Positions 1-64,000 of a stretch of 64,000 nt of DNA are shown here, one piece after another. Made by a program: the position numbers and the translations under genes. Under the pieces are notes generated by a model, which saw nothing but the letters and a program-made list of their open reading frames with translations, searched no databases and was not told the origin of the DNA. Every line of letters begins with the position of its first letter. Positions within the stretch are counted from its first letter, which is position 1. Origin of the DNA: a virus (lineage: Duplodnaviria > Caudoviricetes); IMG/VR virus record IMGVR_UViG_3300042470_001171, positions 1 through 64,000 of that record. One strand, given 5' to 3'.

Positions 1-654
1 AACAATGTATCGGTGATCAATCCTGTCACCAATGCGGTGGTAGCGACCATCACCGTTGGCACTGCGCCTCTCGCCGTTGGCTATGCGCCGACCAGTGATC
101 GGATCTATGTGGCGAATCAAAACACCATCAATGTATCGGTGATCAATCCTGTCACCAATGCGGTGGTAGCGACCATCACCGTTGGCACTGCGCCTCTCGC
201 CGTTGGCTATGCGCCGACCAGTGATCGGATCTATGTGGCGAATCAAAACACCAACAATGTGTCGGTAATCAATCCTGTCACCAATGCGGTGGTAGCGACC
301 ATCGCGGTTGGCACTGCGCCTTACGGCGTTGCCTATGCGCCGACCAGTGATCGGATCTATGTGGCGAATCAAACCACCAACAATGTGTCGGTAATCAATC
401 CTGTCACCAATGCGGTGGTAGCGACCATCACCGTTGGCACTGCGCCTCTCGCCGTTGCCTATGCGCCGACCAGTGATCGGATCTATGTGGCGAATTTTAG
501 CGCCATCAATGTATCGGTGATCAATCCTGTCACCAATGCGGTGGTAGCAACCATCACCGTTGGCACTGCGCCTATCGCCGTTGGCTATGCGCCGACCAGT
601 GATCGGATCTATGTGGCGAATTTTAGCGCCAACAATGTGTCGGTAATCAATCCT
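1..654 (+). repeat. Near-identical 126-bp tandem repeats (about 5 copies) encoding YVTN blades
   Basis: aatcctgtcaccaatgcggtggtagc recurs at 126-bp spacing. Confidence 0.9.
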
Positions 655-3600
655 CGGGCAAATCTAGTTGATGCAGGCACCCGAGCCAGGGTGACCTTCG
701 CTCCAGGGTTGACCAATGCTGTTGCCGTAGGCGATGCCCTACAGTTCTGGGGAGCAGGCAACAAATTTGTTAGTGCCAGACTGCGATTAGCCAGTGCAAG
801 CTTTCCTAGCGCTGCTCGGCTATCAACGGACCTTGCTAATGGCTTTGCCTCGATTCGCAATACCAGCACTGCTACTTTTTATCGTAATTTAATACTTGCC
901 AATTTCGATGGCACCAGTTCGGTGACCGTCAATGGGACAAGCATTGCGCCCAACGCCGAAACTACTATTGGCTATTACAACATCACCACCCCTGTATTTT
1001 CGATCAATGTTACGGCTAGAGACCTAGATTTTTATTACAAAGCTGGCACTAGCTATCTGATTGCCACCAGCACCACTAACCAACTATTTCTTTACGCCTT
1101 TGATGCTACTACCGTATCAAGTGCCCCAGCGATCAAAGCGACTTTCACCACTAACGGGCTGAGCGCTTCTACACCTCGCCATCTAAGCTTTACAAAAGTA
1201 GGCTCTGATTTAGTCCTGCTGGTAGTGGGGGACACCATTAACCTGCTCTACCGCTTTGCTGACAACATTTTTGATGGCACCGGCACCATTACTATCAACG
1301 GCCAAACTATTGCCCACTCTAGCGGCTATGCCGTACCCACCAGCGCAGCATTGTTTTATTGGCTGCACAATACTACTGCTACCGACTCACTTTTAGGTGC
1401 GCTCTACCATAACACCGCAGCTAACCGCACTGTGATCGCTTTTGTGACCACCGCTGGCGTTAATGCCTACGAGCTGAACCTTGATGCTTTCAATGGCAGC
1501 GCTACAGTCAATGTCAAGGGTACTGATGTGATCCCCGTCAACAGGCAGTACACGTTGCCGGAGTACCTGTCCAGCTTCCAGATCCCTTCCTACACCGCCC
1601 CCCTAGCATTAAACTACAACAGTACTGATGCCGCCAATAGTTTCATCTCCGGCAATGCCAGTCGGATCGCTAGGCTAAATCAACTCAACCGCTTTAATAC
1701 AGTCATCGACCTACTGGCCCAAAGCTATACCACTGCCCCGGCCATCACCAAAACCTCTGCTAATGGTCCGCTGACTCTATCTACTGCCATCACCGCATTC
1801 CAGGCACTCTCTATTTTAGTGATTGGCGCTAGCTTGATCAGCTTGCGAAATAGCGATGGCACCACCGGCTACGCCAATGGCGAATATTACCCCTACGCCT
1901 ACACAGCTACCGACGACGCCGAGGGCACGATAAACGAAGGATTTACCTTGTCTGGGGCCGCGGCAGGTATTACCGGCACCTACCGCTTTACCATGTCCTC
2001 TGGCACTACCCTGACGCTAGGCAGCAAGGCCACCTATAACGACAACTTTACCGTCCCCTCCGGGGCTACCCTGGCGATCAGCCAGAACACCACCATTGGC
2101 AGCAATCTGATCCTCCAGGCGGGGGCGAATGTGGTGGCGGCTAACAATGTTGGTCCCTTCACCCTCACCATTCCCTACAGCGACCCTGGCCTAATCTACG
2201 ACCCTACCAAAATCACCATTGTTTCCCAGATCCGATTCACTGCACCTAATTTTGCCGATGGCTCCAGAGCCTATGCCGCTAGGGTGCAAAGCTTCACAAT
2301 AGCTAGCACTGCCATCAATACCACCACCGATGTAATCACCCTGGGCAACGATAGCCAGGGTAGACCTGCGGCCTTTGCCACCGCCGCCCCTTGGACCCAG
2401 GTACGCTTTAGCCTCAATAGTGGCGCAACTTTGCCCACAACCACCAGTAATGTCCTTAAGGATGGTGGCTTCTATTACTGGAGCGACGGTAAACTTTTCG
2501 CTAGCATCGCCAATATTCCTAGCACCCCGGTGGACTTTACCAGCCAGGGCAGTGGTGACTTTACTCTAGCCGCTGAGACTGAACTGTTCAATGTCGTGGT
2601 GTCTGGCGGCAGCGGCCTTGCCCAAAACTTAAGCCTGCCCAATGGTGCCCTGGTACGGCTTAAGGCCACCTACTGGGCGGAGTCTGGCGACATAGCGACC
2701 TCTGGCAGCTTCCTGGATACCCGAGACAGTCTGCTAGTGTGGAGTACCACTGGCGGTATTACCGTGGGTGCAGCTATCGGCCCAACCGTCTTAGAACCTA
2801 TCCACGAAGCCATCGTTGCCAGCACCCAGATCCAAAGCAATAAATATGGCGTACTAACCCCGGCCAATACGGGCTCTGGCCTATCTCAGTTCACCATTGC
2901 CCTAGAGGGTGTGGGCACTCTTCAGATCAATTCCAATGATACTGACGGCGTTGAGTTGATTCAGAATATTTTTCTTTGGTGGTGCTGGGTGCGCAGCACA
3001 GAAGCAGGCATTCGGCTGGCTAGCTTTGACACCCTAGAGGCGCTGTCGTTCACCAGTTACCAGGCGGGGCGGGTAGAGGTTGAAAATACCAACAGCACCA
3101 CACCCCTCAGCATTGCAGGCGGGAGCATTACGTTTCCCGGCAGCAGTACCGGGATTGCCGCCACCAGCTATGCGATCAACCTGAACGCTGATGTGTTTGG
3201 CACTGGCGCAACGACGGGCCTGACCAGTCCTGAGATCCGGCAAGCTGTAGGGCTGGCTAGCGCTAATGTGGACACGCAGCTATCGGCAATCAACAGCAAG
3301 ACCACGAACTTGCCAGCAGCCCCCGCAGCCGTTGGTGATATTCCCACCACCACGCAAATCTGGACTCATGCTACCAGGGCACTCACGGATAAGGACAGTT
3401 TCAACCTTGCCAGCTCCCAGACTTTTAGTACTACCGGATCAGTCGGTAGCGTAACTGGTGCTGTGGGCAGTGTCACCGGTGCCGTAGGTAGTGTCACCGG
3501 GGCGGTAACGGTAGGCATCATTAACAACAATGTGATCACGGCAAATGCTATTGCTACTGACGCATTTGACGCCGATGCCATTGCCGCTAGTGCAGTGACC

Positions 3601-3711
3601 GAGATCCAGGCAGGCCTAGCGACTCAGGCCAGCGTAGACACCAAGGCTAGTCAGGCTAGTGTGGATGCACTCAACGCCAAGGCCGACGACATTACGGCAT
3701 TGGTGCTATAG
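1..3711 (+). CDS. Large tail fibre/receptor-binding-like protein with N-terminal YVTN beta-propeller repeats (5' end probably outside the window)
   Basis: Frame open from base 1; about 5 copies of a 42-aa repeat (RIYVANxxxxNVSVINPVTNAVVATITVG); Thr/Ser/Ala-rich body; GAVGSVT repeats near C-terminus. Confidence 0.7.
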   Translation, partial: NNVSVINPVTNAVVATITVGTAPLAVGYAPTSDRIYVANQNTINVSVINPVTNAVVATITVGTAPLAVGYAPTSDRIYVANQNTNNVSVINPVTNAVVATIAVGTAPYGVAYAPTSDRIYVANQTTNNVSVINPVTNAVVATITVGTAPLAVAYAPTSDRIYVANFSAINVSVINPVTNAVVATITVGTAPIAVGYAPTSDRIYVANFSANNVSVINPRANLVDAGTRARVTFAPGLTNAVAVGDALQFWGAGNKFVSARLRLASASFPSAARLSTDLANGFASIRNTSTATFYRNLILANFDGTSSVTVNGTSIAPNAETTIGYYNITTPVFSINVTARDLDFYYKAGTSYLIATSTTNQLFLYAFDATTVSSAPAIKATFTTNGLSASTPRHLSFTKVGSDLVLLVVGDTINLLYRFADNIFDGTGTITINGQTIAHSSGYAVPTSAALFYWLHNTTATDSLLGALYHNTAANRTVIAFVTTAGVNAYELNLDAFNGSATVNVKGTDVIPVNRQYTLPEYLSSFQIPSYTAPLALNYNSTDAANSFISGNASRIARLNQLNRFNTVIDLLAQSYTTAPAITKTSANGPLTLSTAITAFQALSILVIGASLISLRNSDGTTGYANGEYYPYAYTATDDAEGTINEGFTLSGAAAGITGTYRFTMSSGTTLTLGSKATYNDNFTVPSGATLAISQNTTIGSNLILQAGANVVAANNVGPFTLTIPYSDPGLIYDPTKITIVSQIRFTAPNFADGSRAYAARVQSFTIASTAINTTTDVITLGNDSQGRPAAFATAAPWTQVRFSLNSGATLPTTTSNVLKDGGFYYWSDGKLFASIANIPSTPVDFTSQGSGDFTLAAETELFNVVVSGGSGLAQNLSLPNGALVRLKATYWAESGDIATSGSFLDTRDSLLVWSTTGGITVGAAIGPTVLEPIHEAIVASTQIQSNKYGVLTPANTGSGLSQFTIALEGVGTLQINSNDTDGVELIQNIFLWWCWVRSTEAGIRLASFDTLEALSFTSYQAGRVEVENTNSTTPLSIAGGSITFPGSSTGIAATSYAINLNADVFGTGATTGLTSPEIRQAVGLASANVDTQLSAINSKTTNLPAAPAAVGDIPTTTQIWTHATRALTDKDSFNLASSQTFSTTGSVGSVTGAVGSVTGAVGSVTGAVTVGIINNNVITANAIATDAFDADAIAASAVTEIQAGLATQASVDTKASQASVDALNAKADDITALVL

Positions 3712-3719
3712 GAGGAGCT

Positions 3720-4118
3720 ATGGGCGTTATCTACCGACCAATCTCACTCCTCCCTGACCTCGGTGATGCGGTCACCACCGCCACCGCCAGCATCAACCTA
3801 TCGGCCCTCAGTGCGGTAATCCTCGACAATGCTGGCCAGTTTGCCTATGCAGACAGTGGCACCCCCAGCCATGCCTACCGAGTCGCTGGTATTCTGCCCT
3901 ATGCGATCAGCCAAGGCACCGAAGGGGCTGCCTACAGGCTAGGGGAAATTAGCGATGCGGTGTGGAACTGGACCCGAGGTAGTCCCATTTACCTGGGCGC
4001 CAATGGCCAGCTTACCCAGACGCCACCGACAACAGGATTCTTGCTAGTGTTGGCTCAGCCTGTTTCCCCGACTGTGATTAACCTTCAACTACCTTCTCCC
4101 ATATTCTTAGGAGCTTAA
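3720..4118 (+). CDS. Putative virion structural protein
   Basis: AGGAG RBS; co-directional with structural cluster; WNWxxGxPIYLGxNGQLT motif. Confidence 0.55.
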   Translation: MGVIYRPISLLPDLGDAVTTATASINLSALSAVILDNAGQFAYADSGTPSHAYRVAGILPYAISQGTEGAAYRLGEISDAVWNWTRGSPIYLGANGQLTQTPPTTGFLLVLAQPVSPTVINLQLPSPIFLGA

Positions 4119-4122
4119 AGCC

Positions 4123-4641
4123 ATGACCACAAATAAGTTTCTGACCGTCGTAAACGGCAACACCACACTGACTCAAGCAGTCACCAGCAGTGCTGGAGTA
4201 GCCGACGCCAATAAAATACCTTCACTTGATACAAACGGGACGCTTAGCCCTACCTTTTTGCCTACTGGAGTTGAACTCCAAACGGTAGTCCTGCCGACCA
4301 GCGAGAACCTAGTCGCGGGCGATTTTATCAACATCTTTGACGATAGTGGCACTGTTAAGGCACGTAAAGCGGACGCCAGCAATGGGCGAGAAGCACGGGG
4401 CTATGTCCTGACAGCGGTTACATCGCCTGCTAACGCCACGATTTATCTGACTGGCCGCAATACTGGTGTCATTAGCGCAACAGTAGGGCCAGTATACCTA
4501 AGCGCCACAACTCCCGGAGGCTTTTCATCTACTCAACCCGCCACCCCTGGCGCAAATGTGATCCTCCAGCCACTGGGCCATGCCCTCTCACCTACGTCGA
4601 TTCTTTTTGAATATGACAGACCCATTGCCCTGACGGTATAG
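4123..4641 (+). CDS. Putative virion structural protein
   Basis: AGGAG RBS; tight operon; GPVYLS motif resembles preceding gene. Confidence 0.55.
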   Translation: MTTNKFLTVVNGNTTLTQAVTSSAGVADANKIPSLDTNGTLSPTFLPTGVELQTVVLPTSENLVAGDFINIFDDSGTVKARKADASNGREARGYVLTAVTSPANATIYLTGRNTGVISATVGPVYLSATTPGGFSSTQPATPGANVILQPLGHALSPTSILFEYDRPIALTV

Positions 4642-4645
4642 CGCC

Positions 4646-4945
4646 ATGACTAAGGCAGTCCAGCTCGGCAGTTCGGGCAACCTGGAGACCACCAACATTT
4701 TGCCGCTGGTCTCCTTGCGGCCTGAACCGTTTTACAAAACCATCACCCGCACCGATGGCGCTATCACGCAAATCAGCATCTACGTCAGCAATGGCGGGGC
4801 GGAGCTATACCGCAAAGCCATCACCCGCACCAATGGCGCCATTACCAGCATCACCGAGACTGACTACACCCGCAGCCCTGCGGTGACCCGCACCAAGACC
4901 ATTATCCGCACCGATGGCGCTATTACTGCCATAGGAGTCGCCTAA
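4646..4945 (+). CDS. Hypothetical protein with three ITRTxGAIT repeats
   Basis: Tight operon spacing; internal repeats. Confidence 0.6.
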   Translation: MTKAVQLGSSGNLETTNILPLVSLRPEPFYKTITRTDGAITQISIYVSNGGAELYRKAITRTNGAITSITETDYTRSPAVTRTKTIIRTDGAITAIGVA

Positions 4946-5364
4946 TGCCCCAAACCATTACCAGTGCCGCAATCCTAGGTTCTCGCTACACCAGCGGGGT
5001 GCAGTATCGCCTATTCGATGGCACCACCTTGGGTGCACTCACTAACGCTACCCACCTGGGTAACGGTATCTGGCGAGCGGTGGTGCAACTACCGGACGCT
5101 GGCGGCGAAGTGCGCTGGTTTGCCAATGCCGGGGCGGTGCCACTCGGGGTCGATGTGGTGGGTGCTGTGAACCCGGACATTGCTAGCACCCTGGCCCTGG
5201 CCCAAGCTTTTACCATGGGGCGCTTTAGGATCGACTATCCCAACAGTACTGCAACCCAGTACAACGTAGATGGCACCGTGCGCAAGGTGTTCAGTCTGCT
5301 AGATGATCAGGGCAACCCTGCCATCGATGCCCAGTCTGCCGTTGATCGGGTGCCGTTGCCATGA
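4945..5364 (+). CDS. Hypothetical protein (structural operon)
   Basis: TAATG overlap with upstream stop. Confidence 0.6.
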   Translation: MPQTITSAAILGSRYTSGVQYRLFDGTTLGALTNATHLGNGIWRAVVQLPDAGGEVRWFANAGAVPLGVDVVGAVNPDIASTLALAQAFTMGRFRIDYPNSTATQYNVDGTVRKVFSLLDDQGNPAIDAQSAVDRVPLP

Positions 5365-5401
5365 GAAACCATATTCCTGACGTCAGCAAAAAGGTGTAGC
5401 C

Positions 5402-5689
5402 ATGCTCTACCCCCTCGGCCTAACCGGCACCCTCTATCCCCTTGGCCTGCACCCTGGCCTGATCCTGGGGCTACGCCTGCTCAAGTGCATCCCCTGCATC
5501 CACCTGGATAGCCTCGCCCCTGCCCTGGACCTGCTAGCCCAGCACCCTAGCCTGGAACTGGCTAGCACTATCCCTAGCCTGGATCTGACCACCCTGGCCC
5601 CAGCCCTAGCGGTAGCGGCCATTATTGCAGGGTTGAATATTGGATCCATTGCGCCCACACTTAGCCTGGAGGATTGTGATTGTGACTGA
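5402..5689 (+). CDS. Hypothetical protein
   Basis: ORF in operon; Leu/Pro repeats. Confidence 0.45.
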   Translation: MLYPLGLTGTLYPLGLHPGLILGLRLLKCIPCIHLDSLAPALDLLAQHPSLELASTIPSLDLTTLAPALAVAAIIAGLNIGSIAPTLSLEDCDCD

Positions 5690-6116
5690 TGCTTTGAACG
5701 GAAAAACAGTATTGGTGGGAGCTGGCCTGGCCGGGCTAACCTGGGCATTTACCCGGCCCAGTGCGGATACCGTCACCAACTACACCAACGCCAGTATATC
5801 GGTGCGGTTCTTCGAGCTGGACAAGAAGTTTAAGCCGATCAGCACCACGCCAGCGCTGTCGCTCAGCATAGGCTCTGGCATCACCCGCAGCACCAATACC
5901 GCTAGCTCCCAGGCTGGCCTGTTCCAGGTGACAGCGGCCCAGCTAGGCACCCTGCTAGGCACCGCTGAGGCCAAGAACTTTGCCTATGTCTGGTACATTC
6001 AGCCAGCGGGCTATGAAGCTGTGCGGGCATTTGTGGGCGATGGCTATGATGGGCGGTTCCTGCTAGCCAAAGAGGGCTATGCAGGATCCCAGGACGGGGA
6101 GATCAAGGTGTCGTAG
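5682..6116 (+). CDS. Hypothetical protein, possibly baseplate-associated
   Basis: GTG start overlapping upstream stop, GGAGG upstream; beta-rich. Confidence 0.45.
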   Translation: MTDALNGKTVLVGAGLAGLTWAFTRPSADTVTNYTNASISVRFFELDKKFKPISTTPALSLSIGSGITRSTNTASSQAGLFQVTAAQLGTLLGTAEAKNFAYVWYIQPAGYEAVRAFVGDGYDGRFLLAKEGYAGSQDGEIKVS

Positions 6117-6343
6117 CAGCGTTGGCCACAGACATACTCACCCAATAACAGCGATCCCCAGCTAGCTGGTTGCTGACAGACCTGGCAAGACTCTGGCCGG
6201 TCCAGGCGGATCAAAACGTCATGGCCATAGTCAACCTCATCGGCCCCCAGCGGCCAGCCGGTTGGCTCTGGCGTATCCCCGGCTAGCTCGTCTAGCATAG
6301 TCCCTAGCCGGTCTAGCTCGTTCAGCATGGCCTGGAGGTCCAT
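6077..6343 (-). CDS. Hypothetical protein with CxxC...CxxxC
   Basis: TGATG coupling to upstream ORF. Confidence 0.5.
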   Translation of the reverse strand: MDLQAMLNELDRLGTMLDELAGDTPEPTGWPLGADEVDYGHDVLIRLDRPESCQVCQQPASWGSLLLGEYVCGQRCYDTLISPSWDPA

Positions 6344-6495
6344 CAGAACCTACCCGTGGCTACCAGCCAGGCCAGCACCGCTACAGCACCGATGGCCATG
6401 CCGGACAGCGTGAAGCGGATCTCGTGTTCAAAGACCTCGCGGCGGGCAATTTCATGGGCAATGGCCCGGACCTGCGCTTTGATGTCCTCGCTCAT
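6343..6495 (-). CDS. Small membrane protein (MSEDIK...)
   Basis: ATG at 6495 with GAGG; C-terminal hydrophobic helix; GGGCACCCT upstream. Confidence 0.5.
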   Translation of the reverse strand: MSEDIKAQVRAIAHEIARREVFEHEIRFTLSGMAIGAVAVLAWLVATGRF

Positions 6496-6544
6496 GGTGG
6501 ATCCCTCAGAGAATTTTTTATAGGGTGCCCAGGTTGGTGGTTGT

Positions 6545-6600
6545 GTGCTATACTCGGGGTAGCACATTGACAATTTGTGGTGACAGGTGACAGTGATGAA
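6545..6600 (+). promoter_or_regulatory. CRISPR leader A: extended -10 (TGTGCTATACT) and boxA-like GCACATTGACAA
   Basis: Same layout as leaders at 7649-7694, 18031-18082 and 23856-23907. Confidence 0.65.
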
Positions 6601-6740
6601 TCCCACTCCGGTGGGGGTTTCTCGACCACCGCCGCCTATATGGTGGACTTTGCCCCTCGCAAACACCTCCCCGCTTCGGTGGGGGTTTCTCGCTCTGACT
6701 GAGGCCTCAAAGCACACCCCACCACCGTGGGAGTCCTCAG
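6601..6740 (+). CRISPR. Mini-array A: 3 type I-E-like hairpin repeats, one 32-nt spacer and one short spacer
   Basis: CCCCAC-N4-GTGGGG plus GTTTCTCG handle; second repeat has TCGCAAACACCT extension. Confidence 0.8.
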
Positions 6741-7360
6741 CCAGCCTTAGCGATCCGCCATTGCTCGGCCAATGCGGCCATAAATTGCTCTGGATCCAGG
6801 CCCAGATCTACTGCCCTGGCCGCTAGCTCGGCTGCCGTGGCCGGGCTTAATTTTCCCTCAAGTTCGATCAGCTTTACCAGCGCCGTTGCTAGGCTACCAA
6901 TGGCCCGCAGGTCGCTGGTAGCCCGTGCATCACAGATCGACTGCACCACCTGCTCAATGGCTGTGCGCACATGCTCCAGGTTGGTCTTTTTGGTGCGGTA
7001 GCTGCCCAGGTCTGTCGCTGGCGGTGGTGGCGGTGCTGTCTTGGCCTTGTGGGGCACCTTTGCCGCCTCGCCTGGTGCATCCGCCATGGCTAGCTTTCTG
7101 GCCTGCCAGTCGCCTGCCTTGGCCCAGCCGCTGATCGTGGTATTGCCACAGCGGTCAAACCCTTCGCCCTTCAGCCGCCTGGATATTTCAGCCCATTGAG
7201 GCCCCAGCTCGCAGTACAACTCAAAGCCCCGTTCCTTGCAGGCTGGCGTAGCAGGCTGGCCGGAAGTCTTCACCACCTGCCGGTTGCCCCGCCTAGCACC
7301 AGGAGCTGGCTTGGGCGCATGCTTGGATCGTAGCTTTGGTGTAGGTTTCTTGGTTGCCAT
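6737..7360 (-). CDS. Putative terminase small subunit (HTH, Mu gp27/DUF1804-like)
   Basis: Basic N-terminus, FELY...EISRRL...TTISGWAKAGDW HTH pattern, helical C-terminus. Confidence 0.5.
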   Translation of the reverse strand: MATKKPTPKLRSKHAPKPAPGARRGNRQVVKTSGQPATPACKERGFELYCELGPQWAEISRRLKGEGFDRCGNTTISGWAKAGDWQARKLAMADAPGEAAKVPHKAKTAPPPPPATDLGSYRTKKTNLEHVRTAIEQVVQSICDARATSDLRAIGSLATALVKLIELEGKLSPATAAELAARAVDLGLDPEQFMAALAEQWRIAKAG

Positions 7361-7466
7361 GGATCCAGAATGCCCAGGCAACAAAAAACCCCAGCCGTGG
7401 CCGGGGTCGGAGTGGTGCATCTACAAAGCCTAATTTAACACGACTGGCTTATAGTTGGGTGTCAAA

Positions 7467-7648
7467 AGAAAAACCCCCACCAGTGTGGGGACTCGCCAGA
7501 GTCAAGAAGCACCCCCACCAGTATGGGGCGAGGGAGAGAACTCTGAAACATCCCCACCACTGTGGGGAAACATGCAACTATAGTTTGGATCCACCCCCAC
7601 CAAAATGGGGCTAGGTATTGTCATCGACACACCCCCACCAGCGTGGGG
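7467..7648 (-). CRISPR. Array B: 5 degenerate hairpin repeats with very short spacers (period 38-43 nt)
   Basis: Hairpins at 7475, 7513, 7552, 7595, 7633, each with a GT/AT-starting 8-nt handle on the minus strand. Confidence 0.75.
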
Positions 7649-7694
7649 CCACCGTCACCAAATTTTCAAGGTTCCTGTCCCCTACTATAGCACA
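7649..7694 (-). promoter_or_regulatory. CRISPR leader B: TGTGCTATAGT -10 and boxA GAACCTTGAAAA (7663-7674)
   Basis: Conserved among four arrays. Confidence 0.7.
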
Positions 7695-7705
7695 GTTAGC
7701 ACGGT

Positions 7706-8566
7706 TTAGCTAGCCGGTTCCAGTGAAACCACAACGCCAGCGGACTTGGTGGGAGTCAGCCTCAGCCAGACGCCGCCTAGGGACTTTGGCATGACGATCC
7801 GCTCCACCGCCCAGCCGTTGCCGCCCTGAAACTCCTCCTTGTAGGTGCCCGTCTGTACATGGTATCGGGGAGTTACCCGCACCTTGCCGGTTTCGATCAA
7901 CCGGTAGCAGGGGTGAGAAACGATGCTCCGCTCGTGATTGTGGCCATTGACGATCACATCAGCATCTGGTGCAATGCTGGCATACCGGCCACCGCCCATG
8001 GTGCCCTTGGTGACAATACCGCCCCAGGCCCCATGGTGGAAGAACAAGTTGCACCGCCGAACAGACTCGACGCCCTGACCCCGTTCCTTGTAGAACACAA
8101 ACCGAATCCAGCCCTGATAGCCCATGTGCTCGGTGATGGCCCCATGGCGGTCCCGCAGCTGCTGTACCACATTAGCCAGTGGGTCTATCTCCTGGTGGTT
8201 GATGATGGCTGTCTCATGGTTGCCGTTGCCCATCATCAGGATCTCCTGGCCGTAGGGTGCCAGAATGTCAGCGGACTCCTTGAATACCAAGTCGAAATAA
8301 TTGGCCCCCTGGTGCTCGGGGCGAATGCTGGCCTTGCTGCCGCGCCTGTCCCGCTTGCCCTGCATCAAGCACAGCACATCGCCAAAAAATAAGGCCCTGC
8401 CGTTGAGAGCCTTCATCTTTTCCAGGTGACTAAAAAATAGCTTGCGATCACATTTTGGGTTATCCAGGTGAATGTCGCTGGCCAGCAAAAAGTGATAGGC
8501 TTCCTCCCCGGTGTAGCGGATCCGGATTTCGAGGACTTCATCTGATAGTCGTCGCGTGGTTAGCAT
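7706..8566 (-). CDS. Calcineurin-like metallophosphoesterase
   Basis: SDIHLD, FGD, GNGNHE, HHG and GHNH motifs. Confidence 0.85.
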   Translation of the reverse strand: MLTTRRLSDEVLEIRIRYTGEEAYHFLLASDIHLDNPKCDRKLFFSHLEKMKALNGRALFFGDVLCLMQGKRDRRGSKASIRPEHQGANYFDLVFKESADILAPYGQEILMMGNGNHETAIINHQEIDPLANVVQQLRDRHGAITEHMGYQGWIRFVFYKERGQGVESVRRCNLFFHHGAWGGIVTKGTMGGGRYASIAPDADVIVNGHNHERSIVSHPCYRLIETGKVRVTPRYHVQTGTYKEEFQGGNGWAVERIVMPKSLGGVWLRLTPTKSAGVVVSLEPAS

Positions 8567-8603
8567 TTTGTTACAACCAGCACTATCTAAATAGTGCCCA
8601 AAA

Positions 8604-8631
8604 CAAAAACCCCAGCTTATAGCCGGGGTTT
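8604..8631. terminator. Intrinsic terminator hairpin
   Basis: AAAAACCCC...GGGGTTT stem with flanking A/T runs. Confidence 0.65.
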
Positions 8632-8649
8632 GGACGGCGCAAAAAAGGC

Positions 8650-8796
8650 TTACTTTTTGCGCTTTTTGTCTGCGTTTTCCGCTGCGGCAATGGCGATCAC
8701 AACGGCACCAGTTACGGCAAACAAAGCTGCATCAACTGGGCTGGCAATGCCTTGGCTGGCGGGCATGGGTAGATCGGCGGGTTGCATGGTGTTCAT
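8650..8796 (-). CDS. Small membrane protein (48 aa)
   Basis: CCACTTACAGAGGA leader before ATG; hydrophobic helix then basic tail. Confidence 0.55.
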   Translation of the reverse strand: MNTMQPADLPMPASQGIASPVDAALFAVTGAVVIAIAAAENADKKRKK

Positions 8797-8824
8797 GGTC
8801 TGTGGTCCTCTGTAAGTGGCCTGG

Positions 8825-9031
8825 TTAGTCTCCCCCCAGGGTGTTAAACGTGATCCGCTGGATGTCGCGGATCTTGACTTGGTTAGGCGATAGGGCGTGG
8901 ATCTGGGCTATTTGCAGCTGTGCAGCCGCCACAGCCATGCGAATATCTCCGCTAGCGATCTGGACAGTCGAACTGCCCTCCATCACCCCGCTTGCGTAAG
9001 CTTTCTGCCATTTAAAAACATAAGTCGCCAT
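8825..9031 (-). CDS. Hypothetical protein
   Basis: Leftward operon; GAGG upstream. Confidence 0.55.
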   Translation of the reverse strand: MATYVFKWQKAYASGVMEGSSTVQIASGDIRMAVAAAQLQIAQIHALSPNQVKIRDIQRITFNTLGGD

Positions 9032-9178
9032 ATCAATAAACCTCGTCTAGTTGTTGCTGTAGGGTCTCCTGCCAGCCCTGTTGCTGGCTTTGCTGTGCTT
9101 CCTGGCCTTGCTGCTGCTGTTGCCGTAGTTCCCGGCGTAGCTCGGCGGCCAGGGTATCGGCCAAAGACTTGCGTCGCT

Positions 9179-9385
9179 TCATGGCTCTTCCTCCAGCCGG
9201 GCTTGGTTCACCTTGGCCATTTCAGCAAACAGGGCAGCGGCTAAGTCACCCTGGAGGGCGTTGATACTGTTGTGCATCACGTTAGCCTCATCCATGGCGG
9301 ACTCCAGTTCACCCCGCCAGTAGGCCAAGTAGGCCAGCAGGCAGGCTAAGATCTCGGTGCGGGTAGGGTCAATGGGTAAGTTCAT
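9179..9385 (-). CDS. Hypothetical protein
   Basis: Leftward operon. Confidence 0.5.
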   Translation of the reverse strand: MNLPIDPTRTEILACLLAYLAYWRGELESAMDEANVMHNSINALQGDLAAALFAEMAKVNQARLEEEP

Positions 9386-9566
9386 GGTTATATCCCCAAA
9401 GATGGTAGGTTTCGGATCTGGGCTAGCACTAGCTCTAGTTCCTGCTGTGCATCCCCGTCTTCAGGGTGCCTAGCAATGATCTGGCGCATGTGGCTAGCTC
9501 TGGTATGCAGAAAAATGGATAGCTGCCCGGCCAGGCAGGGGCGTAGCCGGGCGGTGGTGGCGGCCA

Positions 9567-10202
9567 TTACTTTGAGCGGATCATTTGCTCTAGCTGGTCG
9601 CATTGCTCCGGCGTAAGCTGGTTGGGCGAAGTTGCGCCGAAGGTAGCCAGCATGGCTATCACTTCCTCGCGGCTAACGCCAAGGCTTTCCCGTATGTCCT
9701 GGATGCGTCGGTTTTGGTCCAGGGCGGCACCAGGGATAGTGTCAGCTTCGGTTTCGTCGAGCATCCCTAGCCCGCAGATCGACAGGGTAACCCGGCGCTT
9801 AGCTTTGGTCTCTGCCTTCATCAAGGCATTGGCCAACGCCTCACCAGAGAGGCCTTTGATGGGCACCACGCCGGTAGACTCATCTCGGCGGCCATAGGCG
9901 TTGGTGGCCCTAGCTAACACCACATAGCAGTCATCTACACGGGTACGCTCCACCAGCTCCACCGAAATGCCGTGGATGCTACGCAGTTGGTCGGTGGCGT
10001 CTTTCCGTGCGTACAAGGTTAGGCGGCCAGACAGTTTCAGATACTCGAAGGGCCTAGACAATGGGTTTAGGCCAACACTGCTACACAGAGCATTGTAATA
10101 GTTCATTCGCTCTGCTGGCGATAGTGCGGCCAAGTCCCCGTGGACTAGCACCTTTTCGAGGGTCTGGGCCTGGGCTTGAGGCTGGGCAATAATGTCAGTC
10201 AT
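9567..10202 (-). CDS. Phage ssDNA-annealing recombinase (RecT/Bet-like)
   Basis: GLNPLSRPFEY...LYARKDATDQLR...MKAETKAKRRVTLSICGLG; AGGAG RBS. Confidence 0.7.
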   Translation of the reverse strand: MTDIIAQPQAQAQTLEKVLVHGDLAALSPAERMNYYNALCSSVGLNPLSRPFEYLKLSGRLTLYARKDATDQLRSIHGISVELVERTRVDDCYVVLARATNAYGRRDESTGVVPIKGLSGEALANALMKAETKAKRRVTLSICGLGMLDETEADTIPGAALDQNRRIQDIRESLGVSREEVIAMLATFGATSPNQLTPEQCDQLEQMIRSK

Positions 10203-10241
10203 GGGTGGTTCTCCTAAGGGGCCCGGAGGCCCCAGCGTGGT

Positions 10242-10523
10242 TTAGAATTCGTCGTCAGCAAACGCTTCGGCCCGGACATCGGCGGGACACGATACGTCGC
10301 CCACCCTGGCCCCAGGGACTTCATCGGCGAAGATACCGGCTAGCTGAGTGGCTAGGAACACTTCACCACGGCCAGGAATGACCCGGACATGAAGGTTAAA
10401 CCATTCCCCGGAAGGGTAGATGACCTGGGCGACGTAAATTTTCACTCGGGGATCGTCGCTGATCGGCTCTTGGACTAGATCCAGCGCGGTGGGCTCGTAG
10501 CGTTCGATGGTAGTGGGATACAT
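10242..10523 (-). CDS. Hypothetical protein
   Basis: CCACTTACAGAGA leader. Confidence 0.6.
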   Translation of the reverse strand: MYPTTIERYEPTALDLVQEPISDDPRVKIYVAQVIYPSGEWFNLHVRVIPGRGEVFLATQLAGIFADEVPGARVGDVSCPADVRAEAFADDEF

Positions 10524-10594
10524 GGTGGTTCTCTGTAAGTGGTGTGGATGTGGCGGAACAGGAGGGGGCCAGCAAGTGCCAGCCCCAGGGGACT

Positions 10595-10903
10595 CTAGCC
10601 TAGGTGGCCCGGCTGAGGGGGACGGCCACCAGGGAACTGGTTCCGCTTGTCAGACTCAGCGCTAGCCACTACAGCGGTGCTGCGGCGGTTCGTGCAGGTG
10701 CCGTTCATGCACCGGGGGAATTGATCTCGGCTGGACTTGCTGAGTTGCTGGCTACCTTCCCGAGCACAGTCGGGATCCGAGCTGTAGCGCTCAGTCGGAC
10801 AGTGCCCGTCACCACGCAGTGCCACGGTGCTAGAGGCCAGAGAGGCGCCAGCGGGCAGGAACAGAGCAGCGGCCAGGACGGTTGCGGGGAAATGAAGTAA
10901 CAT
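10595..10903 (-). CDS. Hypothetical secreted Cys-containing protein
   Basis: Signal-peptide-like N-terminus; CCACTTAC leader. Confidence 0.5.
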   Translation of the reverse strand: MLLHFPATVLAAALFLPAGASLASSTVALRGDGHCPTERYSSDPDCAREGSQQLSKSSRDQFPRCMNGTCTNRRSTAVVASAESDKRNQFPGGRPPQPGHLG

Positions 10904-11184
10904 TAGGGAAGATCCTTTGTAAGTGGATTTAACTTAAGGGGCGAGTCGTTGGCGCGACGGACCCCTTTTCTCTGGGGTGACAGAACCCGGCTATTAGCTA
11001 GCGGTTGTTGGTTGCTGTCGATATTTCAATAGTAGGGCCTGGGCTTGGCATCTGTCAACTCATTAATAGCAATATTCTAATAGCTATCGCTTATAGGTAT
11101 CCCAAGAAAGCATCAGGTATTGTGCTACCCTGTTTTGGGAGATCTACGCGATAATTGGGAATGTCCAGCCAAGAGGAGATAACT

Positions 11185-11388
11185 ATGAAATCCCTAAGGG
11201 TGGCCTCCGGCCTCACTCAGGAGCAATTGGCGCGGAAGTTAGATATTTCCGTGTCTACCGTTCGCAATTGGGACGCTGGCAGATCGTTCCCTCACCTAAG
11301 CCCTGCAGCCATGGAAGCGCTAGCAGCAGCCCTGGGAACTGATCTGACGACTCTGGCAGCCGCCGAGCGAGCCCAGCGCAATGGCTAG
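11185..11388 (+). CDS. XRE-family HTH regulator (Cro-like)
   Basis: LRVASGLTQEQLARKLDISVSTVRNWDAG; GAGGAG RBS; at a divergence point. Confidence 0.85.
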   Translation: MKSLRVASGLTQEQLARKLDISVSTVRNWDAGRSFPHLSPAAMEALAAALGTDLTTLAAAERAQRNG

Positions 11389-11439
11389 AATGGCGGTGTT
11401 TTGTTGTTTTAGAACCCAACTAAAAGCCGCTGGCTATTT

Positions 11440-11527
11440 GCCCACAACAGTGGGCGTGTTTCGTGGGATCAAGGCTTTTCTGTGTCAAGAATGACGCATA
11501 CCACCCCACCGCCGTGGGGGTTATAAA
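11440..11527 (+). CRISPR. Two-repeat mini-array with one ~35-nt spacer downstream of the HTH gene
   Basis: GCCCAC-AACA-GTGGGC-GTGTTTCG ... CCCCAC-CGCC-GTGGGG-GT. Confidence 0.6.
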
Positions 11528-11573
11528 ACCCAACTCTAAGCCACAATCCACACATTTACAGAGAAAAACCACT

Positions 11574-11837
11574 ATGAAAGGCTGGACATTTATTCACAAC
11601 GGGAATGGCTACTGCCGTCCGGATCGGGAAGAGGTCGAAGAACTGCTTGCCGATCTAATCGAGAAAGACAAATTCTTTAAAAGGGAGTCAAAGTTTTCCT
11701 ACTGCGCCCCTGACGGCAGTCCTATCCAGTACGCCCAGGTGACGGTAGAGGAAGGCCACCTGATCAGCTACAAGGCAATTAAGCCACCCACCTCAAGAAC
11801 CCAACTAAAAGCCACCAGCCATCAGCCACACACTTAA
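11574..11837 (+). CDS. Hypothetical protein
   Basis: ATG after CACATTTACAGAGA leader. Confidence 0.55.
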   Translation: MKGWTFIHNGNGYCRPDREEVEELLADLIEKDKFFKRESKFSYCAPDGSPIQYAQVTVEEGHLISYKAIKPPTSRTQLKATSHQPHT

Positions 11838-11848
11838 AGACAACCGCC

Positions 11849-12448
11849 ATGCTGGCCAGACAACCCCTCGACTTCTATCCCACCCCCGGCCTGCTCACCT
11901 GGGCCTTGCTGGATAGCCATCGCTTTGTCCCCTGGCGCAACCAGGCCACCGTGCTGGAGCCCTGCAATGGCGAGGGTGCGATCAGCGATGTGCTGAAAGA
12001 ATCTGGCTTGTTCCGCCTGGTGGATACCGCCGACATTGATCCGGCCAAGACCAAGCCAGCAACCGCCATCGGTGCCACCAGCTTCACCATGGACGCCACC
12101 GATCCGCAAGCCTGGGCCCGGATGGCCCGCTACGACTGGGTGATCACGAACCCGCCCTACAACCAAGCCCCGGCGATCTTGCCATTGGCCTACGACAACT
12201 GCCGGGTGGGCATGGCCATGTTGTTGCGCCTCAGTTACCTGGAGCCCTGCAACAACCGGGCCCGCTGGCTGGCAGAACACCCGCCGGCCAAGCTGATCGT
12301 CTTTAACCCCCGGCCACGGTTCCGGGCGGATACAGTCGGCAGCGACTCGGTGACTAGCGCCTGGTTTATCTGGCACCGCTTCGGCAATAGCCAAGGGACT
12401 GAGCTTGAATTTTGTACTAACTGGAGAAACCATGGAACTGACAATTGA
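11849..12448 (+). CDS. Amino (N6-adenine/N4-cytosine) DNA methyltransferase
   Basis: DFYPTP, VLEPCNGEG (motif I), ITNPPY (motif IV). Confidence 0.8.
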   Translation: MLARQPLDFYPTPGLLTWALLDSHRFVPWRNQATVLEPCNGEGAISDVLKESGLFRLVDTADIDPAKTKPATAIGATSFTMDATDPQAWARMARYDWVITNPPYNQAPAILPLAYDNCRVGMAMLLRLSYLEPCNNRARWLAEHPPAKLIVFNPRPRFRADTVGSDSVTSAWFIWHRFGNSQGTELEFCTNWRNHGTDN

Positions 12449-13565
12449 CGCCAAAGGCCTAGCCGCTGTCCTGGCCCTGCCTAACCGGGCGGTGCCAAAC
12501 AGGCCCAGCAACCCTGTACTAACTAACCTGCTGCTCAATGCTGAGGGGGATACCCTGGCGGTGACAGGCAGTGACCTGGGAGCGGTGACCATCACCGCCA
12601 AGGCCAAGGCCAGCATTGCCGTAGAGGGCGAGATCCTGCTACCGGCCAAGCTACTCACCGATATGGTGGGGCGGATGGACGGGAACCTAGCGCTTAACTG
12701 GGATCCAGAAACCAGCCAGGCCACCATCAGCACTCTGGGAGGCAAGTATTCCCTATCCGGCCAGCCCGGGGAGGACTACCCGCTGATCGAGCGGGCAGAG
12801 GGCCAGCAGCTAACCATGGAGGCCAGCACCTTGGCCAGGGCACTAGAGTCCACGCTAGTCACCGCTAGCGATGACGAGAGTAAGCAGATCCTTTGTGGCG
12901 TTCACCTGCAACCCGTTGCCGATGGCCTCGAGGTTGCCTCCACCGATGGCCATCGCCTCAGCGTGTTCCCCGTGGCCCAGGAGGGCATTGAAGCATTTAC
13001 CCCTGTCACACTGCCTAGCAAAGGCCTGAAGGCCCTGAGTGGGCACCTGGGCAAGGCTGAGGGGATGGTGACGGTAACGCTAGACAACACCATCGCCACC
13101 TTTGACCTGGGTGGCCTGGTATTTACCACCCGGCTACTGGAGGGCCAGTATCCAGAGTACCGCCGACTCATCCCCCAGGCCTTTGTAGTGGAGACCCTGA
13201 TCAACCGGCAAGCCTGGATCGATGCCCTGAGCCGGATCATGGTGGTGGCTAGCCAAAAGCAAGGCATCATCAGGCACCAGTGGAATGACCAGGGACAGCT
13301 AGTGCTAGAAGCTGACGTACAAGGCTCTAGCGGGCGGGAGCTGGTTGACTGTGAGGCCAGCGAAGGCCAGGGTGAGGACGTGCTGGGCAAAGCTAAGAAT
13401 CCCATGGCCTTTAACGGCGACTACCTGCTGGATGGCCTCAAGGCCTTCGGCAGCGAGCAGGTGATCCTGCACACCAACACCCCGACCAGCCCAGCCACGA
13501 TCACCGCCCCCGGCAGCAGCCAGGTGTACCTGGTGATGCCAGTACAAATCAGGGACCAGATTTAG
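12432..13565 (+). CDS. dnaN: DNA polymerase III beta sliding clamp
   Basis: PVLTNLLL, GEDYP, STDGHRL, RLLEGQYPEY, YLVMPVQ; ~377 aa. Confidence 0.93.
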   Translation: MELTIDAKGLAAVLALPNRAVPNRPSNPVLTNLLLNAEGDTLAVTGSDLGAVTITAKAKASIAVEGEILLPAKLLTDMVGRMDGNLALNWDPETSQATISTLGGKYSLSGQPGEDYPLIERAEGQQLTMEASTLARALESTLVTASDDESKQILCGVHLQPVADGLEVASTDGHRLSVFPVAQEGIEAFTPVTLPSKGLKALSGHLGKAEGMVTVTLDNTIATFDLGGLVFTTRLLEGQYPEYRRLIPQAFVVETLINRQAWIDALSRIMVVASQKQGIIRHQWNDQGQLVLEADVQGSSGRELVDCEASEGQGEDVLGKAKNPMAFNGDYLLDGLKAFGSEQVILHTNTPTSPATITAPGSSQVYLVMPVQIRDQI

Positions 13566-13593
13566 ACCACACACTTACAGAGGAGACAAGACC

Positions 13594-13983
13594 ATGGAAC
13601 GCTTTACTTTTGCCGACTGCACCATCCAGGGCAGGCTGATCCGAGACCCCGAACTGCACACAACACCGTCTGGCAGCGCCCGTTGCCAGACCGCTATCAA
13701 TTGGTACAGCGGCAAGCACGCCAATGGCGAACCGTACTACAGCCTAATCGACGTAACGATCTGGAAGGAAGCAGGCATGGACGCTGTTGACAACTTACGC
13801 AAGGGCGACCGTGTGAAAATGGTCGGCTCACTGAAACGAGAACAATGGCAGGACAAAAATACTGGCGGCAACCGCTCTAAGCATGTGCTGCACGTTTGGG
13901 ATGCAGTCGAGCTGATCGAGCGCCCCAACCAGGACCAGCCAGCCCAGCCCAGCCAGCCCACCTACGAGGACATCCCCTTCTAA
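13594..13983 (+). CDS. ssb: Single-stranded DNA-binding protein
   Basis: GRLIRDPE, LRKGDRV, C-terminal EDIPF. Confidence 0.92.
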   Translation: MERFTFADCTIQGRLIRDPELHTTPSGSARCQTAINWYSGKHANGEPYYSLIDVTIWKEAGMDAVDNLRKGDRVKMVGSLKREQWQDKNTGGNRSKHVLHVWDAVELIERPNQDQPAQPSQPTYEDIPF

Positions 13984-14177
13984 TGAGCAGACTATCTTTA
14001 CGCCCCGGCTACTCCGTATCGTTCCGCGTCACCAAAGATAAGCCATGGATGGCGGCTACCGTACAATCCGTGGTAGGCAGTACAGTCTGGATCCGGCTAA
14101 ATGCCGATATTGACGGGCTCATCAGCCTGAACCTGGACGACCCAGCCGACTTGGACTGCATTGGCACGCCGTTCTAG
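13983..14177 (+). CDS. Hypothetical protein
   Basis: TAATG coupling to ssb. Confidence 0.55.
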   Translation: MSRLSLRPGYSVSFRVTKDKPWMAATVQSVVGSTVWIRLNADIDGLISLNLDDPADLDCIGTPF

Positions 14178-14210
14178 ATGAGACGACAGATCCCACCACC
14201 GTGGGAGTGC

Positions 14211-14234
14211 CTACGGGCACGTTTGAGAGTTAAA
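14211..14234 (+). repeat. Solitary CRISPR-like hairpin at the end of the dnaN-ssb operon
   Basis: TCCCAC-CACC-GTGGGA-GT, just upstream of a terminator. Confidence 0.55.
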
Positions 14235-14308
14235 AACCCCGGCATAAGCTGGGGTTTTTATTGCCAGTTATTGACTGAGTTATTGATCATTCCGATCAAT
14301 TCTTGGCC

Positions 14309-14376
14309 TGTGCCAGCTACTGTGCCACTAATTTACCTGGGGTATATTGACAAGCCCGATATAGTGGGGGTATATT
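14309..14376 (+). promoter_or_regulatory. Repeated sigma70 promoter cassette (TTGACA-N18-TATATT), copy 1
   Basis: Near-identical copies at 14648-14715, 15061-15128, 19259-19327(-), 25541-25607(-); partial copies at 23424, 42348(-), 43139. Confidence 0.85.
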
Positions 14377-14415
14377 AGAGACATGGAACGAACCACTTAC
14401 ACCGAGGACCGACTG

Positions 14416-14598
14416 ATGACCACCTTCACCACCACCCCTGCCGCTACCCCCACCTTTCGGAACGCCGCCCGCTGGCTCACCCGCCAGCCCTGGCAGTCAG
14501 ACCCAGCTTACTGGGTAGCCCAGGCCAAGACCCGCTACGACCTCACCAACCACCAAGTAGCCGCCCTACTCAACAACATGCAGCTACAACTAGGCTAG
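14416..14598 (+). CDS. Small cassette protein
   Basis: Own promoter, CCACTTAC-GAGGA leader and terminator. Confidence 0.65.
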   Translation: MTTFTTTPAATPTFRNAARWLTRQPWQSDPAYWVAQAKTRYDLTNHQVAALLNNMQLQLG

Positions 14599-14647
14599 GC
14601 CACCGCCACCCTACACTCCAGCCCCTCCCCCCGGAGGGGTTTTTTAT

Positions 14648-14715
14648 TGTGACAGTGGTTGTGCCACTAATTTACCTGGGGTATATTGACAAGCCCTATA
14701 TACCCCCTGTATATT
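14648..14715 (+). promoter_or_regulatory. Repeated sigma70 promoter cassette, copy 2
   Basis: TTGACA 14686, TATATT 14710. Confidence 0.85.
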
Positions 14716-14806
14716 GAGAACATACAAAGCAACCCACCCCGGATGGCTGGAACACCAGAAACGCTAGCCCAGGCAGGGGAGGGAGAATACACAAAAGGAG
14801 ACCACT

Positions 14807-15028
14807 ATGATTAAGTTCGAGCGCAAGAGCAACGGATCCCGTGAAGCCAAACTAAACATCAAAGGTCTTAACGCTTTTGCTAAAGCGGTAGAGCTTCAAA
14901 AGCTTGAGCGCCAAGGCTACACCGTTATGCCTTACAGATACGAAACCGACTCCAAAGGGTTTTTCACCAAGACAGTTTGGCTATACCGGGCTCACTGCGA
15001 AAACCGCACCATCTGGATCCACGCCTAA
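14807..15028 (+). CDS. Small basic cassette protein
   Basis: AAGGAG RBS; own promoter and terminator. Confidence 0.7.
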   Translation: MIKFERKSNGSREAKLNIKGLNAFAKAVELQKLERQGYTVMPYRYETDSKGFFTKTVWLYRAHCENRTIWIHA

Positions 15029-15060
15029 CCACCCTGCCACCCGGCGGGGTGGTTTTTTAT

Positions 15061-15128
15061 TGTGACAGTCATTGTGCCACTAATTAGCCCGGGGTATATT
15101 GACAACCCCAATATAGGGGGGGTATATT
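15061..15128 (+). promoter_or_regulatory. Repeated sigma70 promoter cassette, copy 3
   Basis: TTGACA 15099, TATATT 15123. Confidence 0.85.
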
Positions 15129-15134
15129 AGAGAC

Positions 15135-15335
15135 ATGGCCGAAAGGGCCGAGGGGATGCTACCCCCTAGTCAAAGCTTCCGGCGGGGGGAGATACGCAGT
15201 AACGAGATCTACATCGGTCAGCGCTGATAGCCAGACACCGCTTAAAGATCCTGTAGGGGCCGCAAGGTTCCTAGTGCCGGAGCCCTTCGTTTAGCGGGGC
15301 TGCCCACGGTGCCCCCCAGAGGGGAAGAACACTGG
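15135..15335 (+). ncRNA. Candidate structured non-coding RNA (~200 nt)
   Basis: Follows a strong promoter; no RBS-led ORF; GAAA and GCAA capped hairpins; long-range CTTCCGGC/GCCGGAG pairing. Confidence 0.5.
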
Positions 15336-15337
15336 TA

Positions 15338-15751
15338 CTACAAACTACAGGGGCGGTCAATGTGGTGGACGCCAAGATCGCATCCCTTGATCCTCAATGC
15401 TGCGTACTCCCCCCGCCTCTGTGTCTGGCCTGGGAATAACGATAGCTGCACTTGCTGAGGTTCAGCGGCAGGGCGGCCAACATCCTGATTTAGCCATTCC
15501 AGATAACCTGGATCGCTACCGCCCAGGTTAGGCCCTGGCGCTGGATGCTGGATCCCGCCAACCTTGACGATAGTGCGCTTTACCCATGGCGGATCCAGTA
15601 GGTTGCCTTCTATGTGGTTATACCAACGCATTTCTATAGCTCGGTGACACAATGCCCGGCCACGCATAGCCGTCAAGATATCACCCGTCCTGGCCGCTTC
15701 AGTAAGTAGCGCCTGTCCCTGCTCAAAAAGACATTTAGCCTCGTCTATCAT
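15338..15751 (-). CDS. Hypothetical protein
   Basis: ATGA overlap with sigma gene stop. Confidence 0.55.
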   Translation of the reverse strand: MIDEAKCLFEQGQALLTEAARTGDILTAMRGRALCHRAIEMRWYNHIEGNLLDPPWVKRTIVKVGGIQHPAPGPNLGGSDPGYLEWLNQDVGRPAAEPQQVQLSLFPGQTQRRGEYAALRIKGCDLGVHHIDRPCSL

Positions 15752-16338
15752 TGCGCCAGCCCCCAGCAGCTCACCTCGTAGACTGGCTCTGGCTCCCAGT
15801 CTGGCTCTGGTGGTGGCCTGCTATCGGGTAGCTCCCAGCAGTCGGTTAAGCCAGCCGCTAGCGGTGCATCCAGGCTGAGGCAGTCTGGCCGTAGCAACGC
15901 ATTGAGCGCCTGCGGGATCTGGTCTATCGGGATCCGGGTAGCGCTGGCCATGGCGGCATGGCTGGCCCGCTCGTCATAGAGCTGGCGTAGCAGGGTGAAC
16001 CGGTCTGACCAGCTACGCGGTATCTTCAGCGTCACCGCCCGGTCCCGGCGATGGTGCAATATCTCACCCCGGATGTAGGGCACAGCGTAGCTACTGAAGG
16101 CGGTGCCCTTAGCTGGGTTGTAGCGGTCCACTGCCTTGATCAGGCCGATCACTCCCACCTGCACCAGATCCTCGAATACTTCCACGCCGTCCTGGGCATA
16201 GCGGCCAGCTATCTTCTCCACCAGCCCCAGGTTGATCAGGATCAGAGTGTCGCGGGTACGCTTATAGTCGGCGGCTTTTAGTTGGGTTCTAAGCCGCGCA
16301 AATAACTCTTGTGTTTGGATCCGTATTTCCCGGCTCAT
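15748..16338 (-). CDS. Phage RNA polymerase sigma factor, SigF/SigB-like, apparently lacking region 4
   Basis: NLGLVEKIA, EDLVQVGVIGLIKAVDRY, FSSYAVPYIRGEILH, KIPR, SLDAP; ends soon after region 3. Confidence 0.88.
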   Translation of the reverse strand: MSREIRIQTQELFARLRTQLKAADYKRTRDTLILINLGLVEKIAGRYAQDGVEVFEDLVQVGVIGLIKAVDRYNPAKGTAFSSYAVPYIRGEILHHRRDRAVTLKIPRSWSDRFTLLRQLYDERASHAAMASATRIPIDQIPQALNALLRPDCLSLDAPLAAGLTDCWELPDSRPPPEPDWEPEPVYEVSCWGLAQ

Positions 16339-16428
16339 GCCACCCCCACCAGCCGATATAGTCAGTGTTCCCCTATACTATACTGGGTAAACTGTCAAGC
16401 TGGATCCAGTTGTGGGCACCCTGAAGCC

Positions 16429-17316
16429 ATGGATACTATTACCGTCACCTCCCAGCCCTCCCAGACTGCTAGCCTTGCCCTGCAGCAGGCCAGTAGCGAC
16501 GACCACCTGATCGAGATGTGGATCAGTCGTTCCCGAAGTGCTGGCACCCAGAAAGCCTACCGTCGAGCGATCACCCGGCTACGGGCTTGGCTAGCCCACC
16601 ACGACTGCCACCAGCTAGCCATGGTCACAGCGGCCATGCTGATCGACTATGAGGCCACGTTCCCGAAGCGCTGGAGCGATGCTACCTGCAACCTGCACAA
16701 GGCCGCCATCAAGTCGCTGTGGAAGTTTGGCAGCTCCATTCGTTACCTGCACTTTAATGTCCCCCATGCTGTCTACCGGCTAGGCAAGCCCAGGCCAGTC
16801 ATGGCGGAGCGGATCCTAACCGAAGGCGAAATGAGGCGGGCCATTGCCAAGGAACCTAGCCTGGAGGCCCAGCTATTCCTGCGCTTCCTATTTGCTACTG
16901 GCGTTCGGGCCAGCGAGGCGCTAGCGGTGCGGTGGTGTGACCTGCACCTACGCGGCCAGCGGGTGTTCCTGGCTATCCACCACGGCAAGGGCGACAAGGC
17001 CCGCGAGATCGGATGCTCCAAGGCTGTCTACGACGCGCTGATCCAGGCCCGGCCAGAGGATGCGCTGGACCAGGACGAAATATTCCCGGTGCCCTACCTG
17101 ATCGCTTGGCAATGGGTGAAGGTGGCCATGGCCAGGATCGGCAAGCCCCAGGCTAGCCCCCACTGGCTGCGCCATGCCCATGCTGTCACCGCAGCCGCCC
17201 ATGGCTCCGACTGGTGGAGCATTGCACAGCAATTAGGCCACGCCCGGCCGTCGTTCACAATGGACCGCTACGCCCATTTTAATGGGGTGTTTAGCTCGGA
17301 CTATGTGGATATTTAA
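16429..17316 (+). CDS. Tyrosine recombinase (XerC/D-like)
   Basis: TGVRASE, GKGDK, HWLRH, LGHA...RY catalytic set. Confidence 0.92.
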   Translation: MDTITVTSQPSQTASLALQQASSDDHLIEMWISRSRSAGTQKAYRRAITRLRAWLAHHDCHQLAMVTAAMLIDYEATFPKRWSDATCNLHKAAIKSLWKFGSSIRYLHFNVPHAVYRLGKPRPVMAERILTEGEMRRAIAKEPSLEAQLFLRFLFATGVRASEALAVRWCDLHLRGQRVFLAIHHGKGDKAREIGCSKAVYDALIQARPEDALDQDEIFPVPYLIAWQWVKVAMARIGKPQASPHWLRHAHAVTAAAHGSDWWSIAQQLGHARPSFTMDRYAHFNGVFSSDYVDI

Positions 17317-17350
17317 GCGCCTAAAACGCACAAAGCCCGGCAAAGCCAGG

Positions 17351-18030
17351 GCGGAAACTCCCACGATGGTGGGGTATAGGATAGGTACGGGCTGGAGGAA
17401 CGCCCACTAGAGTGGGGAATGCCAAGCCCAGTTTCACGCTGGAGCGATAGGGGCAAGACTCACCCCCACCAAAGTGGGGAGGTGTTTGCGAGGTGACGGG
17501 TCAGGCTAGCAAACTGGCCCTAACCGAGAAACCCCCACCGGAGTGGGGAGGTGTTTGCGAGTTAAGGGTGCTGGCGCGGTGCCTGACACTGACGAAAGGG
17601 AAAAACCCCCACCGAAGCGGGGAGGTGTTTGCGAATGCCGAGTCAATCGTGGTGGGCCTAACAGCTACCCCGGAGAAACCCCCACCGAAGCGGGGAGGTG
17701 TTTGCGAGCAGTGGGATCGGCACATTCAACGTCGGAGCGGTGGTCGATCAACCCCCACCGGAGTGGGGAAGTGTTTACCAGGCTGTTGTAAACGGGTTTC
17801 CGGCACATAGAAAAACCCCCACGAGGGTGGGGATACTGTGTTTCAGCCACCTCAAGGGCCAGGGGCGTGATAGGATAAACCCCCACCGAAGTGGGGAGGT
17901 GTTTGCGCTTGGGCACCGTGGCGCAATACGGCTTTTTCTCGGAGAAACCCCCACCAAAGCGGGGAGGTGTTTGCGAGAGGGTGCCCTATGGGCTGTCACT
18001 ATCGGCAGAAAAACCCCCACCGGAGTGGGT
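17351..18030 (-). CRISPR. Array C: 11 hairpin repeats; consensus TCGCAAACACCTCCCCACTTCGGTGGGGGTTTCTC(G/C); mostly 28-38 nt spacers
   Basis: Repeat anchors at 17462, 17531, 17605, 17678, 17751, 17815, 17879, 17947, 18013, plus degenerate hairpins near 17359 and 17402; unique spacers. Confidence 0.92.
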
Positions 18031-18082
18031 CCACCGTCACCTACCACCAAATTTTCAAAGTTCTTGCCCCCACTATAGCACA
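18031..18082 (-). promoter_or_regulatory. CRISPR leader C: TGTGCTATAGT -10, boxA-like GAACTTTGAAAA, GGTGACGGTGG
   Basis: Conserved among four arrays. Confidence 0.75.
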
Positions 18083-18150
18083 AAGCTGGCCAGTTGGTGC
18101 AGGCAAAGCAAACCCCCGGCGAGGGCCAGGGGTGGCAGGCAGGCTAGGGG

Positions 18151-18390
18151 CTAGATCCCCAGGCCAGAATCCAGCCAAGTGTCCGTGCATCGCTCCCAGC
18201 CAAGCCCATCCAGCAGGGCGAGGATGCGGGCGGTGGTGAAGTGCTGGTAGTTAACCTCGTCGGGAGCCAACAGGCTGGCCTCGCTAGCAGCCCGCCAGAG
18301 GGCGTCTAGGGCCATCTGGACAAGGCCCATGCGGGTGGCAGAGATATAAATGTCCCGCTGATCTCTTTGGTAGGGGTTGTCTCGTTTCAT
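18151..18390 (-). CDS. Small cassette protein
   Basis: CCACTTAC...GAGGA leader. Confidence 0.6.
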   Translation of the reverse strand: MKRDNPYQRDQRDIYISATRMGLVQMALDALWRAASEASLLAPDEVNYQHFTTARILALLDGLGWERCTDTWLDSGLGI

Positions 18391-18458
18391 GGCGTGATCC
18401 TCTCAGTGTAAGTGGTTGGTCCCCTCGCTGCGCTGTGGGGTGGCAGCGGTAGCCTAGG

Positions 18459-18674
18459 CTAGTCCTGAGTAGTCAGATAGGGAGTGCCTACTCCCACTCT
18501 GGGATCATGCTCGTGTTCAGCCTCGTATGCGGCTACATCGTCTGATGACATGGTGTTTAGTTCCTTCCCGTCCACCCAGTAACCACCGTTACTGTCGAAG
18601 ATCAAGACGGTCTGATCTAGTTGGTCCTGAGTCATTTGAGAGGTTATGTCTCGAAGTTGTCGCCAAGTTATCAT
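18459..18674 (-). CDS. Small acidic cassette protein
   Basis: CCACTTAC...GGAG leader; flanked by a duplicated ~45-bp intergenic segment. Confidence 0.6.
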   Translation of the reverse strand: MITWRQLRDITSQMTQDQLDQTVLIFDSNGGYWVDGKELNTMSSDDVAAYEAEHEHDPRVGVGTPYLTTQD

Positions 18675-18737
18675 TTGTTTAGACTCCGTGGGTAAGTGGT
18701 TGGTCCCCTCGCTACGCTGTGGGGTGGCAGCGGTGGC

Positions 18738-19205
18738 CTAGGCGGCCAGACTAGCCAGTAGCTCAGTCTTTTTCATCCGAGCTGCACCCTTGACGCCCCG
18801 AGCAGTGCCCAGCTTGCGCAACTCCCGGATACCCAGGGCGGCCAGCGGGGTGGCCTCGGGTTGGGGTTGGGGCACTGGGCTAGCTACCGGTGCCGGGGCT
18901 GGCTCTGGGGCCTCCTGGACGGGCTCAGGGGCTTGGCAGCTATCCACCCAGGCATCAACCCTGGGCTGCAGCCATAGCCGGGTTAGCTTGCCAGCCAGGT
19001 AGGCCAGCAGGCCCAGGCAGGCAATCATCTGGCCAGCCCAGCGGTAACGAGCCATGGCGGCTTCAGAAAAGAATGCTTCGGTATACAGGCCCCAGGCCCA
19101 GGCCGTGACCTGGCAAGCCCGGTCAGAGGCTCCGTACCAGGTCTCCCAGGCAGCGGCGACAAAAGAACCATTGTGGCGGGTGGTGGTGATAGTGGCAGTG
19201 TTCAT
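18738..19205 (-). CDS. Membrane protein with C-terminal Rho-N/HeH-like domain
   Basis: LGIRELRKLGTARGVKGAARMKKTELL; central hydrophobic helix; follows promoter cassette. Confidence 0.6.
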   Translation of the reverse strand: MNTATITTTRHNGSFVAAAWETWYGASDRACQVTAWAWGLYTEAFFSEAAMARYRWAGQMIACLGLLAYLAGKLTRLWLQPRVDAWVDSCQAPEPVQEAPEPAPAPVASPVPQPQPEATPLAALGIRELRKLGTARGVKGAARMKKTELLASLAA

Positions 19206-19320
19206 GGCGTTAATCCTTGTGTAGTGTGGATGGCCGCTGTAGCGGTGCGGCATGTCACCAATATAGCCGGGGTATATCGGGCCTGTCAATATGCTAGGGG
19301 TATATTAGTGGCACAACTTC

Positions 19321-19423
19321 TGGCACACTCCCACCAAGTGGGAAGTAGGGGATACCGACATAGGATCCACTCCCACGCTGGTGGGGCCTCTTCATGCAGT
19401 GATCCACTCCCACCGCAGTGGGT
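19321..19423 (-). CRISPR. Array D: 3 hairpins with short spacers immediately downstream of cas5
   Basis: CCCAC-N3/4-GTGGGA-GTG... x3. Confidence 0.7.
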
Positions 19424-19429
19424 ATCGCG

Positions 19430-19876
19430 CTAGGCCTCCTCCCGGGCAACAGCCCAGATCGGGCCAGACGGGACACAATTACGCCGTCCTAGGTATAGCT
19501 GGAATTTAGGCCGGGCCAGCGCCTTGGCAATGGTGCGGATCTGCTGCAAGTCACCCCGCAGGGTAACGGTAGAACTGAAGTCGCTCAGGTAGTGCCGGGT
19601 GGTGATGGCATTGCGGCCTGGGGCCCCGTCATAGGTGATAGCATCGCGGATGGTGTGGAAGTCCTCCAACACTCCGCCATGGCTTGTCTCGCCTATCTCC
19701 ACCTGCAGCCCGTCCAGTTCCGGCGCTGACTGGCCTCGACGTATCCCCAGGGCAGCACACAACATGCCGCGGATCGCCGACTCAGTTGGGGCATCCTCCG
19801 TCAGTCGTTGCTGCAGCCGTGGCCCGGTGCCATAGGCAGCCATGGGGCCTGCTAGCTTCAGGACTAGCCTAGGCAT
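19430..19876 (-). CDS. cas5e: Type I-E Cas5 (short, 148 aa)
   Basis: LKLAGPMAAYG...R.T...PTESAIRGMLCAALG...DFHT...RHYLSD...LYLGRRNCVPS. Confidence 0.9.
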   Translation of the reverse strand: MPRLVLKLAGPMAAYGTGPRLQQRLTEDAPTESAIRGMLCAALGIRRGQSAPELDGLQVEIGETSHGGVLEDFHTIRDAITYDGAPGRNAITTRHYLSDFSSTVTLRGDLQQIRTIAKALARPKFQLYLGRRNCVPSGPIWAVAREEA

Positions 19877-21122
19877 AGGCCACCTCCTTGCCAGCACCCA
19901 TGGCTACTTGCAGGGCCCCATCAATGGCCCCGTCCAGGGGCTGGCCGAACCAGCCTGGCTGGGTAGTCACTTCAGCTTTGTACAGCGACTTGTCGCCGTA
20001 GATGACGTTTAGCCGGTCCTGGTACTGGCGCAGCGCATCAGCGGCCTGGTGCGGGATACCCTGGGCTAGGAAGTCGTCGTCGGTGGTGCAGCTATTGATT
20101 GACACATGGAATGCCGGTGCCAAGGTGTAAGGCTGAGCCGCTGTCACCCGCACCTGCACATAGTCTGGCCGAGTTAGATGGGCATGGCTGCGCACATAGC
20201 CAGTCGGCAGGGTAGTGCAGAATGCTGTCAGGAATCCCCGGGCAAACTGCTGGGCCAGCTCGGGGTCGCCGATCAAGCGGGCCAGCTCAGTGACATTCAG
20301 GTTGGCATAGCGGTAGTAGACGGGCGAGATGATGGGCAGCTCCCCCAGGTGGCCAGCGCCAGACTTAGATTCCTCATCCAAGGGTTCAATGTCATCTTCG
20401 GCGGTGAAAAAGTCCGGCTCACCAATCACTTGGCCCATGCCCTTGACATTGGTGATACCAAAGGAATTAACCGAGATCGCATCCGCCACTTGGGTGCAGC
20501 CATCGACGCTGGCCTCAGTCAGGCTAGCCATCATCCGGCCAAACAGTGCGACATCCCCTGGTACTTGCTGGCCTAGCTTGCCCAGAGCTTTGCGGATGCC
20601 CTGCAAATCCCTGGCGCTAGGTTTTTCAGGCGCTGGAGCCTTCTTGGGGTTTATATCCAAAGCCTCCTGGTAACGCTGGGCCCGCTCCAGCATATCTCCC
20701 AGTAGCACCGAATGATCGGCGGCCAGAGCGGCAATGGTGTCCAGCTCATGCTCAGACAGGAATAACAGGTTGCCGCTATCCTCCAGCATGGCCGGGATCA
20801 GGTTGTCGTCTTTGAGGTTGAACAAGCCCAACAAGAACCGAGCCACCATCAAGTTATCAGCGTCACCGCCCAAAAAGCCAGTGCAGCAGCAGGATAGGCG
20901 ACTGGCCAGGGCGACGTCATGGCGACGGCTGCGGAAAGCCAAGGCCTTGCGGTCAACGGCCATCCATTCCCCATAGTGTTGCCGGGCGGCCCGTTTCTGG
21001 GACTGGCTGGAGAGCCGGGCCCGCCAGCTACCACCGTATTGGATCTTTTTGGGTGCCCCGGACTTGTCCCGGTTGGCATTGCTGGGCGGTAAAGCGTGGA
21101 TCAGGTGCACTTCGATAAACAT
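19869..21122 (-). CDS. cas7e: Type I-E Cas7 (Cse4/CasC)
   Basis: PSNANRDKSGAPK...GG...RARLSSQSQKR; DVALFGRM; DFFTAEDD; GAGHLG...YYRYA. Confidence 0.95.
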   Translation of the reverse strand: MFIEVHLIHALPPSNANRDKSGAPKKIQYGGSWRARLSSQSQKRAARQHYGEWMAVDRKALAFRSRRHDVALASRLSCCCTGFLGGDADNLMVARFLLGLFNLKDDNLIPAMLEDSGNLLFLSEHELDTIAALAADHSVLLGDMLERAQRYQEALDINPKKAPAPEKPSARDLQGIRKALGKLGQQVPGDVALFGRMMASLTEASVDGCTQVADAISVNSFGITNVKGMGQVIGEPDFFTAEDDIEPLDEESKSGAGHLGELPIISPVYYRYANLNVTELARLIGDPELAQQFARGFLTAFCTTLPTGYVRSHAHLTRPDYVQVRVTAAQPYTLAPAFHVSINSCTTDDDFLAQGIPHQAADALRQYQDRLNVIYGDKSLYKAEVTTQPGWFGQPLDGAIDGALQVAMGAGKEVAYA

Positions 21123-21150
21123 AGGGTTCCTCCCTTAAGGACTGGGCCTG

Positions 21151-21288
21151 GTGGCCACCCCCACCGCCGTGGGGCCTTTTTGGTTGTCGATCCACACCCA
21201 CCGGAGTAGGTTGTATGACGTGTCTGTGCAGGAGACACCCCCACCGGAGTGGGGCCACTGCTCAGCCCTGAGACACCCCCACCAATGC
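21151..21288 (-). CRISPR. Array E: 3 hairpins plus a partial one in the cas6-cas7 junction
   Basis: Hairpins at 21159, 21196, 21239 and a half repeat at 21277 inside the cas6 3' end. Confidence 0.75.
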
Positions 21289-21876
21289 TGGCGCGGGCTC
21301 AGGCGTAGTCACCGCCGCCACCGGCAGCAACGACAGCAGGCCGCAGCCGTACGCCTTTTCCCGGCCAATGCCGTTGACCATGGCATCAGCTAGCCGCTGG
21401 CTATGGGTCACCGTCAGATACCCGTCCACTACCGATACCTCAATGGGGAATGAACGAGTGTAATGCTCACGGCGCACATGATCATGGTGTTTTTGCACTC
21501 GCACCTGGCGCACCTCGAAGGTAGCACCTAGCCGATCCTCCCTGGCGGCCAGCCACTCAGCGGCAGGCACCGGATAGCGCCGACACCGGTCATCCCGGTT
21601 ACTTTGGGCCACAGAGTTGAGCCCCAGGCGGAAGCGGTAACGCTCCCCAACATTAAGCAGGTTATGCCTAAACTCCAGCTTCACCTGGGCCTCATAGGCT
21701 TTAGGCCACTTGGGCTTTTCTACCGACTGCACCAGGATGGATCCGCCGTCAACCCGGAACAATGCCCCGACTTGGCTGCGGGGGTCTGGGCCCAGATCGT
21801 CAGGAAAGCCCGCCATCACATAGCGGTGCAGGCTTCCATGGCCATCTGGCCGGGCAAAACGAGAAAGGTATAGCAT
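21262..21876 (-). CDS. cas6e: Type I-E Cas6 (Cse3/CasE)
   Basis: YLSR, HRYVMAGFP, LFRVD, LVQS...P.W, YRFRL, C-terminal GIGREKAYGCGLL G-loop. Confidence 0.93.
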   Translation of the reverse strand: MLYLSRFARPDGHGSLHRYVMAGFPDDLGPDPRSQVGALFRVDGGSILVQSVEKPKWPKAYEAQVKLEFRHNLLNVGERYRFRLGLNSVAQSNRDDRCRRYPVPAAEWLAAREDRLGATFEVRQVRVQKHHDHVRREHYTRSFPIEVSVVDGYLTVTHSQRLADAMVNGIGREKAYGCGLLSLLPVAAVTTPEPAPALVGVSQG

Positions 21877-22520
21877 TATCGTGATCCTCCGTAAACGGTT
21901 CTGTAATTGGCTTGCCGCAGCCAGTCCACCGCAGCAGTCTGGCTGGACAAAGTAAATGTGTTGCTATCGAACCGCACCACTTGCAGCTCGACGCCCAGGC
22001 GGCCCTGGACTAGCTGGGCACCCCGGGCCTGACGTTGGCCACCTACGATCAGGCGGTGCAGAAAAGCTTGGTCTTCGGCGGCAATAGGGCCATCCTGAAA
22101 ACTGCGCTTGATGCGCCCCACATGATCGCAAATGTCTGCCTTGGCCCGCTCGAAGCTGATCGGCACCCCAGCAATGCAATAAGTTGGTCGGGGCACCGCT
22201 GGCACTATCTCCCAGGTGAAGCTGGACAGCTCCCCGCTATCGCGGTGGGTCCGTAAGCGTTCCACCGTGGACTTAGCCGGTAGGCCAGTCTCATGGAATA
22301 GCACCAGGTGCTTTTTGCTGGGCCGAGTCCAGCGTCGTTGGTAACTGTTGCCCTGGCCGATGGCCTCCCGCACCTGGTCGGCAGGCTTTACCTCCACCAG
22401 CGTGTCGTACTGAGCACCGTCGACGACTATGTCAATGCGGTCCTGACCTACGGGCACCTCAGTGCGGCCACCATGGCGGACGGCCCAAGCGTCCCGAATA
22501 ATGTCATGGGGGAAGTTCAT
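21876..22520 (-). CDS. PD-(D/E)xK nuclease-fold protein coupled to cas6
   Basis: EV...RIDIVV...LVEVK...AIGQ..SY pattern; TAATG overlap with cas6 start. Confidence 0.7.
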   Translation of the reverse strand: MNFPHDIIRDAWAVRHGGRTEVPVGQDRIDIVVDGAQYDTLVEVKPADQVREAIGQGNSYQRRWTRPSKKHLVLFHETGLPAKSTVERLRTHRDSGELSSFTWEIVPAVPRPTYCIAGVPISFERAKADICDHVGRIKRSFQDGPIAAEDQAFLHRLIVGGQRQARGAQLVQGRLGVELQVVRFDSNTFTLSSQTAAVDWLRQANYRTVYGGSR

Positions 22521-22590
22521 CTGTGGTTTTCCAACCCAATTAATGGCTTATAGTTGGATGGTAACACTTTTTTGTTATCTGGAGAACTAC

Positions 22591-23409
22591 ATGACCGACA
22601 TCTTTACCTACCCCTGCATTGCCACCCCCCAGGGCACCGCCAGCCTAGCCGATCTGCTGGCCAGCCCTGAAGCCTACACCGACATCAGCGAACCCCACCT
22701 CACCCGCCAGGCGTTCCTACGCCTGCTGCTAGCCATGGCCAGTGTCACCATGAAAAACCAGCCCCTATCAGGCGATATGCCGCTGTGGAACAACTGGGGC
22801 GAGCCAGGCTTCCTGCAGGTAACAGGCCTGCCTGAGGCCTCCACCCGTAGCCCCCAAGCGATCATGGATTTGATGGATGGCTCCGGCCCCGCCCTGGTGC
22901 CCCGCAACTTCCTAGCCGCCCCAACCGAGGCCGACCTGATCAAGGCGCTGATCACCGCCTACTTCTGCGATAGGCCCGGGCTCAAGGCTCAGGTGAAGGG
23001 CCTGCCAGTATCTGGGCCCAAGCCTAGCCACATGGGCCAGCTAGTGGCCTGGAAGTGGGGCGATACCCTAGCAGACTTCCTGGAGCTCAACGGCGTGGCA
23101 ACGTCCTCCTGGGTGCCCTGGTGGAAGCGCCCCATCGACTACGGCGAGACGCTGGACGCTGACAACCCCGATCTGGTGCAATACCTCATGTGGCCATGGC
23201 GGCGACTCCAGGCATTCCCTGGCGGCATTGTCGTGGCCGCTGGCGTGAAATGCACCGTAGCCGATCCCTGGGCAATTGCCCGGGCCAGCCTGCGCCACCT
23301 GAGCAAAGGGCTAGCCGAGTTCGAGTTGACCGGGCCTGCCAGGGTGTCGGGCATGGTGCTGAACCAGGCTAGCCCGCTGGCGTGGAAGGAATGGGTGATA
23401 GCTAGGTAG
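22591..23409 (+). CDS. cas8e: Shortened type I-E large subunit Cas8e/Cse1-like (272 aa), divergent from cas6/7/5
   Basis: SLADLL...AFLRLLLA, FLQV, GDTLADFLELN, WPWRRL motifs of the Cse1 N-terminal domain; GGAG RBS. Confidence 0.65.
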   Translation: MTDIFTYPCIATPQGTASLADLLASPEAYTDISEPHLTRQAFLRLLLAMASVTMKNQPLSGDMPLWNNWGEPGFLQVTGLPEASTRSPQAIMDLMDGSGPALVPRNFLAAPTEADLIKALITAYFCDRPGLKAQVKGLPVSGPKPSHMGQLVAWKWGDTLADFLELNGVATSSWVPWWKRPIDYGETLDADNPDLVQYLMWPWRRLQAFPGGIVVAAGVKCTVADPWAIARASLRHLSKGLAEFELTGPARVSGMVLNQASPLAWKEWVIAR

Positions 23410-23487
23410 GTCTGCAGGGGGTGTTGACAAGTCGATTCACCCCCTGTATATTGAAATTGTTGAACCACTTACACCGAGGACAAAGCT

Positions 23488-23778
23488 ATGCTCACGAATT
23501 ACAATCCTTCTGAAATAGAAGAATTGAACAAAAAATTGGCCCCTGAGCAATGGGAGCCGATCACGTTTCAAGTCATAGACGAGGACAATAACGTCCACGA
23601 AAACATCCCTGGGAAATCGCTCTGGGTAGATCGCCGCTATGAAGTGGTGACATACCCATCAGGGCGAAAAGGCGTCCAGCTTCTAGGCGGCTGCCTAGAA
23701 ACGGTTCTTCTTCGAGAGCCGGAAACTGAAGAGGGCAAGAAGCAAGCCCTGCGGCTCAACATGCGGGTTGAAGTTTAG
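23488..23778 (+). CDS. Small cassette protein
   Basis: TTGACA/TATATT promoter, CCACTTACACCGAGGA leader, terminator 23806-23831. Confidence 0.7.
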   Translation: MLTNYNPSEIEELNKKLAPEQWEPITFQVIDEDNNVHENIPGKSLWVDRRYEVVTYPSGRKGVQLLGGCLETVLLREPETEEGKKQALRLNMRVEV

Positions 23779-23855
23779 ATCGCCAACCCCCCACCCCTCC
23801 CGCAGACCCCGGCCCCATGGCTGGGGTTTTTGCTTGGGCAGCTATGGCCAGCCTT

Positions 23856-23907
23856 GTGCTATAGTGTTGGCAGGAACCTTGACAACTTGGTGGTAGGTGA
23901 CGGTGGA
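23856..23907 (+). promoter_or_regulatory. CRISPR leader F: TGTGCTATAGT -10, boxA-like GAACCTTGACAA, GGTGACGGTGG
   Basis: Conserved among four arrays. Confidence 0.75.
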
Positions 23908-24492
23908 TCCCACTTCGGTGGGGGTTTTTCGTACCCCCGACAGGGCCTTAACGGCGCGTGGCAAACAGCTCCCCACTTTGGTGGGGGTTTTTCTTTTTTC
24001 TAGCCACGATCAACGGGCTGAGCGACTCGCAAACACCGCCCCACTTCGGTGGGGGTTTCTCCCGTGTGACAGCGCATTCCTTTTCATCCCCGCCTTGGTG
24101 GGGGTGTGTCGATTTGCGGTTAACTCATGCACCCCACCCCCGTGGGAGTCTGTCTGCCATTGCCCGGGCCAGCCAGCTAGCCCCACCACTGTGGGGGTGG
24201 GTCAAGCGGATCCCGTCAGCCCCACAGCGTGGGGGTTTCTCCTGTTACCGGTCATGCCCACCATCGTGGGAGTCTGTCCCTACAAAAATCAGCCCATTCC
24301 GGTGGGAGTCTGTCACCCTGGCTCAGCTACCTAGCCCCACCAGCGTGGGGGTGTCTCGGCTGATTTTGAGGCGGGCGTGGCGGTATCGGTCACCTAGCCC
24401 CACCAGCGTGGGGGTGTCTCGCCTTCGCCTCACGATCCCCACCAGCGTGGGAGTGGATCTTGACAGCCCTTAGCCCACCCCGTGGGAGTCTA
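23908..24492 (+). CRISPR. Array F: about 13 hairpin repeats; two tagged long spacers, then mostly short spacers
   Basis: CCCCAC-N3/4-GTGGG(G/A)-GT recurring at irregular ~36-68 nt spacing. Confidence 0.85.
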
Positions 24493-24634
24493 TATGTACT
24501 ACTTAAATACACCATGTATTCGTTTGCCTCCAAGGAAATTGTATCCGCAACTTTTCAAACCTGCACACCGCAAGGGTTTAGCGCCTTACCTCTAAAAGAT
24601 AATAGGCATTAATTCCCCCAGGCCATTTTTTAGC

Positions 24635-25000
24635 CTATTTTGGATCCAAATACTCCCTCAAAGCCGCTTCAATTACGGTGCTGCGGTAAGAGCGATCCGC
24701 CTCTGCCCGAGCATCCACCAGGGCCAGTAGGTCAGCGTCCAGGGTAATGGCTACCTTGGCCTTGGGCTGGTCGCCCTGCTGGCGGGGTGGCTTGCGCACT
24801 ACCCAGAATGATAGCCGTCGGCGCTTGCCGTCCTCCACCACCTGCTGGTTGATTTTGCCAGCCAGCAAAGCCTGCATGGCCTCCGTCTTTGGCTTGGTCT
24901 TGGACAAAAAGTAGGACGATCCCCAGTTTTCGGCCATGGCCACGGCGGGGTCTTCGTCCTGGTGGATAGAGATAGTCAGAAGGTTGGTAGTGGTTGCCAT
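24635..25000 (-). CDS. Protein with C-terminal ribbon-helix-helix (CopG-like) domain
   Basis: KVAITLDADLLALVDARAE...RSTVIEAALREYL. Confidence 0.7.
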   Translation of the reverse strand: MATTTNLLTISIHQDEDPAVAMAENWGSSYFLSKTKPKTEAMQALLAGKINQQVVEDGKRRRLSFWVVRKPPRQQGDQPKAKVAITLDADLLALVDARAEADRSYRSTVIEAALREYLDPK

Positions 25001-25198
25001 AGTCATACCTTTGGGCGCTGTCAAAAGTATGCCCATAGTCATACTTTGCAAGGGGTTGCAAGGTATGACCCTATCCATTGCAGAGGTATGAACCCCCCAA
25101 AACCCTAGCGCCAAGGCTGGCCTAGCGTTCGTGGCCTAGCGCCAAAACAAAGCCCCCAGCGAGGGCTAGGGGTGGAGGGTGGGGGGGTAACGCCGAAT

Positions 25199-25510
25199 CT
25201 ACCAAATAGTAGACTGGATAGGATGCCCTTCGGCATCCTGGTAACAGACTTCAAGATCTTCTCCCTGAATGTTCAGCTTCGTCACGTGCTCAAAGTCGTC
25301 GACAATCCGGCAGTGCTCCGGCAACCCCAAGCACTGAGACTCGGGAATGCGGGCAGCCGCAACGTACTGAAAATAGGAACCCGCTTCGGTACGGGTGCTG
25401 GGTATTTCCAACCATTCAATCCCGGGAATAACAGGAGAGTGATGGGAAGTCAATTGCCCGTCACGGACGTCACAGACAACAAGCTTTACATTTTCAACTT
25501 TAGTATTCAT
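25199..25510 (-). CDS. Small cassette protein
   Basis: Promoter cassette, CCACTTACGGAG leader and terminator. Confidence 0.65.
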   Translation of the reverse strand: MNTKVENVKLVVCDVRDGQLTSHHSPVIPGIEWLEIPSTRTEAGSYFQYVAAARIPESQCLGLPEHCRIVDDFEHVTKLNIQGEDLEVCYQDAEGHPIQSTIW

Positions 25511-25600
25511 AACCTTCTCCGTAAGTGGTTCAACAATTTCAATATACCCCCGCCATATCGGCATGTCAATACACCCCCAGTAAATTACTGGCACAACCTC

Positions 25601-25680
25601 TGGCACACTCCCACCACAGTGGGATCCGCCTGCAGCAGTCCAGCGACACACCTCCACGACACACCCCCACCGCAGCGGGG
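25601..25680 (-). CRISPR. Two-repeat mini-array directly after the ATPase stop codon
   Basis: CCCCGC-TGCG-GTGGGG-GTGTGTCG, 32-nt interval, TCCCAC-TGTG-GTGGGA-GTGTGCCA. Confidence 0.65.
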
Positions 25681-25686
25681 AACCTG

Positions 25687-26979
25687 CTAGGCGGTCTCCT
25701 GGCCTGGCTTGGTCCGGTAGAATGGCGTCAGTCGCTGGATCGGCGGGATAGCCAGATCAGGCACAACGCCGATCCTCAGGCTATTGGCGTAGATGGCATA
25801 GGTGCGGTTTACCCCGGGCTGGTTGCGGATCTGGCTGTGGTAGCCTTGGGCAGCCTGTCGGTCGGCGGGGGAGCGGATCAAGGCAGGATCCTGGAGCATG
25901 TTGTCAATGCTCTTGCTGTTGCCCTCCATCGGCTTGCCCAGGTTGTCCTGGGTGGTCTTGCAGCCTAGCCCCAGGGTGCATAGGTTATCCCGTAGGCCAC
26001 TGCTAAAGGTATTCCTGCCGCCAGACAGGCTCAGATCGCCTAGCAGGTGCGACTGGTTCACCATGATCAGGTGCATGTTTAGCTCCCGGCCTGCGGCGAT
26101 CAGACTAAGCAAGCGTTGCTCCATGGCCGACTTGACAGAGCCCTCCATGGCGCTGCACTTGCCCTTTAGCAGCATCCATTCGTCGAATACCGCCCAGATG
26201 TGGTTACCCACCGGGCGGCCCGCTTGGTTCAGCTCAAAGCGTCGTTCTAGCTCAGCTTCCAAGTCCCTGACTACCATCACATAGTCAACGCCAGACTTCA
26301 TCCTGGTAACAGCTGGGGTCAACTGTCCCCACTTGGAGCCCTTGGGATCACAGATCACCAGTTCATCGCCGCGGTTGGCCAGGATAGCGCACAAGCACTG
26401 AAGCAGGTGAGTTTTACCGGATCCAGTCGTCGCCGATAGCAAGATATGGATCTGGCTGGCCAGGTACTGGGGCAGGCTAGTGGCCAGCGGTACTGGCTTC
26501 CACCCCTCCACCACTGGCTCCGGTGGCGTCGCTGGCTGGCTTGGCGGTGGTGGTGACGGTGCGGGGCTCGCTGGGCTGGGCTGGCTTTTGGCCTTTGCTG
26601 GACTTTCCCCCTCCGTCTCCAGAGGGGGCAGCACTTTTGGGGCGCTAGCCATGGCACGTTCTATGAACATGTCCAACGTTTCCCGTTGATCAGCTTTCAA
26701 GCCTTGGAGCAATACCGATGGATCCTGGTAACTCTTGGCTACGATCTGACGGTTCTTGCGCAGCCTGCGGGCACCGTCGTAGGCCACCAGGCTAGCGGCG
26801 GCATAAGCAACTGCAGGGATCGACGAAAATGCAGAGAACAGCAGAAACACAACAACCCCCAAGGGTACATGGGCCTTAGGGATCTGTTGGGCGTAGTGCT
26901 GCCTCAACATATCGTTGAGAAATTCTGGAGCTTGCGAACTGCCTTTCAGGCTACTTGGCACGGGCTTTTGCTGACTCAT
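25687..26979 (-). CDS. Membrane-anchored FtsK/HerA-superfamily ATPase (Tra/coupling-protein-like)
   Basis: N-terminal hydrophobic helices, Pro linker, ATTGSGKT, DPKG, VFDEW, GRE...VNQS. Confidence 0.8.
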   Translation of the reverse strand: MSQQKPVPSSLKGSSQAPEFLNDMLRQHYAQQIPKAHVPLGVVVFLLFSAFSSIPAVAYAAASLVAYDGARRLRKNRQIVAKSYQDPSVLLQGLKADQRETLDMFIERAMASAPKVLPPLETEGESPAKAKSQPSPASPAPSPPPPSQPATPPEPVVEGWKPVPLATSLPQYLASQIHILLSATTGSGKTHLLQCLCAILANRGDELVICDPKGSKWGQLTPAVTRMKSGVDYVMVVRDLEAELERRFELNQAGRPVGNHIWAVFDEWMLLKGKCSAMEGSVKSAMEQRLLSLIAAGRELNMHLIMVNQSHLLGDLSLSGGRNTFSSGLRDNLCTLGLGCKTTQDNLGKPMEGNSKSIDNMLQDPALIRSPADRQAAQGYHSQIRNQPGVNRTYAIYANSLRIGVVPDLAIPPIQRLTPFYRTKPGQETA

Positions 26980-27463
26980 GGCCACCTCCTAAGAAACCGG
27001 GCACCTTTCCGCCCCGGCTAAGGTACTGCTGGACACACAACTGCATTCCAAACACACAGGCCAGGATCGACGCTACGGCCTGCCAGCGGATGTCGCCAAA
27101 CGTCACTCCACCAATGGCCACCAACTTATAACTGGATACTGGCGGCCACACCAAAAGGCCTGCAATAAAGTCCACCGCATAGCCCAGCGTGGCCCAGAGG
27201 GTAGCATCCAGCAGCTCTTCTGGATCCGCCAGAGCAAAGCTGGGCACCTTGCCGCCGACCAACTTATTTAGCGTCGGGAAAATTCCCGCGCCGCCATTGG
27301 TGAGGAATATAGGCTTCAGCTCGAAGCCCTGGACAAGCAGAAACACCACGACAGCGATTAGGCCACCCAGGCGACCGCCAAAGGTATCCTGGCCGACGGC
27401 GTTATAGGCCTTGAGGCTGTTGACAAAGATCGCTCCAGCCAACACCAGAAACAAGTACTTCAT
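26951..27463 (-). CDS. Multi-pass membrane protein
   Basis: About four hydrophobic segments; GGAGG RBS. Confidence 0.7.
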   Translation of the reverse strand: MKYLFLVLAGAIFVNSLKAYNAVGQDTFGGRLGGLIAVVVFLLVQGFELKPIFLTNGGAGIFPTLNKLVGGKVPSFALADPEELLDATLWATLGYAVDFIAGLLVWPPVSSYKLVAIGGVTFGDIRWQAVASILACVFGMQLCVQQYLSRGGKVPGFLGGGHESAKARAK

Positions 27464-27954
27464 TGGCCACCTCCCGCATGACGGGCCAGCCATGCCTGCT
27501 TGTACTGGCCGACGTCAAGGGTGCCATTGAAGGCGTACTCTTGTACTCTGCCATCGCCGTCGATAACGCCAGTATTGCCAGAGGTGTCGCACACCACCTG
27601 GCCACGGCTGTAGGTGCGGCCCTGCCAGTTGATAGGCATCATGCCCTCTGCAATGGGTTGGGCGGTAATGTCAGTGGCCCCGGTTACAGCCGTCTCTGGC
27701 CGCTGGAAATCAGCCTTGACGTAGTGAAAGGTGCAGCCCGCTTCATAGCGTTGGGCTGCCACCTCAGCCATTTGGCTTAAGTGGTCCTGGGTGCTGAGCG
27801 CGGCTACCTGCTCCTTGGCCGACTCCCGGCGTTGCTCTTTCACGGCCTTGCCGTCCTGCAGGATAGCAGCCCCCTGCTCAGTGCCACCTGAAAACAGGGT
27901 AAAGCCCACCAAGACAAGGCCGCCAATGGGCAAAATCAATTCTTCAATGCTCAT
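27460..27954 (-). CDS. Membrane-anchored hypothetical protein
   Basis: N-terminal hydrophobic segment; overlaps neighbours. Confidence 0.65.
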   Translation of the reverse strand: MSIEELILPIGGLVLVGFTLFSGGTEQGAAILQDGKAVKEQRRESAKEQVAALSTQDHLSQMAEVAAQRYEAGCTFHYVKADFQRPETAVTGATDITAQPIAEGMMPINWQGRTYSRGQVVCDTSGNTGVIDGDGRVQEYAFNGTLDVGQYKQAWLARHAGGGQ

Positions 27955-28358
27955 TCGTCCATCCCTCCAGCGTAGGGGTTTTCAGGCTTGGGGGTGGGAT
28001 CGGTAGCCCGACGGCGGCGCTCCATGACTACACTGCCAGCCACCATGGCGGCAACAGCGGCCAGCACCGCAATGAACAGCCAGGGCGGGCCAGCGGGCTC
28101 AGCCACCGCAGCAACCGGCTCAGCCACGGGTATAGGCTCAGTGGTTGCCAGCGGCGTAGCTACAGGCACCGCCTGGCCATGCTGGGTGAGGCCACGGATG
28201 TCGCAAACACCCGCAGCGTCTAGCTCAAACCATGCCTCTCTGGGACTGAGGCCAGCCTCCAGCGGGTATTGCTGATCGCCCCATAGCAGGTAGTTGGTGT
28301 CCCGGGGGGCGGGGCTCGATACCATGTCCTGGCACCGAGGCTTTGTAAGTGGATCCAT
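27951..28358 (-). CDS. Membrane protein (C-terminal TM helix followed by RRRR)
   Basis: Operon context; start uncertain. Confidence 0.5.
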   Translation of the reverse strand: MDPLTKPRCQDMVSSPAPRDTNYLLWGDQQYPLEAGLSPREAWFELDAAGVCDIRGLTQHGQAVPVATPLATTEPIPVAEPVAAVAEPAGPPWLFIAVLAAVAAMVAGSVVMERRRRATDPTPKPENPYAGGMDE

Positions 28359-28551
28359 TGTCAAGGTTCTCCGAGGATGAAGGTGGACAATTGCCGCCAT
28401 AGCAACGGGCCATTGGCTTTTTGTTGGCACAAATCGGCACCCAGGCTAAAGCCAACAAAAAGCCCCACCACAAAAATGGCGGTGGCCAGGATGGCCAGAA
28501 GGCCGTCGTCATGATCGCTGTGCATGGCTTGGCAAAAGGAGCGGAGTCTTA

Positions 28552-28618
28552 CCGCTCACCCCCACAATGGTGGGGCAATTAAAGCGCTTCAGCAGGATCC
28601 ACCCCCACTGGCGTGGGG
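28552..28618 (-). CRISPR. Two-repeat mini-array inside the Tra-like operon
   Basis: CCCCAC-GCCA-GTGGGG-GTGGATCC, 19-nt interval, CCCCAC-CATT-GTGGGG-GTG. Confidence 0.7.
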
Positions 28619-28625
28619 CTTGGCC

Positions 28626-29048
28626 CTAGTCCTCGTCAGTGCCACCGTAGGCAGCGGGCAAGCGCAGGGCCGGAGGCTGGATCCCGGCAGAGAAAGCTTT
28701 GAAGCGTTCCACCAAATCAGCGTCAGGACGCTTAGGCAAAAGGCCAGAAATGTCAATCGGCTCAATGGTGGTGTTGATCGTCATGGACCGGACGTTGGCC
28801 AGCCGGGCCATGACAGCGCCCATCAAGCCTTGGCCGCTAAGGGCGTCTTCAAGCAAAGGCGCTATCTGATCAGCCAGGCGCTCCTTAGTGGAGCTGTACT
28901 GCTCGGCCAGGCTGGCCAGGGCCAGGGCGTCTGACTGCATCTGGCCAGCAATGGCCATGGCCAGCTCATGGCCAGCGGCTAGCGGCGCAACACCCTCGGG
29001 GGTGCCGGTGGACTGAGACTGTTCGTTAAGTTGATCGGAGAGGTTCAT
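28626..29048 (-). CDS. Hypothetical protein
   Basis: ATGA overlap with upstream gene. Confidence 0.6.
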   Translation of the reverse strand: MNLSDQLNEQSQSTGTPEGVAPLAAGHELAMAIAGQMQSDALALASLAEQYSSTKERLADQIAPLLEDALSGQGLMGAVMARLANVRSMTINTTIEPIDISGLLPKRPDADLVERFKAFSAGIQPPALRLPAAYGGTDED

Positions 29049-29302
29049 AGGTTGTGGTCCTTTGCAAATTGGATTGTAAGTTGGCGGGCTGATTCCTTTG
29101 TTCGCCTGGAGCCTCGCAACTGAGCATAGTAAGCCAGTACTCTGGCGTACTGCGGAGTAAAAGCCTCATGTTTCAAAGCCAATTCTTTACGCAGTTCATA
29201 CAGTCGGCTACGGCTAACCTGGCGGCTAGCCAATGAACTGACTAATGACCGGAAATGATGCTCCGACATTAAGGCGTCGATCTGGCTGTCAGGATGCTCC
29301 AT
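29045..29302 (-). CDS. Putative small DNA-binding protein
   Basis: VSRSRLYELRKEL HTH-like segment; first gene of operon. Confidence 0.5.
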   Translation of the reverse strand: MEHPDSQIDALMSEHHFRSLVSSLASRQVSRSRLYELRKELALKHEAFTPQYARVLAYYAQLRGSRRTKESARQLTIQFAKDHNL

Positions 29303-29491
29303 AACGAGAAATCAACCTTTCGGGACGGTCTCATCGAACATTGTCGAACATTGTCGAACATTACAGGACGTTCGACAATGTTCGACGTAGGATCCACCAT
29401 AGCACAGCCTAGCCATTTTTGTGTCATTTATTTGGCGCTTTTGCGGGGACTGGTGGTAGGCTGTGACAGTTGTTATAATTTGTAGCTTTCT

Positions 29492-29680
29492 ATGGCCGAC
29501 ACAAGAAACCAGACCACCATCACCCTAAGCTGGCGGGCCTGTCGAGAATATGAAGAGGTCGCCGAATGGTTGGGCGTTCCTCCAGCTAGCCTGATGCGGT
29601 TCATTTTAGAAGAACACCACCGCTCAGCAGAGTTTCACGAACTACTCCAGCGGGCCAGGAAACGTGAAGCCCAGCCCTAG
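29492..29680 (+). CDS. RHH-like small regulator
   Basis: TTITL...EEVAEWLGVPPASLMRFILEE; TATAAT upstream. Confidence 0.55.
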   Translation: MADTRNQTTITLSWRACREYEEVAEWLGVPPASLMRFILEEHHRSAEFHELLQRARKREAQP

Positions 29681-29793
29681 GGTTTACGTCAAAAATAGTA
29701 CGTGGTATAAAGTTTTGATCAGTACCGCCGTTCTAATGCGGATATTGGGTATAGGAGTTTGGACTATTAACAAACTTACAGTCAGTCCTGGAA

Positions 29794-30072
29794 ATGAGCA
29801 CACGGATGGATCAAGCGTTGGAGCGGCTTGACAGTTGCATTGCGCTATATCGAGAAGTCGGTATTACTGGTTATAAATTGGAGTTGCACCCTGATTGCCC
29901 AGGCGTTTGGATCCTGGTATTGACTTGCACTCAAGCCAATGAGGCTGTGTTCAAGTCATTGCGTTCGATCTGGCTTATCTGCTCGGAGGAGTGGATCCTA
30001 GGCGGCATTCAGGTCAACGACCTGCAGCCACTCATGGCAGATAGCCTCAACCTTTGCCGCTGTTGGCCCTGA
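29794..30072 (+). CDS. Hypothetical protein
   Basis: ORF track only. Confidence 0.45.
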   Translation: MSTRMDQALERLDSCIALYREVGITGYKLELHPDCPGVWILVLTCTQANEAVFKSLRSIWLICSEEWILGGIQVNDLQPLMADSLNLCRCWP

Positions 30073-30391
30073 TCGGGTTACCGTTGGCATCGGCTTTACC
30101 GAAGTAGATGTCGAACAACGCTGCTGCTGTCACCGGCTGGCCATTGCCTAGCCGCAGCACGCCAGCGCTTTCTAGTGCCCACAACACCTCCATCGCCGGG
30201 GCCCCGGAGCGGCCATAGCGAGGGGATAGGTGCTGCAGGGTGCCAATGCCGATGATGACACCGGTGTCCTCTTCCAGCCTGTGGCAAAACTCGATCCAGT
30301 TTGTGCATCCATAGTTGCTACGAATAGCAACCAAGCAATCCGCAAAATTATGCGGGCTTGCATCCTCTCCCCAACTTATTCTAACTGGCAT
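30047..30391 (-). CDS. Hypothetical protein, possibly a repressor divergent from the replication operon
   Basis: GAGG RBS; position at a divergence point. Confidence 0.45.
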   Translation of the reverse strand: MPVRISWGEDASPHNFADCLVAIRSNYGCTNWIEFCHRLEEDTGVIIGIGTLQHLSPRYGRSGAPAMEVLWALESAGVLRLGNGQPVTAAALFDIYFGKADANGNPIRANSGKG

Positions 30392-30608
30392 TTTGTTTTT
30401 TCCTCTCTAGGGTTCACACCCCTAGCTTAGCACCCAACTTAAAGCAGGCAACCGTAGACAGCCAGAACCCTTCTAGTAGCAAAAGCCACAGCGTTTGTCG
30501 CCATGCGCTAGCCGATACAGGCGCATATCAAAGCGGGCACCCTAAAAAGACGGTTGCCAGTTTATAGCTGCTGACTTATAATTGGGTTGTAGTTTACAAG
30601 TTCACGCC

Positions 30609-30758
30609 ATGCAACAAAAACTAGTGCGGCTAGATCGAGGGCTGCATTACGAAGCTAAGGTCTACGCCACTAAAAGGCAAACTTCTCTCAAGGAGCTAAC
30701 CGAGACGGCCTTAGCCGAGTACATGCAGCGCAACCCTGACCCAGGCCAAGCGGCCTAG
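30609..30758 (+). CDS. Small RHH protein (49 aa)
   Basis: KLVRLDRGLHYEAKVYA...SLKELTETALAEYM. Confidence 0.65.
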   Translation: MQQKLVRLDRGLHYEAKVYATKRQTSLKELTETALAEYMQRNPDPGQAA

Positions 30759-30793
30759 GGTTTTTTATTGTCCACCTTTAGCAAAGAACAACG

Positions 30794-31963
30794 ATGGAGA
30801 AACAAATTTCAGATCTCGTCCGCATGGGCGAGACCATTCAGGCTCGAATCAAGCGGTTTGGGCCCCAGACAGCCCTAAGCATTACGAGGGCAGTCCTCGC
30901 GCTCAACGAGAACGAGGTTAACCAGGTGCAGGCCGAGCTAGAGCGTCTAGCGGAGCAGCTAGGCATTGTCGAGGGGATCAACGGATGGGTGTTGGACATC
31001 GGCGCTCTCATCCTTCGCATGAAGGACGACATCCATGCGGCCATTATCCGCACTGGACCCCAGACTACCCTTAACATCACTGTGGCCATTTTGGGTCTGG
31101 CCAAGTCCGATGCTAAGCAGGTGCAAGCCAATCTGGAGCGCCTGGCGGATCAGCTTGGCATCGCCCAAGGAGAAAAAGGCTGGGTGCTCGATACCAGCAT
31201 TCTCGCACCCGAACAGAAACGCAGATACACGTTGGAAAGCCATCGGATCCAGGTAGCACAGAAGGTTGCCTATGAAATGGGTCTGGAGGGCAAGCCTGAA
31301 GTAGCTTGGCGGGCCTTGTCTCGGCGGGTAACTGAACTAACCGGAGAGAAGATCCACGAGGCTTGGTTTGCGCCGTCTGGGCGAGGGGCTCACTTCCGGG
31401 AACACATCGAGGCATCCTTTGCCGATGGCGTGGCTGAGCGGGAGAAACAGATCGACGCCGTGGCTAGCGAGCTAGGTGGCATCGTCGAGGAAGTTGTTGG
31501 TGCCACCAATGGCAATGGCAATGGCCACCACCTGGACGACGGGCCTACCGAGGAAGACTTGACACTCATTCAGGAGATCGCCAAGCTTGAGGCTGACGCT
31601 GAAGAATACCAAGATCGCATCAAGGCGCTAGAGGCCCAGCTAGCGGCCATAGCCTGGGCCAAAGGCGAAGCTGAAGAATACCAAAACAAGATCGCCGAGC
31701 TAGAGGCCCAGCTAGCGGCCTCAGCACCGACCCAGGTACAAACACTCCAGCCAGATACCGGAGGCACCCTAGAGGGGATTCTAGCGGCCCTAGAAACCCA
31801 ACTAGAAGCCGCTAGCCTAAAGGCAGAAGCAGCGACTAAGGCGGTCGAAGCTGCCCAGGAGCAGGCGGAACTGGCTGAACTCGGCGTGGACCAGGCCCGC
31901 CAGCGGCTCCAGGCTGCACTAGAGGCAGTAAATACCCTCCAGTCGCTCAAGGAGGGTGAATGA
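30794..31963 (+). CDS. Coiled-coil protein with duplicated N-terminal domain
   Basis: Two ~67-aa repeats (GPQT.L.IT.A.L...QVQA.LERLA.QLGI...GWVLD); heptad C-terminus. Confidence 0.7.
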   Translation: MEKQISDLVRMGETIQARIKRFGPQTALSITRAVLALNENEVNQVQAELERLAEQLGIVEGINGWVLDIGALILRMKDDIHAAIIRTGPQTTLNITVAILGLAKSDAKQVQANLERLADQLGIAQGEKGWVLDTSILAPEQKRRYTLESHRIQVAQKVAYEMGLEGKPEVAWRALSRRVTELTGEKIHEAWFAPSGRGAHFREHIEASFADGVAEREKQIDAVASELGGIVEEVVGATNGNGNGHHLDDGPTEEDLTLIQEIAKLEADAEEYQDRIKALEAQLAAIAWAKGEAEEYQNKIAELEAQLAASAPTQVQTLQPDTGGTLEGILAALETQLEAASLKAEAATKAVEAAQEQAELAELGVDQARQRLQAALEAVNTLQSLKEGE

Positions 31964-32394
31964 AGGGTGCTGTCCTAAGCGCCCCTGCGGTGGTCCGTCA
32001 GTTGCAGCCACAGCACTGGCGGGCCCTCAACTTGAAGGGGCGTCTACTTGTGTTTGAGTCCATGCTGACCTACGACCCGGCTAGTGCCCTGCGCTATGCC
32101 CGGTTTGTGGCAGGCGAACGCCTGGATCCAGTAGCTCATGATCCAGAGAATACTACTCCGCCAGAGGTTAAGGCCATTAAGCGCCAGGTAGCCATGCAGG
32201 CCAGCGAATGGCTAGCCCAGGCCATGGAGCCAGAATGCTTTGCCGACTACGAGCGGCAGATCGTGGCGCTCATGAAAGGCAAGCGCTATGTGGTGCGCTA
32301 TCAGATTGGGCTACAGCTGGGCCTCTATGGCCGGGCGGTTGCCATCCACAGCCCCATGTTTGTCAGGAAAAACTCAGCCTATTACCTGGCCTAA
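31960..32394 (+). CDS. Hypothetical protein
   Basis: ATGA overlap. Confidence 0.6.
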   Translation: MKGAVLSAPAVVRQLQPQHWRALNLKGRLLVFESMLTYDPASALRYARFVAGERLDPVAHDPENTTPPEVKAIKRQVAMQASEWLAQAMEPECFADYERQIVALMKGKRYVVRYQIGLQLGLYGRAVAIHSPMFVRKNSAYYLA

Positions 32395-32445
32395 CCCTGT
32401 CTTGTGTTCCCTTCCCCTATCCACCCTCACACCCAAGGAGTTCCT

Positions 32446-33366
32446 ATGGGCGCAACCTTACACCCCGTATTCCAGCGGGAATCCATGATCTGGCAAAGCA
32501 TTCTGACCGCCAACGAAAAGCTATTGCTGCTTTGCCTCAACTCGTTCCTAGGCGCTGATGGCCGATGCTTCCCCAGCATTGCCACCATGAGCCGGATGAC
32601 TGGCCTCAGTCGCAGCACGACTAACCGCACCCTGGCCCTACTCGAAGACCAAGCCATCATCAACAGCCAGCAACGCTACCGCGATGACGGCAGCCAGACC
32701 GCCAGTGATCGGTTCCTGGATTTTGATGCCATTCCAATGGCCAAACCGGATCCAGATCCAGCCGAAAATCAAGGCGGGGGGGTATGTCAAAATGACATGG
32801 GGGTGTGTCAGGATGACATGGGGGTGTGTCACAGTGAAACGGGGGGGGTGTCAGACTGGGAGGGGGGGGGTGTCAGCTTGACACACCAAGAACTATCCAG
32901 AAGAACTATCCAGAAGAACTATCTAGATCTTTTCCCCCCTACCCCCCGTTCAGAAAAAAAAGGGAAAAAAGAAACCAGCAAGCTGGATCCGGAAAGAACT
33001 GTTGCGCCGCCCGCCGCCGCGCCGGTGGCCGCAGTGGATCCATCCAAGCCTGATCCATTCGCGGCCCAGTTTGCGCCCAGGCCGTGGCGGGAGAATGGGT
33101 GGGGCAAGATCTTGCCAAAGTTCTGCGAGTTCATGGTTGCTGGCAAGCACATTGTTGTTGACGGGCAGATGAACCCTAAGACGAAGGCGATGTACCATGT
33201 GTCAAACTTGGAGCGAGATGGCAAATGGGATAAACTGGAATATCTCTGGGCTGAGTACCAAGCCAGCCTGCAGCCAGCCAGGCCAAAGGCTAAGCTGGCC
33301 ACGGAAAGCTATGACGAGCGGGTGCGTCGGGAGATGAACCAACACCAACAGAGGGAACACGCATGA
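32446..33366 (+). CDS. Phage replication initiator (N-terminal winged HTH, lambda O-like position)
   Basis: CFPSIATMSRMTGLSRSTTNRTLALLE; internal iterons; directly upstream of dnaB. Confidence 0.8.
   Translation: MGATLHPVFQRESMIWQSILTANEKLLLLCLNSFLGADGRCFPSIATMSRMTGLSRSTTNRTLALLEDQAIINSQQRYRDDGSQTASDRFLDFDAIPMAKPDPDPAENQGGGVCQNDMGVCQDDMGVCHSETGGVSDWEGGGVSLTHQELSRRTIQKNYLDLFPPTPRSEKKGKKETSKLDPERTVAPPAAAPVAAVDPSKPDPFAAQFAPRPWRENGWGKILPKFCEFMVAGKHIVVDGQMNPKTKAMYHVSNLERDGKWDKLEYLWAEYQASLQPARPKAKLATESYDERVRREMNQHQQREHA
32776..32970. repeat. Putative origin: five GGGGGxxTGTCA iterons at 21-bp period, followed by an A-rich tract
   Basis: TGTCA at 32785, 32806, 32827, 32849, 32871; GAACTATCCAGAA duplicated; A-runs at 32954-32974. 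Confidence 0.75.
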
Positions 33367-34721
33367 TTGCTCAAGTCAAAGTACCCGTGCCTGTGGGCGA
33401 GGATGGCCTATTGCCGCCCCAGGCCATCGAGGCAGAGCGCGCCATCCTGGGTGCCTTGCTCTACCAGCCGGACCTGCTGGAAGAGGTCTCGGACCTGCTA
33501 TCGCCTAAAGCCTTTTACCTGGACTCCCACCGCCTGTTGTACGAAACCTGCCTTAGCCTGCTAGCCCGGGGCATCCCCTGCGATATGCTGCAGGTGGCCA
33601 TGGCGCTGGATGCCAAGCAGTTGGAGAGGGTCGGTGGCCGGGCAGGCCTGGCCAGCTTCCTGGATAGCGTCGTCAGTGGTGCGGCAGTCGATCTGCACTG
33701 CCAGCAGGTCATGGAAACCTGGACCCGGCGTCGGCTAGGCAAGCTGGGCCAGCTGATGGTGCAGCTACAGCACGAGAAAGTGCCGCTGGATGCCTTGCTA
33801 GAGCGGGCAGAAGCTGAGCTATCGGCTCTGATGCTGCAGGAGTCCACCGGTGGCCTGGTGCCCATGGCCGAAGTCGCTGCCGAGGTGTACACCGAAGTCG
33901 AGGCCAGGCTAGAGAGCCGGGAACTGCCAGGCTATCAAACCGGCTTCTCCCAGTTGGACGTCATGCTAAACGGTGGGCTCATGCCCGGGGACTTGATCAT
34001 TGCCGCTGGCCGCCCTGCAATGGGTAAGACCGCCTTCAGCCTCAACCTGGCTAATTTTTTGGCTGTTAAAACCCAACTAACAGCCTGCGTCTTTTCGCTA
34101 GAGATGGGTAGACAGCAGCTTGGATACAGGTTATTCTCGGCAGAGGCGAGCATTGAAACAGGCCTGATGAAGAAGGGACTTGTCACCGACAAGCAAATGT
34201 CCACCCTGGCTGGCACCGTTGCCAACCTGGCGGATCGGCCGATTTGGATTGACGACAACCCTTTGCCTAGCTTCAGCTACATCCGCAGCCAATGCCGCCG
34301 CCAAAAGCGTCGCCATGGTGCACTGGGGCTAGTCATGATCGACTACCTCCAGTTGATGGCCGATGGCCAGGCCAGTGGCAACCGGGCCATGGAGCTAGGC
34401 CACCTTACCCGCAGCCTCAAGATGCTGGCCAGGGAGCTGGACTGCCCGGTGCTGGTGCTTAGCCAGCTTAGCCGGGGCGTCGAGTCCAGGACCAACAAGC
34501 GGCCCCTGATGAGCGATTTGCGCGAGTCTGGATCCATTGAGCAGGACGCTGACTTGATCATGATGCTGTACCGGGATGAGTACTACGACCCGGAGTCCGT
34601 AGACAAGGGCATTGCCGAGGTGATTGTCACCAAGAACCGCAATGGCCCGACCGGCACCGTGAAGCTTCTTTTCGAGCCGCAATACCAGCGGTTTTCCGAT
34701 GCAACCTTTGAGGAGTACTGA
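33363..34721 (+). CDS. dnaB: Replicative DNA helicase
   Basis: PPQAIEAE, GRPAMGKT, FSLEM, IDYLQL, SQLSR, DLRESGSIEQDAD, KNRNG. Confidence 0.96.
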   Translation: MIAQVKVPVPVGEDGLLPPQAIEAERAILGALLYQPDLLEEVSDLLSPKAFYLDSHRLLYETCLSLLARGIPCDMLQVAMALDAKQLERVGGRAGLASFLDSVVSGAAVDLHCQQVMETWTRRRLGKLGQLMVQLQHEKVPLDALLERAEAELSALMLQESTGGLVPMAEVAAEVYTEVEARLESRELPGYQTGFSQLDVMLNGGLMPGDLIIAAGRPAMGKTAFSLNLANFLAVKTQLTACVFSLEMGRQQLGYRLFSAEASIETGLMKKGLVTDKQMSTLAGTVANLADRPIWIDDNPLPSFSYIRSQCRRQKRRHGALGLVMIDYLQLMADGQASGNRAMELGHLTRSLKMLARELDCPVLVLSQLSRGVESRTNKRPLMSDLRESGSIEQDADLIMMLYRDEYYDPESVDKGIAEVIVTKNRNGPTGTVKLLFEPQYQRFSDATFEEY

Positions 34722-35569
34722 TGAAAAGCGTTACATCAGTCAGCGGCGGCAAGACAAGCGCTTATATGGCGTTTCACTACCCAACGGACTACTACATTTT
34801 TTCAGTAGTCCTGACTGACCATGCGCCATCAGCACCTAAGGATTCTGGCCTGCTGCGGGAGGCTCAGGCTAGGATTCCTGGCTTTATTGCTACCCATGAA
34901 GCTGACCAGACTTTGGCCAATGTCCTAAGGCTAGAGCAAGAGCTAGGCAAGCCGATCCAATGGGTGGCGGCAGAATATAGCCTAGATCGGTTTGTTGCGA
35001 AACAAACCGATCTACCTAACTACCGTTCAGGTGGCCCGATGCTACCTAATAAGCAGTTGCGGTTCTGCACTATTCAGCAAAAGATCATGCCGATCTTTTG
35101 GCATGTATGGCGGTTTTGGTGGGACGGCGACCCACTGCTGATGAATATTGGCTTTAGGTGGGATGAACCCAGACGGGTAGAAGGCTGGAACTGCGACAAC
35201 GACAAGGTAAAAGCGCCAGTGGCTTGTGGGCTAACGCCTGATAAGCGCTGGCAGTATACCACCGTCGAATGGCGAGTGCCCCAGTTTCCTTTGTACAACG
35301 ACAGGATCAGTCACAACACTATCCGCCAATTCTGGAATCGTAAGGGCTGGGTGTTCCCTGAAATTAGCAACTGTCGCTTTTGCTTCCACCACACAGCGGT
35401 ACAGCTCCAACGCCAAGCCGTGTTGGAACCCGAAAACTTGCAATGGTGGCTAGCGCAAGAGGAGCGGGTTGGGGCCAGCTTTGGCACTCGTCCATTAGCT
35501 GAAATCCTGCGCCAGCCAGTGTTAGACGTGTTTGACGACAACCGGCAATCTTGTTTTTGTGGAGATTAA
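34721..35569 (+). CDS. PAPS-reductase-like (PP-loop) protein
   Basis: SVSGGKTS, RFCT...K, IGFRWDE..R, NCRFCF, terminal CFC. Confidence 0.7.
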   Translation: MKSVTSVSGGKTSAYMAFHYPTDYYIFSVVLTDHAPSAPKDSGLLREAQARIPGFIATHEADQTLANVLRLEQELGKPIQWVAAEYSLDRFVAKQTDLPNYRSGGPMLPNKQLRFCTIQQKIMPIFWHVWRFWWDGDPLLMNIGFRWDEPRRVEGWNCDNDKVKAPVACGLTPDKRWQYTTVEWRVPQFPLYNDRISHNTIRQFWNRKGWVFPEISNCRFCFHHTAVQLQRQAVLEPENLQWWLAQEERVGASFGTRPLAEILRQPVLDVFDDNRQSCFCGD

Positions 35570-35571
35570 TC

Positions 35572-35877
35572 ATGCCATTACCTTGTCTGCCAGTGCATGT
35601 GGTTGTTGCCACACAGCCTGGAATGTCTCAAAGTTTCGAGTGCCAGATTCCTGCCTTCAGCGAAGAGTCCGATCCAGCTGCTGCTGCCGCTGTGTGGCTG
35701 TGGCGCAAGTGGGGCGATATGCTGGTGCCCCCCGCCCAGCCCTGGCCCTGGCCGCTGGAGCAGTACACGGTGTTTTATGAGCTGCCTTTTAGCGGGCGGT
35801 TAGTGTTTGAGTCCCAGGCAGGCTATGCGCCGCCAGCCTGTTGGCCTAGGCCCGTCCTGCAGGAGGTGGCGGTGTGA
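35572..35877 (+). CDS. Hypothetical protein
   Basis: GGAG RBS; operon. Confidence 0.5.
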   Translation: MPLPCLPVHVVVATQPGMSQSFECQIPAFSEESDPAAAAAVWLWRKWGDMLVPPAQPWPWPLEQYTVFYELPFSGRLVFESQAGYAPPACWPRPVLQEVAV

Positions 35878-36065
35878 TGGATTCGTTGTCGCTTGAGAAA
35901 CAGCTTGAGGTCAACACCTTTGAGCGGGTAGTCGATGGCCTAGCTTTTACTGAGGCTAACTTCAAGGAACTGCAGGAGATCTGCAAGGGCCTGAAGCGAC
36001 TCGAAGTAGGTCAGCGGGCCTTCCTGGCTGATCAGGTCAAGTCGGCATGGGGGAAGCTGTCATGA
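35874..36065 (+). CDS. Small protein, possibly NblA-like
   Basis: LSLEKQLEVNTFERVV resembles the NblA LSLEQQF pattern; 63 aa. Confidence 0.45.
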   Translation: MMDSLSLEKQLEVNTFERVVDGLAFTEANFKELQEICKGLKRLEVGQRAFLADQVKSAWGKLS

Positions 36066-36298
36066 GTGAGGCCAACCGCTTGATCGGCCTACTGCGCCGC
36101 ATGCAACGCCACCGCAACAATGACCGGGTTCTGGCCATGCCTAGCACCGTAGGCCACTACCGTAAAGCAATGGCCCCAGATATTTGCCTGGGCTGCCAAT
36201 ACCACAGCCCTAGCAGCCGGTTTTACCTGCCCTGTGCGGTGCGCCCCTACGGCCCACCGGCCAACGATACCTGCCCTGATCAAGAGCCACGACCATGA
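36062..36298 (+). CDS. Cys-rich small protein (C..C.Y....LPCAVRPYGP....C.D)
   Basis: ATGA overlaps; Cys pattern. Confidence 0.55.
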   Translation: MSEANRLIGLLRRMQRHRNNDRVLAMPSTVGHYRKAMAPDICLGCQYHSPSSRFYLPCAVRPYGPPANDTCPDQEPRP

Positions 36299-36522
36299 AC
36301 CTAGCCCGACAACTGGCGGCCTATTGCACCGCCAACCCTGAAGAAACCAGCCGACTGGTGGAGGTCGCCATTGGCTACCTGCTAGAGCAGGCTAGCCCGG
36401 AGAACCTGCAAGCCATGGCAGCGCTGATGCCCAGGTCAGAGCCAGGGGCATCGTTGGCCTTGAGCCTGCGGATACTGGCTGAGGACAGGCGGACCTCGCC
36501 CTTTAGCCTGGGAGGGAAGTGA
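36295..36522 (+). CDS. Hypothetical protein
   Basis: Overlapping start/stop codons. Confidence 0.55.
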   Translation: MNLARQLAAYCTANPEETSRLVEVAIGYLLEQASPENLQAMAALMPRSEPGASLALSLRILAEDRRTSPFSLGGK

Positions 36523-37445
36523 TGAACTACTACAACGAAAATGATCCCCAAGCGTCGGCATGGTTGAAGGAGTTGATAGCTCAGGGCGCTTTGCCGGATG
36601 GCGTTGTTGACGATAGGAGCATTGAGGATGTCACTCCAATTGAGCTTGAGCCTTACGTCCAATGCCACTTCTTCGCCGGTATCGGCGGGTGGCCCTATGC
36701 CTTGCAACTTGCCGGATGGCCAGAGGACCGACCCGTATGGACCGGTAGTTGCCCATGCCAGCCTTTCAGCGCGGCAGGCAAAGGAGCGGGGACTGCTGAT
36801 GAGCGGCACCTATGGCCAGCGTTCTTTTGGCTCATTAGCCAGTGTCGCCCTGAGATCGTCTTTGGTGAGCAGGTTGCATCAAGCGATGCCCTTGGATGGT
36901 GGGATGTTGTATCAACTGACCTGGAAGCAGCGGACTACGCCTGCGGGGGAGTCGATCTATGCGCTGCGGGCGTCGGCGCGTTCCATCTGCGCCAGCGACT
37001 GTACTGGGTTGGCACCTTGGTCAACACCCCAAGCCAAGGACAACAAGGGCGGCTACAGCCGTCGGTGGGTGGAGAACGTTCACGGGCGATCTCTCAACGA
37101 TCAGGTGATGTTAGTTCCCTGGCCAACCCCGGCGGCCAGGGATTGGAAATCGAGCGCCAGCAACAAACATGGGGACAATGCCAGACCCTTGAACGAGGTA
37201 GCCAAGCTAACCCATGGCGACACCCCGACTGGCTCCCCTGCCGAGACGGCAAAGCCCGGCCAGCTCAATCCGGCATTTTCCCGTTGGTTAATGGGGTTCC
37301 CGCCGATCTGGTGTGTGGCAGCAATCCTGGCATGCCGGCAAATGAAACGGCGGAAGCCAGAACCATGAGGCTACGCGGCTACGGAAACGCCATCGTTCCC
37401 CAGCTAGCCGCCCAGTTTATTGCAGCAGTCATGAGAGGCAAATAG
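36519..37445 (+). CDS. C5-cytosine DNA methyltransferase, large (alpha-like) polypeptide
   Basis: FFAGIGG, GSCPCQPFS, GEQV, HLRQRLYW, GYGNAIV; no motif IX in frame. Confidence 0.88.
   Translation: MMNYYNENDPQASAWLKELIAQGALPDGVVDDRSIEDVTPIELEPYVQCHFFAGIGGWPYALQLAGWPEDRPVWTGSCPCQPFSAAGKGAGTADERHLWPAFFWLISQCRPEIVFGEQVASSDALGWWDVVSTDLEAADYACGGVDLCAAGVGAFHLRQRLYWVGTLVNTPSQGQQGRLQPSVGGERSRAISQRSGDVSSLANPGGQGLEIERQQQTWGQCQTLERGSQANPWRHPDWLPCRDGKARPAQSGIFPLVNGVPADLVCGSNPGMPANETAEARTMRLRGYGNAIVPQLAAQFIAAVMRGK
36598..37368 (+). CDS. Nested alternative-frame ORF: putative beta polypeptide carrying motif IX (start uncertain)
   Basis: WPTPAARDWK and GQLNPAFSRWLMGFP. Confidence 0.6.
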   Translation: MALLTIGALRMSLQLSLSLTSNATSSPVSAGGPMPCNLPDGQRTDPYGPVVAHASLSARQAKERGLLMSGTYGQRSFGSLASVALRSSLVSRLHQAMPLDGGMLYQLTWKQRTTPAGESIYALRASARSICASDCTGLAPWSTPQAKDNKGGYSRRWVENVHGRSLNDQVMLVPWPTPAARDWKSSASNKHGDNARPLNEVAKLTHGDTPTGSPAETAKPGQLNPAFSRWLMGFPPIWCVAAILACRQMKRRKPEP

Positions 37446-37447
37446 CC

Positions 37448-37645
37448 ATGCAACTAAGCTCCCAGGCAAAGGCCACATTCCGCAAAGGCATTGCCCGCAC
37501 CAAAGCCGCCCAGGCTGCGGCCAAGGAGCTAGCCGCCCTGGTGCTAGCCCAGCCAGACGCCCCGCCAGCCATGCAGGCCCTGGCCCGGCAGGTGCTTGAT
37601 CCGGTGGTGGTGGTAATGGAGGAAGAGCAGCAGGACGCGGCGTAG
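37448..37645 (+). CDS. Hypothetical protein
   Basis: Last gene of operon before array H. Confidence 0.55.
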   Translation: MQLSSQAKATFRKGIARTKAAQAAAKELAALVLAQPDAPPAMQALARQVLDPVVVVMEEEQQDAA

Positions 37646-37651
37646 GCCAGG

Positions 37652-37891
37652 CCCCACGGGTGTGGGGGTGAGTCTTGCGACTCTTGAGGCCCACTGCGGT
37701 GGGGGTGTCTCGACTTGGGGAAAGGTGCCCCACCAAGTGGGGGTGAGTCGAGATGGCGGGGAGGCCCACTGCGGTGGGGGTGAGTCGGTTTAGCTCCTGT
37801 GCCCCACTAGGTGGGGGTGACTCCTACAGGGTTATGGTGTCCCACGGGGTGGGGGTGGCTCAGTAGCCTTTGAGGCCCCACGGGGTGGGGG
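37652..37891 (+). CRISPR. Array H: 7 hairpin repeats with 12-15 nt intervals, right after the replication operon
   Basis: (C/G)CCCAC-N3/4-GTGGGG-GTG at ~36-38 nt period with unique intervening sequence. Confidence 0.8.
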
Positions 37892-37995
37892 AAGAAACCC
37901 AGCCATGGGCTAATGATTGGGTTGTGCTAAAATAGAAGTGCCCTAGGGCGGCTCAACACCCCAGGGCAATGTCCCCTACCACAACTAGGAGAGCT

Positions 37996-38697
37996 ATGAA
38001 TAGCTTAGCAGTTTTTGAGTTTGATTACAGTGGTTCCACCGTTCGCAGCACCGAGGATCGGCGGTTTAGTGTCTACGATGTGCTGGTAGCGTTCGGGGTG
38101 GCTGATAAGCCATCCAACGCTAAGAATGTCTATGATCGGCTTGCTGCAAGCAATCTAGAACTAACTACGATCTGTAGTAAGTTCAAATTCCCAGGCCGAG
38201 GGCAGCGAGACACCCCGGTAGCCACTGAAGAGGGCATCTACCAGATCCTGATGCTGTGCCCTGGCCAGCGTGGTGCAGAGTTCCGGGCCTGGGCCGCTGG
38301 CATTCTTGCCGACCCAGACAAGGCCCTGACCCATGCTGTCAGCAAGTACAAGCGCCAAGGCCGATCCGACAACTGGATTAAGGCTAGGCTAGACGGCAAG
38401 CTGAACCGCCGACACTTCACCGATACCCTCAAGGAACACGGTGTTGAAGGTATTGGCTATGCCAAGTGCAGCGATGCTATCAACGTCCCGATCCTGGGTG
38501 CCCCGGCCAAGCAGATCCAGCAGGCCCGGGGAGTAGTGCATACCAGGGATGGGCTTGATGATGTGGAGCTAGCGGCCATCAGCCTGGCTGAAGCAGTGGC
38601 TAGAAGGTCAATTGACCAGGATAGCCGCTGGGGCAATAGCCAGTGCGAAGAGGCTTGCGGCGATGCAGCTAGGAAGGTGAAGCGGGTTTTCGAGTAG
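37996..38697 (+). CDS. Bro-N/antirepressor-like DNA-binding protein
   Basis: FSVYDVL...FKFPGRGQRDTPVATEEGIYQILMLCPG..GAEFRAWA; AGGAG RBS; TGTGCTAAAAT promoter. Confidence 0.7.
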   Translation: MNSLAVFEFDYSGSTVRSTEDRRFSVYDVLVAFGVADKPSNAKNVYDRLAASNLELTTICSKFKFPGRGQRDTPVATEEGIYQILMLCPGQRGAEFRAWAAGILADPDKALTHAVSKYKRQGRSDNWIKARLDGKLNRRHFTDTLKEHGVEGIGYAKCSDAINVPILGAPAKQIQQARGVVHTRDGLDDVELAAISLAEAVARRSIDQDSRWGNSQCEEACGDAARKVKRVFE

Positions 38698-38779
38698 TAG
38701 AACCCAACTGTAAGCTGGTGGCTGTTGTCTGGGAATTATATGTTAAGCTGGATCCACAGCTTGACAAAATCCCTCGGTT

Positions 38780-40654
38780 ATGCGTAATACTCCTGACGAC
38801 AGCCAGATCAAACTGTTTGACTTTTTTGATGAAGTCAAGCCTAAGATTGAGCTAGGGCAGTCGTTTGAGCGCGTCGACGATGCTGCTAAGCAAGGGTTGA
38901 TTCCGCCGTACGATTTTCAAAGTCCTGAAGGAATACCGTTTTGGCTACTGGTTACTGCATCAGGGTTCAAGGGGGAAGAGCGAGATGATTGTTGTGACCT
39001 TTACGCCAAAAAGGGCTCAACCGACCTTGTCGATCCTGTGCAGTTGCCGGTCGAGCTAGCATGTCTGGCTCTATATAAAAATATTGAGTTTTATCGGTCC
39101 ACGAAGGCTGTTGACGATGACGCAATTATTGTCAGCATTGGCAGCAAACTTGGTAGCCTGAAGCAGGCGATCATTGATTCCGGTCAGACGATTTCTCAGT
39201 CTCAGTCAGTCAGGCGGGTGTTGACTGCCAGGGCATTGATTGATTACCTAGGGATTGGCGGGCATCCGTTTTTTGGTGAACAGGATCAAAGGTCAGGCCT
39301 GGAAATTAAGGTAGATGAGCGAATATTAAAGGCTTGCGTCCGTCCGATCACGGGTACTAATCTGCGGAGTAAAGCCCGAGGTAACGGGGATGAAGAGCGC
39401 AGTCTTTATCCTGATCGGATTGAATATTTAGTTCAGCAAGAAAAGTTATATACCTGGAAGGAACGTAGGGTTAACTACTACTGCGTGACCCCTCCGCCAG
39501 ATGAGCCAGATCCAGCCTCGGCTGTCGTTGAAGCTGAGGTTGAGGTAGTCGAAGTTGCCCAGGAAAGTCCTGGGGCGTTGGTACCAATCGCCCAAGCCCT
39601 GACCAATGCTGAGACGCTGCAAGACGTTTTAGAACACGGAGTTCGGCAGAGGTTTTATGAGACTTTTCAGGAAGACAAAAACCAGGAGTTGTTTGAAGGC
39701 GCTTTACTTGCCTGCGCTAGAGGAATAGGCCGTCAGTTTGAATGGGTCATGTTTGAAGGCAAGAAATGGCTAACGGTCAAACAGCTGGCATCATTGCTGA
39801 GCCTGGAGGAAAATAGCGTTCTTTGGTGGTTTAGAGGCTGCCCCGTACAAGAAACTGTTTTAACTGAGCGGTTGGCCGGGGATAGGTTAAAAAACTACAA
39901 AAACATTTATAACCCCCTGACCCCTCCAGAGGCAGGTGAGTGGTACTCACCTGCCTCTGGAGGGGTAGAGGGGTTGTTTGACAAAACGGTCCATCCATTT
40001 TCATCTCACTTGCTATTGTTCAACCCTGCCGGGGCGTCTTGGATAGCTTTGGCGGCGCGTACTGAGCCAGCCGAGTTGATTAAGAGCAGTTTTTGGGTTG
40101 CATTGGCAGAGATCGCTAATGTCCTAAAAGGTCAGATACAAACATCGGGAAATTCTCTTCAAACTTCCGATCCAGTCGCGTGGGAAATGTTGGTTAACAT
40201 ACATAGGGATGTACAGATTGTGAAAGATCGGTTGGATAATAATGTAGTTCCTACAACTATTAGGACAGAAGAGATAGTGAACGAAATCAACAGAAACACA
40301 AGCTCCCCACGGAGACATTTTCTCCCAGAAGCTATATCTGGCGCTATAGAGGCTTTCCTGTACATCACGCTCAATGCCGGGCGGGATGTCATAGACCAAA
40401 CGTTACTGATCAACGCTGATGGGTCTAAAACTAAAGATTGCGAGCTTGATCACATAAGGAGCAGGTCAGTCAGATCTGCCGAAAATTGTATGCCGCTAAG
40501 TAAATCTACTCATCTCAAAAAAACCCACGGACAACTGACACCTGAGGAAAAATCCACGCTTGAAAGGGCGGAAAAGGCCATAGAACACTATTGGGCACAG
40601 AAGAGTCAGATAGAGCCCTATCAGCCGGGCCTTTTACTTGACACCCAACTATAA
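38780..40654 (+). CDS. Large lower-GC protein with C-terminal HNH-like motif
   Basis: ELDHI...ENCMPLSKSTHLKKT. Confidence 0.55.
   Translation: MRNTPDDSQIKLFDFFDEVKPKIELGQSFERVDDAAKQGLIPPYDFQSPEGIPFWLLVTASGFKGEERDDCCDLYAKKGSTDLVDPVQLPVELACLALYKNIEFYRSTKAVDDDAIIVSIGSKLGSLKQAIIDSGQTISQSQSVRRVLTARALIDYLGIGGHPFFGEQDQRSGLEIKVDERILKACVRPITGTNLRSKARGNGDEERSLYPDRIEYLVQQEKLYTWKERRVNYYCVTPPPDEPDPASAVVEAEVEVVEVAQESPGALVPIAQALTNAETLQDVLEHGVRQRFYETFQEDKNQELFEGALLACARGIGRQFEWVMFEGKKWLTVKQLASLLSLEENSVLWWFRGCPVQETVLTERLAGDRLKNYKNIYNPLTPPEAGEWYSPASGGVEGLFDKTVHPFSSHLLLFNPAGASWIALAARTEPAELIKSSFWVALAEIANVLKGQIQTSGNSLQTSDPVAWEMLVNIHRDVQIVKDRLDNNVVPTTIRTEEIVNEINRNTSSPRRHFLPEAISGAIEAFLYITLNAGRDVIDQTLLINADGSKTKDCELDHIRSRSVRSAENCMPLSKSTHLKKTHGQLTPEEKSTLERAEKAIEHYWAQKSQIEPYQPGLLLDTQL
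39920..39966. repeat. Perfect 22-bp inverted repeat with 3-nt loop
   Basis: ACCCCTCCAGAGGCAGGTGAGT-GGT-ACTCACCTGCCTCTGGAGGGGT. Confidence 0.9.
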
Positions 40655-40848
40655 GCGGCTAGCCTGTTGACACATTCTGCAGCCGGTGTTAGCATGTTGG
40701 TTCCTGGCCTGGGGTGGTGCCTGGGCTTTGGTAGTAATTTCGCTTTTTTGGAGAAGGACGGTCGTTAGGCCGTCTTTTTTATGCCTTACCCCCCACCCCA
40801 GCCCGCTGGCCACCTGGCGGGCTTTGTCGTGGCTGGCCAGGGCTGGCC

Positions 40849-41397
40849 CTAGCGGTACGGGTCCACCGGGCCTATGGCCTTCCCCCCAGCCACCACAGCC
40901 CGGGCATCCACATCAGCGCCATAGCTAGCCATGGCATCCGCCGCCACTTCAGCCATAGCCAGGTCTAGCCTAGCTAGGTAAAGCTGGGGCCTAGCTGGCC
41001 AGATGCAGCATAGCCCGGGCTCTGCCGCCAGGGCATCTCCACTGGCCACCAGGGTAAGGTACTGGGCGGTGTCGGGGTCGATGGGATCATGGGGGAGGGT
41101 AGACAGCAGCCAGTCTGCCACCAGGCGGGCCTTGATCTCCTGGCCATGGCATAGCCAGCCGTAGAACACCTCCCGCAGATCTCGCACCCAGGCAGGGCAC
41201 CACCACAACACCTCCCCGGCCTCCAGCATGGCCGCCAGGGCATCAGTAGGGTATCCGGTAGCCTCCAGTGCCTCAACGTGGGCGCTGACAGCTTCTAGGG
41301 CTTCCTGGTCCAGGTCGGTGGCAAACCATAGCTCCCAGTCGGCTGAGGCTGTTGCTGAGGCGGCCTGGGCTTCCAGGTAAGCGGTGGTGGGGCTCAT
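40849..41397 (-). CDS. Hypothetical protein
   Basis: ATGA overlap with upstream gene. Confidence 0.6.
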   Translation of the reverse strand: MSPTTAYLEAQAASATASADWELWFATDLDQEALEAVSAHVEALEATGYPTDALAAMLEAGEVLWWCPAWVRDLREVFYGWLCHGQEIKARLVADWLLSTLPHDPIDPDTAQYLTLVASGDALAAEPGLCCIWPARPQLYLARLDLAMAEVAADAMASYGADVDARAVVAGGKAIGPVDPYR

Positions 41398-41753
41398 GGT
41401 TTGTCAGTCTTCCCAAAGAAAAAGTTGGCAGTGTCCTGGGCCACCCGATAGGACGGCCTATGAGGCTGTTCATCCCTGCGGATCGGGGTGACTCCCATGG
41501 TATTGCAATAGGCGTAGATGGCCTCCCTCAATAGCGCCATGTCTTTGCTGCGCCATAGCTTCATCGGGTGAATGCCCAGGGTGTCGACGATCAGCTTCTG
41601 GCACCATCCAGGGTTAACGCCTTGGGACTCCATGAATAGGAAAAAGTCTTTCCCCGCCTGCCTGCACTTTTCCGATAGTTCATCGTCAGAGTAGCGGGAT
41701 ATAACCTCTTCAATTTGCTGCAAAATTGCCAGGATCTTCTGGTTTTGGTTCAT
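41394..41753 (-). CDS. Hypothetical protein
   Basis: GAGG RBS. Confidence 0.6.
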   Translation of the reverse strand: MNQNQKILAILQQIEEVISRYSDDELSEKCRQAGKDFFLFMESQGVNPGWCQKLIVDTLGIHPMKLWRSKDMALLREAIYAYCNTMGVTPIRRDEQPHRPSYRVAQDTANFFFGKTDKP

Positions 41754-42136
41754 AATGTTTGTGCCTCACTTGTTAGCTGAATTAACGGTGGGGTAGCCGT
41801 TCCATCGTTTGTTGACGCAAGCGGTGGAACGCATCTACTATTTTACCCCATTTTTGATTAAAAGTCTTGGCCAGGGCAGGCCCCAAAGCAAAACCCCCAG
41901 CTAGGCCGGGGGTCTGCGGGGGAGTGTGGTTAGCACCAGGCTTCAAGCCCTTGGCTTCGACTTCCGTAGGCTAGCGACTGACGGGGAGGACAGCATCTCC
42001 GCCTAACCCCACTCCCCCCCCCACCACTCCCCCACCCCAGCCCGCTGGCCACCTGGCGGGCTTTGTCGTGGCTGGCCAGGGCTGGCCCCAAAGCAAAACC
42101 CCCAGCTAGGCCGGGGGTCTGCGGGGGAGGTGGTGG

Positions 42137-42313
42137 CTAGGCTACCTCGATCAGGGCCAGTAGCTTGGCCATTTCGTCACTGTTGTCTACGGTGTAGGCC
42201 CCGTTGCCATCGTTGCAGGTGACTTCCAGGGAGTCCTCGTTAACCTCGATGCTGACGATATGGGCCAGGTTGAGCAGGTAAGCGCCGTCTTGGATGGAAA
42301 TAAACTTGGGCAT
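42137..42313 (-). CDS. Small cassette protein
   Basis: TTGACA/TATATT promoter, CCACTTACCGAGGA leader, terminator. Confidence 0.65.
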   Translation of the reverse strand: MPKFISIQDGAYLLNLAHIVSIEVNEDSLEVTCNDGNGAYTVDNSDEMAKLLALIEVA

Positions 42314-42460
42314 GGGTCGGTCCTCGGTAAGTGGTTCGATACCCTCAATATACCCCCCCTGTATCGAACTGTCAACCCCGGCCATGGGTTTTTTGTTGAC
42401 GGCCATAGGCTTTTGTTCGGGTTTCTGCTAGGCTAGTGGGGACGTACATCGGATCCACCC

Positions 42461-42922
42461 ATGACTAAGACCCTTGCCCGCCTTGCCGACCTAGAGCCTG
42501 CCATCCTAGCTGAGCGGCCAGCCAGCGCTGATGCCCTGGGCGACCTACAACGCGCCATCCAACTGGTGAATGATGGCCTAGTCAGCGGGGAGCCTGTTGA
42601 TACCATGGCTGCCCGGTATGTGGCCTGCATGGAGGCCCTGGTGGTGCTAGCCAGCCAGCAAGGCAGTAGCTTGGCCCAGTGTCGGGAGTCGTTGCAGGAG
42701 CCGATCAAAGGCTTTAGCCAGTTCTACAATAGCCAGCATCCCACCTGGGAGAAGCTGCCCCTGTGGATGTCCTGCCTAGCTGGGGCGCTTAAGTATTACT
42801 CGAAAATGGCGATATACCACCTAGGCGCTATTTCTGAGGCTATCAACGACGGTGCCCGGATCAACCTGGCCAGGACCGCAGACGACCTGCTGGCCATGCA
42901 CTGGGCGGACAAGGTAGGCTAG
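42461..42922 (+). CDS. Hypothetical protein
   Basis: ORF track; helical composition. Confidence 0.55.
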   Translation: MTKTLARLADLEPAILAERPASADALGDLQRAIQLVNDGLVSGEPVDTMAARYVACMEALVVLASQQGSSLAQCRESLQEPIKGFSQFYNSQHPTWEKLPLWMSCLAGALKYYSKMAIYHLGAISEAINDGARINLARTADDLLAMHWADKVG

Positions 42923-43199
42923 GGCCAGTTAGCCCGGAGGAACCATGACCCAAGACCAGATGATCGTTGAGCTACAGGCCATGTCAGCCTTGCTGAAGAG
43001 TGGCCAGGACTTTGACCGGGAGGCCCTGATCGCGGAGCTGAGCCAGCTGCGGGACCAGCTGCGGGCTGAGGCAGAAGCAGAGTAGCCTTACCACCCCGCC
43101 AGTACCCCGGCTAGCCCGGGGTTTTTTATTGCAGGCTGTTGACGGTTCGATATGGTGGGGGTATAGTGGAGGAAAGAAACCACTTACGAGGATCACGTT

Positions 43200-43445
43200 A
43201 TGTCTACGCCTACTATGTGTCAAACCTTTGGGGCTGAGGTCAATCAAGCATTGGTGATGTTTGCGCCTGAGTACATGGGCGGCACAGTCGAGCAAGTTTC
43301 GTATGGTGATCGTGATGGTTGCCGCTATCAGAAGGATGACTTGATTATCGTTTTCGATGGCAGTCGTGTCAGCATTCCGCATAAAAACATCACCACTCAC
43401 TCGGTATGGTCTACCGTTGGCAAATATTTCTACAAGCCAGAGTAG
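43200..43445 (+). CDS. Small cassette protein
   Basis: TTGACG/TATAGT promoter, CCACTTACGAGGA leader, flanked by duplicated terminators. Confidence 0.7.
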   Translation: MSTPTMCQTFGAEVNQALVMFAPEYMGGTVEQVSYGDRDGCRYQKDDLIIVFDGSRVSIPHKNITTHSVWSTVGKYFYKPE

Positions 43446-43527
43446 CCTGACTCCACGCCACCCCACCCCGGCTAGTCCGGGGTTTTTTGTTGCCTGGGCA
43501 CCCTAAACAAAACGATGGGGATCTGCT

Positions 43528-43710
43528 ATGGCTATTGTCTACATTGTCCTGGGCCTGGCTGCCATGACAGCCTGCCTCCTGTTTGCCGGGGCCACCCGGG
43601 TCGCTATCCGTCGCCGGCATCGCTCCTGGGTATCCACCGCCTGGGCCTCGGTGATCAGCGCTGGCTGGGTCGTGGTCGCTGTCCGTGGCCTGATGCAGTT
43701 GTGGCACTAA
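43528..43710 (+). CDS. Small two-TM membrane protein (holin-like?)
   Basis: Two hydrophobic helices with an Arg-rich loop; GGGCACCCT upstream. Confidence 0.45.
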   Translation: MAIVYIVLGLAAMTACLLFAGATRVAIRRRHRSWVSTAWASVISAGWVVVAVRGLMQLWH

Positions 43711-43713
43711 ACT

Positions 43714-44070
43714 ATGTTGCTTTACTATCCCGATGGCCAGTCCATCAACATTCCAGACATTGACGCGCCTGCATGGATCCGACTCCATGGCATGACCACC
43801 GAACCGCCGTCAAGCCCGGCCCCATTGCCAGCGCCTAGCCCAGCTGCCATGCCCCAAGCTTTGGCCCTGATCAATGCAGCAGCTACGGCTGATGAGATCA
43901 GCGTCCTGCCCACCATCGGCAAGGGTGCGGCCAAGCTGATCCTGGAGGCCCGGCCAGAGGGTGGCTACCCGTCCCTAGCTGCTATCTGGGAGCAATGCCC
44001 TAGGGTGCTGGCAAGGCCCTATAGCACCGATCCAGCGGTGGTGGAGGCCTGGGATGCCGACGCCCCTTGA
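43714..44070 (+). CDS. Helix-hairpin-helix protein
   Basis: INAAATADEISVLPTIGKGAAKLILEARP.GGY. Confidence 0.7.
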   Translation: MLLYYPDGQSINIPDIDAPAWIRLHGMTTEPPSSPAPLPAPSPAAMPQALALINAAATADEISVLPTIGKGAAKLILEARPEGGYPSLAAIWEQCPRVLARPYSTDPAVVEAWDADAP

Positions 44071-44548
44071 CCAGTACGCTAGCCTTACTTTGGTAATGAC
44101 GGTGCCAGCTACGGCTACCACCAACGCCAGCGGGCTGCCGGAGTCGTTGGTGACTACCCAGGTCGGCGTAGCGTGGATCAAGGTCGGCAATGATCGGCTA
44201 CTGCAGGAGGCGGGCAGTACCTTGACCGAGATCCCGCTAGAGGGTTACTTCCTGGCACCCCAGCGGCCAGCCTCGACGATCCGGCCCGGGGTAACCATGC
44301 CCGCTTATTTATGGCGGCTGTCGCAGGACTTCACGCTGATCAACCCCAGCACTGGCCTGTTGCGTACCTGGGGAAGCTTGGCTAGCTTCAATGCCTTTGT
44401 TGAGCGCAACCGCCGCCACCTCGACCACGAAGGCCAGTTTACCCTAGGCGCTACCCTGGCTAGCCAGTACCAGCTCCCTGATCAACTGCTAGGCAAAAAG
44501 CTATCAGGGGTATTTAGCTATCGGGTGCAGTGGGGTGATGTGGTGTGA
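44054..44548 (+). CDS. Putative head-tail joining protein
   Basis: Position in neck operon. Confidence 0.45.
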   Translation: MPTPLDQYASLTLVMTVPATATTNASGLPESLVTTQVGVAWIKVGNDRLLQEAGSTLTEIPLEGYFLAPQRPASTIRPGVTMPAYLWRLSQDFTLINPSTGLLRTWGSLASFNAFVERNRRHLDHEGQFTLGATLASQYQLPDQLLGKKLSGVFSYRVQWGDVV

Positions 44549-46455
44549 GCCGCCAGCTAGTCAACATTGCCGACCGCTACGACGCCGAACTAGACAAGGC
44601 CAGTCAGGATGTGCTGAAGCGCATTGCAGCAGCCTATGACGTTAGCTACCGAGCTATGGTGGCTAAGCTGCGGGATGCCATGCCACGGCTGCAGCAGGCC
44701 GGCAGCATCTCTACGCTGGTGCGCCAGGGGGCGATTGCAGCGGAGCTGGGCGAGGCGCTCAAATTTCTTAACCCTAGCAATGAGCAAGCCATTGAGCAGC
44801 TAGGCTATGACGTAATTCAGCAGGCGGTTGACTTGGGCCAGCAAATGGCAGGCGACAGCTTGAACTATATCGGACTCCAGGCCCCGTTTACCACCATCCC
44901 GATTGGCGCAGTCCGTAACCAGGCGGAACGGTTCAGAGAGCGCCTAGTCAACTATTCCAACCAGCAAGCCAGCCAGATCAGCGCCGTAGTAGAGCAAGGT
45001 CTGATCCAAGGCTGGGGCACCCGCAAGATCGAAGGCCAGCTAAAGACGCTGGGGGTAAGCTTCAAGAGCAATGCGGAGACCATTGCCAGGACAGAAACCA
45101 TGAGCGCCTACAATGGGGCGGCCAAGAGCCGCTACGAGCAGGCAGGCGTGGCCTATGTGCAATGGATTGCCACCCCGGCTGAGGGCACCTGTAGCCTATG
45201 CTATGCCCGCAATACCAAAGCCTGGAAGACTGCCGAAGCGCCAGCGATCCCGGCCCATCCGCGCTGTCGTTGCACCTACCTACCAACGGCGTCGCTGAGT
45301 GACATTGACACCGCATTTTACGAAGACTACAGCAAGCAAGGCCTAGACGACCTGGAGCGCCAGGGCTTGCAGCCAGACAATGGGCCCACCTACTGGGAGA
45401 AAAAGGCAGGCGTCACCCCGGCTAAGCCTAGCTGGGTGCCAGGGCAGGCGGTGCCGGCTGCGCCGGCGGCGGCTAAGCCTGCGCTTAAATTTGAGGTACC
45501 TGAGCGCATTGGTAGCAACAACGTTAAGTTGTATGAAACCGCTGCGGGGCGCAGTCCTGAGCTTTCTAAGCAAGAGATCTTGAAAGCTCGCGAGTTTATG
45601 CCGAACGATGGCTACACGAAAGATAAAATCAAGAGAATTAGGTCTGAGTCTGCGTCTATCACCGCCGACGAGGCAAGGGCGATTGCATCTTACATTCACT
45701 CCGATTCTTACGGCGACATGGCTCGGAGGGTTTATGGTCCAAGCGATCAGCTGGGACCGGTCAGAGGTACTAACGCTGGCGTTGACGCAACAAATGTGCT
45801 TGCAGCGCAAGGCTTGCGCAAGTTAGCGGCTGTAACGGAAGACTCAATTAATGATAAAGCATTAGCTTTTGCTGAAAGAACGGGCAAGGATCCGGCGTTG
45901 TATGATAACGAAAGAGGGTTGACCCGACTAATGACGCTTGATAATGCGACAGCAGACAAGATCTTTAGTCGTTATCAAAAGGCGCTAAACGGTGACGAAC
46001 TGCTTGAAGAGGACACTTGGTTTGCAACTAGCACTCTTTCCCAGGATAAAATTCGTGTAGCCGGAGGAGTCAGCGCTAATTTCGTTTACAAGATCAGGCC
46101 GAGGCTCGATGGCGCGGGCCAAGGCCGTTATGTAGATCATTTTAAGAACGAGATGATCGAAGGCGAGGTTCTTTACCCTCCGTATTCCAGGTTTAGGGTA
46201 AAGTCGGTTCGCAAGGTCGACGGTTTAGAGCCAACTGTCGAGCAACAGCGTATGCGTGAAAATTCTTTAAACCTTAGGCGAGTGTCTGCCATGCAAGCAT
46301 TGCATGGCAGTAAATGGAAATCAGCCTGGAAGAAAGAGATTGGCGGCGAAGCTCCTAGTGCATCTGAGATGAAAAAATGGGAAGCTGATAGGGATGCGCT
46401 ACGCGGGATAAGATTTAGGCCGAATCAGTATGAGATTGAGCTAGAGGAGGTCTGA
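44545..46455 (+). CDS. MuF/SPP1 gp7 minor head protein with C-terminal ADP-ribosyltransferase-like domain
   Basis: AETIARTE...C..C...PAHPRCRC; C-terminal LTRL, FATST, EGEVLYPP..RFRV. Confidence 0.8.
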   Translation: MSRQLVNIADRYDAELDKASQDVLKRIAAAYDVSYRAMVAKLRDAMPRLQQAGSISTLVRQGAIAAELGEALKFLNPSNEQAIEQLGYDVIQQAVDLGQQMAGDSLNYIGLQAPFTTIPIGAVRNQAERFRERLVNYSNQQASQISAVVEQGLIQGWGTRKIEGQLKTLGVSFKSNAETIARTETMSAYNGAAKSRYEQAGVAYVQWIATPAEGTCSLCYARNTKAWKTAEAPAIPAHPRCRCTYLPTASLSDIDTAFYEDYSKQGLDDLERQGLQPDNGPTYWEKKAGVTPAKPSWVPGQAVPAAPAAAKPALKFEVPERIGSNNVKLYETAAGRSPELSKQEILKAREFMPNDGYTKDKIKRIRSESASITADEARAIASYIHSDSYGDMARRVYGPSDQLGPVRGTNAGVDATNVLAAQGLRKLAAVTEDSINDKALAFAERTGKDPALYDNERGLTRLMTLDNATADKIFSRYQKALNGDELLEEDTWFATSTLSQDKIRVAGGVSANFVYKIRPRLDGAGQGRYVDHFKNEMIEGEVLYPPYSRFRVKSVRKVDGLEPTVEQQRMRENSLNLRRVSAMQALHGSKWKSAWKKEIGGEAPSASEMKKWEADRDALRGIRFRPNQYEIELEEV

Positions 46456-46652
46456 TGTCACTTACGATTGAAGAAATGGCGCGAATCATTGTTGACAAAG
46501 AGATCCCTTTGTTACTAAGGATGGGGCCGCCTGACGAATACGCTGAGGATATTAAACTGGCACTAGCTGCTGGCCAACAAGATGACTATCTTGGCCTGGA
46601 TTACGATCAAGTGGTGGCTAAGCTTCGAGAAAATGCGAGGCAGGCGAAATAA
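46455..46652 (+). CDS. Small protein coupled to MuF-ART (candidate immunity)
   Basis: TGATG overlap; GGAGG RBS. Confidence 0.55.
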   Translation: MSLTIEEMARIIVDKEIPLLLRMGPPDEYAEDIKLALAAGQQDDYLGLDYDQVVAKLRENARQAK

Positions 46653-46690
46653 GCTTCAGGGCACCCTAGATCCAGCGCTCTGGATCCGTC

Positions 46691-47203
46691 ATGGCTGTCT
46701 CTGTCGAATACACTGCCACTGGCATCAGCCTAGCCCAGTATGCGGCTAAGGTTTCTGACCTAGGCCCGGTGCTGAATGCTACAGGGGCCTATATCGAGCG
46801 CCTATCCAAGGAAGCCATCATCCGTGGCCAGACCATTGGCGGCAAGCCCCTAGCGCCCCTGGCCCCGTCCACTGTGGCCGAAAAGCAATACCGCAAGAAG
46901 GCCCGGGGCATCCTGCGCCGCGATGGCGGCCTACTGGCTAGCCTAGCCTTTGCCCGCACCAGCGCTACCGAGGTGCAGGTGGGCACTAACCTGGAGTATG
47001 CGCCATGGGTGATCCTAGGCACCCAGCCCTATACCATCCGGCCCCAGAGTGCAGCCCGGCTGCGGTTCTATGGCCAGGATGGCTGGCGTAGTGCCAAGCA
47101 GGTCAACCATCCTGGACTGCCGGAGCGTAATATTTTTGATGGGTTCCAAGACAAGGCGATCCCATTCTTTGTTGATGCCTTTGGAAAATACCTGGAGTCC
47201 TGA
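46691..47203 (+). CDS. Phage virion morphogenesis protein (Mu gpG-like)
   Basis: APLAPST...ILRRDGGLLASL...VGTNLEYA. Confidence 0.8.
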   Translation: MAVSVEYTATGISLAQYAAKVSDLGPVLNATGAYIERLSKEAIIRGQTIGGKPLAPLAPSTVAEKQYRKKARGILRRDGGLLASLAFARTSATEVQVGTNLEYAPWVILGTQPYTIRPQSAARLRFYGQDGWRSAKQVNHPGLPERNIFDGFQDKAIPFFVDAFGKYLES

Positions 47204-47625
47204 TGAACACCCCATTCAGCCTAACTACAACCCTGATCCCTGTCCTGGTGGCCCGGCTGTCGCCCATTGCTGCCCTAGGCGTAGCGGTGCAAGGATTGCC
47301 CGATAGCAGACGCGAGAGCGGTTTTGTTGCCAATGATGCGGTAACGCTAGCCTGGATCGCCTGGAGCCCTGTCCAGGGGGCAGGGAACAGCGTTTCCGGG
47401 GCTGTTACCCAAACCATTACCTTGAACTGTCGCATATCGGTGCGTAAGCTTAGCCTACGGGACCAGGTAGCCGATCTGTTGTACCAGCGGCTAGCGGGCT
47501 GGCAGGTTAGCCAAGGAACATTCCTGCAGTATGGCGGCAGTGAAATTATCCCACCGGCTGACAATGACCCAGACTACCGCCAGGATGTGCGCTTTGCCAT
47601 GGTGGTTCAGAACCGGCCAGGGTGA
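47203..47625 (+). CDS. Putative tail terminator protein
   Basis: Size and position before tail tube; TGATG overlap. Confidence 0.5.
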   Translation: MNTPFSLTTTLIPVLVARLSPIAALGVAVQGLPDSRRESGFVANDAVTLAWIAWSPVQGAGNSVSGAVTQTITLNCRISVRKLSLRDQVADLLYQRLAGWQVSQGTFLQYGGSEIIPPADNDPDYRQDVRFAMVVQNRPG

Positions 47626-47707
47626 TGGGCACTCTTAAACCAGTGGGCGTGATGCCCCTAAAGATGGCGTGATGCCAGCATCCCACTAAAGCTTTAGAGG
47701 CAAAATC

Positions 47708-48484
47708 ATGTTCAAAGGTATTGGCGATCCGTGGATCCGCACCACGGCATTCTCTGGCACCAGCGCAAACGATCAACGAATGATGGTGCTGGGGCTACTA
47801 AGTTTCGAGTTGACGGCTGAATCTGAGTCCAAAGAATCGCAAAAGTTTAACAGCGAAGGTACCCTGGTTACCGCTAGCCGGGTGAAGGGCTCCACCAGCT
47901 ATAGCTTTACGCTGTCCTACAACGAAGTGGACTGGGGCACCCTGGGCTTTGCCCTAAACCAGTTTCCCCGCTCTGCCAGCGCTGTCACCATTCCTACCCT
48001 CAAGTATGGCACCGTCCCCGCGGCCGGGCCCTACACCATCACCGATGCAGGCATCAGCGCCTCTAACGTGTCGGTGGTAATCACCAAGTCCGGCGCGTGG
48101 GGCCAAGCTGGCCAGGCGCTGACGGTGGGTGGCTCTGGTGCCGGTACCGTTGCAGTGTCGGGTACGACGCTGACCTTCAATGCAGCCCAGGCGGGCGCTA
48201 GCGTGGCCTACCTGGCCTATGCCAGCTCCACCTACAATGCTCAGGACTATGGCGGTCCTACGGGCGGCAAGAGCTGGGGTACGTTCGAGTTTTGGGGCAC
48301 TATCTTTATGCCAACGCTTAGCAGTGGCACCAAGATCTACATCCCCGAAGCGTCGATCTCCGAAGACCCGACCATCACCATTGATGACGGGGTGCCAACG
48401 GTTGAGGTGGTCTGTGGTATGTCCACGCCAGCGGGCTGGGATAAGCCATTCCGTATCTTCAACCTGGATACGGCAACAGTCTAG
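47708..48484 (+). CDS. Putative major tail tube protein
   Basis: Beta-rich 258 aa, two genes upstream of tape measure. Confidence 0.65.
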   Translation: MFKGIGDPWIRTTAFSGTSANDQRMMVLGLLSFELTAESESKESQKFNSEGTLVTASRVKGSTSYSFTLSYNEVDWGTLGFALNQFPRSASAVTIPTLKYGTVPAAGPYTITDAGISASNVSVVITKSGAWGQAGQALTVGGSGAGTVAVSGTTLTFNAAQAGASVAYLAYASSTYNAQDYGGPTGGKSWGTFEFWGTIFMPTLSSGTKIYIPEASISEDPTITIDDGVPTVEVVCGMSTPAGWDKPFRIFNLDTATV

Positions 48485-48494
48485 GTAAGCGGCT

Positions 48495-49103
48495 ATGCCC
48501 TGGGTTAGTGACGATGACGGGTTTGACTACCGGCTATTGACGACTGGAGCGCTTGAGTTTCGGGACCGTCATGGCCGGTATCAACTGGTCTGGGGTTGCA
48601 ATGCCCAGGGCTGGCATGAATTTTGGGATCGGCTGGATCTGGTGCGGGAATTGCTAGCCAGCGCGCCGGATGACAAAACGTTGAGTGAACTATACCTGGA
48701 GCATCCAGCCTTTAGGCGACACTGTGACCGATGCCTGGAATTGAATGGCATCGACCCTGACTGGGTATCGCCCATGCTGATGCGCTGGCTATTGTTCCCC
48801 GCCGATGGCGAAACGCCAGCCCCCCTGGTGGCCCTCAATAGCCCCTACCCGGCCAAGCATCCACCCTTGCTAGGTGGTGAGCCGGTCAGTAGCCGGGTGG
48901 AGCTGCTAGCGGCCTTAGCGGCAGTCTGTGATGGCAACATGGCCGATGCGGTGGAGCTAGCCAATAGTACCCCCGCCAGGGATCTGCTAGCCGCGATGCA
49001 GTCCAGGGCCTGGGCGATGGCCAGCCAGGACGAAAAGGACAAGGCAATCTTGACCCAAAAGAAACGAGAAATGGCAGAGGCAAGGGGGCTGAACCGTGGC
49101 TGA
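48495..49103 (+). CDS. Putative tail assembly chaperone
   Basis: Position between tube and tape measure. Confidence 0.5.
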   Translation: MPWVSDDDGFDYRLLTTGALEFRDRHGRYQLVWGCNAQGWHEFWDRLDLVRELLASAPDDKTLSELYLEHPAFRRHCDRCLELNGIDPDWVSPMLMRWLLFPADGETPAPLVALNSPYPAKHPPLLGGEPVSSRVELLAALAAVCDGNMADAVELANSTPARDLLAAMQSRAWAMASQDEKDKAILTQKKREMAEARGLNRG

Positions 49104-52100
49104 TTTACGACTTGGGGTAAAGATCGGTGTCCAGGGTGGCGCTCAGTCGGCCAAAGAGATCCGTAACCTGGATGATCAGGTAAAGCGCCTGCAGGAACAA
49201 AATGCAAAGGCGGCCAGTACAGCCAAGTCCCTTGGCGCAGCCTATAACCTAAGTGGGGCTGAGGTAGACCAGCTGATCAACGAACTACGGCAGCTCGAAG
49301 GCCAGACCCGATCAACAGCAGGCGAGGCCAGAAAGCTGGATGCGGTATTCCAGGGGCTACTGCAGGGCTTTGGGCAACAGCTAACCCAGATTGGGTTTCA
49401 AGCCTTCAACAGCGCCGTCAGAGGCGTTGGTAATGTTATTGGTGGATCCATTTCAAGTTTTGTAGAGTTTCAGGGCGCACTGCAGCAGGCCGGTGCGATT
49501 AGCCAGAGCATTGGCACTCCTCAGTTTGAGGCGCTGGGCAACGAGATCGAGCGGCTGGGGATCGTCACGAGTAAGACACCTATCGAAATCGCCAAGACTG
49601 CTGTTGAATTAACTAGGGCGGGCTTTAGTGCGACAGAAACAGCTGACGCTCTTGAAGGCATTGCCAGGGCATCAGAGGCAACAGGAGAATCATTGGCGAC
49701 AGTCGGTGATATTGTGGCCAAGACGCTGCGGGCCTATGGGTTGCAGGCTAGTCAAAGCCTGGAGGTCGCTAATACTTTGGTGGCAACAGCAAACGCCACC
49801 AATACATCGGTATCAGGCCTCGGAGAGTCGTTCAAATATGTAGCCCCAGCTGCTGCTGCCGCTAATCAGTCTGTAGCAACTTCGGCTATTTTGCTAGGTG
49901 CATTGGGTGATGCTGGTATTCAAGGTAGCCAGGCGGGAACTAACCTTGCTGCAGCACTAGACAGGCTAAAGACTGCTTCGGCTGGCGCAAACAGTGAATA
50001 TGGCGATCTGGTCAAGGGAAACAAGAAGGCTACCCAGGCCTATGATCTGTTGGCGGCTAGCGTCAGAGATAGCAATGGCGAAGTCAGGGATCTGCTGCAA
50101 GTGATCCCCGAGATCCAAGCAGGCTTAGAAAACTTAAGCTCAGGCGATCAAGACCTAGTGCTTAAAGCTTTGTTTGGCATTGAAGGTGGTCGAGCGTTTC
50201 AAACCATTGCTAATACATCCATTGAGCGGATCCAAGAGATCACCGAAGAGGTTGCGGTATTAAGCCAGGAAGGGGAAGGTGCTGCAGTTAAGACCGGTAA
50301 ACTTTTGCTGGAGGGATTGTCAGGTAGCCTGGATCTGATTGGTGGATCCATTGGGACACTTAGAAATCAGCTGGGTGAGGCGTTTGGCCCGGCGCTGGAA
50401 GGATCCATCCGGTTTTTGACCGATGTGATTAATAAAATTATTGAAGCTGGCGATAGTTTTTCCGCCATCCAAGACGCTGGCACGCGTTTTGCTGAAACAT
50501 TGCGCGGCAATCCAGAGTTTGTGATTGAGCTGGCTAACGCATTTACAGACATCGCCAAGATACTTAGCCAGGGCATCGCTGATCAGATAAACCGAATCAC
50601 CACGGCACTGCAGACCAACCCACAAATCATCAGCGAGTTAGCCGCCAGGTTTGTTAGCGCCGCTGAGGCGGCTGGCCGGTTTGTGGCCTCCCTGCTGCAG
50701 ATCGCTGGTACTGTCGGCAGGATTGGCGCATCGTTTGCTGGTGCAGCTGGATCTTTGTTTACCAGTCTTGCCCCCACCCTGAGCGCATTGGTCGGAGTCA
50801 TCAATAGCGCAGTTCAAGCACTCCAGCCTTTGCTGTCCAATACCAAGCTGGTGGAGGTAGCCTTCCAAGCATTAGTAGTGCAGATGATTGCTGTGCGGGC
50901 TCAGAACTTAGTCAGCACATTTACCCAGATTACTGGCGGCCTTGTCGCCATGACCAGAAGCGTTATCGCTTCAACTGCAGCTACAAGAGCGCTGGCTACC
51001 GCCCAGGCCACGGGATCCAGGTCCGGCCTGCTATTGGCCCAGAACTTGGCTGCCCAAGGTGCTGCCGCCAGGACTGCGATCCAGGGCTTTGCCGGGGCCG
51101 CCGCCGCTGGCGCACAGTTCGCATTGCTGGCTGGAGCAATAGCTTCGGTGTCAGTCGCCTTGAGCCGGTTCAAGGATGGCGGCGCAGCGCTTAATGAAGG
51201 TGCTGACGACATTCGTAAGAGCTTGGCAGAAGTCCAGCTTGAACTGCAAGGAACCAGCAGCCAAGCTGCAGCCACTCAGCAGGGTTTACTGGAGTTGTTC
51301 CCTGCAGAGCCCCCGCCGACTGACTTTCTTGACAAAATTACTGAAAAGTTGGTGCAGATTAGGGAACGAATTGACGGGATTATAAAGTCTGTTCCTGGTA
51401 TGCAGCAGGCACTTCTTTTGGTGCCAGGTGCAAACGTAGCTCTTAACTTGCTGCCCGATACTACCAATGCTGAAAAGCAGCTTAATGACCAAAAGATAGC
51501 ATTAGAAAATATACTCACTGCCACCGATGAGGTGATTCGATCAACAGAACAATTTGGTACGACAGGGGTTAACGCCACTGGTCAGTACGTCAGTTCGCAA
51601 AAGCAAGCCCAAACCCAGCTTGAAGCTATTAATGCCACCCTGCTAGGGCTACAACGCCAGCAGGAAGGCTTGGATCCGGCCACGCTTGGGGCTGATGCGT
51701 ATCAGCAATTTACCACCCAGATCAATGCGTCTATCAAAGCATTAGAGCAAGAAAAGCTAGAGTTTCAGCGACGTTTTGACTTGGTGGACAGTTACCAGGA
51801 TCTAGTGACTCAGAACGCTAAGGCTTTACAGAAAATTGAGACAGATTCTCTCAACGCCCAGGCTAAGCTTGTCGAGGCAGGCGAGCCCCAGACGCGCATT
51901 TTGCAGGTTGAAGCTGACGCACTAAACAAGCGGGTAGCTCAAAATCGGGTATATGCCGACAAGCTAAAGACAGCTATTGAGGCTGGTATCTTGGATCCCA
52001 AAGAAGTCCAGCAGGCTCAGCTAGAAATTGAGTCTATCGAGCGTGATTCTGCTGATGCACGGCTGGCGATTGCTAACAAGCAGAAAGAGATCGCTCAGGC

Positions 52101-53643
52101 TGTAAGTGATGCGTTGGCTGATTCGGCTGAGGAACAGAAAAAAAGCCTTGAAGGGCTTACTGCCGCCAACCAGAAAGCCTTGTCCGACCTGGAGCTAGCC
52201 GCTGCCAACACCCGGGCTACCATCCTGGAGGCAGGCGGGGATCCGGCCAAGCTAGCTCAGGCGGAGCAGCAAGCTTTGAAAGATCGCATTGATGCTAACA
52301 AAGACTTCCTGGCTCAGCTAAAGGAGCTGACCCCGGCTGAGGGCGAGGAGGCCCAAAAGACTGCCGACCAGATCCGCCAGACTGAGCTAACCCTAGCCAA
52401 TGACCGGGTTGCCTTGGCCCAGCAGGTGCTTGAGGCGAAGGTAAAGGCGGCAGAAGAGGTAGCCAAGGCGGAAGTGGACCGGCTCAAGGAAGCGCGAGAC
52501 ACTGAGAGGGAGTCTGCACAGACGGAATTTGATACTCAGCAGGAGCAGGCTAGGAAAAGGTTTGGCGACGAGGATCGGGCGCGACAGGAGGCATTTGACG
52601 AAACACAGCAAAATAGTCGAGAAGCCTTTAATGAAAGCCAGCGAGATGCTGATGAAGCCTTTCAATTACGACAACAGAATGCGCAGAAAGCCTTCCAAAA
52701 GGCTCAACAAGCAGAGGCAAAACGATTCCAGGACCAGCTAAATGCAGAACGGGACCGGGGCAACCGGGAGTTTGACGCACTGCAAAAAGAGGTAGACCGT
52801 CGTGCCCAACTGGCTGAGGCGACCGGGGCGGAGCGGGCCGACTTGCAGCGTCAGTTTGATGAAGAAGATCGCCGGGCCAAAGAACGACGCAAGATTGAGC
52901 AGCAAGTGCTTAATCAGCGTGGATCCGTACTAGCTGATCAGGGCGACTTACTAAACCTGTCTCCCCTAGAACAGGCCAGGGCTGCATTTGAACAATCCTT
53001 GCAGGAAAAGCAAGTCGCATTTGACGAGCAGCAACAGATTGCACAGGAAGCGTTTGAGGTTAGGCAGCGAGCGGATCAGAAAATATTTGAGGACCAACAG
53101 AAGGAAGACCAAAGGCTTTTTGATAAAGTCCAACGAGAAGACCAGAAACTTTTTGAAACATCCCAGCAAGTTCTTCAAGAGCAGTTTCAGTCACGGCAGC
53201 AAGCAGCTGAAGCAGCCTTCAACGCCCAGCAACGCCAGCTAGACGAGCAAAGCGCCCAACGTCAGGCCGCTATCCTTGAGGCGGCTAGCCGTGGCATTGC
53301 GCCCCAGGTGCAGGCCCGGCGTGATGGTGGCCCGGTTGCGGCTGGCCAGCCCTACTTGGTAGGCGAGGAAGGCCCTGAGCTGATCACCCCCACCCGTCGG
53401 GGCTGGGTGCATACTGCAGGCGAGACAGCGGCTATCATGGCCCGTCAGCCCGTTATGGCCATCAAGCCCCAGTCTATAGCAGGCGTCGAGGCTAAGCTGT
53501 CGGAGCTGTTGCAAGAGGTGCGCCGGGGGCGGCGAGTGGTGGCCCCCACTAGCTTTACCCTGAACACTCAGAACCCGCTCAGTGATGCGGTGGAGCTACA
53601 GATCAAGCAAGTTAGGGCGCTGGCCCGGGGGAGGGTACTGTAA
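49096..53643 (+). CDS. Tail tape measure protein (TP901-like core)
   Basis: 1515 aa helical; LGESFKYVAP, GIQGSQAGT, GGPV..GQPYLVGEEGPEL. Confidence 0.92.
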   Translation: MADLRLGVKIGVQGGAQSAKEIRNLDDQVKRLQEQNAKAASTAKSLGAAYNLSGAEVDQLINELRQLEGQTRSTAGEARKLDAVFQGLLQGFGQQLTQIGFQAFNSAVRGVGNVIGGSISSFVEFQGALQQAGAISQSIGTPQFEALGNEIERLGIVTSKTPIEIAKTAVELTRAGFSATETADALEGIARASEATGESLATVGDIVAKTLRAYGLQASQSLEVANTLVATANATNTSVSGLGESFKYVAPAAAAANQSVATSAILLGALGDAGIQGSQAGTNLAAALDRLKTASAGANSEYGDLVKGNKKATQAYDLLAASVRDSNGEVRDLLQVIPEIQAGLENLSSGDQDLVLKALFGIEGGRAFQTIANTSIERIQEITEEVAVLSQEGEGAAVKTGKLLLEGLSGSLDLIGGSIGTLRNQLGEAFGPALEGSIRFLTDVINKIIEAGDSFSAIQDAGTRFAETLRGNPEFVIELANAFTDIAKILSQGIADQINRITTALQTNPQIISELAARFVSAAEAAGRFVASLLQIAGTVGRIGASFAGAAGSLFTSLAPTLSALVGVINSAVQALQPLLSNTKLVEVAFQALVVQMIAVRAQNLVSTFTQITGGLVAMTRSVIASTAATRALATAQATGSRSGLLLAQNLAAQGAAARTAIQGFAGAAAAGAQFALLAGAIASVSVALSRFKDGGAALNEGADDIRKSLAEVQLELQGTSSQAAATQQGLLELFPAEPPPTDFLDKITEKLVQIRERIDGIIKSVPGMQQALLLVPGANVALNLLPDTTNAEKQLNDQKIALENILTATDEVIRSTEQFGTTGVNATGQYVSSQKQAQTQLEAINATLLGLQRQQEGLDPATLGADAYQQFTTQINASIKALEQEKLEFQRRFDLVDSYQDLVTQNAKALQKIETDSLNAQAKLVEAGEPQTRILQVEADALNKRVAQNRVYADKLKTAIEAGILDPKEVQQAQLEIESIERDSADARLAIANKQKEIAQAVSDALADSAEEQKKSLEGLTAANQKALSDLELAAANTRATILEAGGDPAKLAQAEQQALKDRIDANKDFLAQLKELTPAEGEEAQKTADQIRQTELTLANDRVALAQQVLEAKVKAAEEVAKAEVDRLKEARDTERESAQTEFDTQQEQARKRFGDEDRARQEAFDETQQNSREAFNESQRDADEAFQLRQQNAQKAFQKAQQAEAKRFQDQLNAERDRGNREFDALQKEVDRRAQLAEATGAERADLQRQFDEEDRRAKERRKIEQQVLNQRGSVLADQGDLLNLSPLEQARAAFEQSLQEKQVAFDEQQQIAQEAFEVRQRADQKIFEDQQKEDQRLFDKVQREDQKLFETSQQVLQEQFQSRQQAAEAAFNAQQRQLDEQSAQRQAAILEAASRGIAPQVQARRDGGPVAAGQPYLVGEEGPELITPTRRGWVHTAGETAAIMARQPVMAIKPQSIAGVEAKLSELLQEVRRGRRVVAPTSFTLNTQNPLSDAVELQIKQVRALARGRVL

Positions 53644-54158
53644 TGGCAGCAGGGGAAATCAGGATCGGCATTGCTGGCAATAGCACCACCAACTTCAACA
53701 CCGCCAGCCTGGCTGTACTAACTTTGTACCGGGGCGAGGAAGGTATATCCTTCAGCCAGCGGGCCGCTATCGGCTATGACACCACGGGCACGCCCACCAA
53801 CTGGGGCACCACCCCGATCATCGGCCCTGCCTATGCGCCTAGGTTCCTGTGGACCTTGACGCCCTGGCTAACCACCAGCGAGGCCCAACACCTAGAGGCC
53901 CTGGCCATCTATCAGAAGTCCACTCAAAATGCCCTCAGGCTGATTGATGAAGTCGATCAGGTGGTTATAGACTCAACCTATAACAACCGCACCTTGCTAA
54001 GCCAGACAACGCCCTCCTGGGGGCCAGGCTATCGGGTAGGCTATGGCGTGTTTTCGGTGCAGCTACAGCTAGAGGATGCCTGGAGTGAATATATTGGCCA
54101 ATGGGCGGAGGATGACTCCGGAGCCAGGGCGGCGACGATTACCGCCGTCGAGCTTTGA
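53643..54158 (+). CDS. Putative distal tail protein
   Basis: TAATG overlap with tape measure. Confidence 0.55.
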   Translation: MAAGEIRIGIAGNSTTNFNTASLAVLTLYRGEEGISFSQRAAIGYDTTGTPTNWGTTPIIGPAYAPRFLWTLTPWLTTSEAQHLEALAIYQKSTQNALRLIDEVDQVVIDSTYNNRTLLSQTTPSWGPGYRVGYGVFSVQLQLEDAWSEYIGQWAEDDSGARAATITAVEL

Positions 54159-54888
54159 TGACCATGCAAAAGCCATAGTCAGCGCCAACTTTATCGCCTA
54201 AGTCTTGCAGTATTTCAACGACAGATGGATCCTGATCGGTCAGGTAGCGCACTGGCCCATCGACATCTGGGATCCCCCAGTAGGGCATCAGGAATGAGCC
54301 GCAGCTAGCTTCTATGCTGAACCCGGCAGACTCCATCATGGCGGTCATCTCGCTGAAGGTAAACTCTTTGACATGATCGTAGGAGCATAGAAAGTCGCCG
54401 TGGCCCAGAGCGCGATTGATACGCAGGTGGAGCGAGTCGCGGTTAGGGGTAGTTAGCACTAGCAGCCCGCCTGGGGCTAGCACCCGATGCCATTCCTTGA
54501 GCGCCCTGTCAGGCTCTAACAGGTGCTCGATGGCTTCCTTGGCGATGACGGTGTTGAAGGTGCCATCCTCAAAGTCAAGCTGGCATACATCACCCTGTTG
54601 GTAGCTAAATTCAGGAAATGCTTGCTGGGCTAGCGCGATAGCCACATCGCTAATGTCGATGCCCGTATAGTCAGCCAATGGATCCAAGTATGGCGCAGAG
54701 CCGCCCTGACCGCAGCATACTTCCAGGATCCGCCCTGGGTCATCGCCCAGGTAGGCCATTGTCTTTTGGTTGAGGTCTTCCATGCGGGCAATATCCCACA
54801 ATAGCTGCAGCGAATAGGCCGTATTGGTGTCATAGCGGCTATTCATCGATTCACGGATCTCTTCGGCTGTCTTTTCGCAGTATGTCAT
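54139..54888 (-). CDS. Class I SAM-dependent methyltransferase (Methyltransf_11-like), antisense within tail module
   Basis: ILEVCCGQG, GIDIS, GDV, EHL...RVLAPGG...TPN. Confidence 0.85.
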   Translation of the reverse strand: MTYCEKTAEEIRESMNSRYDTNTAYSLQLLWDIARMEDLNQKTMAYLGDDPGRILEVCCGQGGSAPYLDPLADYTGIDISDVAIALAQQAFPEFSYQQGDVCQLDFEDGTFNTVIAKEAIEHLLEPDRALKEWHRVLAPGGLLVLTTPNRDSLHLRINRALGHGDFLCSYDHVKEFTFSEMTAMMESAGFSIEASCGSFLMPYWGIPDVDGPVRYLTDQDPSVVEILQDLGDKVGADYGFCMVIKARRR

Positions 54889-54955
54889 AGTCCCTCAAAA
54901 TGCTGCTTCCAGAATGCCCAGGGCACCCTAAGGCTGTGACCTAGGGACAACAACC

Positions 54956-56908
54956 ATGCCTGCATTGATCCGCAGCCGACGCATACGGGTATTTATTGGC
55001 GCTGACCAGCAGGACTGGAGTACATCGGCGGGCGAGTTCTTGCCCCAGTGGGATAGCCTGTCAGAGTCGGGGCTGATTACCATATCGGCAACGCTGGAAA
55101 TTCTCAAAGTTAGCACCAACCCAGAAAGCATCGACCCCCGCGACAACCCAACCCGTTGGCGGCCCGGCCAGCTCGTCAGGGTCGAGGTAGCCAATAGTGC
55201 TGGAGCCTATGTCGTCCACCCGATGGGGCGCTTGTTCTTGCTGGAAGAGCCAGAGTTCCCGGCACCGGGGGAGGGCATTGTGTTGGAGCTAGGCTGTCGG
55301 CTGGCTTGGCACAATACCTTTGAGTACGACGATGAAAAGACCGGGGTGACGCTGGCTGCTGAGCTAAATTCAGGATCGGTTGTCATCAACTTGCTTAAGG
55401 CAAACGAGATCCTGCAAGCTGACATGGCCATAACAACGAACTGGCCCTATGGCGTAGTCAACCCAGACGGTAAAGGGCCGGGCGGCAGTTTTATTCAGCA
55501 AGCAGGCGAGATCGCCTACAGCAATGACTACCGGTTTTTGTACCAGAACACGGCAGGAACAGTGGTGGCTGGCCAGCTTAGCCTAGCCATAGCCAGCCCG
55601 ACAGCAACCATCACCCTGGGCACCAACGACGTGGCCTACCAAGCTGTGAAGACCGAGGGTAGTCCGCCAGACCAGATCAAGGTGGCGGGGTCAGGTGTTG
55701 TTAAGACCCGACTCAGGTATCCGATTGTTGATGTGGTGACAGTAGAAGGGGATAAGAGTCTTTATAAATACAGCAACTTTTTTGGGATTCAGACATGTGC
55801 CGGAGAAGGCACTATAGGCAGAACCACTACAAAAGTAGACCGCACGAAAAACGGAGCGCTGACCAATGAGGTAACAATTGTTCGTGAAGAAGGCATAACT
55901 GCTGGTGTTTCTAAAGATCCGGCAGTCGGGGCTAGTGGTCTTGCTGTTTGCGACTTAAGGAAATGGAAAACTACAACGACAACAAAAACGTTCAATGGTG
56001 CTAAGTTTGGCAGGCTAGAGCAGGAGATCCAGGAGATAGATCAAGAGCGTTTTACATATTTTGTTAGACAGGATGGGAGTTCTCAGATCGGATTTGTTGA
56101 TCTAGTCGGCAGGACGACCACAACTTACACTTACACTCAAGGCGAAACCGTTGAGCGCATAGAACGAGTCGAGGAGCAGATTCGATATTTGGTTGATGGA
56201 ACTTTGCAAAATCAACCTCCCTTTGAAACACCCAATACTCAACTTGTCGAAGTAAAGCGCGAGATTGACACATGGGAAAAGGTTGGCAAAGACACTTGGA
56301 AGAAAAGCCGCACTGAAAAGTATCCTCGCAAGTACAAGGACAATAACCCAGAAGGCGGTAGCGGAGCGCCGATCACCAGCAGCACTACGACGGTCAGCAA
56401 TTCTGGCGAGACGCAGCCACCCCGGGCTGAGCTTTTGGATGATGAATATTCCTTTGAAGATGTTGAATACCAGGCCACCATCAACTATACCCAGCCTGGC
56501 GGTGGCAGTGGCCGCACCAGAAAGCGGCTCTATGCCCTTCCCTATGGCTTCAGTCAGGCCCAGTGTGAAACCATGGCGCAGCTACACCTAAAGCTGATTG
56601 CAGGCCGCCACAGGGCCGCTATCGTCGAGCTACCGGTCACCGATGCACTGCTGACCGCGCCGCCCTTGTTTCCCTTCAATGTAGTAGAACCATCCGGGCG
56701 GATCTTGCACTACCGAGCCGATAGCGTCACCTGGGAGCATACGGTGGATACTTGCAAGGTGGCGGTGTCTGGCATCCTGGTGGGCACCACGCCAGCCCCG
56801 ACAGTGGGCAACCCCACCCCTGACCCAGAGCCCATCACTGGCACCATCGTGGTGGCTAATGCTGTGCCGGTCGAGGCCTCCGGCATTCAGGTGTTTGCCA
56901 CAGTATAA
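54956..56908 (+). CDS. Putative tail tip/hub protein
   Basis: 650 aa beta-rich; position after distal tail gene. Confidence 0.55.
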   Translation: MPALIRSRRIRVFIGADQQDWSTSAGEFLPQWDSLSESGLITISATLEILKVSTNPESIDPRDNPTRWRPGQLVRVEVANSAGAYVVHPMGRLFLLEEPEFPAPGEGIVLELGCRLAWHNTFEYDDEKTGVTLAAELNSGSVVINLLKANEILQADMAITTNWPYGVVNPDGKGPGGSFIQQAGEIAYSNDYRFLYQNTAGTVVAGQLSLAIASPTATITLGTNDVAYQAVKTEGSPPDQIKVAGSGVVKTRLRYPIVDVVTVEGDKSLYKYSNFFGIQTCAGEGTIGRTTTKVDRTKNGALTNEVTIVREEGITAGVSKDPAVGASGLAVCDLRKWKTTTTTKTFNGAKFGRLEQEIQEIDQERFTYFVRQDGSSQIGFVDLVGRTTTTYTYTQGETVERIERVEEQIRYLVDGTLQNQPPFETPNTQLVEVKREIDTWEKVGKDTWKKSRTEKYPRKYKDNNPEGGSGAPITSSTTTVSNSGETQPPRAELLDDEYSFEDVEYQATINYTQPGGGSGRTRKRLYALPYGFSQAQCETMAQLHLKLIAGRHRAAIVELPVTDALLTAPPLFPFNVVEPSGRILHYRADSVTWEHTVDTCKVAVSGILVGTTPAPTVGNPTPDPEPITGTIVVANAVPVEASGIQVFATV

Positions 56909-57157
56909 AAAACCCCCAGCATTTCCCAAGGTGCTGAGGGCTGAGAGTTAGGAGTTCGTGTGCAGGGCACAACCCAACTATAAACCGTAGGCTAGTGGCT
57001 GTCAACCGGCTGGGCACCCTATAGCTAGCTAGCCCGGTCCAGTCATGCGCACAGTTGCCATACTGCTAACCATCGTTATCGCTGCCACCTGGATCCAAGA
57101 TGCAGCCCGGAGACGTTCAGGTAGTGGCCGTCGAGTTTACCTTAGCCAGGAGAACCC

Positions 57158-57910
57158 ATGGAACGCCCCACTCTTACCATTGCCGTCGATACCTACCTGA
57201 AGCCGTTGCCTGAGCCAGCGGCTAGCTTTGAGGTTGAAGAAATTGCCAAGGTGCTGAAGGGCACCGTGATCCCGATCCTGGCCTATCGTCAAGAGCATGG
57301 CCATATCTGCTTCACCGTCGATGCCACTGGCTTCAACCTAGCCACCCTCCACCCATCTCGCAAAAATACCTGGTGGGTCTATGCTCAGCATTGCCTGGAC
57401 CCCCAAGGCCATGGCGCTGACAATGACCCCAAGGATACCCCCAGCGATACCGCCAAGGGCTATGGCATCGTCCTGCCAGGGTTCACTGGCAACTACTACA
57501 GCACCGACCCAATTGGCCTAAAAAGCCAGAGCTTTACCTGGGGTGAAGCGCTCCATGTCGATAGCGCTGGCAGCTACCGGCAACCTGCTAACCCGGATGT
57601 GGTCTACAAAATTATCAAGATCGCTGAGGTAATGCAGAATGTGCGTGGCCTATTCGGCGGCGCACCAGTCGTGGTTAACTCCTGGTACCGGGATCCAGTG
57701 ACTAACCGTAGGGTGGGCGGTGCCAGCCAGAGTCGGCATATGGTTGGCGATGCGGTTGACTTTCACATCCCTGGTGTATCGTTGGTGGATGTGTATAATC
57801 GTTTGGATCCATGGTGGGCTAGTCGAGGCGGGCTAGCCCGGGGCCAGGGTTTTGTGCATATTGATGGCCGGGGCTACCGGGCTCGATGGACCTATCCAGG
57901 GGTGAACTAA
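57158..57910 (+). CDS. Endolysin, peptidase M15A family
   Basis: SWYR...NRRVGGASQSRH..GDAVDF...GFVHID. Confidence 0.88.
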   Translation: MERPTLTIAVDTYLKPLPEPAASFEVEEIAKVLKGTVIPILAYRQEHGHICFTVDATGFNLATLHPSRKNTWWVYAQHCLDPQGHGADNDPKDTPSDTAKGYGIVLPGFTGNYYSTDPIGLKSQSFTWGEALHVDSAGSYRQPANPDVVYKIIKIAEVMQNVRGLFGGAPVVVNSWYRDPVTNRRVGGASQSRHMVGDAVDFHIPGVSLVDVYNRLDPWWASRGGLARGQGFVHIDGRGYRARWTYPGVN

Positions 57911-58096
57911 ATGGTACCAAGACAGGCAATTGTCACCAAGACCGATGGCACGGCTGTACGGGGCCTTGCCCAGATCCAGGGACAGCGGCTGATCATCCAT
58001 GGCCCGGATGGCGCGTGGTATAACTACGCACTCAAGGACTGTACGATCATCTGGGATCCAGAGCGCAGGCGTAGTAGTGGGAACACTAAGGCATAA
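57911..58096 (+). CDS. Hypothetical protein
   Basis: Abuts endolysin stop. Confidence 0.5.
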   Translation: MVPRQAIVTKTDGTAVRGLAQIQGQRLIIHGPDGAWYNYALKDCTIIWDPERRRSSGNTKA

Positions 58097-58108
58097 ACGG
58101 GGACTGAT

Positions 58109-59464
58109 ATGCCAGAGGTTGAACATAATATCCTGACTGGGGCCCAGCTCCATAGCTCGAAAGTGGTGACTTTCACCGGCGATCCGTCTAGCTATGTGCC
58201 AACTGAGGCAGGTATCCTGGTGCAATGCTTGACGGCACCCAATGCAGGTAAGCTGTACCGCACTACGGGCACTACTGCAGGGGCGCTAATGTCGGGCAGT
58301 GCCGCCGACGGCCAGGCGGCAACGGTAAGCATTGGCACCATCACCACTGGCAGCGCTGGCAGCAATGCCACAGTCACCAACAGCGGCACCACATCAGCGG
58401 CGGTGCTAGACTTCACCATCCCCCGGGGCGACGCGGGGGCCGGGGCCTTTGGCATCCGCTATACCTTCAGCACTAGCACCAGCAGCGGGCCTGGGGCTGG
58501 CCTGCTACGGCTTAACAATGCCAGCCCAGCCAGTGCCACCCAGCTTTATGTCAGCGAGACGGACCGCAATGGGGCGGCTATCGCTAGCCTGCTTGGCACC
58601 ATCGCCAATGGTAGCCCGATCCAGATCCTAGACGAGTCGGATCCATTGGCCTTTGCCTATTACACTGTCACCTCCTCCACAGACAACGGCACAGACCGCA
58701 CCCTAGCAGTGACCCATGTGGCCAGCAATGGCACCCTAGCAGGCGGGGTGACGCTGACCTGGGGGGTAGCTGGGGCGGCTGGATCGTCTGCGACCTCTGG
58801 CTTTGGCTTTAAGTACAGCTTCAATAGCACCACCACTAGCGGGCCAGCGGCGGGCCAGGTGCGGCTGAATAATGCAGCGTCTGCCAGCGCTACCCAGGTA
58901 TTTATTCACGAGACGGACCGCAACAGCAAGGCCATGGCCAGCCTGCTTAACTTGGTTGGGGCTGGGTCTGGCCTTCTGCTGGTCAGCGAGTCAGACCCCA
59001 GTCAGTATGCCTACTACACCGTCACCAGTAGCACCGATAACGGCAATGACCGGACGCTGGCGGTTGCCCATGTGGCCAGCAATGGCACGCTGAGCGGCAA
59101 CGTGACAGTCTCTATCGCTGGGGGCGGGACTGGCGGAGTCCAGGGCATCGGCACCGCATCGCCCCTAAACAGCATTACGCCCTTAGCCGCAAATTCGCTC
59201 TACGTCCAACGGACAACTGTTTTGAGCGATGCTCAGGGCGCTAGGGAAGTAGTCTGGGTGGCCACCGGCACCACTAGCGCTAGCTGGGTTGTGGCCTCAT
59301 CCAGTGCCATTCGGCGCAACAGTACTAGCAATCCTAATACAGTAGTGACGGCTAACTTTGCTGGCCAGTTTCTGATCAACTATGCCGTTGACATCTACGG
59401 CAATTCGACGGCGGCAACCCTTTATGTGTCAGGCAGTGGAGCAACGTCATGGTATGCCGTATAG
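58109..59464 (+). CDS. Tail fibre-like protein with a duplicated ~119-aa domain
   Basis: ATVTNSGT.SAAVLDFTIPRG motif; FG..Y.F...SGP..G..RLNNA...ETDRN twice. Confidence 0.7.
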   Translation: MPEVEHNILTGAQLHSSKVVTFTGDPSSYVPTEAGILVQCLTAPNAGKLYRTTGTTAGALMSGSAADGQAATVSIGTITTGSAGSNATVTNSGTTSAAVLDFTIPRGDAGAGAFGIRYTFSTSTSSGPGAGLLRLNNASPASATQLYVSETDRNGAAIASLLGTIANGSPIQILDESDPLAFAYYTVTSSTDNGTDRTLAVTHVASNGTLAGGVTLTWGVAGAAGSSATSGFGFKYSFNSTTTSGPAAGQVRLNNAASASATQVFIHETDRNSKAMASLLNLVGAGSGLLLVSESDPSQYAYYTVTSSTDNGNDRTLAVAHVASNGTLSGNVTVSIAGGGTGGVQGIGTASPLNSITPLAANSLYVQRTTVLSDAQGAREVVWVATGTTSASWVVASSSAIRRNSTSNPNTVVTANFAGQFLINYAVDIYGNSTAATLYVSGSGATSWYAV

Positions 59465-59469
59465 CCTTC

Positions 59470-60402
59470 ATGCGCTACCCGGCACCAGATCGGCGGGTGG
59501 CAGGTCGGTACATCTCAACCAGGGAATTGGTTAGGGGCCTTAACGATATTGGCGTGCAAGCGTTCTATAGCCGTGATTCAGACGTTAAGGCAGATTACTA
59601 TGCTGTCGATTGCCTGGATGAAATTAAATGGCTACCCAAGGCAGATCCGGCCCAGCGCATTGCCTGGATCCGTCGGGATGTGTACCGACTGACTGCCCGG
59701 CCAGCTATTGATGGGGTTGGCCATTTGTTTGCTAGCAGTCAGTTTGTCGCCAATGCCTGGACCCAGTACCCGGTCACAGTTCTGCCAGATCCGGTCTATG
59801 TGCCACGGTGGATTCGCCCACATTTCCGCAGCGGTGTGTTGTATGTTGGTCGGGTGTGCCGCAGCAAGGGGATCCCATTATTGCTGCAAGCCATGAAGTT
59901 TCTTAACCCACGCTGGCGGCTTACCATTGCCGGGCCAATGGTTGAGGACTTTGGCCCCATGGTAGAAAACTATAACTTAGCGCGGCAGGTAAAGTTCATC
60001 GGCGAGCTAAGGCAGTGGCAGGTTGGGCGGCTGTATCGACAGGCAGAGTGTGTGGTGGTGCCTAGCCAGTTTGAGCCATTTGGGCGGGCCATTGTCGAGG
60101 CATGGGCGAACGGTTGTACGCCTATTGCTATCGCTGGCAGTGGTGGCCCCCAAGAAATTATGGGCGAGATGGGGCGGTATCCATACTTGATAGACCACAA
60201 CCCCATGCGACTAGCCGGAGCGATCCGCGAGGTCACCGACAATGGTCGGCGGCTTAGCTATGGCCATTGTCGCCAGCTAGCCCAGCCCTATGATCGACGC
60301 ATTATTGCCCAGCGTTTTATGGAGGCCCTAAATGGCAACCCAACCCATCACCAGCCGGGTGCTGAACAGCCAACAACAACGCCTAGAGGGCCAGCAGGCT
60401 AG
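59470..60402 (+). CDS. GT4-family glycosyltransferase
   Basis: LYVGR...KGI..LL.A; VVPSQFEPFGRAIVEAWANG. Confidence 0.88.
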   Translation: MRYPAPDRRVAGRYISTRELVRGLNDIGVQAFYSRDSDVKADYYAVDCLDEIKWLPKADPAQRIAWIRRDVYRLTARPAIDGVGHLFASSQFVANAWTQYPVTVLPDPVYVPRWIRPHFRSGVLYVGRVCRSKGIPLLLQAMKFLNPRWRLTIAGPMVEDFGPMVENYNLARQVKFIGELRQWQVGRLYRQAECVVVPSQFEPFGRAIVEAWANGCTPIAIAGSGGPQEIMGEMGRYPYLIDHNPMRLAGAIREVTDNGRRLSYGHCRQLAQPYDRRIIAQRFMEALNGNPTHHQPGAEQPTTTPRGPAG

Positions 60403-61207
60403 CCAGTCGGCCAGTGCTGACCAGGCCCAGCGCACGGCCATCTATGACGGTGGCGGCAACTATCGCACCGTTGGCGCAGCCGGCAGCTACCGCCCCAAGG
60501 GAACGGTCACCTCTGGCGGGGTGCCGGTCGGCCAAGCAGTGCCAGCCAACAATGGTTTGGTTGGTGGTATGCCTGCTAGCTTTGGCGGCGATGCCCAAGC
60601 CATCCGCGACCTACGGGAACGCCTAGCCCAGGTCGCTGAGGAGCGAGGCTTCCAGGCATGGCAGGGCGACCCCAACACCCAAGGCCAGGGCGAGACACCC
60701 CTAGCGGCTAGGTACTTGTTTGACCGCTACCTAGACCGCGATACCATGACGCTGTACTACTGGCAGCAGTCGAGTGCTAACACAGGCGGCAGGTGGATCC
60801 CGGTTGCCTCTGGCCTGGACTCGCTGAGCGGCGGCATCGAAACGCCAGCGGTTAAGCAATACCCGTTGATCACCTACAACGATGAGCCACGCAAGATCAT
60901 GGCGTTGCACTTGCGGGTCAATGCGGATCCAGTCGTTGTGGCTAGTGTGACTCAAGGCGCTGGGGCTAGTACATTAGCTTGGACGGTCACCCAAAATAAC
61001 CAGCAGGTAAACCGCACCATCACGGCTACGCTGTTAGTCGATACCGCCAATGGCCAGAACCAGCCAGTAACCCTAGGCACCACGATCTTAGAGCTTGGCA
61101 GCCTGCTAAAGCTAGGCTTGACCGGCGTTACTGTCGGGCCTGAACTGCTGTCGTTTACGGTGCAGTTTCAGTCAGCAGCCTTTGATCTGGCCATGGAGGA
61201 AGAGTAG
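60332..61207 (+). CDS. Putative tail protein
   Basis: GGAGG RBS; operon context. Confidence 0.5.
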   Translation: MATQPITSRVLNSQQQRLEGQQASQSASADQAQRTAIYDGGGNYRTVGAAGSYRPKGTVTSGGVPVGQAVPANNGLVGGMPASFGGDAQAIRDLRERLAQVAEERGFQAWQGDPNTQGQGETPLAARYLFDRYLDRDTMTLYYWQQSSANTGGRWIPVASGLDSLSGGIETPAVKQYPLITYNDEPRKIMALHLRVNADPVVVASVTQGAGASTLAWTVTQNNQQVNRTITATLLVDTANGQNQPVTLGTTILELGSLLKLGLTGVTVGPELLSFTVQFQSAAFDLAMEEE

Positions 61208-61209
61208 GC

Positions 61210-62286
61210 ATGGGTAGGCAGCTAGGCTGGGTATGGTTTGGGGCGAGAGGGGCTAGGATCTATTGTGTTCCGTATTTTAATACCGCAGGAAATCAGTTTG
61301 GGATTGTAAACACAGGGTCAAACACATTGACGCTAACGACATTAGGCGCTAACCCTGGAATAGATTACTATTGGTTTAGATCTGTATCTGTAGGCAGGAA
61401 AGTTTATGCCTTGCCAACAACGCGCTTTTTTGGCACTAGTGATTATGAGTTTGGAATTATAGATACAGACACAGATACATTAACAATAACTGCGTTAGGC
61501 CTTAATCCGGGGATAGATTACTTTTGGATAGGCGTTTCAGCTGTAGGCACTAGGATTTATTGTATACCAAGCTCTGCTAGTGCAGGTAATCTATTTGGAA
61601 TAATAGACACAGAGACGGACACATTAACGTTATCAGCATTAGGGCTGGACGATCAGACAAGCTATAGATGGGGTGTTTCGGCGGCAGTAGCTACAAGGAT
61701 TTATTGTATTCCAGATTTTAACGTAGGGGCGAACCAGTTTGGAATTATAAACACGGAAACAAACACAATAGAGTTGACAACATTAGGAGTTTCACTTAAT
61801 GAGAATCATTGGTGGGAAACAATTCAGGCTGTAGGCACCAAGATCTACTGCATTCCTTATATTAATGCAAAGGGAAATTTATTTGGCATTATAGACACAG
61901 AAGCCAATATATTAACTTTAACGACACTAGGATTAAGCTCTGCCGTAGGGTACGCATGGATTGCTTCTGCAGTTGTAGGTACAAAAATTTATTGTATTCC
62001 ACAGCGCAACCTCGGAGGAAATCAGTTCGGCATCATAGACACAGAAACAAACACATTGACACTAACGACATTAGGTGCAGATCCTGCAATAAGTTATGGG
62101 TGGAGCGCATCTGCGGTCGTAGACAAGAAAATCTACTGTATCCCGACTCTGAACATTTTTAATGGAGGAAATCAGTTTGGGATTATAGACACAGAGACAA
62201 ACACATTGACGCTGACAACACTAGGCGAAAATTCTCAAGACGACTATCGCTGGTGGTCAGCTGTTGCAGTTCAGACCCAATCCTAA
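61210..62286 (+). CDS. Low-GC 7-repeat beta-propeller protein (candidate receptor-binding module)
   Basis: Seven ~47-50 aa repeats VGTKIYCIP...GNQFGIIDTETNTLTLTTLG. Confidence 0.75.
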   Translation: MGRQLGWVWFGARGARIYCVPYFNTAGNQFGIVNTGSNTLTLTTLGANPGIDYYWFRSVSVGRKVYALPTTRFFGTSDYEFGIIDTDTDTLTITALGLNPGIDYFWIGVSAVGTRIYCIPSSASAGNLFGIIDTETDTLTLSALGLDDQTSYRWGVSAAVATRIYCIPDFNVGANQFGIINTETNTIELTTLGVSLNENHWWETIQAVGTKIYCIPYINAKGNLFGIIDTEANILTLTTLGLSSAVGYAWIASAVVGTKIYCIPQRNLGGNQFGIIDTETNTLTLTTLGADPAISYGWSASAVVDKKIYCIPTLNIFNGGNQFGIIDTETNTLTLTTLGENSQDDYRWWSAVAVQTQS

Positions 62287-62390
62287 CCCCCACTCCAGTA
62301 CCGCCATGACACATCCTCTTTGCAGGTTATGTCATGGCACCCCTAGCCAGGGTCGCCATAGTAGGCTAGTCATGGGGGAGGGCGTAACCC

Positions 62391-63704
62391 ATGGCACACT
62401 ATCAGCTTTGTTATGGCCGGGTCAGCAGCAAGGACCAAAACCTGGACCTGCAGATCCAGCAATTTCAACAACAGGTAGAGTTTGACGAACTATTTACCGA
62501 GTCATTGTCTGGCCGCCGTCGGGACCGGCCCGAGTTTCTACGCCTAGTTGACCGGGCGCTTGAACTACGCCAGCACCGGCACCAGGTAACCGTCTGGGTG
62601 GTGGAATGGACCCGATGGGCAAGAGATACCGTCTGGGCGATGGAAAGCCTTGCCCAGCTAGAGGCCGCTGGCGTGCAGGTGAAGGAACTAACTACCGGCC
62701 AAGAAATCACGCTCCAGACCGCCTCAGGGCTGCTTACAACCGGCGTTAAGTCGCTCATGGCCCACTACTACTCTGAGGAGCTATCGGCACGGCTGAAGCG
62801 GGCTAACGTGCAACTACGCCGCCAGGGTAGGCCGATGGGTGGCCTGCCTCCCTTTGGCTACCAACGATCTGCTGACAATAGCTGCTACGAGCCCGGGCCA
62901 GACTGGGGCACGGCCAGAGAGGCGGTAGACTACTACCTAGAGCATGGCAACTTGCTACAGCTCACCCATATGATGCAAGACCGCTACGGCATTGGTCGAA
63001 ACAGGACGGTCTGGCGGGCGTGGCTAAAGAACCCTACCCTACGCGGTCACCTGCACTATCGCAAAACTAACGAATGGCGCTACAATGCTCACCCAGCCTT
63101 GATCAGCGAGGATGAGTACAAGCGTATCGAGTACTGGATCGACCTAAACCGTCAGCTGCGGGGCAACAACCAGGGCCGCATCCATGCGGTGCCGCCCATC
63201 GTGTCTTGTAGTTGTGGCTGTCGGTGCCGCCCCAACTCTCGCGGAAAGAATCGGTACTTTATCTGTGCTGCCAATGGTGGAGGATACCCTAACCGGCCAC
63301 GGTGCCCCCAGACCCGTTCCTGCCGCCAGGACATGATCGAAGCAGCTATCCAGGAGGCATTGATCGACCATGCCCAGGCTATCGCCCATAGCCTGAAATC
63401 TGACACAGCCTTTGACCCTGCCATTGCTGCCCTGGAGCAGGAGATAGCCGCACTCCAGCCCCTTGCCCACCGGGCTGCCATCGCTGAGGAGATAGCGTCC
63501 ATTGAGGCAGAGATCCTGGCTAGGCGTAGCCACCAGGGTCAGGCGCTAGCCAGCAGCCAGCAGCTACAGCAGCAAGCCATTGATGCCGCGTCGATGGACT
63601 GGAGTACCTTGGCCGCCCCAGAGCGCCGTCAGCTCTATGCTGAACTGGTGGAGCGGGTGATCATTCAAGGCAATGAAGTGCTAGAAGTACGGTTCAAGCG
63701 CTAA
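62391..63704 (+). CDS. Large serine recombinase (resolvase, recombinase, Zn-ribbon and coiled-coil domains)
   Basis: YGRVSS..Q, SGRRRDRPEF, RWAR, PPFGY, C.CG...C...C. Confidence 0.92.
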   Translation: MAHYQLCYGRVSSKDQNLDLQIQQFQQQVEFDELFTESLSGRRRDRPEFLRLVDRALELRQHRHQVTVWVVEWTRWARDTVWAMESLAQLEAAGVQVKELTTGQEITLQTASGLLTTGVKSLMAHYYSEELSARLKRANVQLRRQGRPMGGLPPFGYQRSADNSCYEPGPDWGTAREAVDYYLEHGNLLQLTHMMQDRYGIGRNRTVWRAWLKNPTLRGHLHYRKTNEWRYNAHPALISEDEYKRIEYWIDLNRQLRGNNQGRIHAVPPIVSCSCGCRCRPNSRGKNRYFICAANGGGYPNRPRCPQTRSCRQDMIEAAIQEALIDHAQAIAHSLKSDTAFDPAIAALEQEIAALQPLAHRAAIAEEIASIEAEILARRSHQGQALASSQQLQQQAIDAASMDWSTLAAPERRQLYAELVERVIIQGNEVLEVRFKR

Positions 63705-63730
63705 GAAAAAACCCCCAGCAATGCCGGGGG
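63705..63730 (-). terminator. Intrinsic terminator between convergent genes
   Basis: AAAAAACCCCCAGC-AAT-GCCGGGGG. Confidence 0.65.
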
Positions 63731-63765
63731 CGAGGGAGAACCACAGAGGAGAAACTTAACAGACG

Positions 63766-64000
63766 CTAGTCAGAGGTCAGGTAGACCTGGCCGGTCAGGT
63801 TGCCGGGGGTGCTGGTCTTGGTGGCGGTGGCCCGCACATAGACTGCTTCCCCTTCGCCAGCGGCTGCCATCAAGCTATTGACAGCAGCACCATCGAGCGC
63901 CAGGTACTCTTTACGAGCATTGCTACCAGACAGTAACTTAATACTGCCCAGGGTCACTTCGTTGGTAAAGCTGGAGTTATCCGCACCGGTCACATTGACG
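63766..64000 (-). CDS. 3' end of a gene entering from outside the window
   Basis: Frame open to the window edge. Confidence 0.5.
   Translation of the reverse strand, partial: VNVTGADNSSFTNEVTLGSIKLLSGSNARKEYLALDGAAVNSLMAAAGEGEAVYVRATATKTSTPGNLTGQVYLTSD

Follow-up and report, generated by a model that had tools for sequence, protein, structure and literature searches.

We describe a lake phage that carries its own cut-down, type I-E-derived CRISPR-Cas system, with neither an adaptation module nor Cas3, in which mini-arrays probably supply guides from within phage operons. The evolution of the spacers indicates functional guide RNAs, which would be released from ordinary phage transcripts. Its units of 12 to 25 nucleotides are most likely real guides that are cotranscribed with phage operons, and not mere processing sites. 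Two observations are new here: the invariance of the handle in internal units, and a pattern of substitutions at positions 6 and 12 of short spacers. The window, that is, the whole stretch of DNA that was analyzed, comprises 64,000 nucleotides of a 72,813-bp phage contig.

By its sequence, the system is phage-owned and type I-E-derived, with genes for Cas6e, Cas7, a short Cas5 and a short Cse1-like large subunit (Table 1). Cas6e, Cas7e and Cas5e all exceed their NCBIfam cutoffs. A sequence-only reading of this DNA had spoken of Cas6-type hairpins; they are indeed Cas6e-type repeats, and the cognate Cas6e gene is present in the same phage. This Cas6e looks catalytically intact, and the histidine of its LHR motif is invariant in four homologues and aligns with the NLHRKL histidine of solved Cse3 (chain 5u07_A). 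In three related phage records, one of them with terminal repeats, Cas1, the Cas3 core and Cse2 were not found, and the ORFs scanned with PADLOC (10 of about 109) contained no DinG or transposase partner. The putative Cascade-like complex would lack Cas11 and contain truncated Cas5 and Cse1, which makes its assembly less certain.

Hairpins were sought as 5-bp stems, with one pairing-preserving change tolerated and loops of 3 to 5 nucleotides. The window contains 52 of them (CCCAC-N3/4-GTGGG) at 11 loci, compared with about 0.1 expected from shuffles, in good agreement with an earlier estimate of about 50 hairpins at 11 loci. All of the loci listed at that time were recovered, but one written as 14211 is at 14191. 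The hairpins all lie between 6602 and 37889, with 26 on each strand; the whole contig has 55, the other three being at 72229-72320. On both strands, CCCCAC-N3-GTGGG has 9 matches (0.08 expected) and CCCCAC-N4-GTGGG has 49 (0.12 expected), counts that were reached in none of 100 shuffles.

Each hairpin has one unambiguous strand. A covariance-model scan had been proposed as a check, and a model of hairpin plus handle, trained on 46 units and run without filters, recovers 51 of the 52 window hairpins on one strand, each at E <= 0.02, with the 46 training units matching by construction. Opposite-strand matches consist of the hairpin only and score at most 14.2 bits, whereas handle-bearing matches score 21 to 36 bits. 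The 52nd hairpin, a terminal one at 37876-37891, has an E value of 0.13, and one extra, degenerate match occurs at 21269-21300. From 38 to 64 kb, the model gave no match better than E 0.1. A genome-wide role for the hairpins, as first suggested, is thus overstated, since this 26-kb stretch, with the late and structural genes, has no hairpin matches.

Inner stem pairs are standard in 225 of 225 cells, ten of them wobble, a count that is biased because the stem search demanded pairing. Variant stems are altered on the 5' arm in all 10 cases in this phage (G000), in all seven in its relative G001, and in eight of the 10 listed for a second relative, G002, where one is an exception and one a probable false match. 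Read on the other strand, each of the 5'-arm variants would contain an A-C mismatch. The 3' arm GTGGG is invariant, and there are 31 distinct loops among the 55 hairpins and 27 distinct handles among 43 internal units, which bears out the statement that loops and handles differ while the stem is kept. In minimum-energy folds of whole clusters, arms of different units pair with each other, and local hairpins are not formed.

These features bear on the possibility that the hairpins are not CRISPR elements, but are intrinsic terminators, a REP- or MITE-like family that the host also carries, or palindromes in the DNA to which a dimeric protein binds. Among the units with GTTTTTC handles, some were flagged as terminator-like, and the stem is identical when read on either strand. 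However, most handles (GTG..TC or GTC..TC) lack a T run, and ordinary terminators exist elsewhere in the phage. Variation between 3- and 4-nucleotide loops and wobble changes confined to one arm point to RNA rather than to a DNA palindrome, and relatives carry the same repeat as regular arrays beside cas genes. We regard a non-CRISPR origin as the least probable of the explanations weighed here.

Table 1. Hairpin clusters and cas genes of the phage. All positions are counted from the first letter of the window.
Feature (locus)	Position	Strand	Hairpins	Description
Array A (6601)	6545..6740	+	3	Leader from ~6545 (approximate); hairpins 6599-6624, 6667-6692, 6715-6740; one long unit with 12-nt tag and one 24-nt unit; antisense to both flanking minus-strand genes
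Array B (7467)	7467..7696	-	5	Leader with exact boxA-like GAACCTTGAAAA at 7663-7674; 14-19-nt spacers; then promoter-like site and gene 6737-7420
Leaderless mini-array (11440)	11438..11522	+	2	One 40-nt spacer; 51 nt past stop of HTH_3 gene 11155-11388
Single hairpin (14191)	14189..14214	+	1	13 nt past stop of ORF 13896-14177, itself behind ssb (13594-13983)
Array C (17353)	17353..18085	-	11	Leader with boxA-like site 18052-18063 (1 mismatch); eight long units; 38-nt and 19-nt units at trailer end
Leaderless mini-array (19321)	19321..19425	-	3	13- and 19-nt spacers; 6 nt past cas5 stop; promoter TTGACA-N18-TATATT follows at 19289-19260
Short cas5e	19430..19897	-		155 aa; TIGR01868 107.9 bits (cutoff 68.95), profile positions 3-159 of 230
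cas7e (Cse4/CasC)	19869..21122	-		417 aa; PF09344 E 1.3e-67; TIGR01869 184.2 bits (cutoff 178.05)
Mini-array between cas6e and cas7 (21151)	21151..21300	-	3	19- and 13-nt spacers; 7 nt past cas6e stop; degenerate covariance match within cas6e 3' end; last hairpin 36 nt ahead of cas7 start
cas6e (Cse3/CasE)	21262..21876	-		204 aa; His17 within LHR motif
First cas-operon gene	21876..22520	-		214 aa; weak look-alike to PD-(D/E)XK nucleases, lead only
Short Cse1/Cas8e-like gene	22462..23409	+		Divergent from cas operon
Array F (23906)	23854..24495	+	13	Leader with extended -10 at ~23854-23865 and boxA-like site 23874-23885; two long units, then 12-25-nt units and one of 39 nt
Leaderless mini-array (25601)	25601..25682	-	2	One 32-nt spacer containing half repeat; 6 nt past stop of ATPase 25687-26985; promoter follows at 25569-25541
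Leaderless mini-array (28557)	28557..28620	-	2	19-nt spacer; 7 nt past stop of ORF 28626-29048
Leaderless mini-array (37650)	37650..37891	+	7	13-15-nt spacers; 7 nt past stop of 65-aa ORF 37448-37645, last of replication and methyltransferase operon
Cluster outside window	72229-72320	+ (handle)	3	Flanked by two minus-strand genes

Four arrays (A, B, C and F) have a common leader cassette, which supplies each with a promoter of its own. The boxA word of cyanobacterial rRNA is found in three of the four leaders, exactly or with one mismatch, 15 to 22 nucleotides before the first hairpin, in which respect they resemble CRISPR leaders with boxA/Nus antitermination; the leaderless mini-arrays carry no boxA-like signal. 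Seven leaderless mini-arrays begin 6 to 51 nucleotides past the stop codon of a co-oriented gene, within the range of about 5 to 55 that had been noted before. At six of these loci the gap is 6 to 13 nucleotides (51 at the seventh), which is too short for a promoter. Such clusters would therefore ride on the transcript of the upstream gene, as their placement suggests they must unless a promoter sits in the 3' end of that gene. Phage operons, the cas operon among them, hold the seven mini-arrays of the window in their 3' UTR or in a gap between cistrons, and near-consensus promoters lie directly beyond two clusters (19321 and 25601). Cotranscription with an upstream gene does not hold for every cluster, because the cluster outside the window is antisense to both of its neighbors; the assertion that leaderless hairpins always follow co-oriented genes went too far.

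A unit consists of a 6-bp stem (5 bp invariant), a loop of 3 or 4 nucleotides, an 8-nucleotide handle of the form G-U-N3-U-C-N, and then the spacer. All 128 internal units have the handle letters G1, U2, U6 and C7, which are gone from most terminal hairpins; positions 3 to 5 and 8 vary freely. In G000, for example, every one of the 43 internal units has U6-C7, compared with only one of 12 terminal hairpins (Fisher p = 1e-10), and the corresponding counts are 39 of 39 versus two of 13 in G001 and 46 of 46 versus four of 17 in G002. The handle serves the downstream unit, and not the hairpin itself.

Most spacers are 12 to 25 nucleotides long. Distances from a handle to the stem that follows fall into groups of 12-16, 19-21 and 24-25 nucleotides, with none at 17-18 or 22-23 (Rayleigh R = 0.56 for period 6 in short units). 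Leader arrays contain spacers of 30 to 38 nucleotides behind an extended, 36-nucleotide repeat. The contrast once drawn with the near-identical repeats made by Cas1-Cas2 holds for short units, but not for the long units of leader arrays, whose 36-nucleotide repeats are near-identical and whose leader-end spacers turn over between phages. Array C, for example, has its last three units in common with G001, but not its leader-proximal spacers.

Short spacers exhibit periodic selection. Twenty-two families of orthologous short spacers were collected from eight sequences by at least 70% 5'-anchored identity, close relatives included. Substitution events at positions 1 to 12 after the handle number 2, 0, 0, 0, 0, 9, 3, 1, 2, 3, 3 and 7, so that positions 6 and 12 together receive 16 of them (binomial p = 4.8e-6), in a test that rests on few events (30). 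For the 17 families whose members are equal in length, these positions account for 11 of 18 events (p = 2.8e-5). Position 6 varies in eight of the 22 families, and positions 2 to 5 in none. In type I-E systems, the seed is described as positions 1-5 and 7-8, with every sixth base flipped out (PMC5904413), and the substitutions in short spacers follow this Cascade seed and flipped-base pattern.

The sequence-only reading had offered two roles, a genome-wide RNA-processing enzyme and the release of crRNAs from each operon. Of these, operon-released crRNA-like RNAs fit better, because the handle is kept only before a downstream unit and because spacers vary with a 6-nucleotide periodicity. In a reading that we consider unlikely, the hairpins are processing or stability sites only: Cas6e would mature operon transcripts as an RNase, cutting polycistronic mRNAs and capping 3' ends, and the stretches between hairpins would hold no guides. 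The proximity of six clusters to stop codons is consistent with this role, as is the cluster that separates cas6e from cas7, at which cleavage could make the expression of the two genes independent, and target searches found none. Moreover, type I-E Cas6e stays bound to its product hairpin, and sites of the Cas6 family serve as synthetic operon insulators. However, a single hairpin would suffice for processing, yet clusters have two to seven. The presence of U6-C7 in every internal unit and its loss from most terminal hairpins also speak against it, and linker RNA is not expected to favor substitutions at positions 6 and 12 while avoiding 2 to 5. Furthermore, some spacers are identical over 14 to 20 nucleotides between phages even though the loops differ.

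Comparison with relatives bears on whether the loci are still in use. Hairpin loci keep their positions in G001 and G002, and a 41%-identical relative (L025) has an 8-unit array between cas7 and cas5 and two hairpins just 5' of cas6e. The loci might be what is left of ordinary adaptive arrays in decay, with spacers deleted and function lost, given that Cas1 was not found, that half repeats are present inside some spacers, and that phages differ by the gain and loss of whole units. Nonetheless, phages with a Cas6e just 69% identical have kept the position, the stems, the handles and many of the short spacers, and the strict handle constraint and periodic substitutions amount to ongoing selection. 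Decay is very improbable.

For phage-owned guides released from operons, we infer the following scheme. Mini-arrays would be transcribed within the mRNA of the upstream gene, and phage Cas6e would cut every stem at its 3' base. The cut would give the upstream mRNA a terminal 3' hairpin and free crRNA-like RNAs of 36 to 49 nucleotides, each made up of the 8-nucleotide handle, a 12- to 25-nucleotide guide and a hairpin. These RNAs may load into small Cascade-like complexes with perhaps two to four Cas7 subunits, which would bind conserved targets through the seed, Cas3 cleavage being absent. Such complexes would thus be fixed regulators or blockers, and not a form of adaptive immunity. Guide supply would be coupled to the operon that bears the mini-array, and mRNA cutting would be a by-product or a second use. 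For E. coli Cascade, 5 bp of seed pairing can suffice for binding, and interference takes >18 bp (PMC5904413). Viral crRNA-like RNAs with 17- to 21-nucleotide spacers are reported to assemble with fewer Cas7 subunits, and the type I guides of that report have 17 to 27 nucleotides, so phage guides of 12 to 15 nucleotides are shorter (bioRxiv 10.1101/2024.10.29.618823).

Within the phage, exact matches to short guides are at chance level, and a target search based on the periodic pattern gave 19 matches versus 11.2 in shuffles, with orthologous covariation absent. Comparison of phage spacers with 81 metagenome or viral loci, mostly flanks of Cas7-homologue genes, gave no significant match and none above chance, and most spacers have no detectable viral target. 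Two matches stand out: an array F spacer matches 19 of 21 positions inside the phage's own Cse1-like gene (23273-23293), and a G002 spacer matches 26 of 27 letters in the exonuclease gene of G000.

The RNAs could instead be directed at the host, as Racr-like decoys or Cracr-like regulators that act on a host type I-E Cascade by poisoning it or redirecting it to host cas or toxin promoters. Three metagenome loci (L029, L031 and L032) contain cellular-type I-E arrays that have nearly the same stem and share six of eight handle letters with some phage handles, and periodic selection would equally fit guides that use host Cascade. However, the phage has its own Cas6e, Cas7, Cas5 and Cse1-like genes, so host proteins need not be borrowed, and the nearest named cellular Cas7 among the matches listed is 33% identical to that of the phage. 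Seed positions would not be conserved in a pure decoy, and the comparison with 81 loci likewise lends no support. If the host is a freshwater picocyanobacterium, it may lack CRISPR-Cas altogether. Viral Cracr arrays whose spacers are short and whose complexes contain fewer Cas7 subunits are on record, but those documented have two or three spacers, compared with about 45 per genome here (10.1101/2024.10.29.618823). We assign anti-CRISPR RNAs a low probability.

A phage-owned system that releases guides from operons shares features with several known systems. Its units resemble type I-E repeats, the substrates of Cas6e, in their GC-rich 6-bp stem, tetraloop, 8-nucleotide handle and cognate Cas6e, Cas7e and Cas5e, and resemble the guides of E. 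coli Cascade in their seed and sixth-base pattern (PMC5904413). The phage differs from type I-E in that Cas3, Cas1 and Cse2 were not found and Cas5 and Cse1 are short. Its repeats are dispersed over 12 loci, with arrays inside operons; loops and handle positions 3-5 and 8 vary, and most spacers have 12 to 25 nucleotides rather than about 32. Regulatory crRNA-like RNAs are reportedly the subject of work by Shmakov et al. (bioRxiv 10.1101/2023.03.03.530964; PMC10120712). Among RNAs of this kind, bacterial CreA/CreR and viral Cracr are similar in their mini-arrays, degenerate repeats and shortened spacers; their complexes, as described, have fewer Cas7 subunits and bind without cutting, and some of the arrays lie inside cas operons (bioRxiv 10.1101/2024.10.29.618823). 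In that account, Cracr uses host Cas proteins against host cas or toxin promoters and arrays have one to three units, whereas this phage brings its own Cascade and has about 45 units per genome, with spacers as short as 12 nucleotides, behind unrelated phage genes.

Racr and other solitary viral repeat units are likewise repeat-like hairpins outside classical arrays (PMC10651486; review PMC11656645). A Racr is described as a solitary mimic of a host repeat, and the type I-F Racr draws the host's Cas6f and Cas7f into an aberrant subcomplex that traps them (PMC11656645), whereas the phage units are tandem, with conserved seed-bearing spacers and phage cas genes alongside. The two spacers that match genes of this phage group recall virus-borne mini-CRISPR arrays in inter-virus conflict, but the viral mini-arrays described there use host repeats, host Cas proteins and one or two spacers, and most spacers here are without a viral target (PMC11656645). 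Type IV-A systems and CRISPR-associated transposons are comparable as mobile-element effectors without Cas3 or adaptation genes that likely act by binding; the phage proteins are of type I-E families, and not Csf (PMC11656645).

A catalogue built on the stem holds 52 hairpins in the window, at the same eleven loci where the sequence-only reading had placed about 50 Cas6-type hairpins, and three more in a twelfth cluster beyond the window. Searches with the stem motif returned 9 and 49 matches, compared with 0.08 and 0.12 expected by chance. Each unit consists of a basal pair (usually C-G), CCCAC, a 3-4-nt loop, GTGGG and then G-T-N-N-N-T-C-N. A covariance-model scan of the genome, based on hairpin plus handle and run with filters off, recovered 51 of the 52 hairpins at E <= 0.02, a count that includes the 46 units used to train it, whose match is built in. 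The remaining hairpin scored E 0.13, one extra degenerate match appeared, and the 26 kb of late genes gave no match better than E 0.1. By this model, two related phage records, G001 and G002, carry approximately 50-60 units each, and zero units were found in L018, an unrelated jumbo-phage type I-E locus, or in locus L007. The existence of operon-linked hairpins of the Cas6 type is confirmed by motif counts, catalogue and covariance model.

As had been noted earlier, loops differ while the stem is kept: 31 loop sequences occur among 55 hairpins, and standard pairs occupy all 225 inner-pair cells (five inner pairs; 10 of the cells are wobbles). Variant stems are changed on the 5' arm in this phage (10/10) and in G001 (7/7), and a G002 stem with an altered 3' arm is the exception. 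A 5'-arm change of this kind leaves the handle strand with a wobble where the opposite strand would have a mismatch. The stem search demanded pairing, which biases the arm and wobble counts, but these agree with the covariance-model scores and with their clean separation of strands. When folded singly, four of five tested units formed the local hairpin (-7.7 to -13.3 kcal/mol). In folds of whole clusters, arms of different units paired with each other instead of forming local hairpins (z = -2.3 and -1.8), an outcome that palindromic repeats in any array would give and that is uninformative.

Leaderless loci had been described as lying about 5-55 nt behind a stop codon, and the measured distances are 6-51 nt at all seven (see table). 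Co-orientation with the preceding gene was also proposed as a rule. It applies to all seven leaderless clusters of the window (a 1 in 128 chance if orientation were random), but it is broken by the twelfth cluster, which has plus-strand handles and is flanked by two minus-strand genes. Only 1 nt separates the end of that cluster from an ORF's stop codon, and the cluster is conserved in G001 and G002. Array A is antisense to its neighbours too, but has its own leader. G001 and G002 have the leaderless loci too, and the sequence upstream of them is conserved. Near-consensus promoters (TTGACA-N17/18-TATATT) are located directly behind the cas5 and ATPase clusters, which places these clusters at the ends of transcription units. 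Four metatranscriptome runs were compared with positions 6001-26000; all four consist of contigs, which convey no RNA ends, strand or level and may stem from DNA carry-over. In two of the runs (X17 and X18), contigs at 99-100% identity span the cas genes together with arrays C and F. A number of these contigs stop near clusters (19430, 21147/21164 and 23902/23904), but both runs belong to one study and no conclusion is drawn from the stops.

Positions of arrays, leaderless clusters and other sequence features (window coordinates unless another record is named)
Feature	Position	Strand	Remark
126-nt tandem repeat	1-654		5.2 copies, 94% matches; start of 1,232-aa ORF
Array A	6545..6740	+	leader-bearing
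G002 variant stem	7321-7346 (G002)		3' arm altered
Word ACCCAACT-N-TAAGCC	7440-7460	-	beside last hairpins of array B
Array B	7467..7696	-	leader-bearing
L025 array	11232-11694 (L025)		8 units
Word ACCCAACT-N-TAAGCC	11410-11430; 11523-11540	+	both flanks of cluster behind HTH gene
HTH_3 gene			first hairpin 51 nt past stop
ORF	13896-14177		first hairpin 13 nt past ORF
Near-consensus promoters	14347; 14686; 15099; 23424	+	11/12 positions each
Near-consensus promoters	19289; 25569	-	11/12 positions each
Tyrosine integrase	16309-17316	+	convergent with array C
Array C	17353..18085	-	leader-bearing
cas5			first hairpin 6 or 7 nt past stop
cas6e			first hairpin 6 or 7 nt past stop
Spacer-gene match sites	23273-23293; 24156-24176		
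Spacer-gene match sites	22093-22119; 22530-22560 (G002)		
Array F	23854..24495	+	leader-bearing
BrnA/ribbon-helix-helix antitoxin-like gene	24635-25114	-	convergent with array F
ATPase gene	25687-26985		first hairpin 6 or 7 nt past stop
Fourth boxA-like word	28358-28369	-	in 5' part of ORF 27951-28430
Leaderless cluster	28557-28620		
ORF	28626-29048		first hairpin 6 or 7 nt past stop
Tandem 21-22-nt (~3.6 copies) and 13-nt repeats	32778-32927		in HTH_36 gene 32404-33366
65-aa ORF	37448-37645		first hairpin 6 or 7 nt past stop
Large serine integrase	62391-63704	+	
Twelfth cluster	72229-72320 (outside window)	+ (handles)	1 nt from stop of ORF 72323-72784

Two classes of unit were distinguished. 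Long units carry an extra 12-nt tag (TCGCAAACACCT and variants) ahead of the stem and a GTTTYTC handle, and occupy the leader-proximal parts of arrays A, C and F, where unique spacers of uniform length (approximately 30-38 nt with the tag removed) alternate with repeats. Short units have no tag, have GTG/GTC-type handles, and instead show 12-25 nt from handle to next stem; they make up array B, the distal part of array F and nearly all leaderless clusters. Common to the four arrays is a leader cassette composed of an extended -10 (TGTGCTATAGT), a boxA-like word and the first hairpin. Array B is preceded by a perfect copy of the word, GAACCTTGAAAA, and arrays C and F by copies with one mismatch each; according to bioRxiv 10.1101/2021.01.08.426015, cyanobacterial 16S-23S spacers have this word as their boxA. 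A fourth boxA-like word, with one mismatch, follows the cluster at 28557-28620 by about 190 nt. Another recurring word, ACCCAACT-N-TAAGCC, accompanies array B and the cluster behind the HTH gene, and may be an operator.

The arrays also differ between phages. Array C has three identical trailer units in this phage and in G001, whereas 7 and 4 leader-proximal spacers differ; this is the polarity of a living array, even though Cas1 was not found in the phage records. Short units are gained or lost as whole units, and some short spacers are identical over 13-20 nt between phages in which the loops and free handle letters differ.

The hairpins had been interpreted as sites at which phage Cas6 processes RNA, as sources of crRNAs released by each operon, or as both. 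Two lines of evidence decide between these alternatives. The first is the handle, whose T6-C7 letters are retained in every internal unit, that is, one with a further unit downstream (43/43 in this phage, 39/39 in G001 and 46/46 in G002), and are mostly lost from terminal hairpins (1/12, 2/13 and 4/17 retained, respectively). The handle therefore serves the RNA that follows it, and not the hairpin or its cleavage.

The second line of evidence is the distribution of substitutions in short spacers, which were drawn from eight sequences (three genomes and five metagenome fragments) and gave 22 orthologous families. Substitution events at positions 1-12 past the 8-nt handle number 2, 0, 0, 0, 0, 9, 3, 1, 2, 3, 3 and 7, so that positions 6 and 12 take 16 of only 30 events (p = 4.8e-6) among families picked at >= 70% identity and anchored at the 5' end. 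When the analysis is restricted to the 17 equal-length families, these positions account for 11 of 18 events (p = 2.8e-5). Position 6 varies in 8 of the 22 families, and positions 2-5 vary in none. In type I-E systems, the seed comprises positions 1-5 and 7-8, and each sixth base is flipped out of the duplex (PMC5904413). The register of the relaxed positions agrees with an 8-nt handle. If the intervening sequence were linker RNA, a decoy or part of a dead array, this substitution pattern would not arise. The earlier interpretation stands in part and gains precision: on the handle and substitution evidence, the units most likely behave as guides, and not as cut sites alone.

Spacer lengths are in partial agreement with this. 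The handle-to-stem distances fall into three groups, 12-16, 19-21 and 24-25 nt, and skip 17-18 and 22-23 nt (Rayleigh R of 0.56 for short units at a period of 6). Length periodicity of long units is not significant across the three phages (p = 0.16). One Cas7 subunit covers six guide bases in Cascade, and the six-nucleotide steps of the short units fit this spacing. For type I-F, the same ratio is given in 10.1101/2024.10.29.618823.

Candidate effector genes are encoded nearby. Cas6e is recognized by PF08798 (E 1.6e-31) and TIGR01907 (52.2 bits; cut-off 45.2), and Cas5e, Cas7e and Cas6e all exceed NCBIfam cut-offs. Cas6e has an LHR motif whose His, presumably the catalytic residue, is unchanged in four homologues, the most distant at 37% identity; in alignment it falls on the NLHRKL His of a solved Cse3. 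A divergent 315-aa gene is supported as encoding a putative short Cse1-like protein: all 30 of its 30 Atlas matches carry CRISPR_Cse1, and a 300-aa L025 protein that scores above the PF09481 cut-off shares 41% identity with it (E 5e-52). Neither Cas1 (PF01867), the Cas3 core (TIGR01587, which was detected in control genomes) nor Cse2 (Cas11) was found in any of the three phage records, which are 69-79% complete by CheckV, one having terminal repeats. PADLOC identified no further cas gene in 10 of approximately 109 ORFs.

The closest known kinds are type I-E repeats, CreA/CreR and Cracr RNAs, Racr decoys, viral mini-arrays and Cas3-less mobile-element effectors. As with type I-E Cas6e repeats, a cognate Cas6e is present in the same genome, and a stem-loop precedes an 8-nt handle. 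Of the type I-E Cascade subunits (Cse1, Cse2, Cas7, Cas5 and Cas6e), the phage has Cas7, Cas5 and Cas6e, the short Cse1-like protein is a candidate for Cse1, and Cse2 was found in none of the three records. The mini-arrays resemble the crRNA-like CreA/CreR/Cracr in consisting of repeat-like sequences with shortened spacers. Viral Cracr arrays have 2-3 spacers of 17-24 nt, according to 10.1101/2024.10.29.618823, whose Table S2 covers 219 viral Cracr candidates drawn from RefSeq and IMG/VR and may include this phage group. Unlike Racr, a solitary host-repeat mimic in a virus without cas genes, the phage units are tandem and cas genes are present. They are also unlike intrinsic terminators (a GC-rich stem plus a T run); a terminator-like flag applies to some units only, those with GTTTTTC-type or T-rich handles. 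What sets the phage apart from all these kinds is that the virus owns the Cascade, that there are about 45 units per genome at 12 loci, that most units reside in the 3' ends of unrelated operons, and that guides are as short as 12 nt. No description of guides in operon 3' ends, or of natural operon processing by Cas6, was found in the literature searched, which includes passages of PMC10910872 and PMC11656645.

Among the Cas7 matches listed, 19 clusters are at 82% identity or more. More distant relatives were recovered by a metagenome scan for Cas7 (37-48% identity). L022 and L024, metagenome fragments with Cas7 at 48% identity, have regular arrays with a uniform repeat. L025, a 109-kb metagenome contig with ParA and ParB (Cas7, 41%), has arrays with variable loops: an array lies between cas7 and cas5 with a different loop in every repeat, and two hairpins occur directly upstream of cas6e. 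Intra-operon arrays are therefore a trait of the lineage. L029, L031 and L032 have cellular-type I-E arrays with the same stem and a similar handle. A Cas7 search of genome contigs gave one weak alphaproteobacterial match, and the nearest named Cas7 is that of Parathermosynechococcus (33% identity). This protein and the boxA word are the two grounds on which a cyanobacterial host is suggested.

Two spacers match phage genes. A G002 spacer matches the exonuclease gene beside its own array (26/27 letters in this phage, 25/27 in G002), and within the Cse1-like gene the conserved stretch coding for WAIARASL is matched by an array F spacer (19/21 letters in this phage, 18/19 in G001). Both genes are a few hundred bases upstream of the spacer's own array on the same strand, and the phages' own copies have one or two mismatches. 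Self-regulation, or rivalry with related phages, is suggested by these two matches. Beyond them, no target emerged from the phage genomes, GenBank phages, exact IMG/VR scans or 81 loci. CreA/CreR/Cracr RNAs pair PAM-proximally, over at least 9 bp, with a promoter of a cas or toxin gene, and no promoter target was found in the phage genomes or the 81 loci. Among GenBank phages, array C gave two chance-level matches, and window positions 6000-30000 were unmatched. Exact IMG/VR scans with three spacers, which miss imperfect targets, returned nothing, nothing and only G002 itself. An ungapped comparison of 48 long spacers with the three phages gave 11 matches at 21/28, compared with 3 for shuffled spacers, and none higher. 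Guide-target co-variation for the guide at 72 kb was rejected, as the sites are non-orthologous, and the 15 nt shared by a G002 spacer and cas7 are no more than expected by chance from approximately 130 queries.

A possible, though doubtful, model is that this phage lineage runs its own CRISPR gene-regulatory circuit. Its guides, dozens of them, would be fixed, 12-25 nt long and each built into the 3' end of a given phage operon; the phage Cas6e would excise them, and they would assemble into nuclease-free Cascades with about 2, 3 or 4 Cas7 subunits, depending on guide length. In the host or in rival phages, the complexes would bind to promoters or genes that are conserved, and the active set of repressors would follow the phage transcription programme. 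The same Cas6e cuts would fix mRNA ends and the Cas6e:Cas7 ratio. If so, natural guides can be kept in the untranslated ends of ordinary mRNAs with no dedicated array, each operon exporting small guides, and a virus can retain a type I-E Cascade that lacks Cas3 and serves tasks that are fixed and non-adaptive. Seed-type selection would also act in nature on guides as short as 12-15 nt, and Cas6 cleavage could double as operon processing, a use that has been built in synthetic biology. Substitutions piling up at every sixth position offer a computational test for a working type I guide between repeats.

The phage record itself is 72,813 bp (IMG/VR; estimated completeness 79%) and encodes head-morphogenesis proteins, serine and tyrosine integrases, DnaB, SSB, the DNA polymerase III beta clamp and a sigma factor. 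G001 is 74,186 bp with direct terminal repeats, and G002 is 77,534 bp; their Cas6e proteins are 93% and 69% identical, respectively, to that of this phage, and both whole records were included in the comparison. Near-identical DNA is present in 18 lake-water or freshwater runs (>= half of sampled words in each). With the phage group in many lake metagenomes, material for experiments should exist. Both integrases occur in the one phage, and a long tandem repeat forms the start of a 1,232-aa ORF. The repeats inside the HTH_36 gene, just before DnaB, look like replication-origin iterons. The antitoxin-like gene scores 25.9 bits for BrnA, just below the 26.1 cut-off, and is above the cut-off for RHH_1.

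Follow-up and report, generated by a model that had tools for sequence, protein, structure and literature searches.

A structured non-coding RNA gene of about 283 nt is located on the plus strand at ~15135–15417 of the window, the 64,000-nt stretch of DNA that was analysed, and is identified by a conserved sequence block, a fold, covariation and an RNA-library contig. The element is very probably a real, transcribed structured RNA that belongs to a new family. A sequence-only reading of the region had proposed a structured ncRNA behind a strong cassette promoter, and this overall reading is supported, with corrected boundaries and helices. The features found are the generic ones of an independent structured ncRNA gene, namely a promoter, bounded conservation, compensatory changes, strand bias and contigs in RNA libraries. 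Taken as a whole and weighted towards the part that the data show, the statement that this is an independent gene for a stable structured ncRNA acting in trans on a host component is likely to be correct. The novelty lies only at the level of the RNA family, and the mechanism may prove ordinary.

The window comprises the first 64 kb of a linear 72.8-kb IMG/VR virus record (G000) that is estimated to be 79% complete. The beta-clamp gene (12405–13565) and the SSB gene (13594–13983) precede the region of the RNA gene, which is surrounded by three short transcription units on the plus strand. A gene encoding a 73-aa protein (14807–15028, plus strand) is located upstream of the RNA. Convergent to the RNA on the minus strand are a 137-aa ORF (15338–15751) and the sigma-factor gene paired with it (15748–16338), and a tyrosine integrase is encoded on the plus strand (16309–17316) ~900 nt from the element. 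Genes for Cas6e, Cas7 (Cse4 family) and Cas5 of a type I-E-like system are found at 19430–21876, and repeat arrays are present at 17395–18031 and 23891–24463.

The RNA is preceded by a sigma-70-type promoter (15099–15128, plus strand) that is composed of the -35 box TTGACA (15099–15104), an 18-nt spacer and the -10 box TATATT (15123–15128). This is the third of the TTGACA-18-TATATT sites in the window (14347, 14686 and 15099). The promoter cassette previously described here is real, with 11 of 12 consensus matches at each of the three sites, and its longer patterns are far above chance. The 43-nt cassette has two matches against 0.00 expected, its 13-nt core has four against 0.07 expected, and more copies of the cassette are found elsewhere in the virus record. 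Two of the three sites are preceded by a terminator and TTTTATTGTG. The first occurrence of this form is at 14620–14641, and the second (15027–15054, plus strand) is the intrinsic terminator of the 73-aa gene, with a 12-pair stem containing 8 G-C pairs and a T run followed by TTTTATTGTG, which marks the upstream edge of the transcription unit of the RNA. Promoter geometry places the inferred start of the RNA at 15135, as the -10 box of the third cassette ends 6 nt before this position. It had been noted that this third copy is not followed by an ORF led by a Shine-Dalgarno sequence, which is true; the ATG found 6 nt past the -10 box opens an ORF of 30 aa.

Relatives of the element were sought by a metagenome scan together with DNA-pattern scans of viral contigs. 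Six distinct versions falling into two clades were identified, and the five besides that of the window are found on phage or metagenome contigs. Clade A consists of the window, G001 and G002, and clade B consists of L019, G003/L024 and L023 with ~70–72% identity to the window. L020 and L022 do not differ from the window, the copy in L021 is truncated at a contig end, and viral scans with further conserved blocks returned the same four contigs again. An nhmmer profile applied to the fetched records showed one copy per genome or contig in six sequences, with nothing else below an E value of 0.2. From the first base of helix P1 to the last base of helix P3, the core is exactly 256 nt in five of the six members and 281 nt in the window (15137–15417, plus strand). 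A variable stretch at 15255–15305 (plus strand) is ~51 nt long in the lineage of the window, where it includes a UAGGGGCC-GCAA-GGUUCCUA hairpin, and ~26 nt long in the other five members. Positions 15134–15251 are identical in the window, G001 and G002.

BLAST analysis of positions 14300–15800 gave no match to isolate phages or plasmids, and the G003 copy gave no match to isolate phages at E values up to 1. A 20-mer scan of genome contigs did not find a bacterial or prophage copy. It returned a single match from Pirellulales, which was rejected as a homologue and is attributed to chance because there is no similarity beyond the 20 bases. Four conserved motifs of the RNA had no match in the full texts of the papers searched, and topic searches returned no description of the RNA.

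All six distinct members carry a sigma-70-type promoter on the strand of the RNA, with the -10 box ending 5–6 nt before the conserved block. Between lineages, these promoters bear no relation to one another in sequence. That of the window is its own cassette, that of G003 belongs to a second cassette with another copy behind the next gene, and that of G001 is of a third type, with an extended -10. As the promoters differ between lineages, the conserved unit is the transcript and not the promoter. The block common to the window, G002 and G001 extends from CATGGCC (15134) to CTCCCCCCGC (ending at ~15417), and G001 is unalignable outside of it. Its limits are the predicted start site and the end of P3, and the contigs are otherwise unalignable on either side.

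The 3' end of the RNA is placed by inference at the end of the closing helix P3, because a canonical intrinsic terminator is called only in L024. None is called behind P3 in the window, and in G001 the first good terminator is ~80 nt further on. A U-rich stretch follows P3 on its 3' side in all six members (UCUGUGUCU in the window). The limits first proposed for the RNA (15135–15335) are ~80 nt too short at the 3' boundary, since the element reaches ~15417, and the stretch delimited in that way (15133–15340) folds no better than its shuffles (z +0.24, with 115 of 200 shuffles as good). The whole element (15134–15420, plus strand) has a predicted folding energy of -129.8 kcal/mol (z -4.17, 0 of 200 shuffles as good), compared with a z of -1.65 (13 of 200 shuffles) for the minus strand of the same stretch. 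The fold of the G001 copy has a z of -3.20, with 0 of 200 shuffles as good.

The structural model contains 80 pairs in 15 helices and was obtained with RNAalifold from a MAFFT alignment that was hand-corrected in the P1 loop and the P3 3' arm. The first helix, P1 (15137–15149, GGCC-GAAAG-GGCC), is present as originally described, and two of its pairs change from C-G to G-C in L023 (GGGG-GAAA-CCCC). The second helix, P2 (15151–15167, A-GGGG-AUGCUAC-CCCC-U), contains the GGGG-AUGCUAC-CCCC hairpin (15152–15166) that had also been noted, and shows a G-C to C-G change in G003/L024. P2 is followed by the 13-nt linker AGUCAAAGCUUCC (15168–15180), which contains the palindrome AAGCUU, is invariant in all six members and is predicted to be mostly unpaired. 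The 5' arm of the closing helix P3 (15181–15209, with segments 15181–15189, 15193–15201 and 15204–15209) pairs with its 3' arm at 15389–15417. Five pairs of P3 are changed on both sides, in addition to G-C to G-U changes (helices 4–6), and self-comparison identified 15181–15199 as the reverse complement of 15400–15417 in each of the three records searched.

The inner helices 7–10 have their 5' halves at 15215–15256 (plus strand). Both-sided changes affect three pairs of helix 10 (15250–15256 with 15345–15351). In helices 7 and 8 only one-sided changes are seen, and the data are fitted equally well by a local hairpin at 15213–15228. Helices 3, 9, 14 and 15 are invariant. Helix 13/14 (15301–15340, plus strand) includes the invariant block ACGGUGCCCC-loop-GGGGA with an apical CCCC/GGGG stem (15312–15315 with 15321–15324), while the window does not preserve the lower part of helix 13 (four unpaired cells). 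The best-supported of the predicted helices are P1, P2, P3 and helix 10.

In the hand-corrected alignment, 96.5% of 479 cells pair and 13 pairs are changed on both sides against a shuffle mean of 6.3 (reached in 0 of 1000 shuffles), figures that are to be read with the structure having been derived from the same six sequences as were counted and with related sequences being able to beat all shuffles without any structure. The uncorrected alignment gives similar values, with 96.2% of 474 cells pairing, 13 both-sided changes against 7.8 in shuffles (0 of 500) and a covariation score of 0.205 versus 0.118. When the partners are slid by 1–3 columns, 37–49% of cells pair. Covariation had been named as a check on the proposed RNA and is present in the form of these 13 changes, most of which trace to one deep split since the six sequences form two clades.

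About one third of the helices first claimed are lineage-specific or are not conserved as pairings. The letters of CTTCCGGC (15176–15183) and GCCGGAG (15277–15283) are present as given, but the enclosing helix that they were said to form is absent in five of the six members; the true enclosing helix joins 15181–15209 to 15389–15417. Similarly, the TAGGGGCC-GCAA-GGTTCCTA hairpin (15255–15274) exists but is not conserved, as it is found only in the lineage of the window and is absent in the other five members. Both features are lineage-specific because the extra bases of the window form the hairpin and provide one partner of the helix. The claimed CGGT/ACCG stem has a C-A in G003.

The alignment also bears on the strand. 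It includes 55 G-U cells, and since these become A-C when the element is read as the reverse strand, the pairing falls from 96.5% to 85.4%; the original call of a plus-strand RNA was right. The same asymmetry weighs against reading the element as a DNA-level inverted repeat, for example an origin of replication, an attachment site or a miniature transposable element. This reading is suggested by the inverted repeat of 18–19 nt, by the integrase gene 900 nt away and by the movement of the element between phages. G-U pairs and strand asymmetry, however, fit an RNA and not a DNA cruciform, and the conserved block extends 47 nt upstream of the 5' arm, to precisely the start site of the promoter. 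In addition, G001 has no adjoining integrase, and the 20-mer scan of genome contigs with its single chance match provided no bacterial attachment-site partner. The replication origin of the phage is likely located elsewhere, at the 21–22 nt iterons (32778–32876) inside an HTH gene adjoining DnaB. A DNA-level element is considered highly improbable.

The possibility that the transcript is a leaderless mRNA for a small protein, either the 30-aa ORF (15135–15227) or a shorter one from an inner AUG, arises from the ATG that is located exactly at the start predicted from the promoter. The first copy of the cassette is likewise followed by an ORF, of 71 aa. The 30-aa ORF is present only in clade A, however, and its ATG is replaced by ATC in the three clade B members. 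The inner AUG is located in the P2 loop without a ribosome-binding site and begins a frame of 23 codons in clade A but of 36 codons in clade B. Past a 1-nt indel, the two clades would translate the same bases in different frames, therefore the conservation is at the nucleotide level. It also extends 190 nt past the stop codon of the 30-aa ORF. A translated small ORF had been named as a finding that could refute the RNA; it does not explain the conservation, as neither its start codon nor its frame is conserved, and a leaderless mRNA is scarcely credible as an explanation for the region.

The 501-nt stretch at 15000–15500 is represented by at least 0.90 of its words in 16 lake or freshwater DNA runs, and four metatranscriptome runs (X17–X20) contain part of it. 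In X17, a whole 267-nt contig corresponds to 15142–15408 with 0 differences, and one other contig corresponds to 16133–16325. X18, which belongs to another study, contains contigs on 15151–15251 and 15222–15355. Contigs from RNA libraries of two studies are therefore found on the element, which bears out the transcript check proposed at the outset, with the reservation that Logan contigs carry no strand, end or level information and that DNA can occur in RNA libraries. The X17 and X18 contigs do not cover the genes flanking the element, an absence of cover that is not interpretable. The RNA-library contigs hint, with moderate strength, at a discrete RNA with roughly these limits. The contigs of X19 and X20 cover only relatives' copies of the 71-aa, 73-aa and sigma-factor genes. 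In one X20 contig, which belongs to a relative, 15050 is connected to 15750 through TTTT, and because it lacks the promoter, the RNA and the 137-aa gene together, the three come and go as a block.

The genes surrounding the element differ between its carriers. In the window, G002 and L019, the 73-aa gene is on one side of the element and the convergent 137-aa gene on the other. In G001 the element is found among baseplate and tail genes, with a 494-aa gene ~110 nt downstream, and in G003, in L023 and, further off, in L019 it precedes an 85-aa zinc-ribbon-like gene. Each of the rival explanations fits some of these contexts and fails in others.

In the window, the last 25–30 codons of the 137-aa ORF run antisense through the last 80 nt of the RNA (15338–15417, minus strand). 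With a strong promoter firing into the 3' end of the operon, this overlap suggests that the element could be a cis-antisense or convergent-transcription device, which would lower or terminate expression of the sigma-factor/137-aa operon either through the RNA itself or through the act of its transcription. The convergent arrangement in G002 and L019 as well (three of six contexts with the window) and the relative lacking the promoter, the RNA and the 137-aa gene together are consistent with such a role. The other three contexts (G001, G003/L024 and L023) have no convergent gene, and yet the RNA is equally conserved there. The database contains 12 homologues of the 137-aa protein, none of them with a Pfam domain or an informative name. 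The core that the 137-aa protein has in common with these homologues stops before the overlap, ~30 codons earlier, at QLxLF; the extension that overlaps the RNA is missing in 10 of the 12, and 7 stop at or within 4 residues of QLxLF. Since the homologues end at QLxLF, before the overlap, the comparison of these proteins indicates that the overlap is a lineage-specific extension of ~30 codons and is incidental, and the 137-aa protein is not a demonstrable partner of the RNA. A core of fixed 256-nt length with compensatory changes is also not needed for antisense action, and the antisense explanation is regarded as improbable.

The contexts with a same-strand gene downstream raise the alternative that the element is a long 5' leader, a riboregulator acting through alternative pairing of the closing helix. 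In G003/L024, the 85-aa zinc-ribbon-like gene starts within ~27 nt of the element, and a small alternative hairpin with a U run overlaps the 3' arm of P3. Homologues of the 85-aa gene are downstream in L019 and L023 too, and the 494-aa gene follows ~110 nt later in G001. Against this, the window and G002 have no plus-strand gene downstream, the downstream genes of G001 and clade B are unrelated, the distance in L019 is ~300 nt with an opposite-strand ORF between, and no Rfam riboswitch or leader model matches. A leader function for the element has a low probability.

The record of the window (G000) and G001 have about a dozen proteins in common, some with 86–94% identity, while four are common to G000 and G003 and essentially none to G001 and G003. 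The three records G000, G001 and G003 together have no protein in common. The comparison of these genomes shows that the RNA gene moves between phages, behind different promoters. The 8-mer GCGATCGC, which we take to mark cyanobacteria and their phages, occurs 143 times in G001, 39 times in G003 and 8 times in L019, against 0.2–1.7 expected (~20- to 80-fold). The host is probably a cyanobacterium. For the phage of the window this assignment is indirect, as GCGATCGC is absent from the window and G000 has 0 copies against 1.8 expected.

A search with the 4227 models of Rfam 15 at gathering scores gave 0 matches in the whole window. At E values up to 10 there was nothing on the element, and the three matches listed were on the upstream terminator region (14950–15061). 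The G001 copy gave no match and the G003 copy one at chance level (snoZ185, 15 bits against a cut-off of 50), so the original statement that no family could be assigned agrees with the Rfam scan of three members. A retron msr-msd or another ncRNA of a defence reverse transcriptase was rejected, with RVT_1 (PF00078) found in 0 of 5 records while control genomes scored. A TnpB/IscB omega RNA was also rejected, as PF07282 was found only below threshold (20.5 against 26.3 bits) in the 85-aa zinc-ribbon ORF of G003; it was not found in G000, G001, G002 or G004, and the genes neighbouring the element do not contain such domains.

Several known RNAs resemble the element in part. The 6S RNA is abundant and stable, binds a host protein complex and has 5' and 3' parts that form a long closing helix. 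The element likewise has a long closing helix of its 5' and 3' parts, but it does not match the 6S models of Rfam, begins with two hairpins that 6S RNA lacks, and has a branched core where 6S RNA has one central bubble. The T4 RNAs C and D and the phi29 pRNA are stable small phage RNAs with unknown or structural roles; they are structured, driven by early promoters and not mRNAs, and each is confined to one phage lineage. As with these RNAs, the element is a promoter-driven structured phage transcript that is not an mRNA, although it has no sequence or model similarity to them (the Rfam pRNA model is unmatched) and crosses unrelated phages. GOLLD and ROOL are often carried by phages and prophages and are about 580–800 nt in size. 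They are described as large, ornate non-coding RNAs that form homo-oligomers and have no known biochemical function, and GOLLD, as its name is explained there, was first seen in lake metagenomes (PMC12286853). The element resembles them as an orphan, highly structured ncRNA carried by phages, but is far smaller and does not match their Rfam models.

The RNA anti-CRISPRs (Racr) are described as solitary repeat units that mimic the CRISPR repeat (PMC10651486). The element is similar to Racr in being a phage ncRNA that has a promoter of its own and would have a host ribonucleoprotein as its target, and one of its invariant hairpins may loosely resemble a repeat hairpin. A CRISPR-related function, as a guide or partner of the type I-E-like Cascade of the phage or as a repeat-mimicking anti-CRISPR directed against the host, is also suggested by the Cas6e, Cas7 and Cas5 genes and the repeat arrays in the window. 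The most conserved block of the 3' half consists of the short CCCC/GGGG hairpin and, behind it, AUACACAC, which might loosely suggest a repeat hairpin with its 8-nt handle. At 256–281 nt, with 80 proposed pairs and ~15 helices, the element is nonetheless not a solitary repeat unit of the kind given for Racr. The arrays of the phage itself, the only repeats compared, have no BLAST match to 15134–15420, and its spacers and arrays have no match to G001, G003, L019 or L023. In RNA-RNA duplex energy calculations between the element and an approximate CRISPR-repeat string, the energy did not surpass that of shuffles (as good in 53 of 300 and 218 of 300 cases), a rough negative result. Cas7 is present in two of the five RNA-carrying records (G000 and G002, one lineage) and is absent from G001 and G003, records that are 73% and 69% complete. 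The link to Cascade that had been raised for this region is left without support, with Cas7 found only in G000 and its close relative G002 and with no repeat similarity, and a CRISPR-related role is considered improbable.

For the preferred reading of an independent, trans-acting RNA, the following course of events is proposed. Host RNA polymerase with the primary sigma factor would fire from the TTGACA-18-TATATT promoter, so that the RNA would be made early or constitutively, with the transcript starting at ~15135 (AUGGCC...). The transcript would fold into P1, P2, the invariant 13-nt linker and the long irregular closing helix P3 (~23 pairs), which would enclose a multi-branched core of ~180 nt, and would end at, or be trimmed to, the U-rich stretch just 3' of P3. 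The 5' hairpins and the closing helix would stabilise the RNA, which could then serve as a decoy or scaffold for a host protein in host takeover or counter-defence. Action in trans on a component of a shared host is proposed because the carriers share almost no proteins, each has the RNA behind an early-type or moron-type promoter of its own, and no phage partner is common to them. If the RNA is accepted as real, its action in trans on a host factor is a tentative proposal, held at slightly less than even confidence.

To our knowledge, very few phage ncRNAs of such size combine compensatory changes, a promoter of their own and presence in environmental RNA libraries, and we know of none that is common to phages with almost no proteins in common. 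The carriage pattern is that of protein morons and anti-defence genes, and suggests that cargo consisting of RNA alone can be exchanged as protein morons are. The bolder reading, an RNA moron that is traded among unrelated cyanophages and disarms a host system by RNA alone, is unlikely; if true, it would represent a new class of phage counter-defence or takeover RNA. Under this reading, the element might act on a defence or RNA-processing protein as an oversized decoy, with the invariant GUGCCCC-loop-GGGGAUAC hairpin as bait, or it might be a ribozyme of a new kind or an RNA that assembles with itself, with the invariant unpaired palindrome AAGCUU as the contact. The invariant linker that contains this palindrome has eight complements with at most 3 mismatches in the window against 4.8 expected (10 of 100 shuffles reach eight); one of these sites is the element itself, and no target is suggested. 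Because the element is short (256 nt), of fixed length and easily synthesised, its fold, its catalysis or oligomerisation and its protein partners are directly testable.

The 137-aa ORF that converges on the RNA gene from the minus strand (15338–15751) exceeds its homologues, which terminate at a QLxLF motif, by approximately 30 codons, and the extension (window 15338–15430, minus strand) is encoded by the antisense of the RNA gene. A contig from the metatranscriptome run X20, belonging to a relative with approximately 90% identity, has position 15050 fused to position 15750 with TTTT between them. The promoter, the RNA and the 137-aa gene are all missing in this relative. The RNA-library run X17 provided an additional contig of 193 nt at window 16133–16325, which falls inside the sigma-factor gene, in its 5′ part, and just ahead of the integrase start.

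In window 14347–14598, the first copy of the promoter cassette ends with TATATTAGAGACATG, identical to the end of the third copy, and is followed by an ATG at 14383 that begins a 71-aa ORF. The transcript of this ORF may be a leaderless mRNA because there is too little space for a ribosome-binding site before the ATG. Contigs of relatives from RNA libraries map to this ORF.

In clade B of the RNA carriers, the RNA is followed by an ORF encoding a Cys-rich, basic protein of 85 aa (minus strand of L024, 10607–10864, corresponding to the 32208–32300 region of G003). The score of this protein against PF07282, the TnpB/Cas12f zinc-ribbon family, is 20.5 bits and falls short of the cut-off of 26.3.

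The phage also encodes type I-E-like cas genes on the minus strand of the window (19430–22520). These are Cas6e (21262–21876), Cas7 of the Cse4 family (19869–21122) and Cas5 (19430–19897), with a 214-aa ORF lacking a family assignment upstream of them within the same interval; no Cas3, Cas1 or Cas2 was identified among the scanned ORFs. Two hairpin-repeat arrays of opposed orientation are located on either side of the cas genes (17395–18031 and 23891–24463), with a repeat unit composed of CCCCAC-NNNN-GTGGGG plus AGGTGTTTGCGAG and a spacing of 62–74 nt. The CRISPR-repeat-like hairpin is also found outside the arrays as solitary or paired copies (6602–6691, 7464–7659, 19364–19422, 21156–21256 and 28557–28619), including two copies, 80 nt apart, in the gap that separates the Cas6e gene from the Cas7 gene. 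The extra-array hairpins may represent mini-arrays or crRNA-like units with a regulatory role.

Other repeats are present in the window. The HTH_36 gene (32404–33366), directly before the DnaB helicase gene, contains tandem 21–22-nt repeats (3.6 copies) and 13-nt repeats at 32778–32927 that are probably origin iterons. A 126-nt unit is repeated in tandem in 5.2 copies with 94% matches (1–654), where a 1232-aa ORF starts that has matches to beta-propeller (YNCE-like) proteins.

The word GCGATCGC is absent from the window's record G000 (1.8 expected) and its close relative G002 (0.7 expected), whereas it occurs 143 times in the RNA-carrying phage G001. Despite this contrast, G000 and G001 have proteins in common at 86–94% identity, a C5 cytosine methylase among them. 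GATC is approximately 1.8-fold over-represented in G000.

What the first reader, a model, noticed from the sequence alone, without database searches (positions are those of the whole stretch)
17462..18030. Long-spacer crRNAs carry a conserved 3' tag (UCGCAAACAC) absent from micro-spacer units
Seen: in arrays A, C and the first two units of F, spacers of 27-38 nt are followed by TCGCAAACACCT (variants TGGCAAACAGCT, TGGTAAACACTT) before the stem, making a ~36-nt repeat instead of the ~29-nt I-E norm. These crRNAs start with GTT(T) handles and often have a C(UUCG)G loop; short units lack the tag and mostly have GTG/GTC handles. Spacer length is also unusually variable for I-E. A few long spacers are untagged. 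Inference: the tag sorts crRNAs into functional classes, for example by recruiting the nuclease or capping a longer Cas7 filament.
Basis: partly seen in the sequence, partly recalled or inferred. Interest (0 to 1): 0.8.

Follow-up and report, generated by a model that had tools for sequence, protein, structure and literature searches.

The report
Extra-long repeat in phage CRISPR arrays
The 'tag' is real, but it is the front third of an unusually long (36-37 letter) CRISPR repeat that a lake phage uses for its fast-changing guides, so it marks how those guides arose and has not been shown to sort them.

Summary
Observation confirmed. The window is part of a 72.8-kb lake phage that encodes Cas6e, Cas7e and Cas5e. 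The array at 17359-18030 lies on the minus strand behind a promoter/boxA leader. Ten hairpins in the window are preceded by (C)TCGCAAACACCT or a close variant. All ten follow 27-38-nt spacers and GTT handles.

Over the phage and its relatives, 74 tagged and 95 untagged distinct units differ sharply in length, handle and loop. The tag stays constant while spacers turn over: 59 distinct spacers in 9 homologous arrays, and other spacers between the same repeats in lake DNA runs. So it is repeat, not spacer. The repeat is 13 + 16 + 7 = 36 nt (+1 variable), against 29 nt in every cellular I-E array examined.

No cellular array carrying the tag turned up in 26 genome and 110 metagenome hits. Every locus with two or more tags belongs to this phage lineage.

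The 5' handle and loop covary with class just as strongly. An extended helix was tested and rejected. No protospacers were found.

One point is unexplained: the leader-proximal hairpin never carries the tag. An earlier follow-up in this scan (e1-6031557) described the same composite arrays on a related phage.

The parts
18031..18090 (-). Leader cassette of the array: extended -10 TGCTATAGT (18072-18080), boxA-like GAACTTTGAAAA (18052-18063), GGTGACGGTGG (18031-18041) abutting the first hairpin
   Evidence: Read. Four co-oriented copies of the cassette lie in the window, with 0 expected by chance. A terminator-like hairpin of the upstream gene lies at 18112-18133. The -10 is my own reading; the consensus promoter scan found none. 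The boxA motif is named in PMC8461337.
18015..18030 (-). Leader-proximal hairpin (ACCCAC-TCCG-GTGGGG), no tag, followed by handle GTTTTTCT
   Evidence: The same tagless first hairpin is seen in all related arrays.
17941..17977 (-). Tagged repeat 1 (13-nt tag + hairpin 17949-17964 + 8-nt handle)
17873..17909 (-). Tagged repeat 2 (tag with 1 mismatch; hairpin 17881-17896)
17809..17832 (-). Untagged repeat after a 40-nt spacer (hairpin 17817-17832). The upstream sequence looks like a decayed tag with indels.
   Evidence: The same unit occurs in L088.
17745..17781 (-). Tagged repeat, variant TGGTAAACACTT (hairpin 17753-17768)
17672..17708 (-). Tagged repeat (hairpin 17680-17695)
17599..17635 (-). 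Tagged repeat (hairpin 17607-17622)
17525..17561 (-). Tagged repeat (hairpin 17533-17548). 17561 is the C at -13, where population joints fall.
17456..17492 (-). Last tagged repeat (hairpin 17464-17479), handle GTGAGTCT
17351..17455 (-). Conserved trailer: an untagged 38-nt spacer, hairpin 17402-17417, a 19-nt micro-spacer, hairpin 17359-17374 and its handle
   Evidence: It is shared by the homologous arrays of relatives.
6656..6692 (+). Tagged repeat in the leader-led array 6601-6732
23958..24062 (+). Two tagged repeats (variants TGGCAAACAGCT and TCGCAAACACCG) at the start of the leader-led array 23908-24487. The rest of that array is untagged short units.
21262..21876 (-). cas6e (204 aa), the presumed enzyme that cuts at the 3' base of each hairpin
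   Evidence: PF08798 E 1.6e-31; TIGR01907 E 9.5e-14
19869..21122 (-). cas7e (417 aa)
   Evidence: PF09344 E 1.3e-67; TIGR01869
19430..19897 (-). Short cas5e (155 aa)
   Evidence: PF09704 E 2.7e-29; TIGR01868 E 6e-31
16309..17316 (+). Tyrosine recombinase (phage integrase), convergent with the array trailer
   Evidence: PF00589 and PF02899

Best explanation
The 'tag' is the 5' third of a 36-37-nt CRISPR repeat: C-TCGCAA-ACACCT, then the 16-nt Cas6e hairpin CCCCAC-TYCG-GTGGGG, then GTTTYTC plus one variable base. This repeat is used only in the spacer-bearing part of this phage lineage's arrays.

Shown:
- The block is constant while the sequence on its 5' side changes between related phages and between lake populations.
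- Tag, loop type and handle type travel together as one repeat family.
- Such units sit at the leader end of composite arrays whose trailer ends are conserved short units.

Inferred from known type I-E biology: the phage Cas6e cuts at the 3' base of each hairpin. The mature crRNA is then an 8-nt GUUUYUCN handle, a 26-40-nt guide, the 12-13-nt tag and the hairpin. That gives a 28-29-nt 3' handle instead of 21 nt.

The tag goes with long spacers because both are products of spacer addition, which copies the whole repeat. The micro-spacer units are fixed hairpin units, individually diverged, that were never made that way.

Inferred role of the extra bases:
- The invariant outer part (CTCGCAA) is the repeat end that the still unidentified integration machinery needs.
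- In the RNA, the CA-rich, unpaired stretch acts as a passive linker. It adds one to two Cas7 lengths and absorbs the non-quantised spacer lengths.

On this reading the tag records a guide's origin and is not a signal that sorts guides.
For: - Constant tag, varying spacers. Tagged arrays occur in 5 IMG/VR contigs and 13 metagenome loci of the same lineage. This holds even where Cas6e is only 67-75% identical.
- Spacer turnover. Nine homologous integrase-side arrays hold 59 distinct spacers. The leader-proximal spacer differs in 9 of 9 arrays, and the trailer unit is shared by 6 of 9.
- Population data. Lake DNA runs X1 and X2 contain contigs that join the window's repeats across 29-39 other letters. 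The joints fall at 17561, the C at -13.
- Repeat logo from 60 distinct tagged repeats. Positions 2-7 and 12 are near-invariant, partly by selection of the set. Loop positions vary in 9-25 of 60.
- One repeat family. GTT handle 71 of 74 against 30 of 95; TYYG loops 63 of 74 against 13 of 95.
- Cellular I-E arrays met in the same searches have a 5-nt 5' flank and a modal period of 61 in 14 of 14. Of 110 metagenome loci, 71 are regular 60-62 arrays.
- Tagged inter-hairpin lengths are 47-61, peaking at 55-58, against 45 in canonical arrays. One Cas7 binds 6 nt and extended crRNAs recruit extra Cas7 (Luo 2016, PMC5009729, abstract and section 16 read).
- Cas6e, Cas7e and Cas5e are encoded 1.4 kb away.
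- RNA run X8 holds a 374-nt contig identical to 17679-18052.
Against: - The leader-proximal hairpin never has the tag, yet diversity is greatest at the leader end. Standard Cas1-Cas2 duplication of the first repeat would not create tagged units.
- No Cas1 was found in the phage record or in 4 related records, all 31-79% complete by CheckV, one of them with terminal repeats. How spacers are added is unknown.
- The tag core is better conserved than the hairpin loop. That could mean selection for an RNA-level function, not passive copying.
- No protospacer was found, so guide boundaries rest on comparison only.
- Transcription is not proven, because DNA carry-over in the RNA library was not controlled.
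- Processing by Cas6e and retention of the tag in mature crRNA are inferred, not observed.
Confidence: 0.6

Rival explanations
1. First reader's model. The tag is an active RNA signal in the 3' handle that marks a functional class of crRNA, for example by binding the PD-(D/E)xK-like nuclease or the truncated Cas8, or by capping a longer Cas7 filament. Only tagged guides would then cut DNA, and untagged mini-guides would only bind or be processed.
For: - The core TCGCAA and C12 are nearly invariant while the loop and the inner tag positions vary.
- The tag is kept across relatives with 67% Cas6e identity.
- Tagged guides are the variable, externally directed ones. Some untagged guides match the phage's own genes over 16-27 nt, which suggests a division of labour.
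- The nuclease gene is confined to the same narrow lineage: 25 of 25 homologues are at least 77% identical.
Against: - No test could separate the tag from the handle and loop, which covary with it.
- Nuclease and tag occur in one lineage only, so their co-occurrence is a single evolutionary event.
- In E. coli Cascade, mismatches in an extended guide region impair activity (Luo 2016 abstract). A never-paired 12-nt stretch on the Cas7 backbone is therefore not obviously helpful.
- Conservation can also come from copying at each spacer addition.
Confidence: 0.15
2. The 5' handle is the discriminator, not the tag. GUUUYUC-handle crRNAs load the phage's own short Cas5e. The short GUG/GUC/GUA-handle units serve another purpose: Cas6e processing sites in mRNAs, crRNA-like regulators, or decoys for a host I-E Cascade in the manner of RNA anti-CRISPRs. 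The tag simply rides along with the first class.
For: - Handle class separates the two groups as well as the tag does: 71 of 74 against 30 of 95.
- Cellular I-E handles in the same searches are mostly GTG-type: 12 of 14, with two GTA-type.
- Racrs are repeat mimics that trap Cas6 and Cas7 (PMC10651486, passages read).
- Mini-arrays encoding regulatory crRNA-like RNAs are described (10.1101/2023.03.03.530964, abstract seen in the listing).
- Short units are conserved between relatives.
Against: - The host and its CRISPR type are unknown.
- Racrs characterised so far lack a 5' handle, whereas these units keep G1, T2, T6 and C7.
- Not exclusive of the best explanation.
Confidence: 0.15
3. Cassette-like insertion. 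The unit that is added is [spacer + tag], inserted at the tagless first hairpin, and only hairpin + handle is duplicated. Alternatively, spacers arrive by recombination with an undiscovered donor array that has the full repeat and its own Cas1-Cas2.
For: It explains why the first hairpin is never tagged although the leader end is the most diverse. Arrays are mosaics with shared internal spacers and duplicated units.
Against: - There is no known mechanism that would append a constant 13-nt end to new spacers.
- No donor array was found. The 26 genome hits are chance hits or ordinary arrays. All metagenome loci with two or more tags are phage-lineage arrays.
Confidence: 0.05

Closest known systems
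Canonical type I-E repeat and crRNA (E. coli, T. thermophilus; Cas6e substrate)
   Same: A 6-bp GC stem with a 4-nt loop, then a 7-8-nt handle starting G/A-T. A T stands just before the stem. Cas6e, Cas7e and Cas5e genes lie next to the arrays.
   Different: - 13 nt lie 5' of the stem instead of 5, so the repeat is 36-37 nt instead of 29.
- Spacers are 26-40 nt (SD 3.4) instead of a fixed 32-33.
- Loops differ between repeats of one array.
- The first repeat is truncated.
- No cas1, cas2 or cas3 was seen (cas3 not searched by me).
Engineered E. coli Cascade with extended spacers (Luo et al. 2016, PMC5009729)
   Same: A longer stretch between handle and hairpin. +6 nt adds one Cas7 and +12 nt adds two (section 16 read). 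Tagged units are about +10 to +13 nt relative to the canonical 45.
   Different: In that work the extra bases are guide and must pair with the target (abstract). Here they are a constant sequence. This phage also lacks a recognisable Cas11, according to earlier notes that I did not test.
RNA anti-CRISPRs / solitary repeat units of phages (Camara-Wilpert et al. 2023, PMC10651486)
   Same: Phage-borne repeat-like hairpins behind promoters. This fits the short units more than the tagged ones.
   Different: Tagged units carry long, turning-over spacers and full handles, and the phage has its own cas genes. Racrs are not associated with cas genes and lack the 5' handle (passages read).
Mini-arrays encoding crRNA-like regulatory RNAs (Shmakov et al. 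2023 preprint; 2024 preprint on phage crlRNAs)
   Same: Conserved, partially self-matching guides next to cas genes. Here these are untagged guides with 16-27-nt self matches.
   Different: The tagged guides show no self match: of the tagged spacers among 106 tested, one had an 18-nt partial hit. Only the abstracts of these papers were seen, in the search listings.
Composite long-and-short-guide arrays of a related freshwater phage (earlier scan note e1-6031557)
   Same: One leader drives fast-changing normal-length guides followed by conserved 13-19-nt mini-guides. My own comparison gives the same picture.
   Different: As shown to me, that note does not deal with the 12-13-nt repeat extension.

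Membership tests
Type I-E CRISPR repeat (Cas6e substrate) | GC-rich 6-7-bp stem with a 4-nt loop near the 3' end of the repeat | tested here: met
   The six stem pairs are standard in 57-60 of 60 distinct tagged repeats. A-U changes to G-U in 11.
Type I-E CRISPR repeat (Cas6e substrate) | 7-8-nt 5' handle directly after the stem | tested here: met
   G1, T2, T6 and C7 are invariant in 73 tagged and 62 short units. Cellular arrays have GTGAACC, GTGATCC or GTGTTTC. Cleavage itself was not observed.
Type I-E CRISPR repeat (Cas6e substrate) | Repeat of 28-29 nt with about 5 nt before the stem | tested here: not met
   13 conserved nt precede the stem, against 5 nt in 14 of 14 cellular arrays.
Type I-E CRISPR repeat (Cas6e substrate) | Uniform 32-33-nt spacers (period 61) | tested here: not met
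   Tagged spacers are 26-40 nt, mean 33.3, SD 3.4. The modal period is 61 in cellular arrays.
Type I-E CRISPR-Cas locus | cas6e, cas7e and cas5e adjacent | tested here: met
Type I-E CRISPR-Cas locus | cas1-cas2 adaptation module | tested here: not met
   PF01867 gave 0 of 1 (own record) and 0 of 4 (relatives). The records are 31-79% complete. cas2 was not searched.
Bona fide CRISPR array (any type) | Spacer turnover with leader-end polarity between related genomes | tested here: met
   59 distinct spacers in 9 arrays. First spacers are all different and the trailer is shared. Alternative spacers occur in lake DNA runs.
Bona fide CRISPR array (any type) | Spacers match foreign protospacers | tested here: inconclusive
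   No match in INPHARED phages, PLSDB plasmids, 3 exact-word scans of IMG/VR, or the related phage genomes. The lake virome was not searchable with mismatches.
RNA anti-CRISPR (Racr / solitary repeat unit) | Repeat mimic without a functional guide or 5' handle, not linked to cas genes | tested here: not met
   Tagged units have 26-40-nt variable guides and full handles, and lie near cas genes. The definition is from PMC10651486.
crRNA-like regulatory RNA (crlRNA) | Partial complementarity to the element's own genes or promoters | tested here: not met
   Tagged spacers have no self hit beyond one 18-nt word. This is met only by some untagged guides.

The most novel reading that the evidence does not exclude
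The 12-13-nt block is a dedicated licensing module in the crRNA 3' handle of a Cas3-less phage mini-Cascade. Only guides that carry it assemble the longer complex that engages the stand-alone nuclease and cuts DNA. The untagged mini-guides made from the same transcripts form binding-only or processing-only complexes. One Cas6e/Cas7/Cas5 set would thus run an immune arm and a regulatory arm, told apart by a repeat-encoded RNA tag.
Probability: 0.12. Interest if true: 0.75.

Novelty: new variant of a known kind. Interest (0 to 1): 0.4.

Why it matters
Type I-E repeats are among the most uniform in CRISPR biology: 29 nt, with 32-33-nt spacers. This is a I-E-type hairpin and handle embedded in a 36-37-nt repeat with heterogeneous spacers. 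It sits on a phage that has no Cas1, Cas2 or Cas3 of its own, yet its arrays clearly turn over in nature.

That raises two testable questions:
- Who adds the spacers, and why is the first repeat truncated?
- Does a longer, constant 3' handle change Cascade architecture?

If the extension is only a linker or integrase site, it is a modest curiosity within an already interesting phage mini-Cascade. If it gates nuclease recruitment, it would be a new way of partitioning guides.

Tried and rejected
1. Extended helix between tag (AAAC) and handle (GUUU).
- Pair 9-30 breaks to G-G in 12 of 60 with no compensating change. Pair 5-34 is standard in 2 of 60.
- Only 3 of 60 minimum-energy folds pair the tag with the handle.
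- The whole array folds no better than shuffles, z -0.77.
- Rejected.

2. Micro-spacers as decayed tags of spacerless 36-nt repeats. The idea came from the 37-39-nt period.
- Mean alignment score to the tag is -1.54 against a null of -1.81 +/- 0.21, p 0.09. Only 2 of 57 are clear derivatives.
- Rejected as a general rule.

3. Six-nt quantisation of lengths.
- Untagged segments cluster at 21-23, 27-29, 32-33 and 44-48. Tagged segments show no mod-6 peak, with counts 19, 17, 10, 7, 18, 17.
- Suggestive only for the short class. Not used as evidence.

4. Host array with the tag.
- Genome contigs gave 26 hits, none with the tag as repeat.
- Of the 110 metagenome loci, 71 are ordinary arrays, 23 have fewer than 4 hairpins, 3 are ordinary arrays with odd periods and 13 belong to the phage lineage.
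- The pattern demanded exact TCGCAA-N6-CCCCRC-N4-GYGGGGGT, so diverged versions would be missed.

5. Host identification.
- 3831 spacers from the cellular arrays in hand gave no hit longer than 19 nt on the phages. The longer rows in that output are phage loci matching their own or relatives' arrays.
- The nearest cultured-phage protein hit is cyanophage PSS2 at 25% identity.
- The atlas gave only generic Cas7e clusters.

6. Protospacers. None found.

7. Rfam. No family at gathering score, and only chance-level hits at E of 0.065 or more.

8. Hairpin + GTTTYTC elsewhere in IMG/VR. Outside the lineage there are only single terminator-like hairpins.

9. Distant relatives.
- Nuclease and Cas6e word-index searches found only the narrow lineage.
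- The exhaustive Cas6e search gave next-nearest relatives at 44% identity or less. Their DNA context could not be read (see below).
- Four viral loci reached with alignment A1 had no arrays.

10. RNA evidence. The contigs of RNA runs X8 and X23 cover parts of the array. No silent control stretch could be laid, so transcription is not shown. Parts without cover mean nothing.

11. One literature search for extended I-E repeats found nothing relevant. This is not proof that it is not in print. Supplementary files of papers were not consulted.
Full report
**What is there**

The window is the first 64 kb of a 72,813-base IMG/VR virus record, 79% complete by CheckV. It has phage structural genes and a tyrosine integrase at 16309-17316. 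It also encodes type I-E Cas5e (19430-19897), Cas7e (19869-21122) and Cas6e (21262-21876), all on the minus strand.

The motif CCCCAC-N4-GYGGGG occurs at about 38 sites, counted as 76 matches on both strands, where 1.67 matches are expected. Every unit is oriented: the hairpin is followed by GTNNNTC.

Four clusters start behind a shared leader cassette: TGCTATA(G/C)T, then a boxA-like GAAC(C/T)TTGA(A/C)AA, then GGTGACGGTGG. There are four copies where none is expected by chance, and each is co-oriented with its array. The array of the finding therefore runs on the minus strand, from the leader at 18090-18031 down to the last hairpin at 17374-17359. It abuts the 3' end of the integrase gene.

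Ten hairpins in the window are preceded by TCGCAAACACCT with 0-3 mismatches:
- seven in this array,
- one at 6669,
- two at 23971 and 24039.

The ten crRNAs ending in a tag have spacers of 27-38 nt. All ten have GTT handles and TTCG, TCCG or TTTG loops. Among the 27 other inter-hairpin segments of the phage, 4 have GTT handles and 2 have such loops.

Adding the relatives gives 74 tagged and 95 untagged distinct segments:
- GTT handles: 71 of 74 against 30 of 95.
- TYYG loops: 63 of 74 against 13 of 95.
- Median length: 55 against 27 nt.

These units come from related phages, so the p-values overstate independence. The separation is nonetheless plain.

The block is really 13 nt, with C at -13 in 58 of 73. 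The repeat is thus 13 + 16 + 7 = 36 nt, plus an eighth handle base that is C, G or T but almost never A (31, 22, 19 and 1 of 73).

**The tag is repeat, not spacer**

- Exact tag-plus-hairpin matches occur in 5 further IMG/VR contigs and in 13 metagenome loci. These loci carry the same leader cassette, the same integrase-side trailer or the same cas genes.
- In all of them the tag is constant. Its main variants among 73 units are TCGCAAACACCT 38, TCGCAAAGCACA 8, TCGCAACCACCT 7 and CTCGCAAGCACA 5. The sequence on its 5' side differs between loci.
- Nine homologous integrase-side arrays hold 59 distinct spacers. The leader-proximal spacer is different in all nine. Internal spacers are occasionally shared, and the trailer units are shared. 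This is the polarity of a living CRISPR array.
- Contigs from two lake DNA runs join the window's repeats across 29-39 other letters. The joints fall exactly at 17561, the C at -13.
- The tag is kept in relatives whose Cas6e is only 67-75% identical.

**It is not a host repeat, as far as could be searched**

The pattern TCGCAA-N6-CCCCRC-N4-GYGGGGGT hit 26 stretches among one genome for each of 185,579 species. Fourteen lie in ordinary arrays with a 5-nt conserved 5' flank and a modal period of 61, where one spacer happens to contain TCGCAA. The other twelve have only 1-3 such hairpins each.

Of the 110 metagenome stretches:
- 71 are ordinary 60-62-period arrays,
- 23 have fewer than four hairpins,
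- 3 are ordinary arrays with slightly odd periods,
- 13 are this phage lineage.

Every locus with two or more tags belongs to the lineage. In IMG/VR, hairpin + GTTTYTC outside the lineage occurs only as single terminator-like hairpins. Diverged versions of the tag would escape these exact patterns.

**How it compares with canonical I-E**

The stem, the loop size, the T before the stem and the handle are I-E-like. Four things are not:
- eight extra bases at the 5' end of the repeat,
- spacers of 26-40 nt (mean 33.3, SD 3.4),
- loops that differ between repeats of one array,
- a truncated first repeat.

Inter-hairpin distance is 45 nt in canonical arrays and 55-58 nt at the peak of the tagged class. 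In E. coli Cascade each Cas7 covers 6 nt, and +6 or +12 nt of crRNA recruits one or two extra Cas7 (PMC5009729, section 16). The tagged crRNAs would then be expected to carry about two more Cas7 than a canonical complex, and the 21-23-nt class about four fewer. This is inference. The same paper's abstract reports that mismatches in the extended region impair activity. That argues against a never-paired tag simply being extra guide.

**Mechanism**

My best reading has three parts.
- The tag is part of the repeat family that is copied whenever a spacer is added.
- Its outer invariant half (CTCGCAA) serves as the repeat end at the DNA level.
- In the RNA, the CA-rich stretch is an unpaired linker in an extended 3' handle.

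Tests that bear on structure were negative. No helix forms between tag and handle, and the array shows no unusual folding.

It cannot be excluded, but nothing singles out the tag over the covarying handle and loop. The nuclease and the tag share a single narrow lineage, so their co-occurrence counts as only one event.

There is a real functional asymmetry. Tagged guides have no match in the phage or its relatives: one 18-nt word is the only hit outside arrays for a tagged spacer among the 106 spacers tested. Some untagged guides match the phage's own genes:
- an 18-of-19 PAM-proximal match of an array-F guide inside the Cas8-like ORF,
- a 27-nt match of a G001/G003 guide in the gene next to its array.

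This fits 'acquired immune guides versus hard-wired regulatory guides'. It does not show that the tag causes the difference.

**What remains unexplained**

The first hairpin of every array lacks the tag, yet the leader end is where arrays differ most. No Cas1 is found in five records of the lineage, all 31-79% complete by CheckV, one of them with terminal repeats. Either spacers enter at the first full repeat and leader-side units are lost by recombination, or the added unit is spacer-plus-tag, or a donor array exists that I did not find.

The nearest cultured-phage hit is a cyanophage at 25% identity. The host may therefore be a cyanobacterium, but this is a hint only. From recall, not from any call: cyanobacterial type I-D and III arrays have 36-37-nt repeats and variable spacers. 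That would fit a repeat adapted to a host adaptation module.

**Limits**

- No protospacers were found.
- RNA-library contigs cover the array, including a 374-nt identical contig, but DNA carry-over was not controlled.

**Verdict**

The feature is a new variant of a known kind: a I-E-type repeat with a constant 8-nt 5' extension in a phage-borne, Cas1-less, turning-over array. Interest is moderate on its own. It would be higher only if the extension proves to gate nuclease recruitment.

Noticed in passing
window 24156-24180 (+) and 23272-23290 (+): An untagged 25-nt guide of array F matches 18 of 19 PAM-proximal positions inside the Cas8-like ORF 22462-23409. The match includes a 16-nt exact word that 0 of 300 shuffles reach, and the flanking 'PAM' is TGG. 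A G002 guide hits the same word. This could be a crRNA-like autoregulator of the cas operon.
   Followed up: partly
L009 2942-3400 (+), matching window 7889-7915, G001 22093-22119 and G003 12352-12378: In relatives, the fourth leader-led array (the homologue of window 7475-7648) carries conserved untagged long guides. One matches 27 nt, with 1-2 mismatches, in the gene next to the array. In the window this array has only short units.
   Followed up: partly
window 6562-6573, 7663-7674 (-), 18052-18063 (-), 23874-23885: Each array leader contains a boxA-like element. The copy at 7663-7674 is identical to the boxA reported for cyanobacterial 16S-23S spacers (PMC8461337). This suggests Nus-type antitermination of the arrays and a cyanobacterial host.
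   Followed up: partly
window 28201-28211 (+): An exact 11-nt copy of the tag (TCGCAAACACC) lies inside an ORF, with no hairpin after it. About 0.03 such matches are expected by chance. Its meaning is unknown.
   Followed up: no
L065 7946-12766; L032: A 167-kb metagenome contig and a Nitrospirota MAG carry ordinary 29-nt I-E arrays whose handle is GTGTTTC. Among the cellular arrays seen, this is the handle nearest to the phage's GTNNNTC handles. None of their spacers matches the phage.
   Followed up: partly
window 17200-18200, runs X1, X2, X8, X23: The array region is highly heterogeneous in lake populations. There are many contigs with other spacers, skips of 103-378 nt and one back-join. 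Two metatranscriptome runs hold parts of it.
   Followed up: partly
window 1-654: Five copies of a 126-nt tandem repeat (94% matches) lie at the start of a 1236-aa ORF, 1-3711, probably a tail fibre.
   Followed up: no
window 41895-41911 and 42100-42116: Two identical 17-nt hairpins with identical flanks lie 205 nt apart. They are unrelated to the Cas6e-type units.
   Followed up: no
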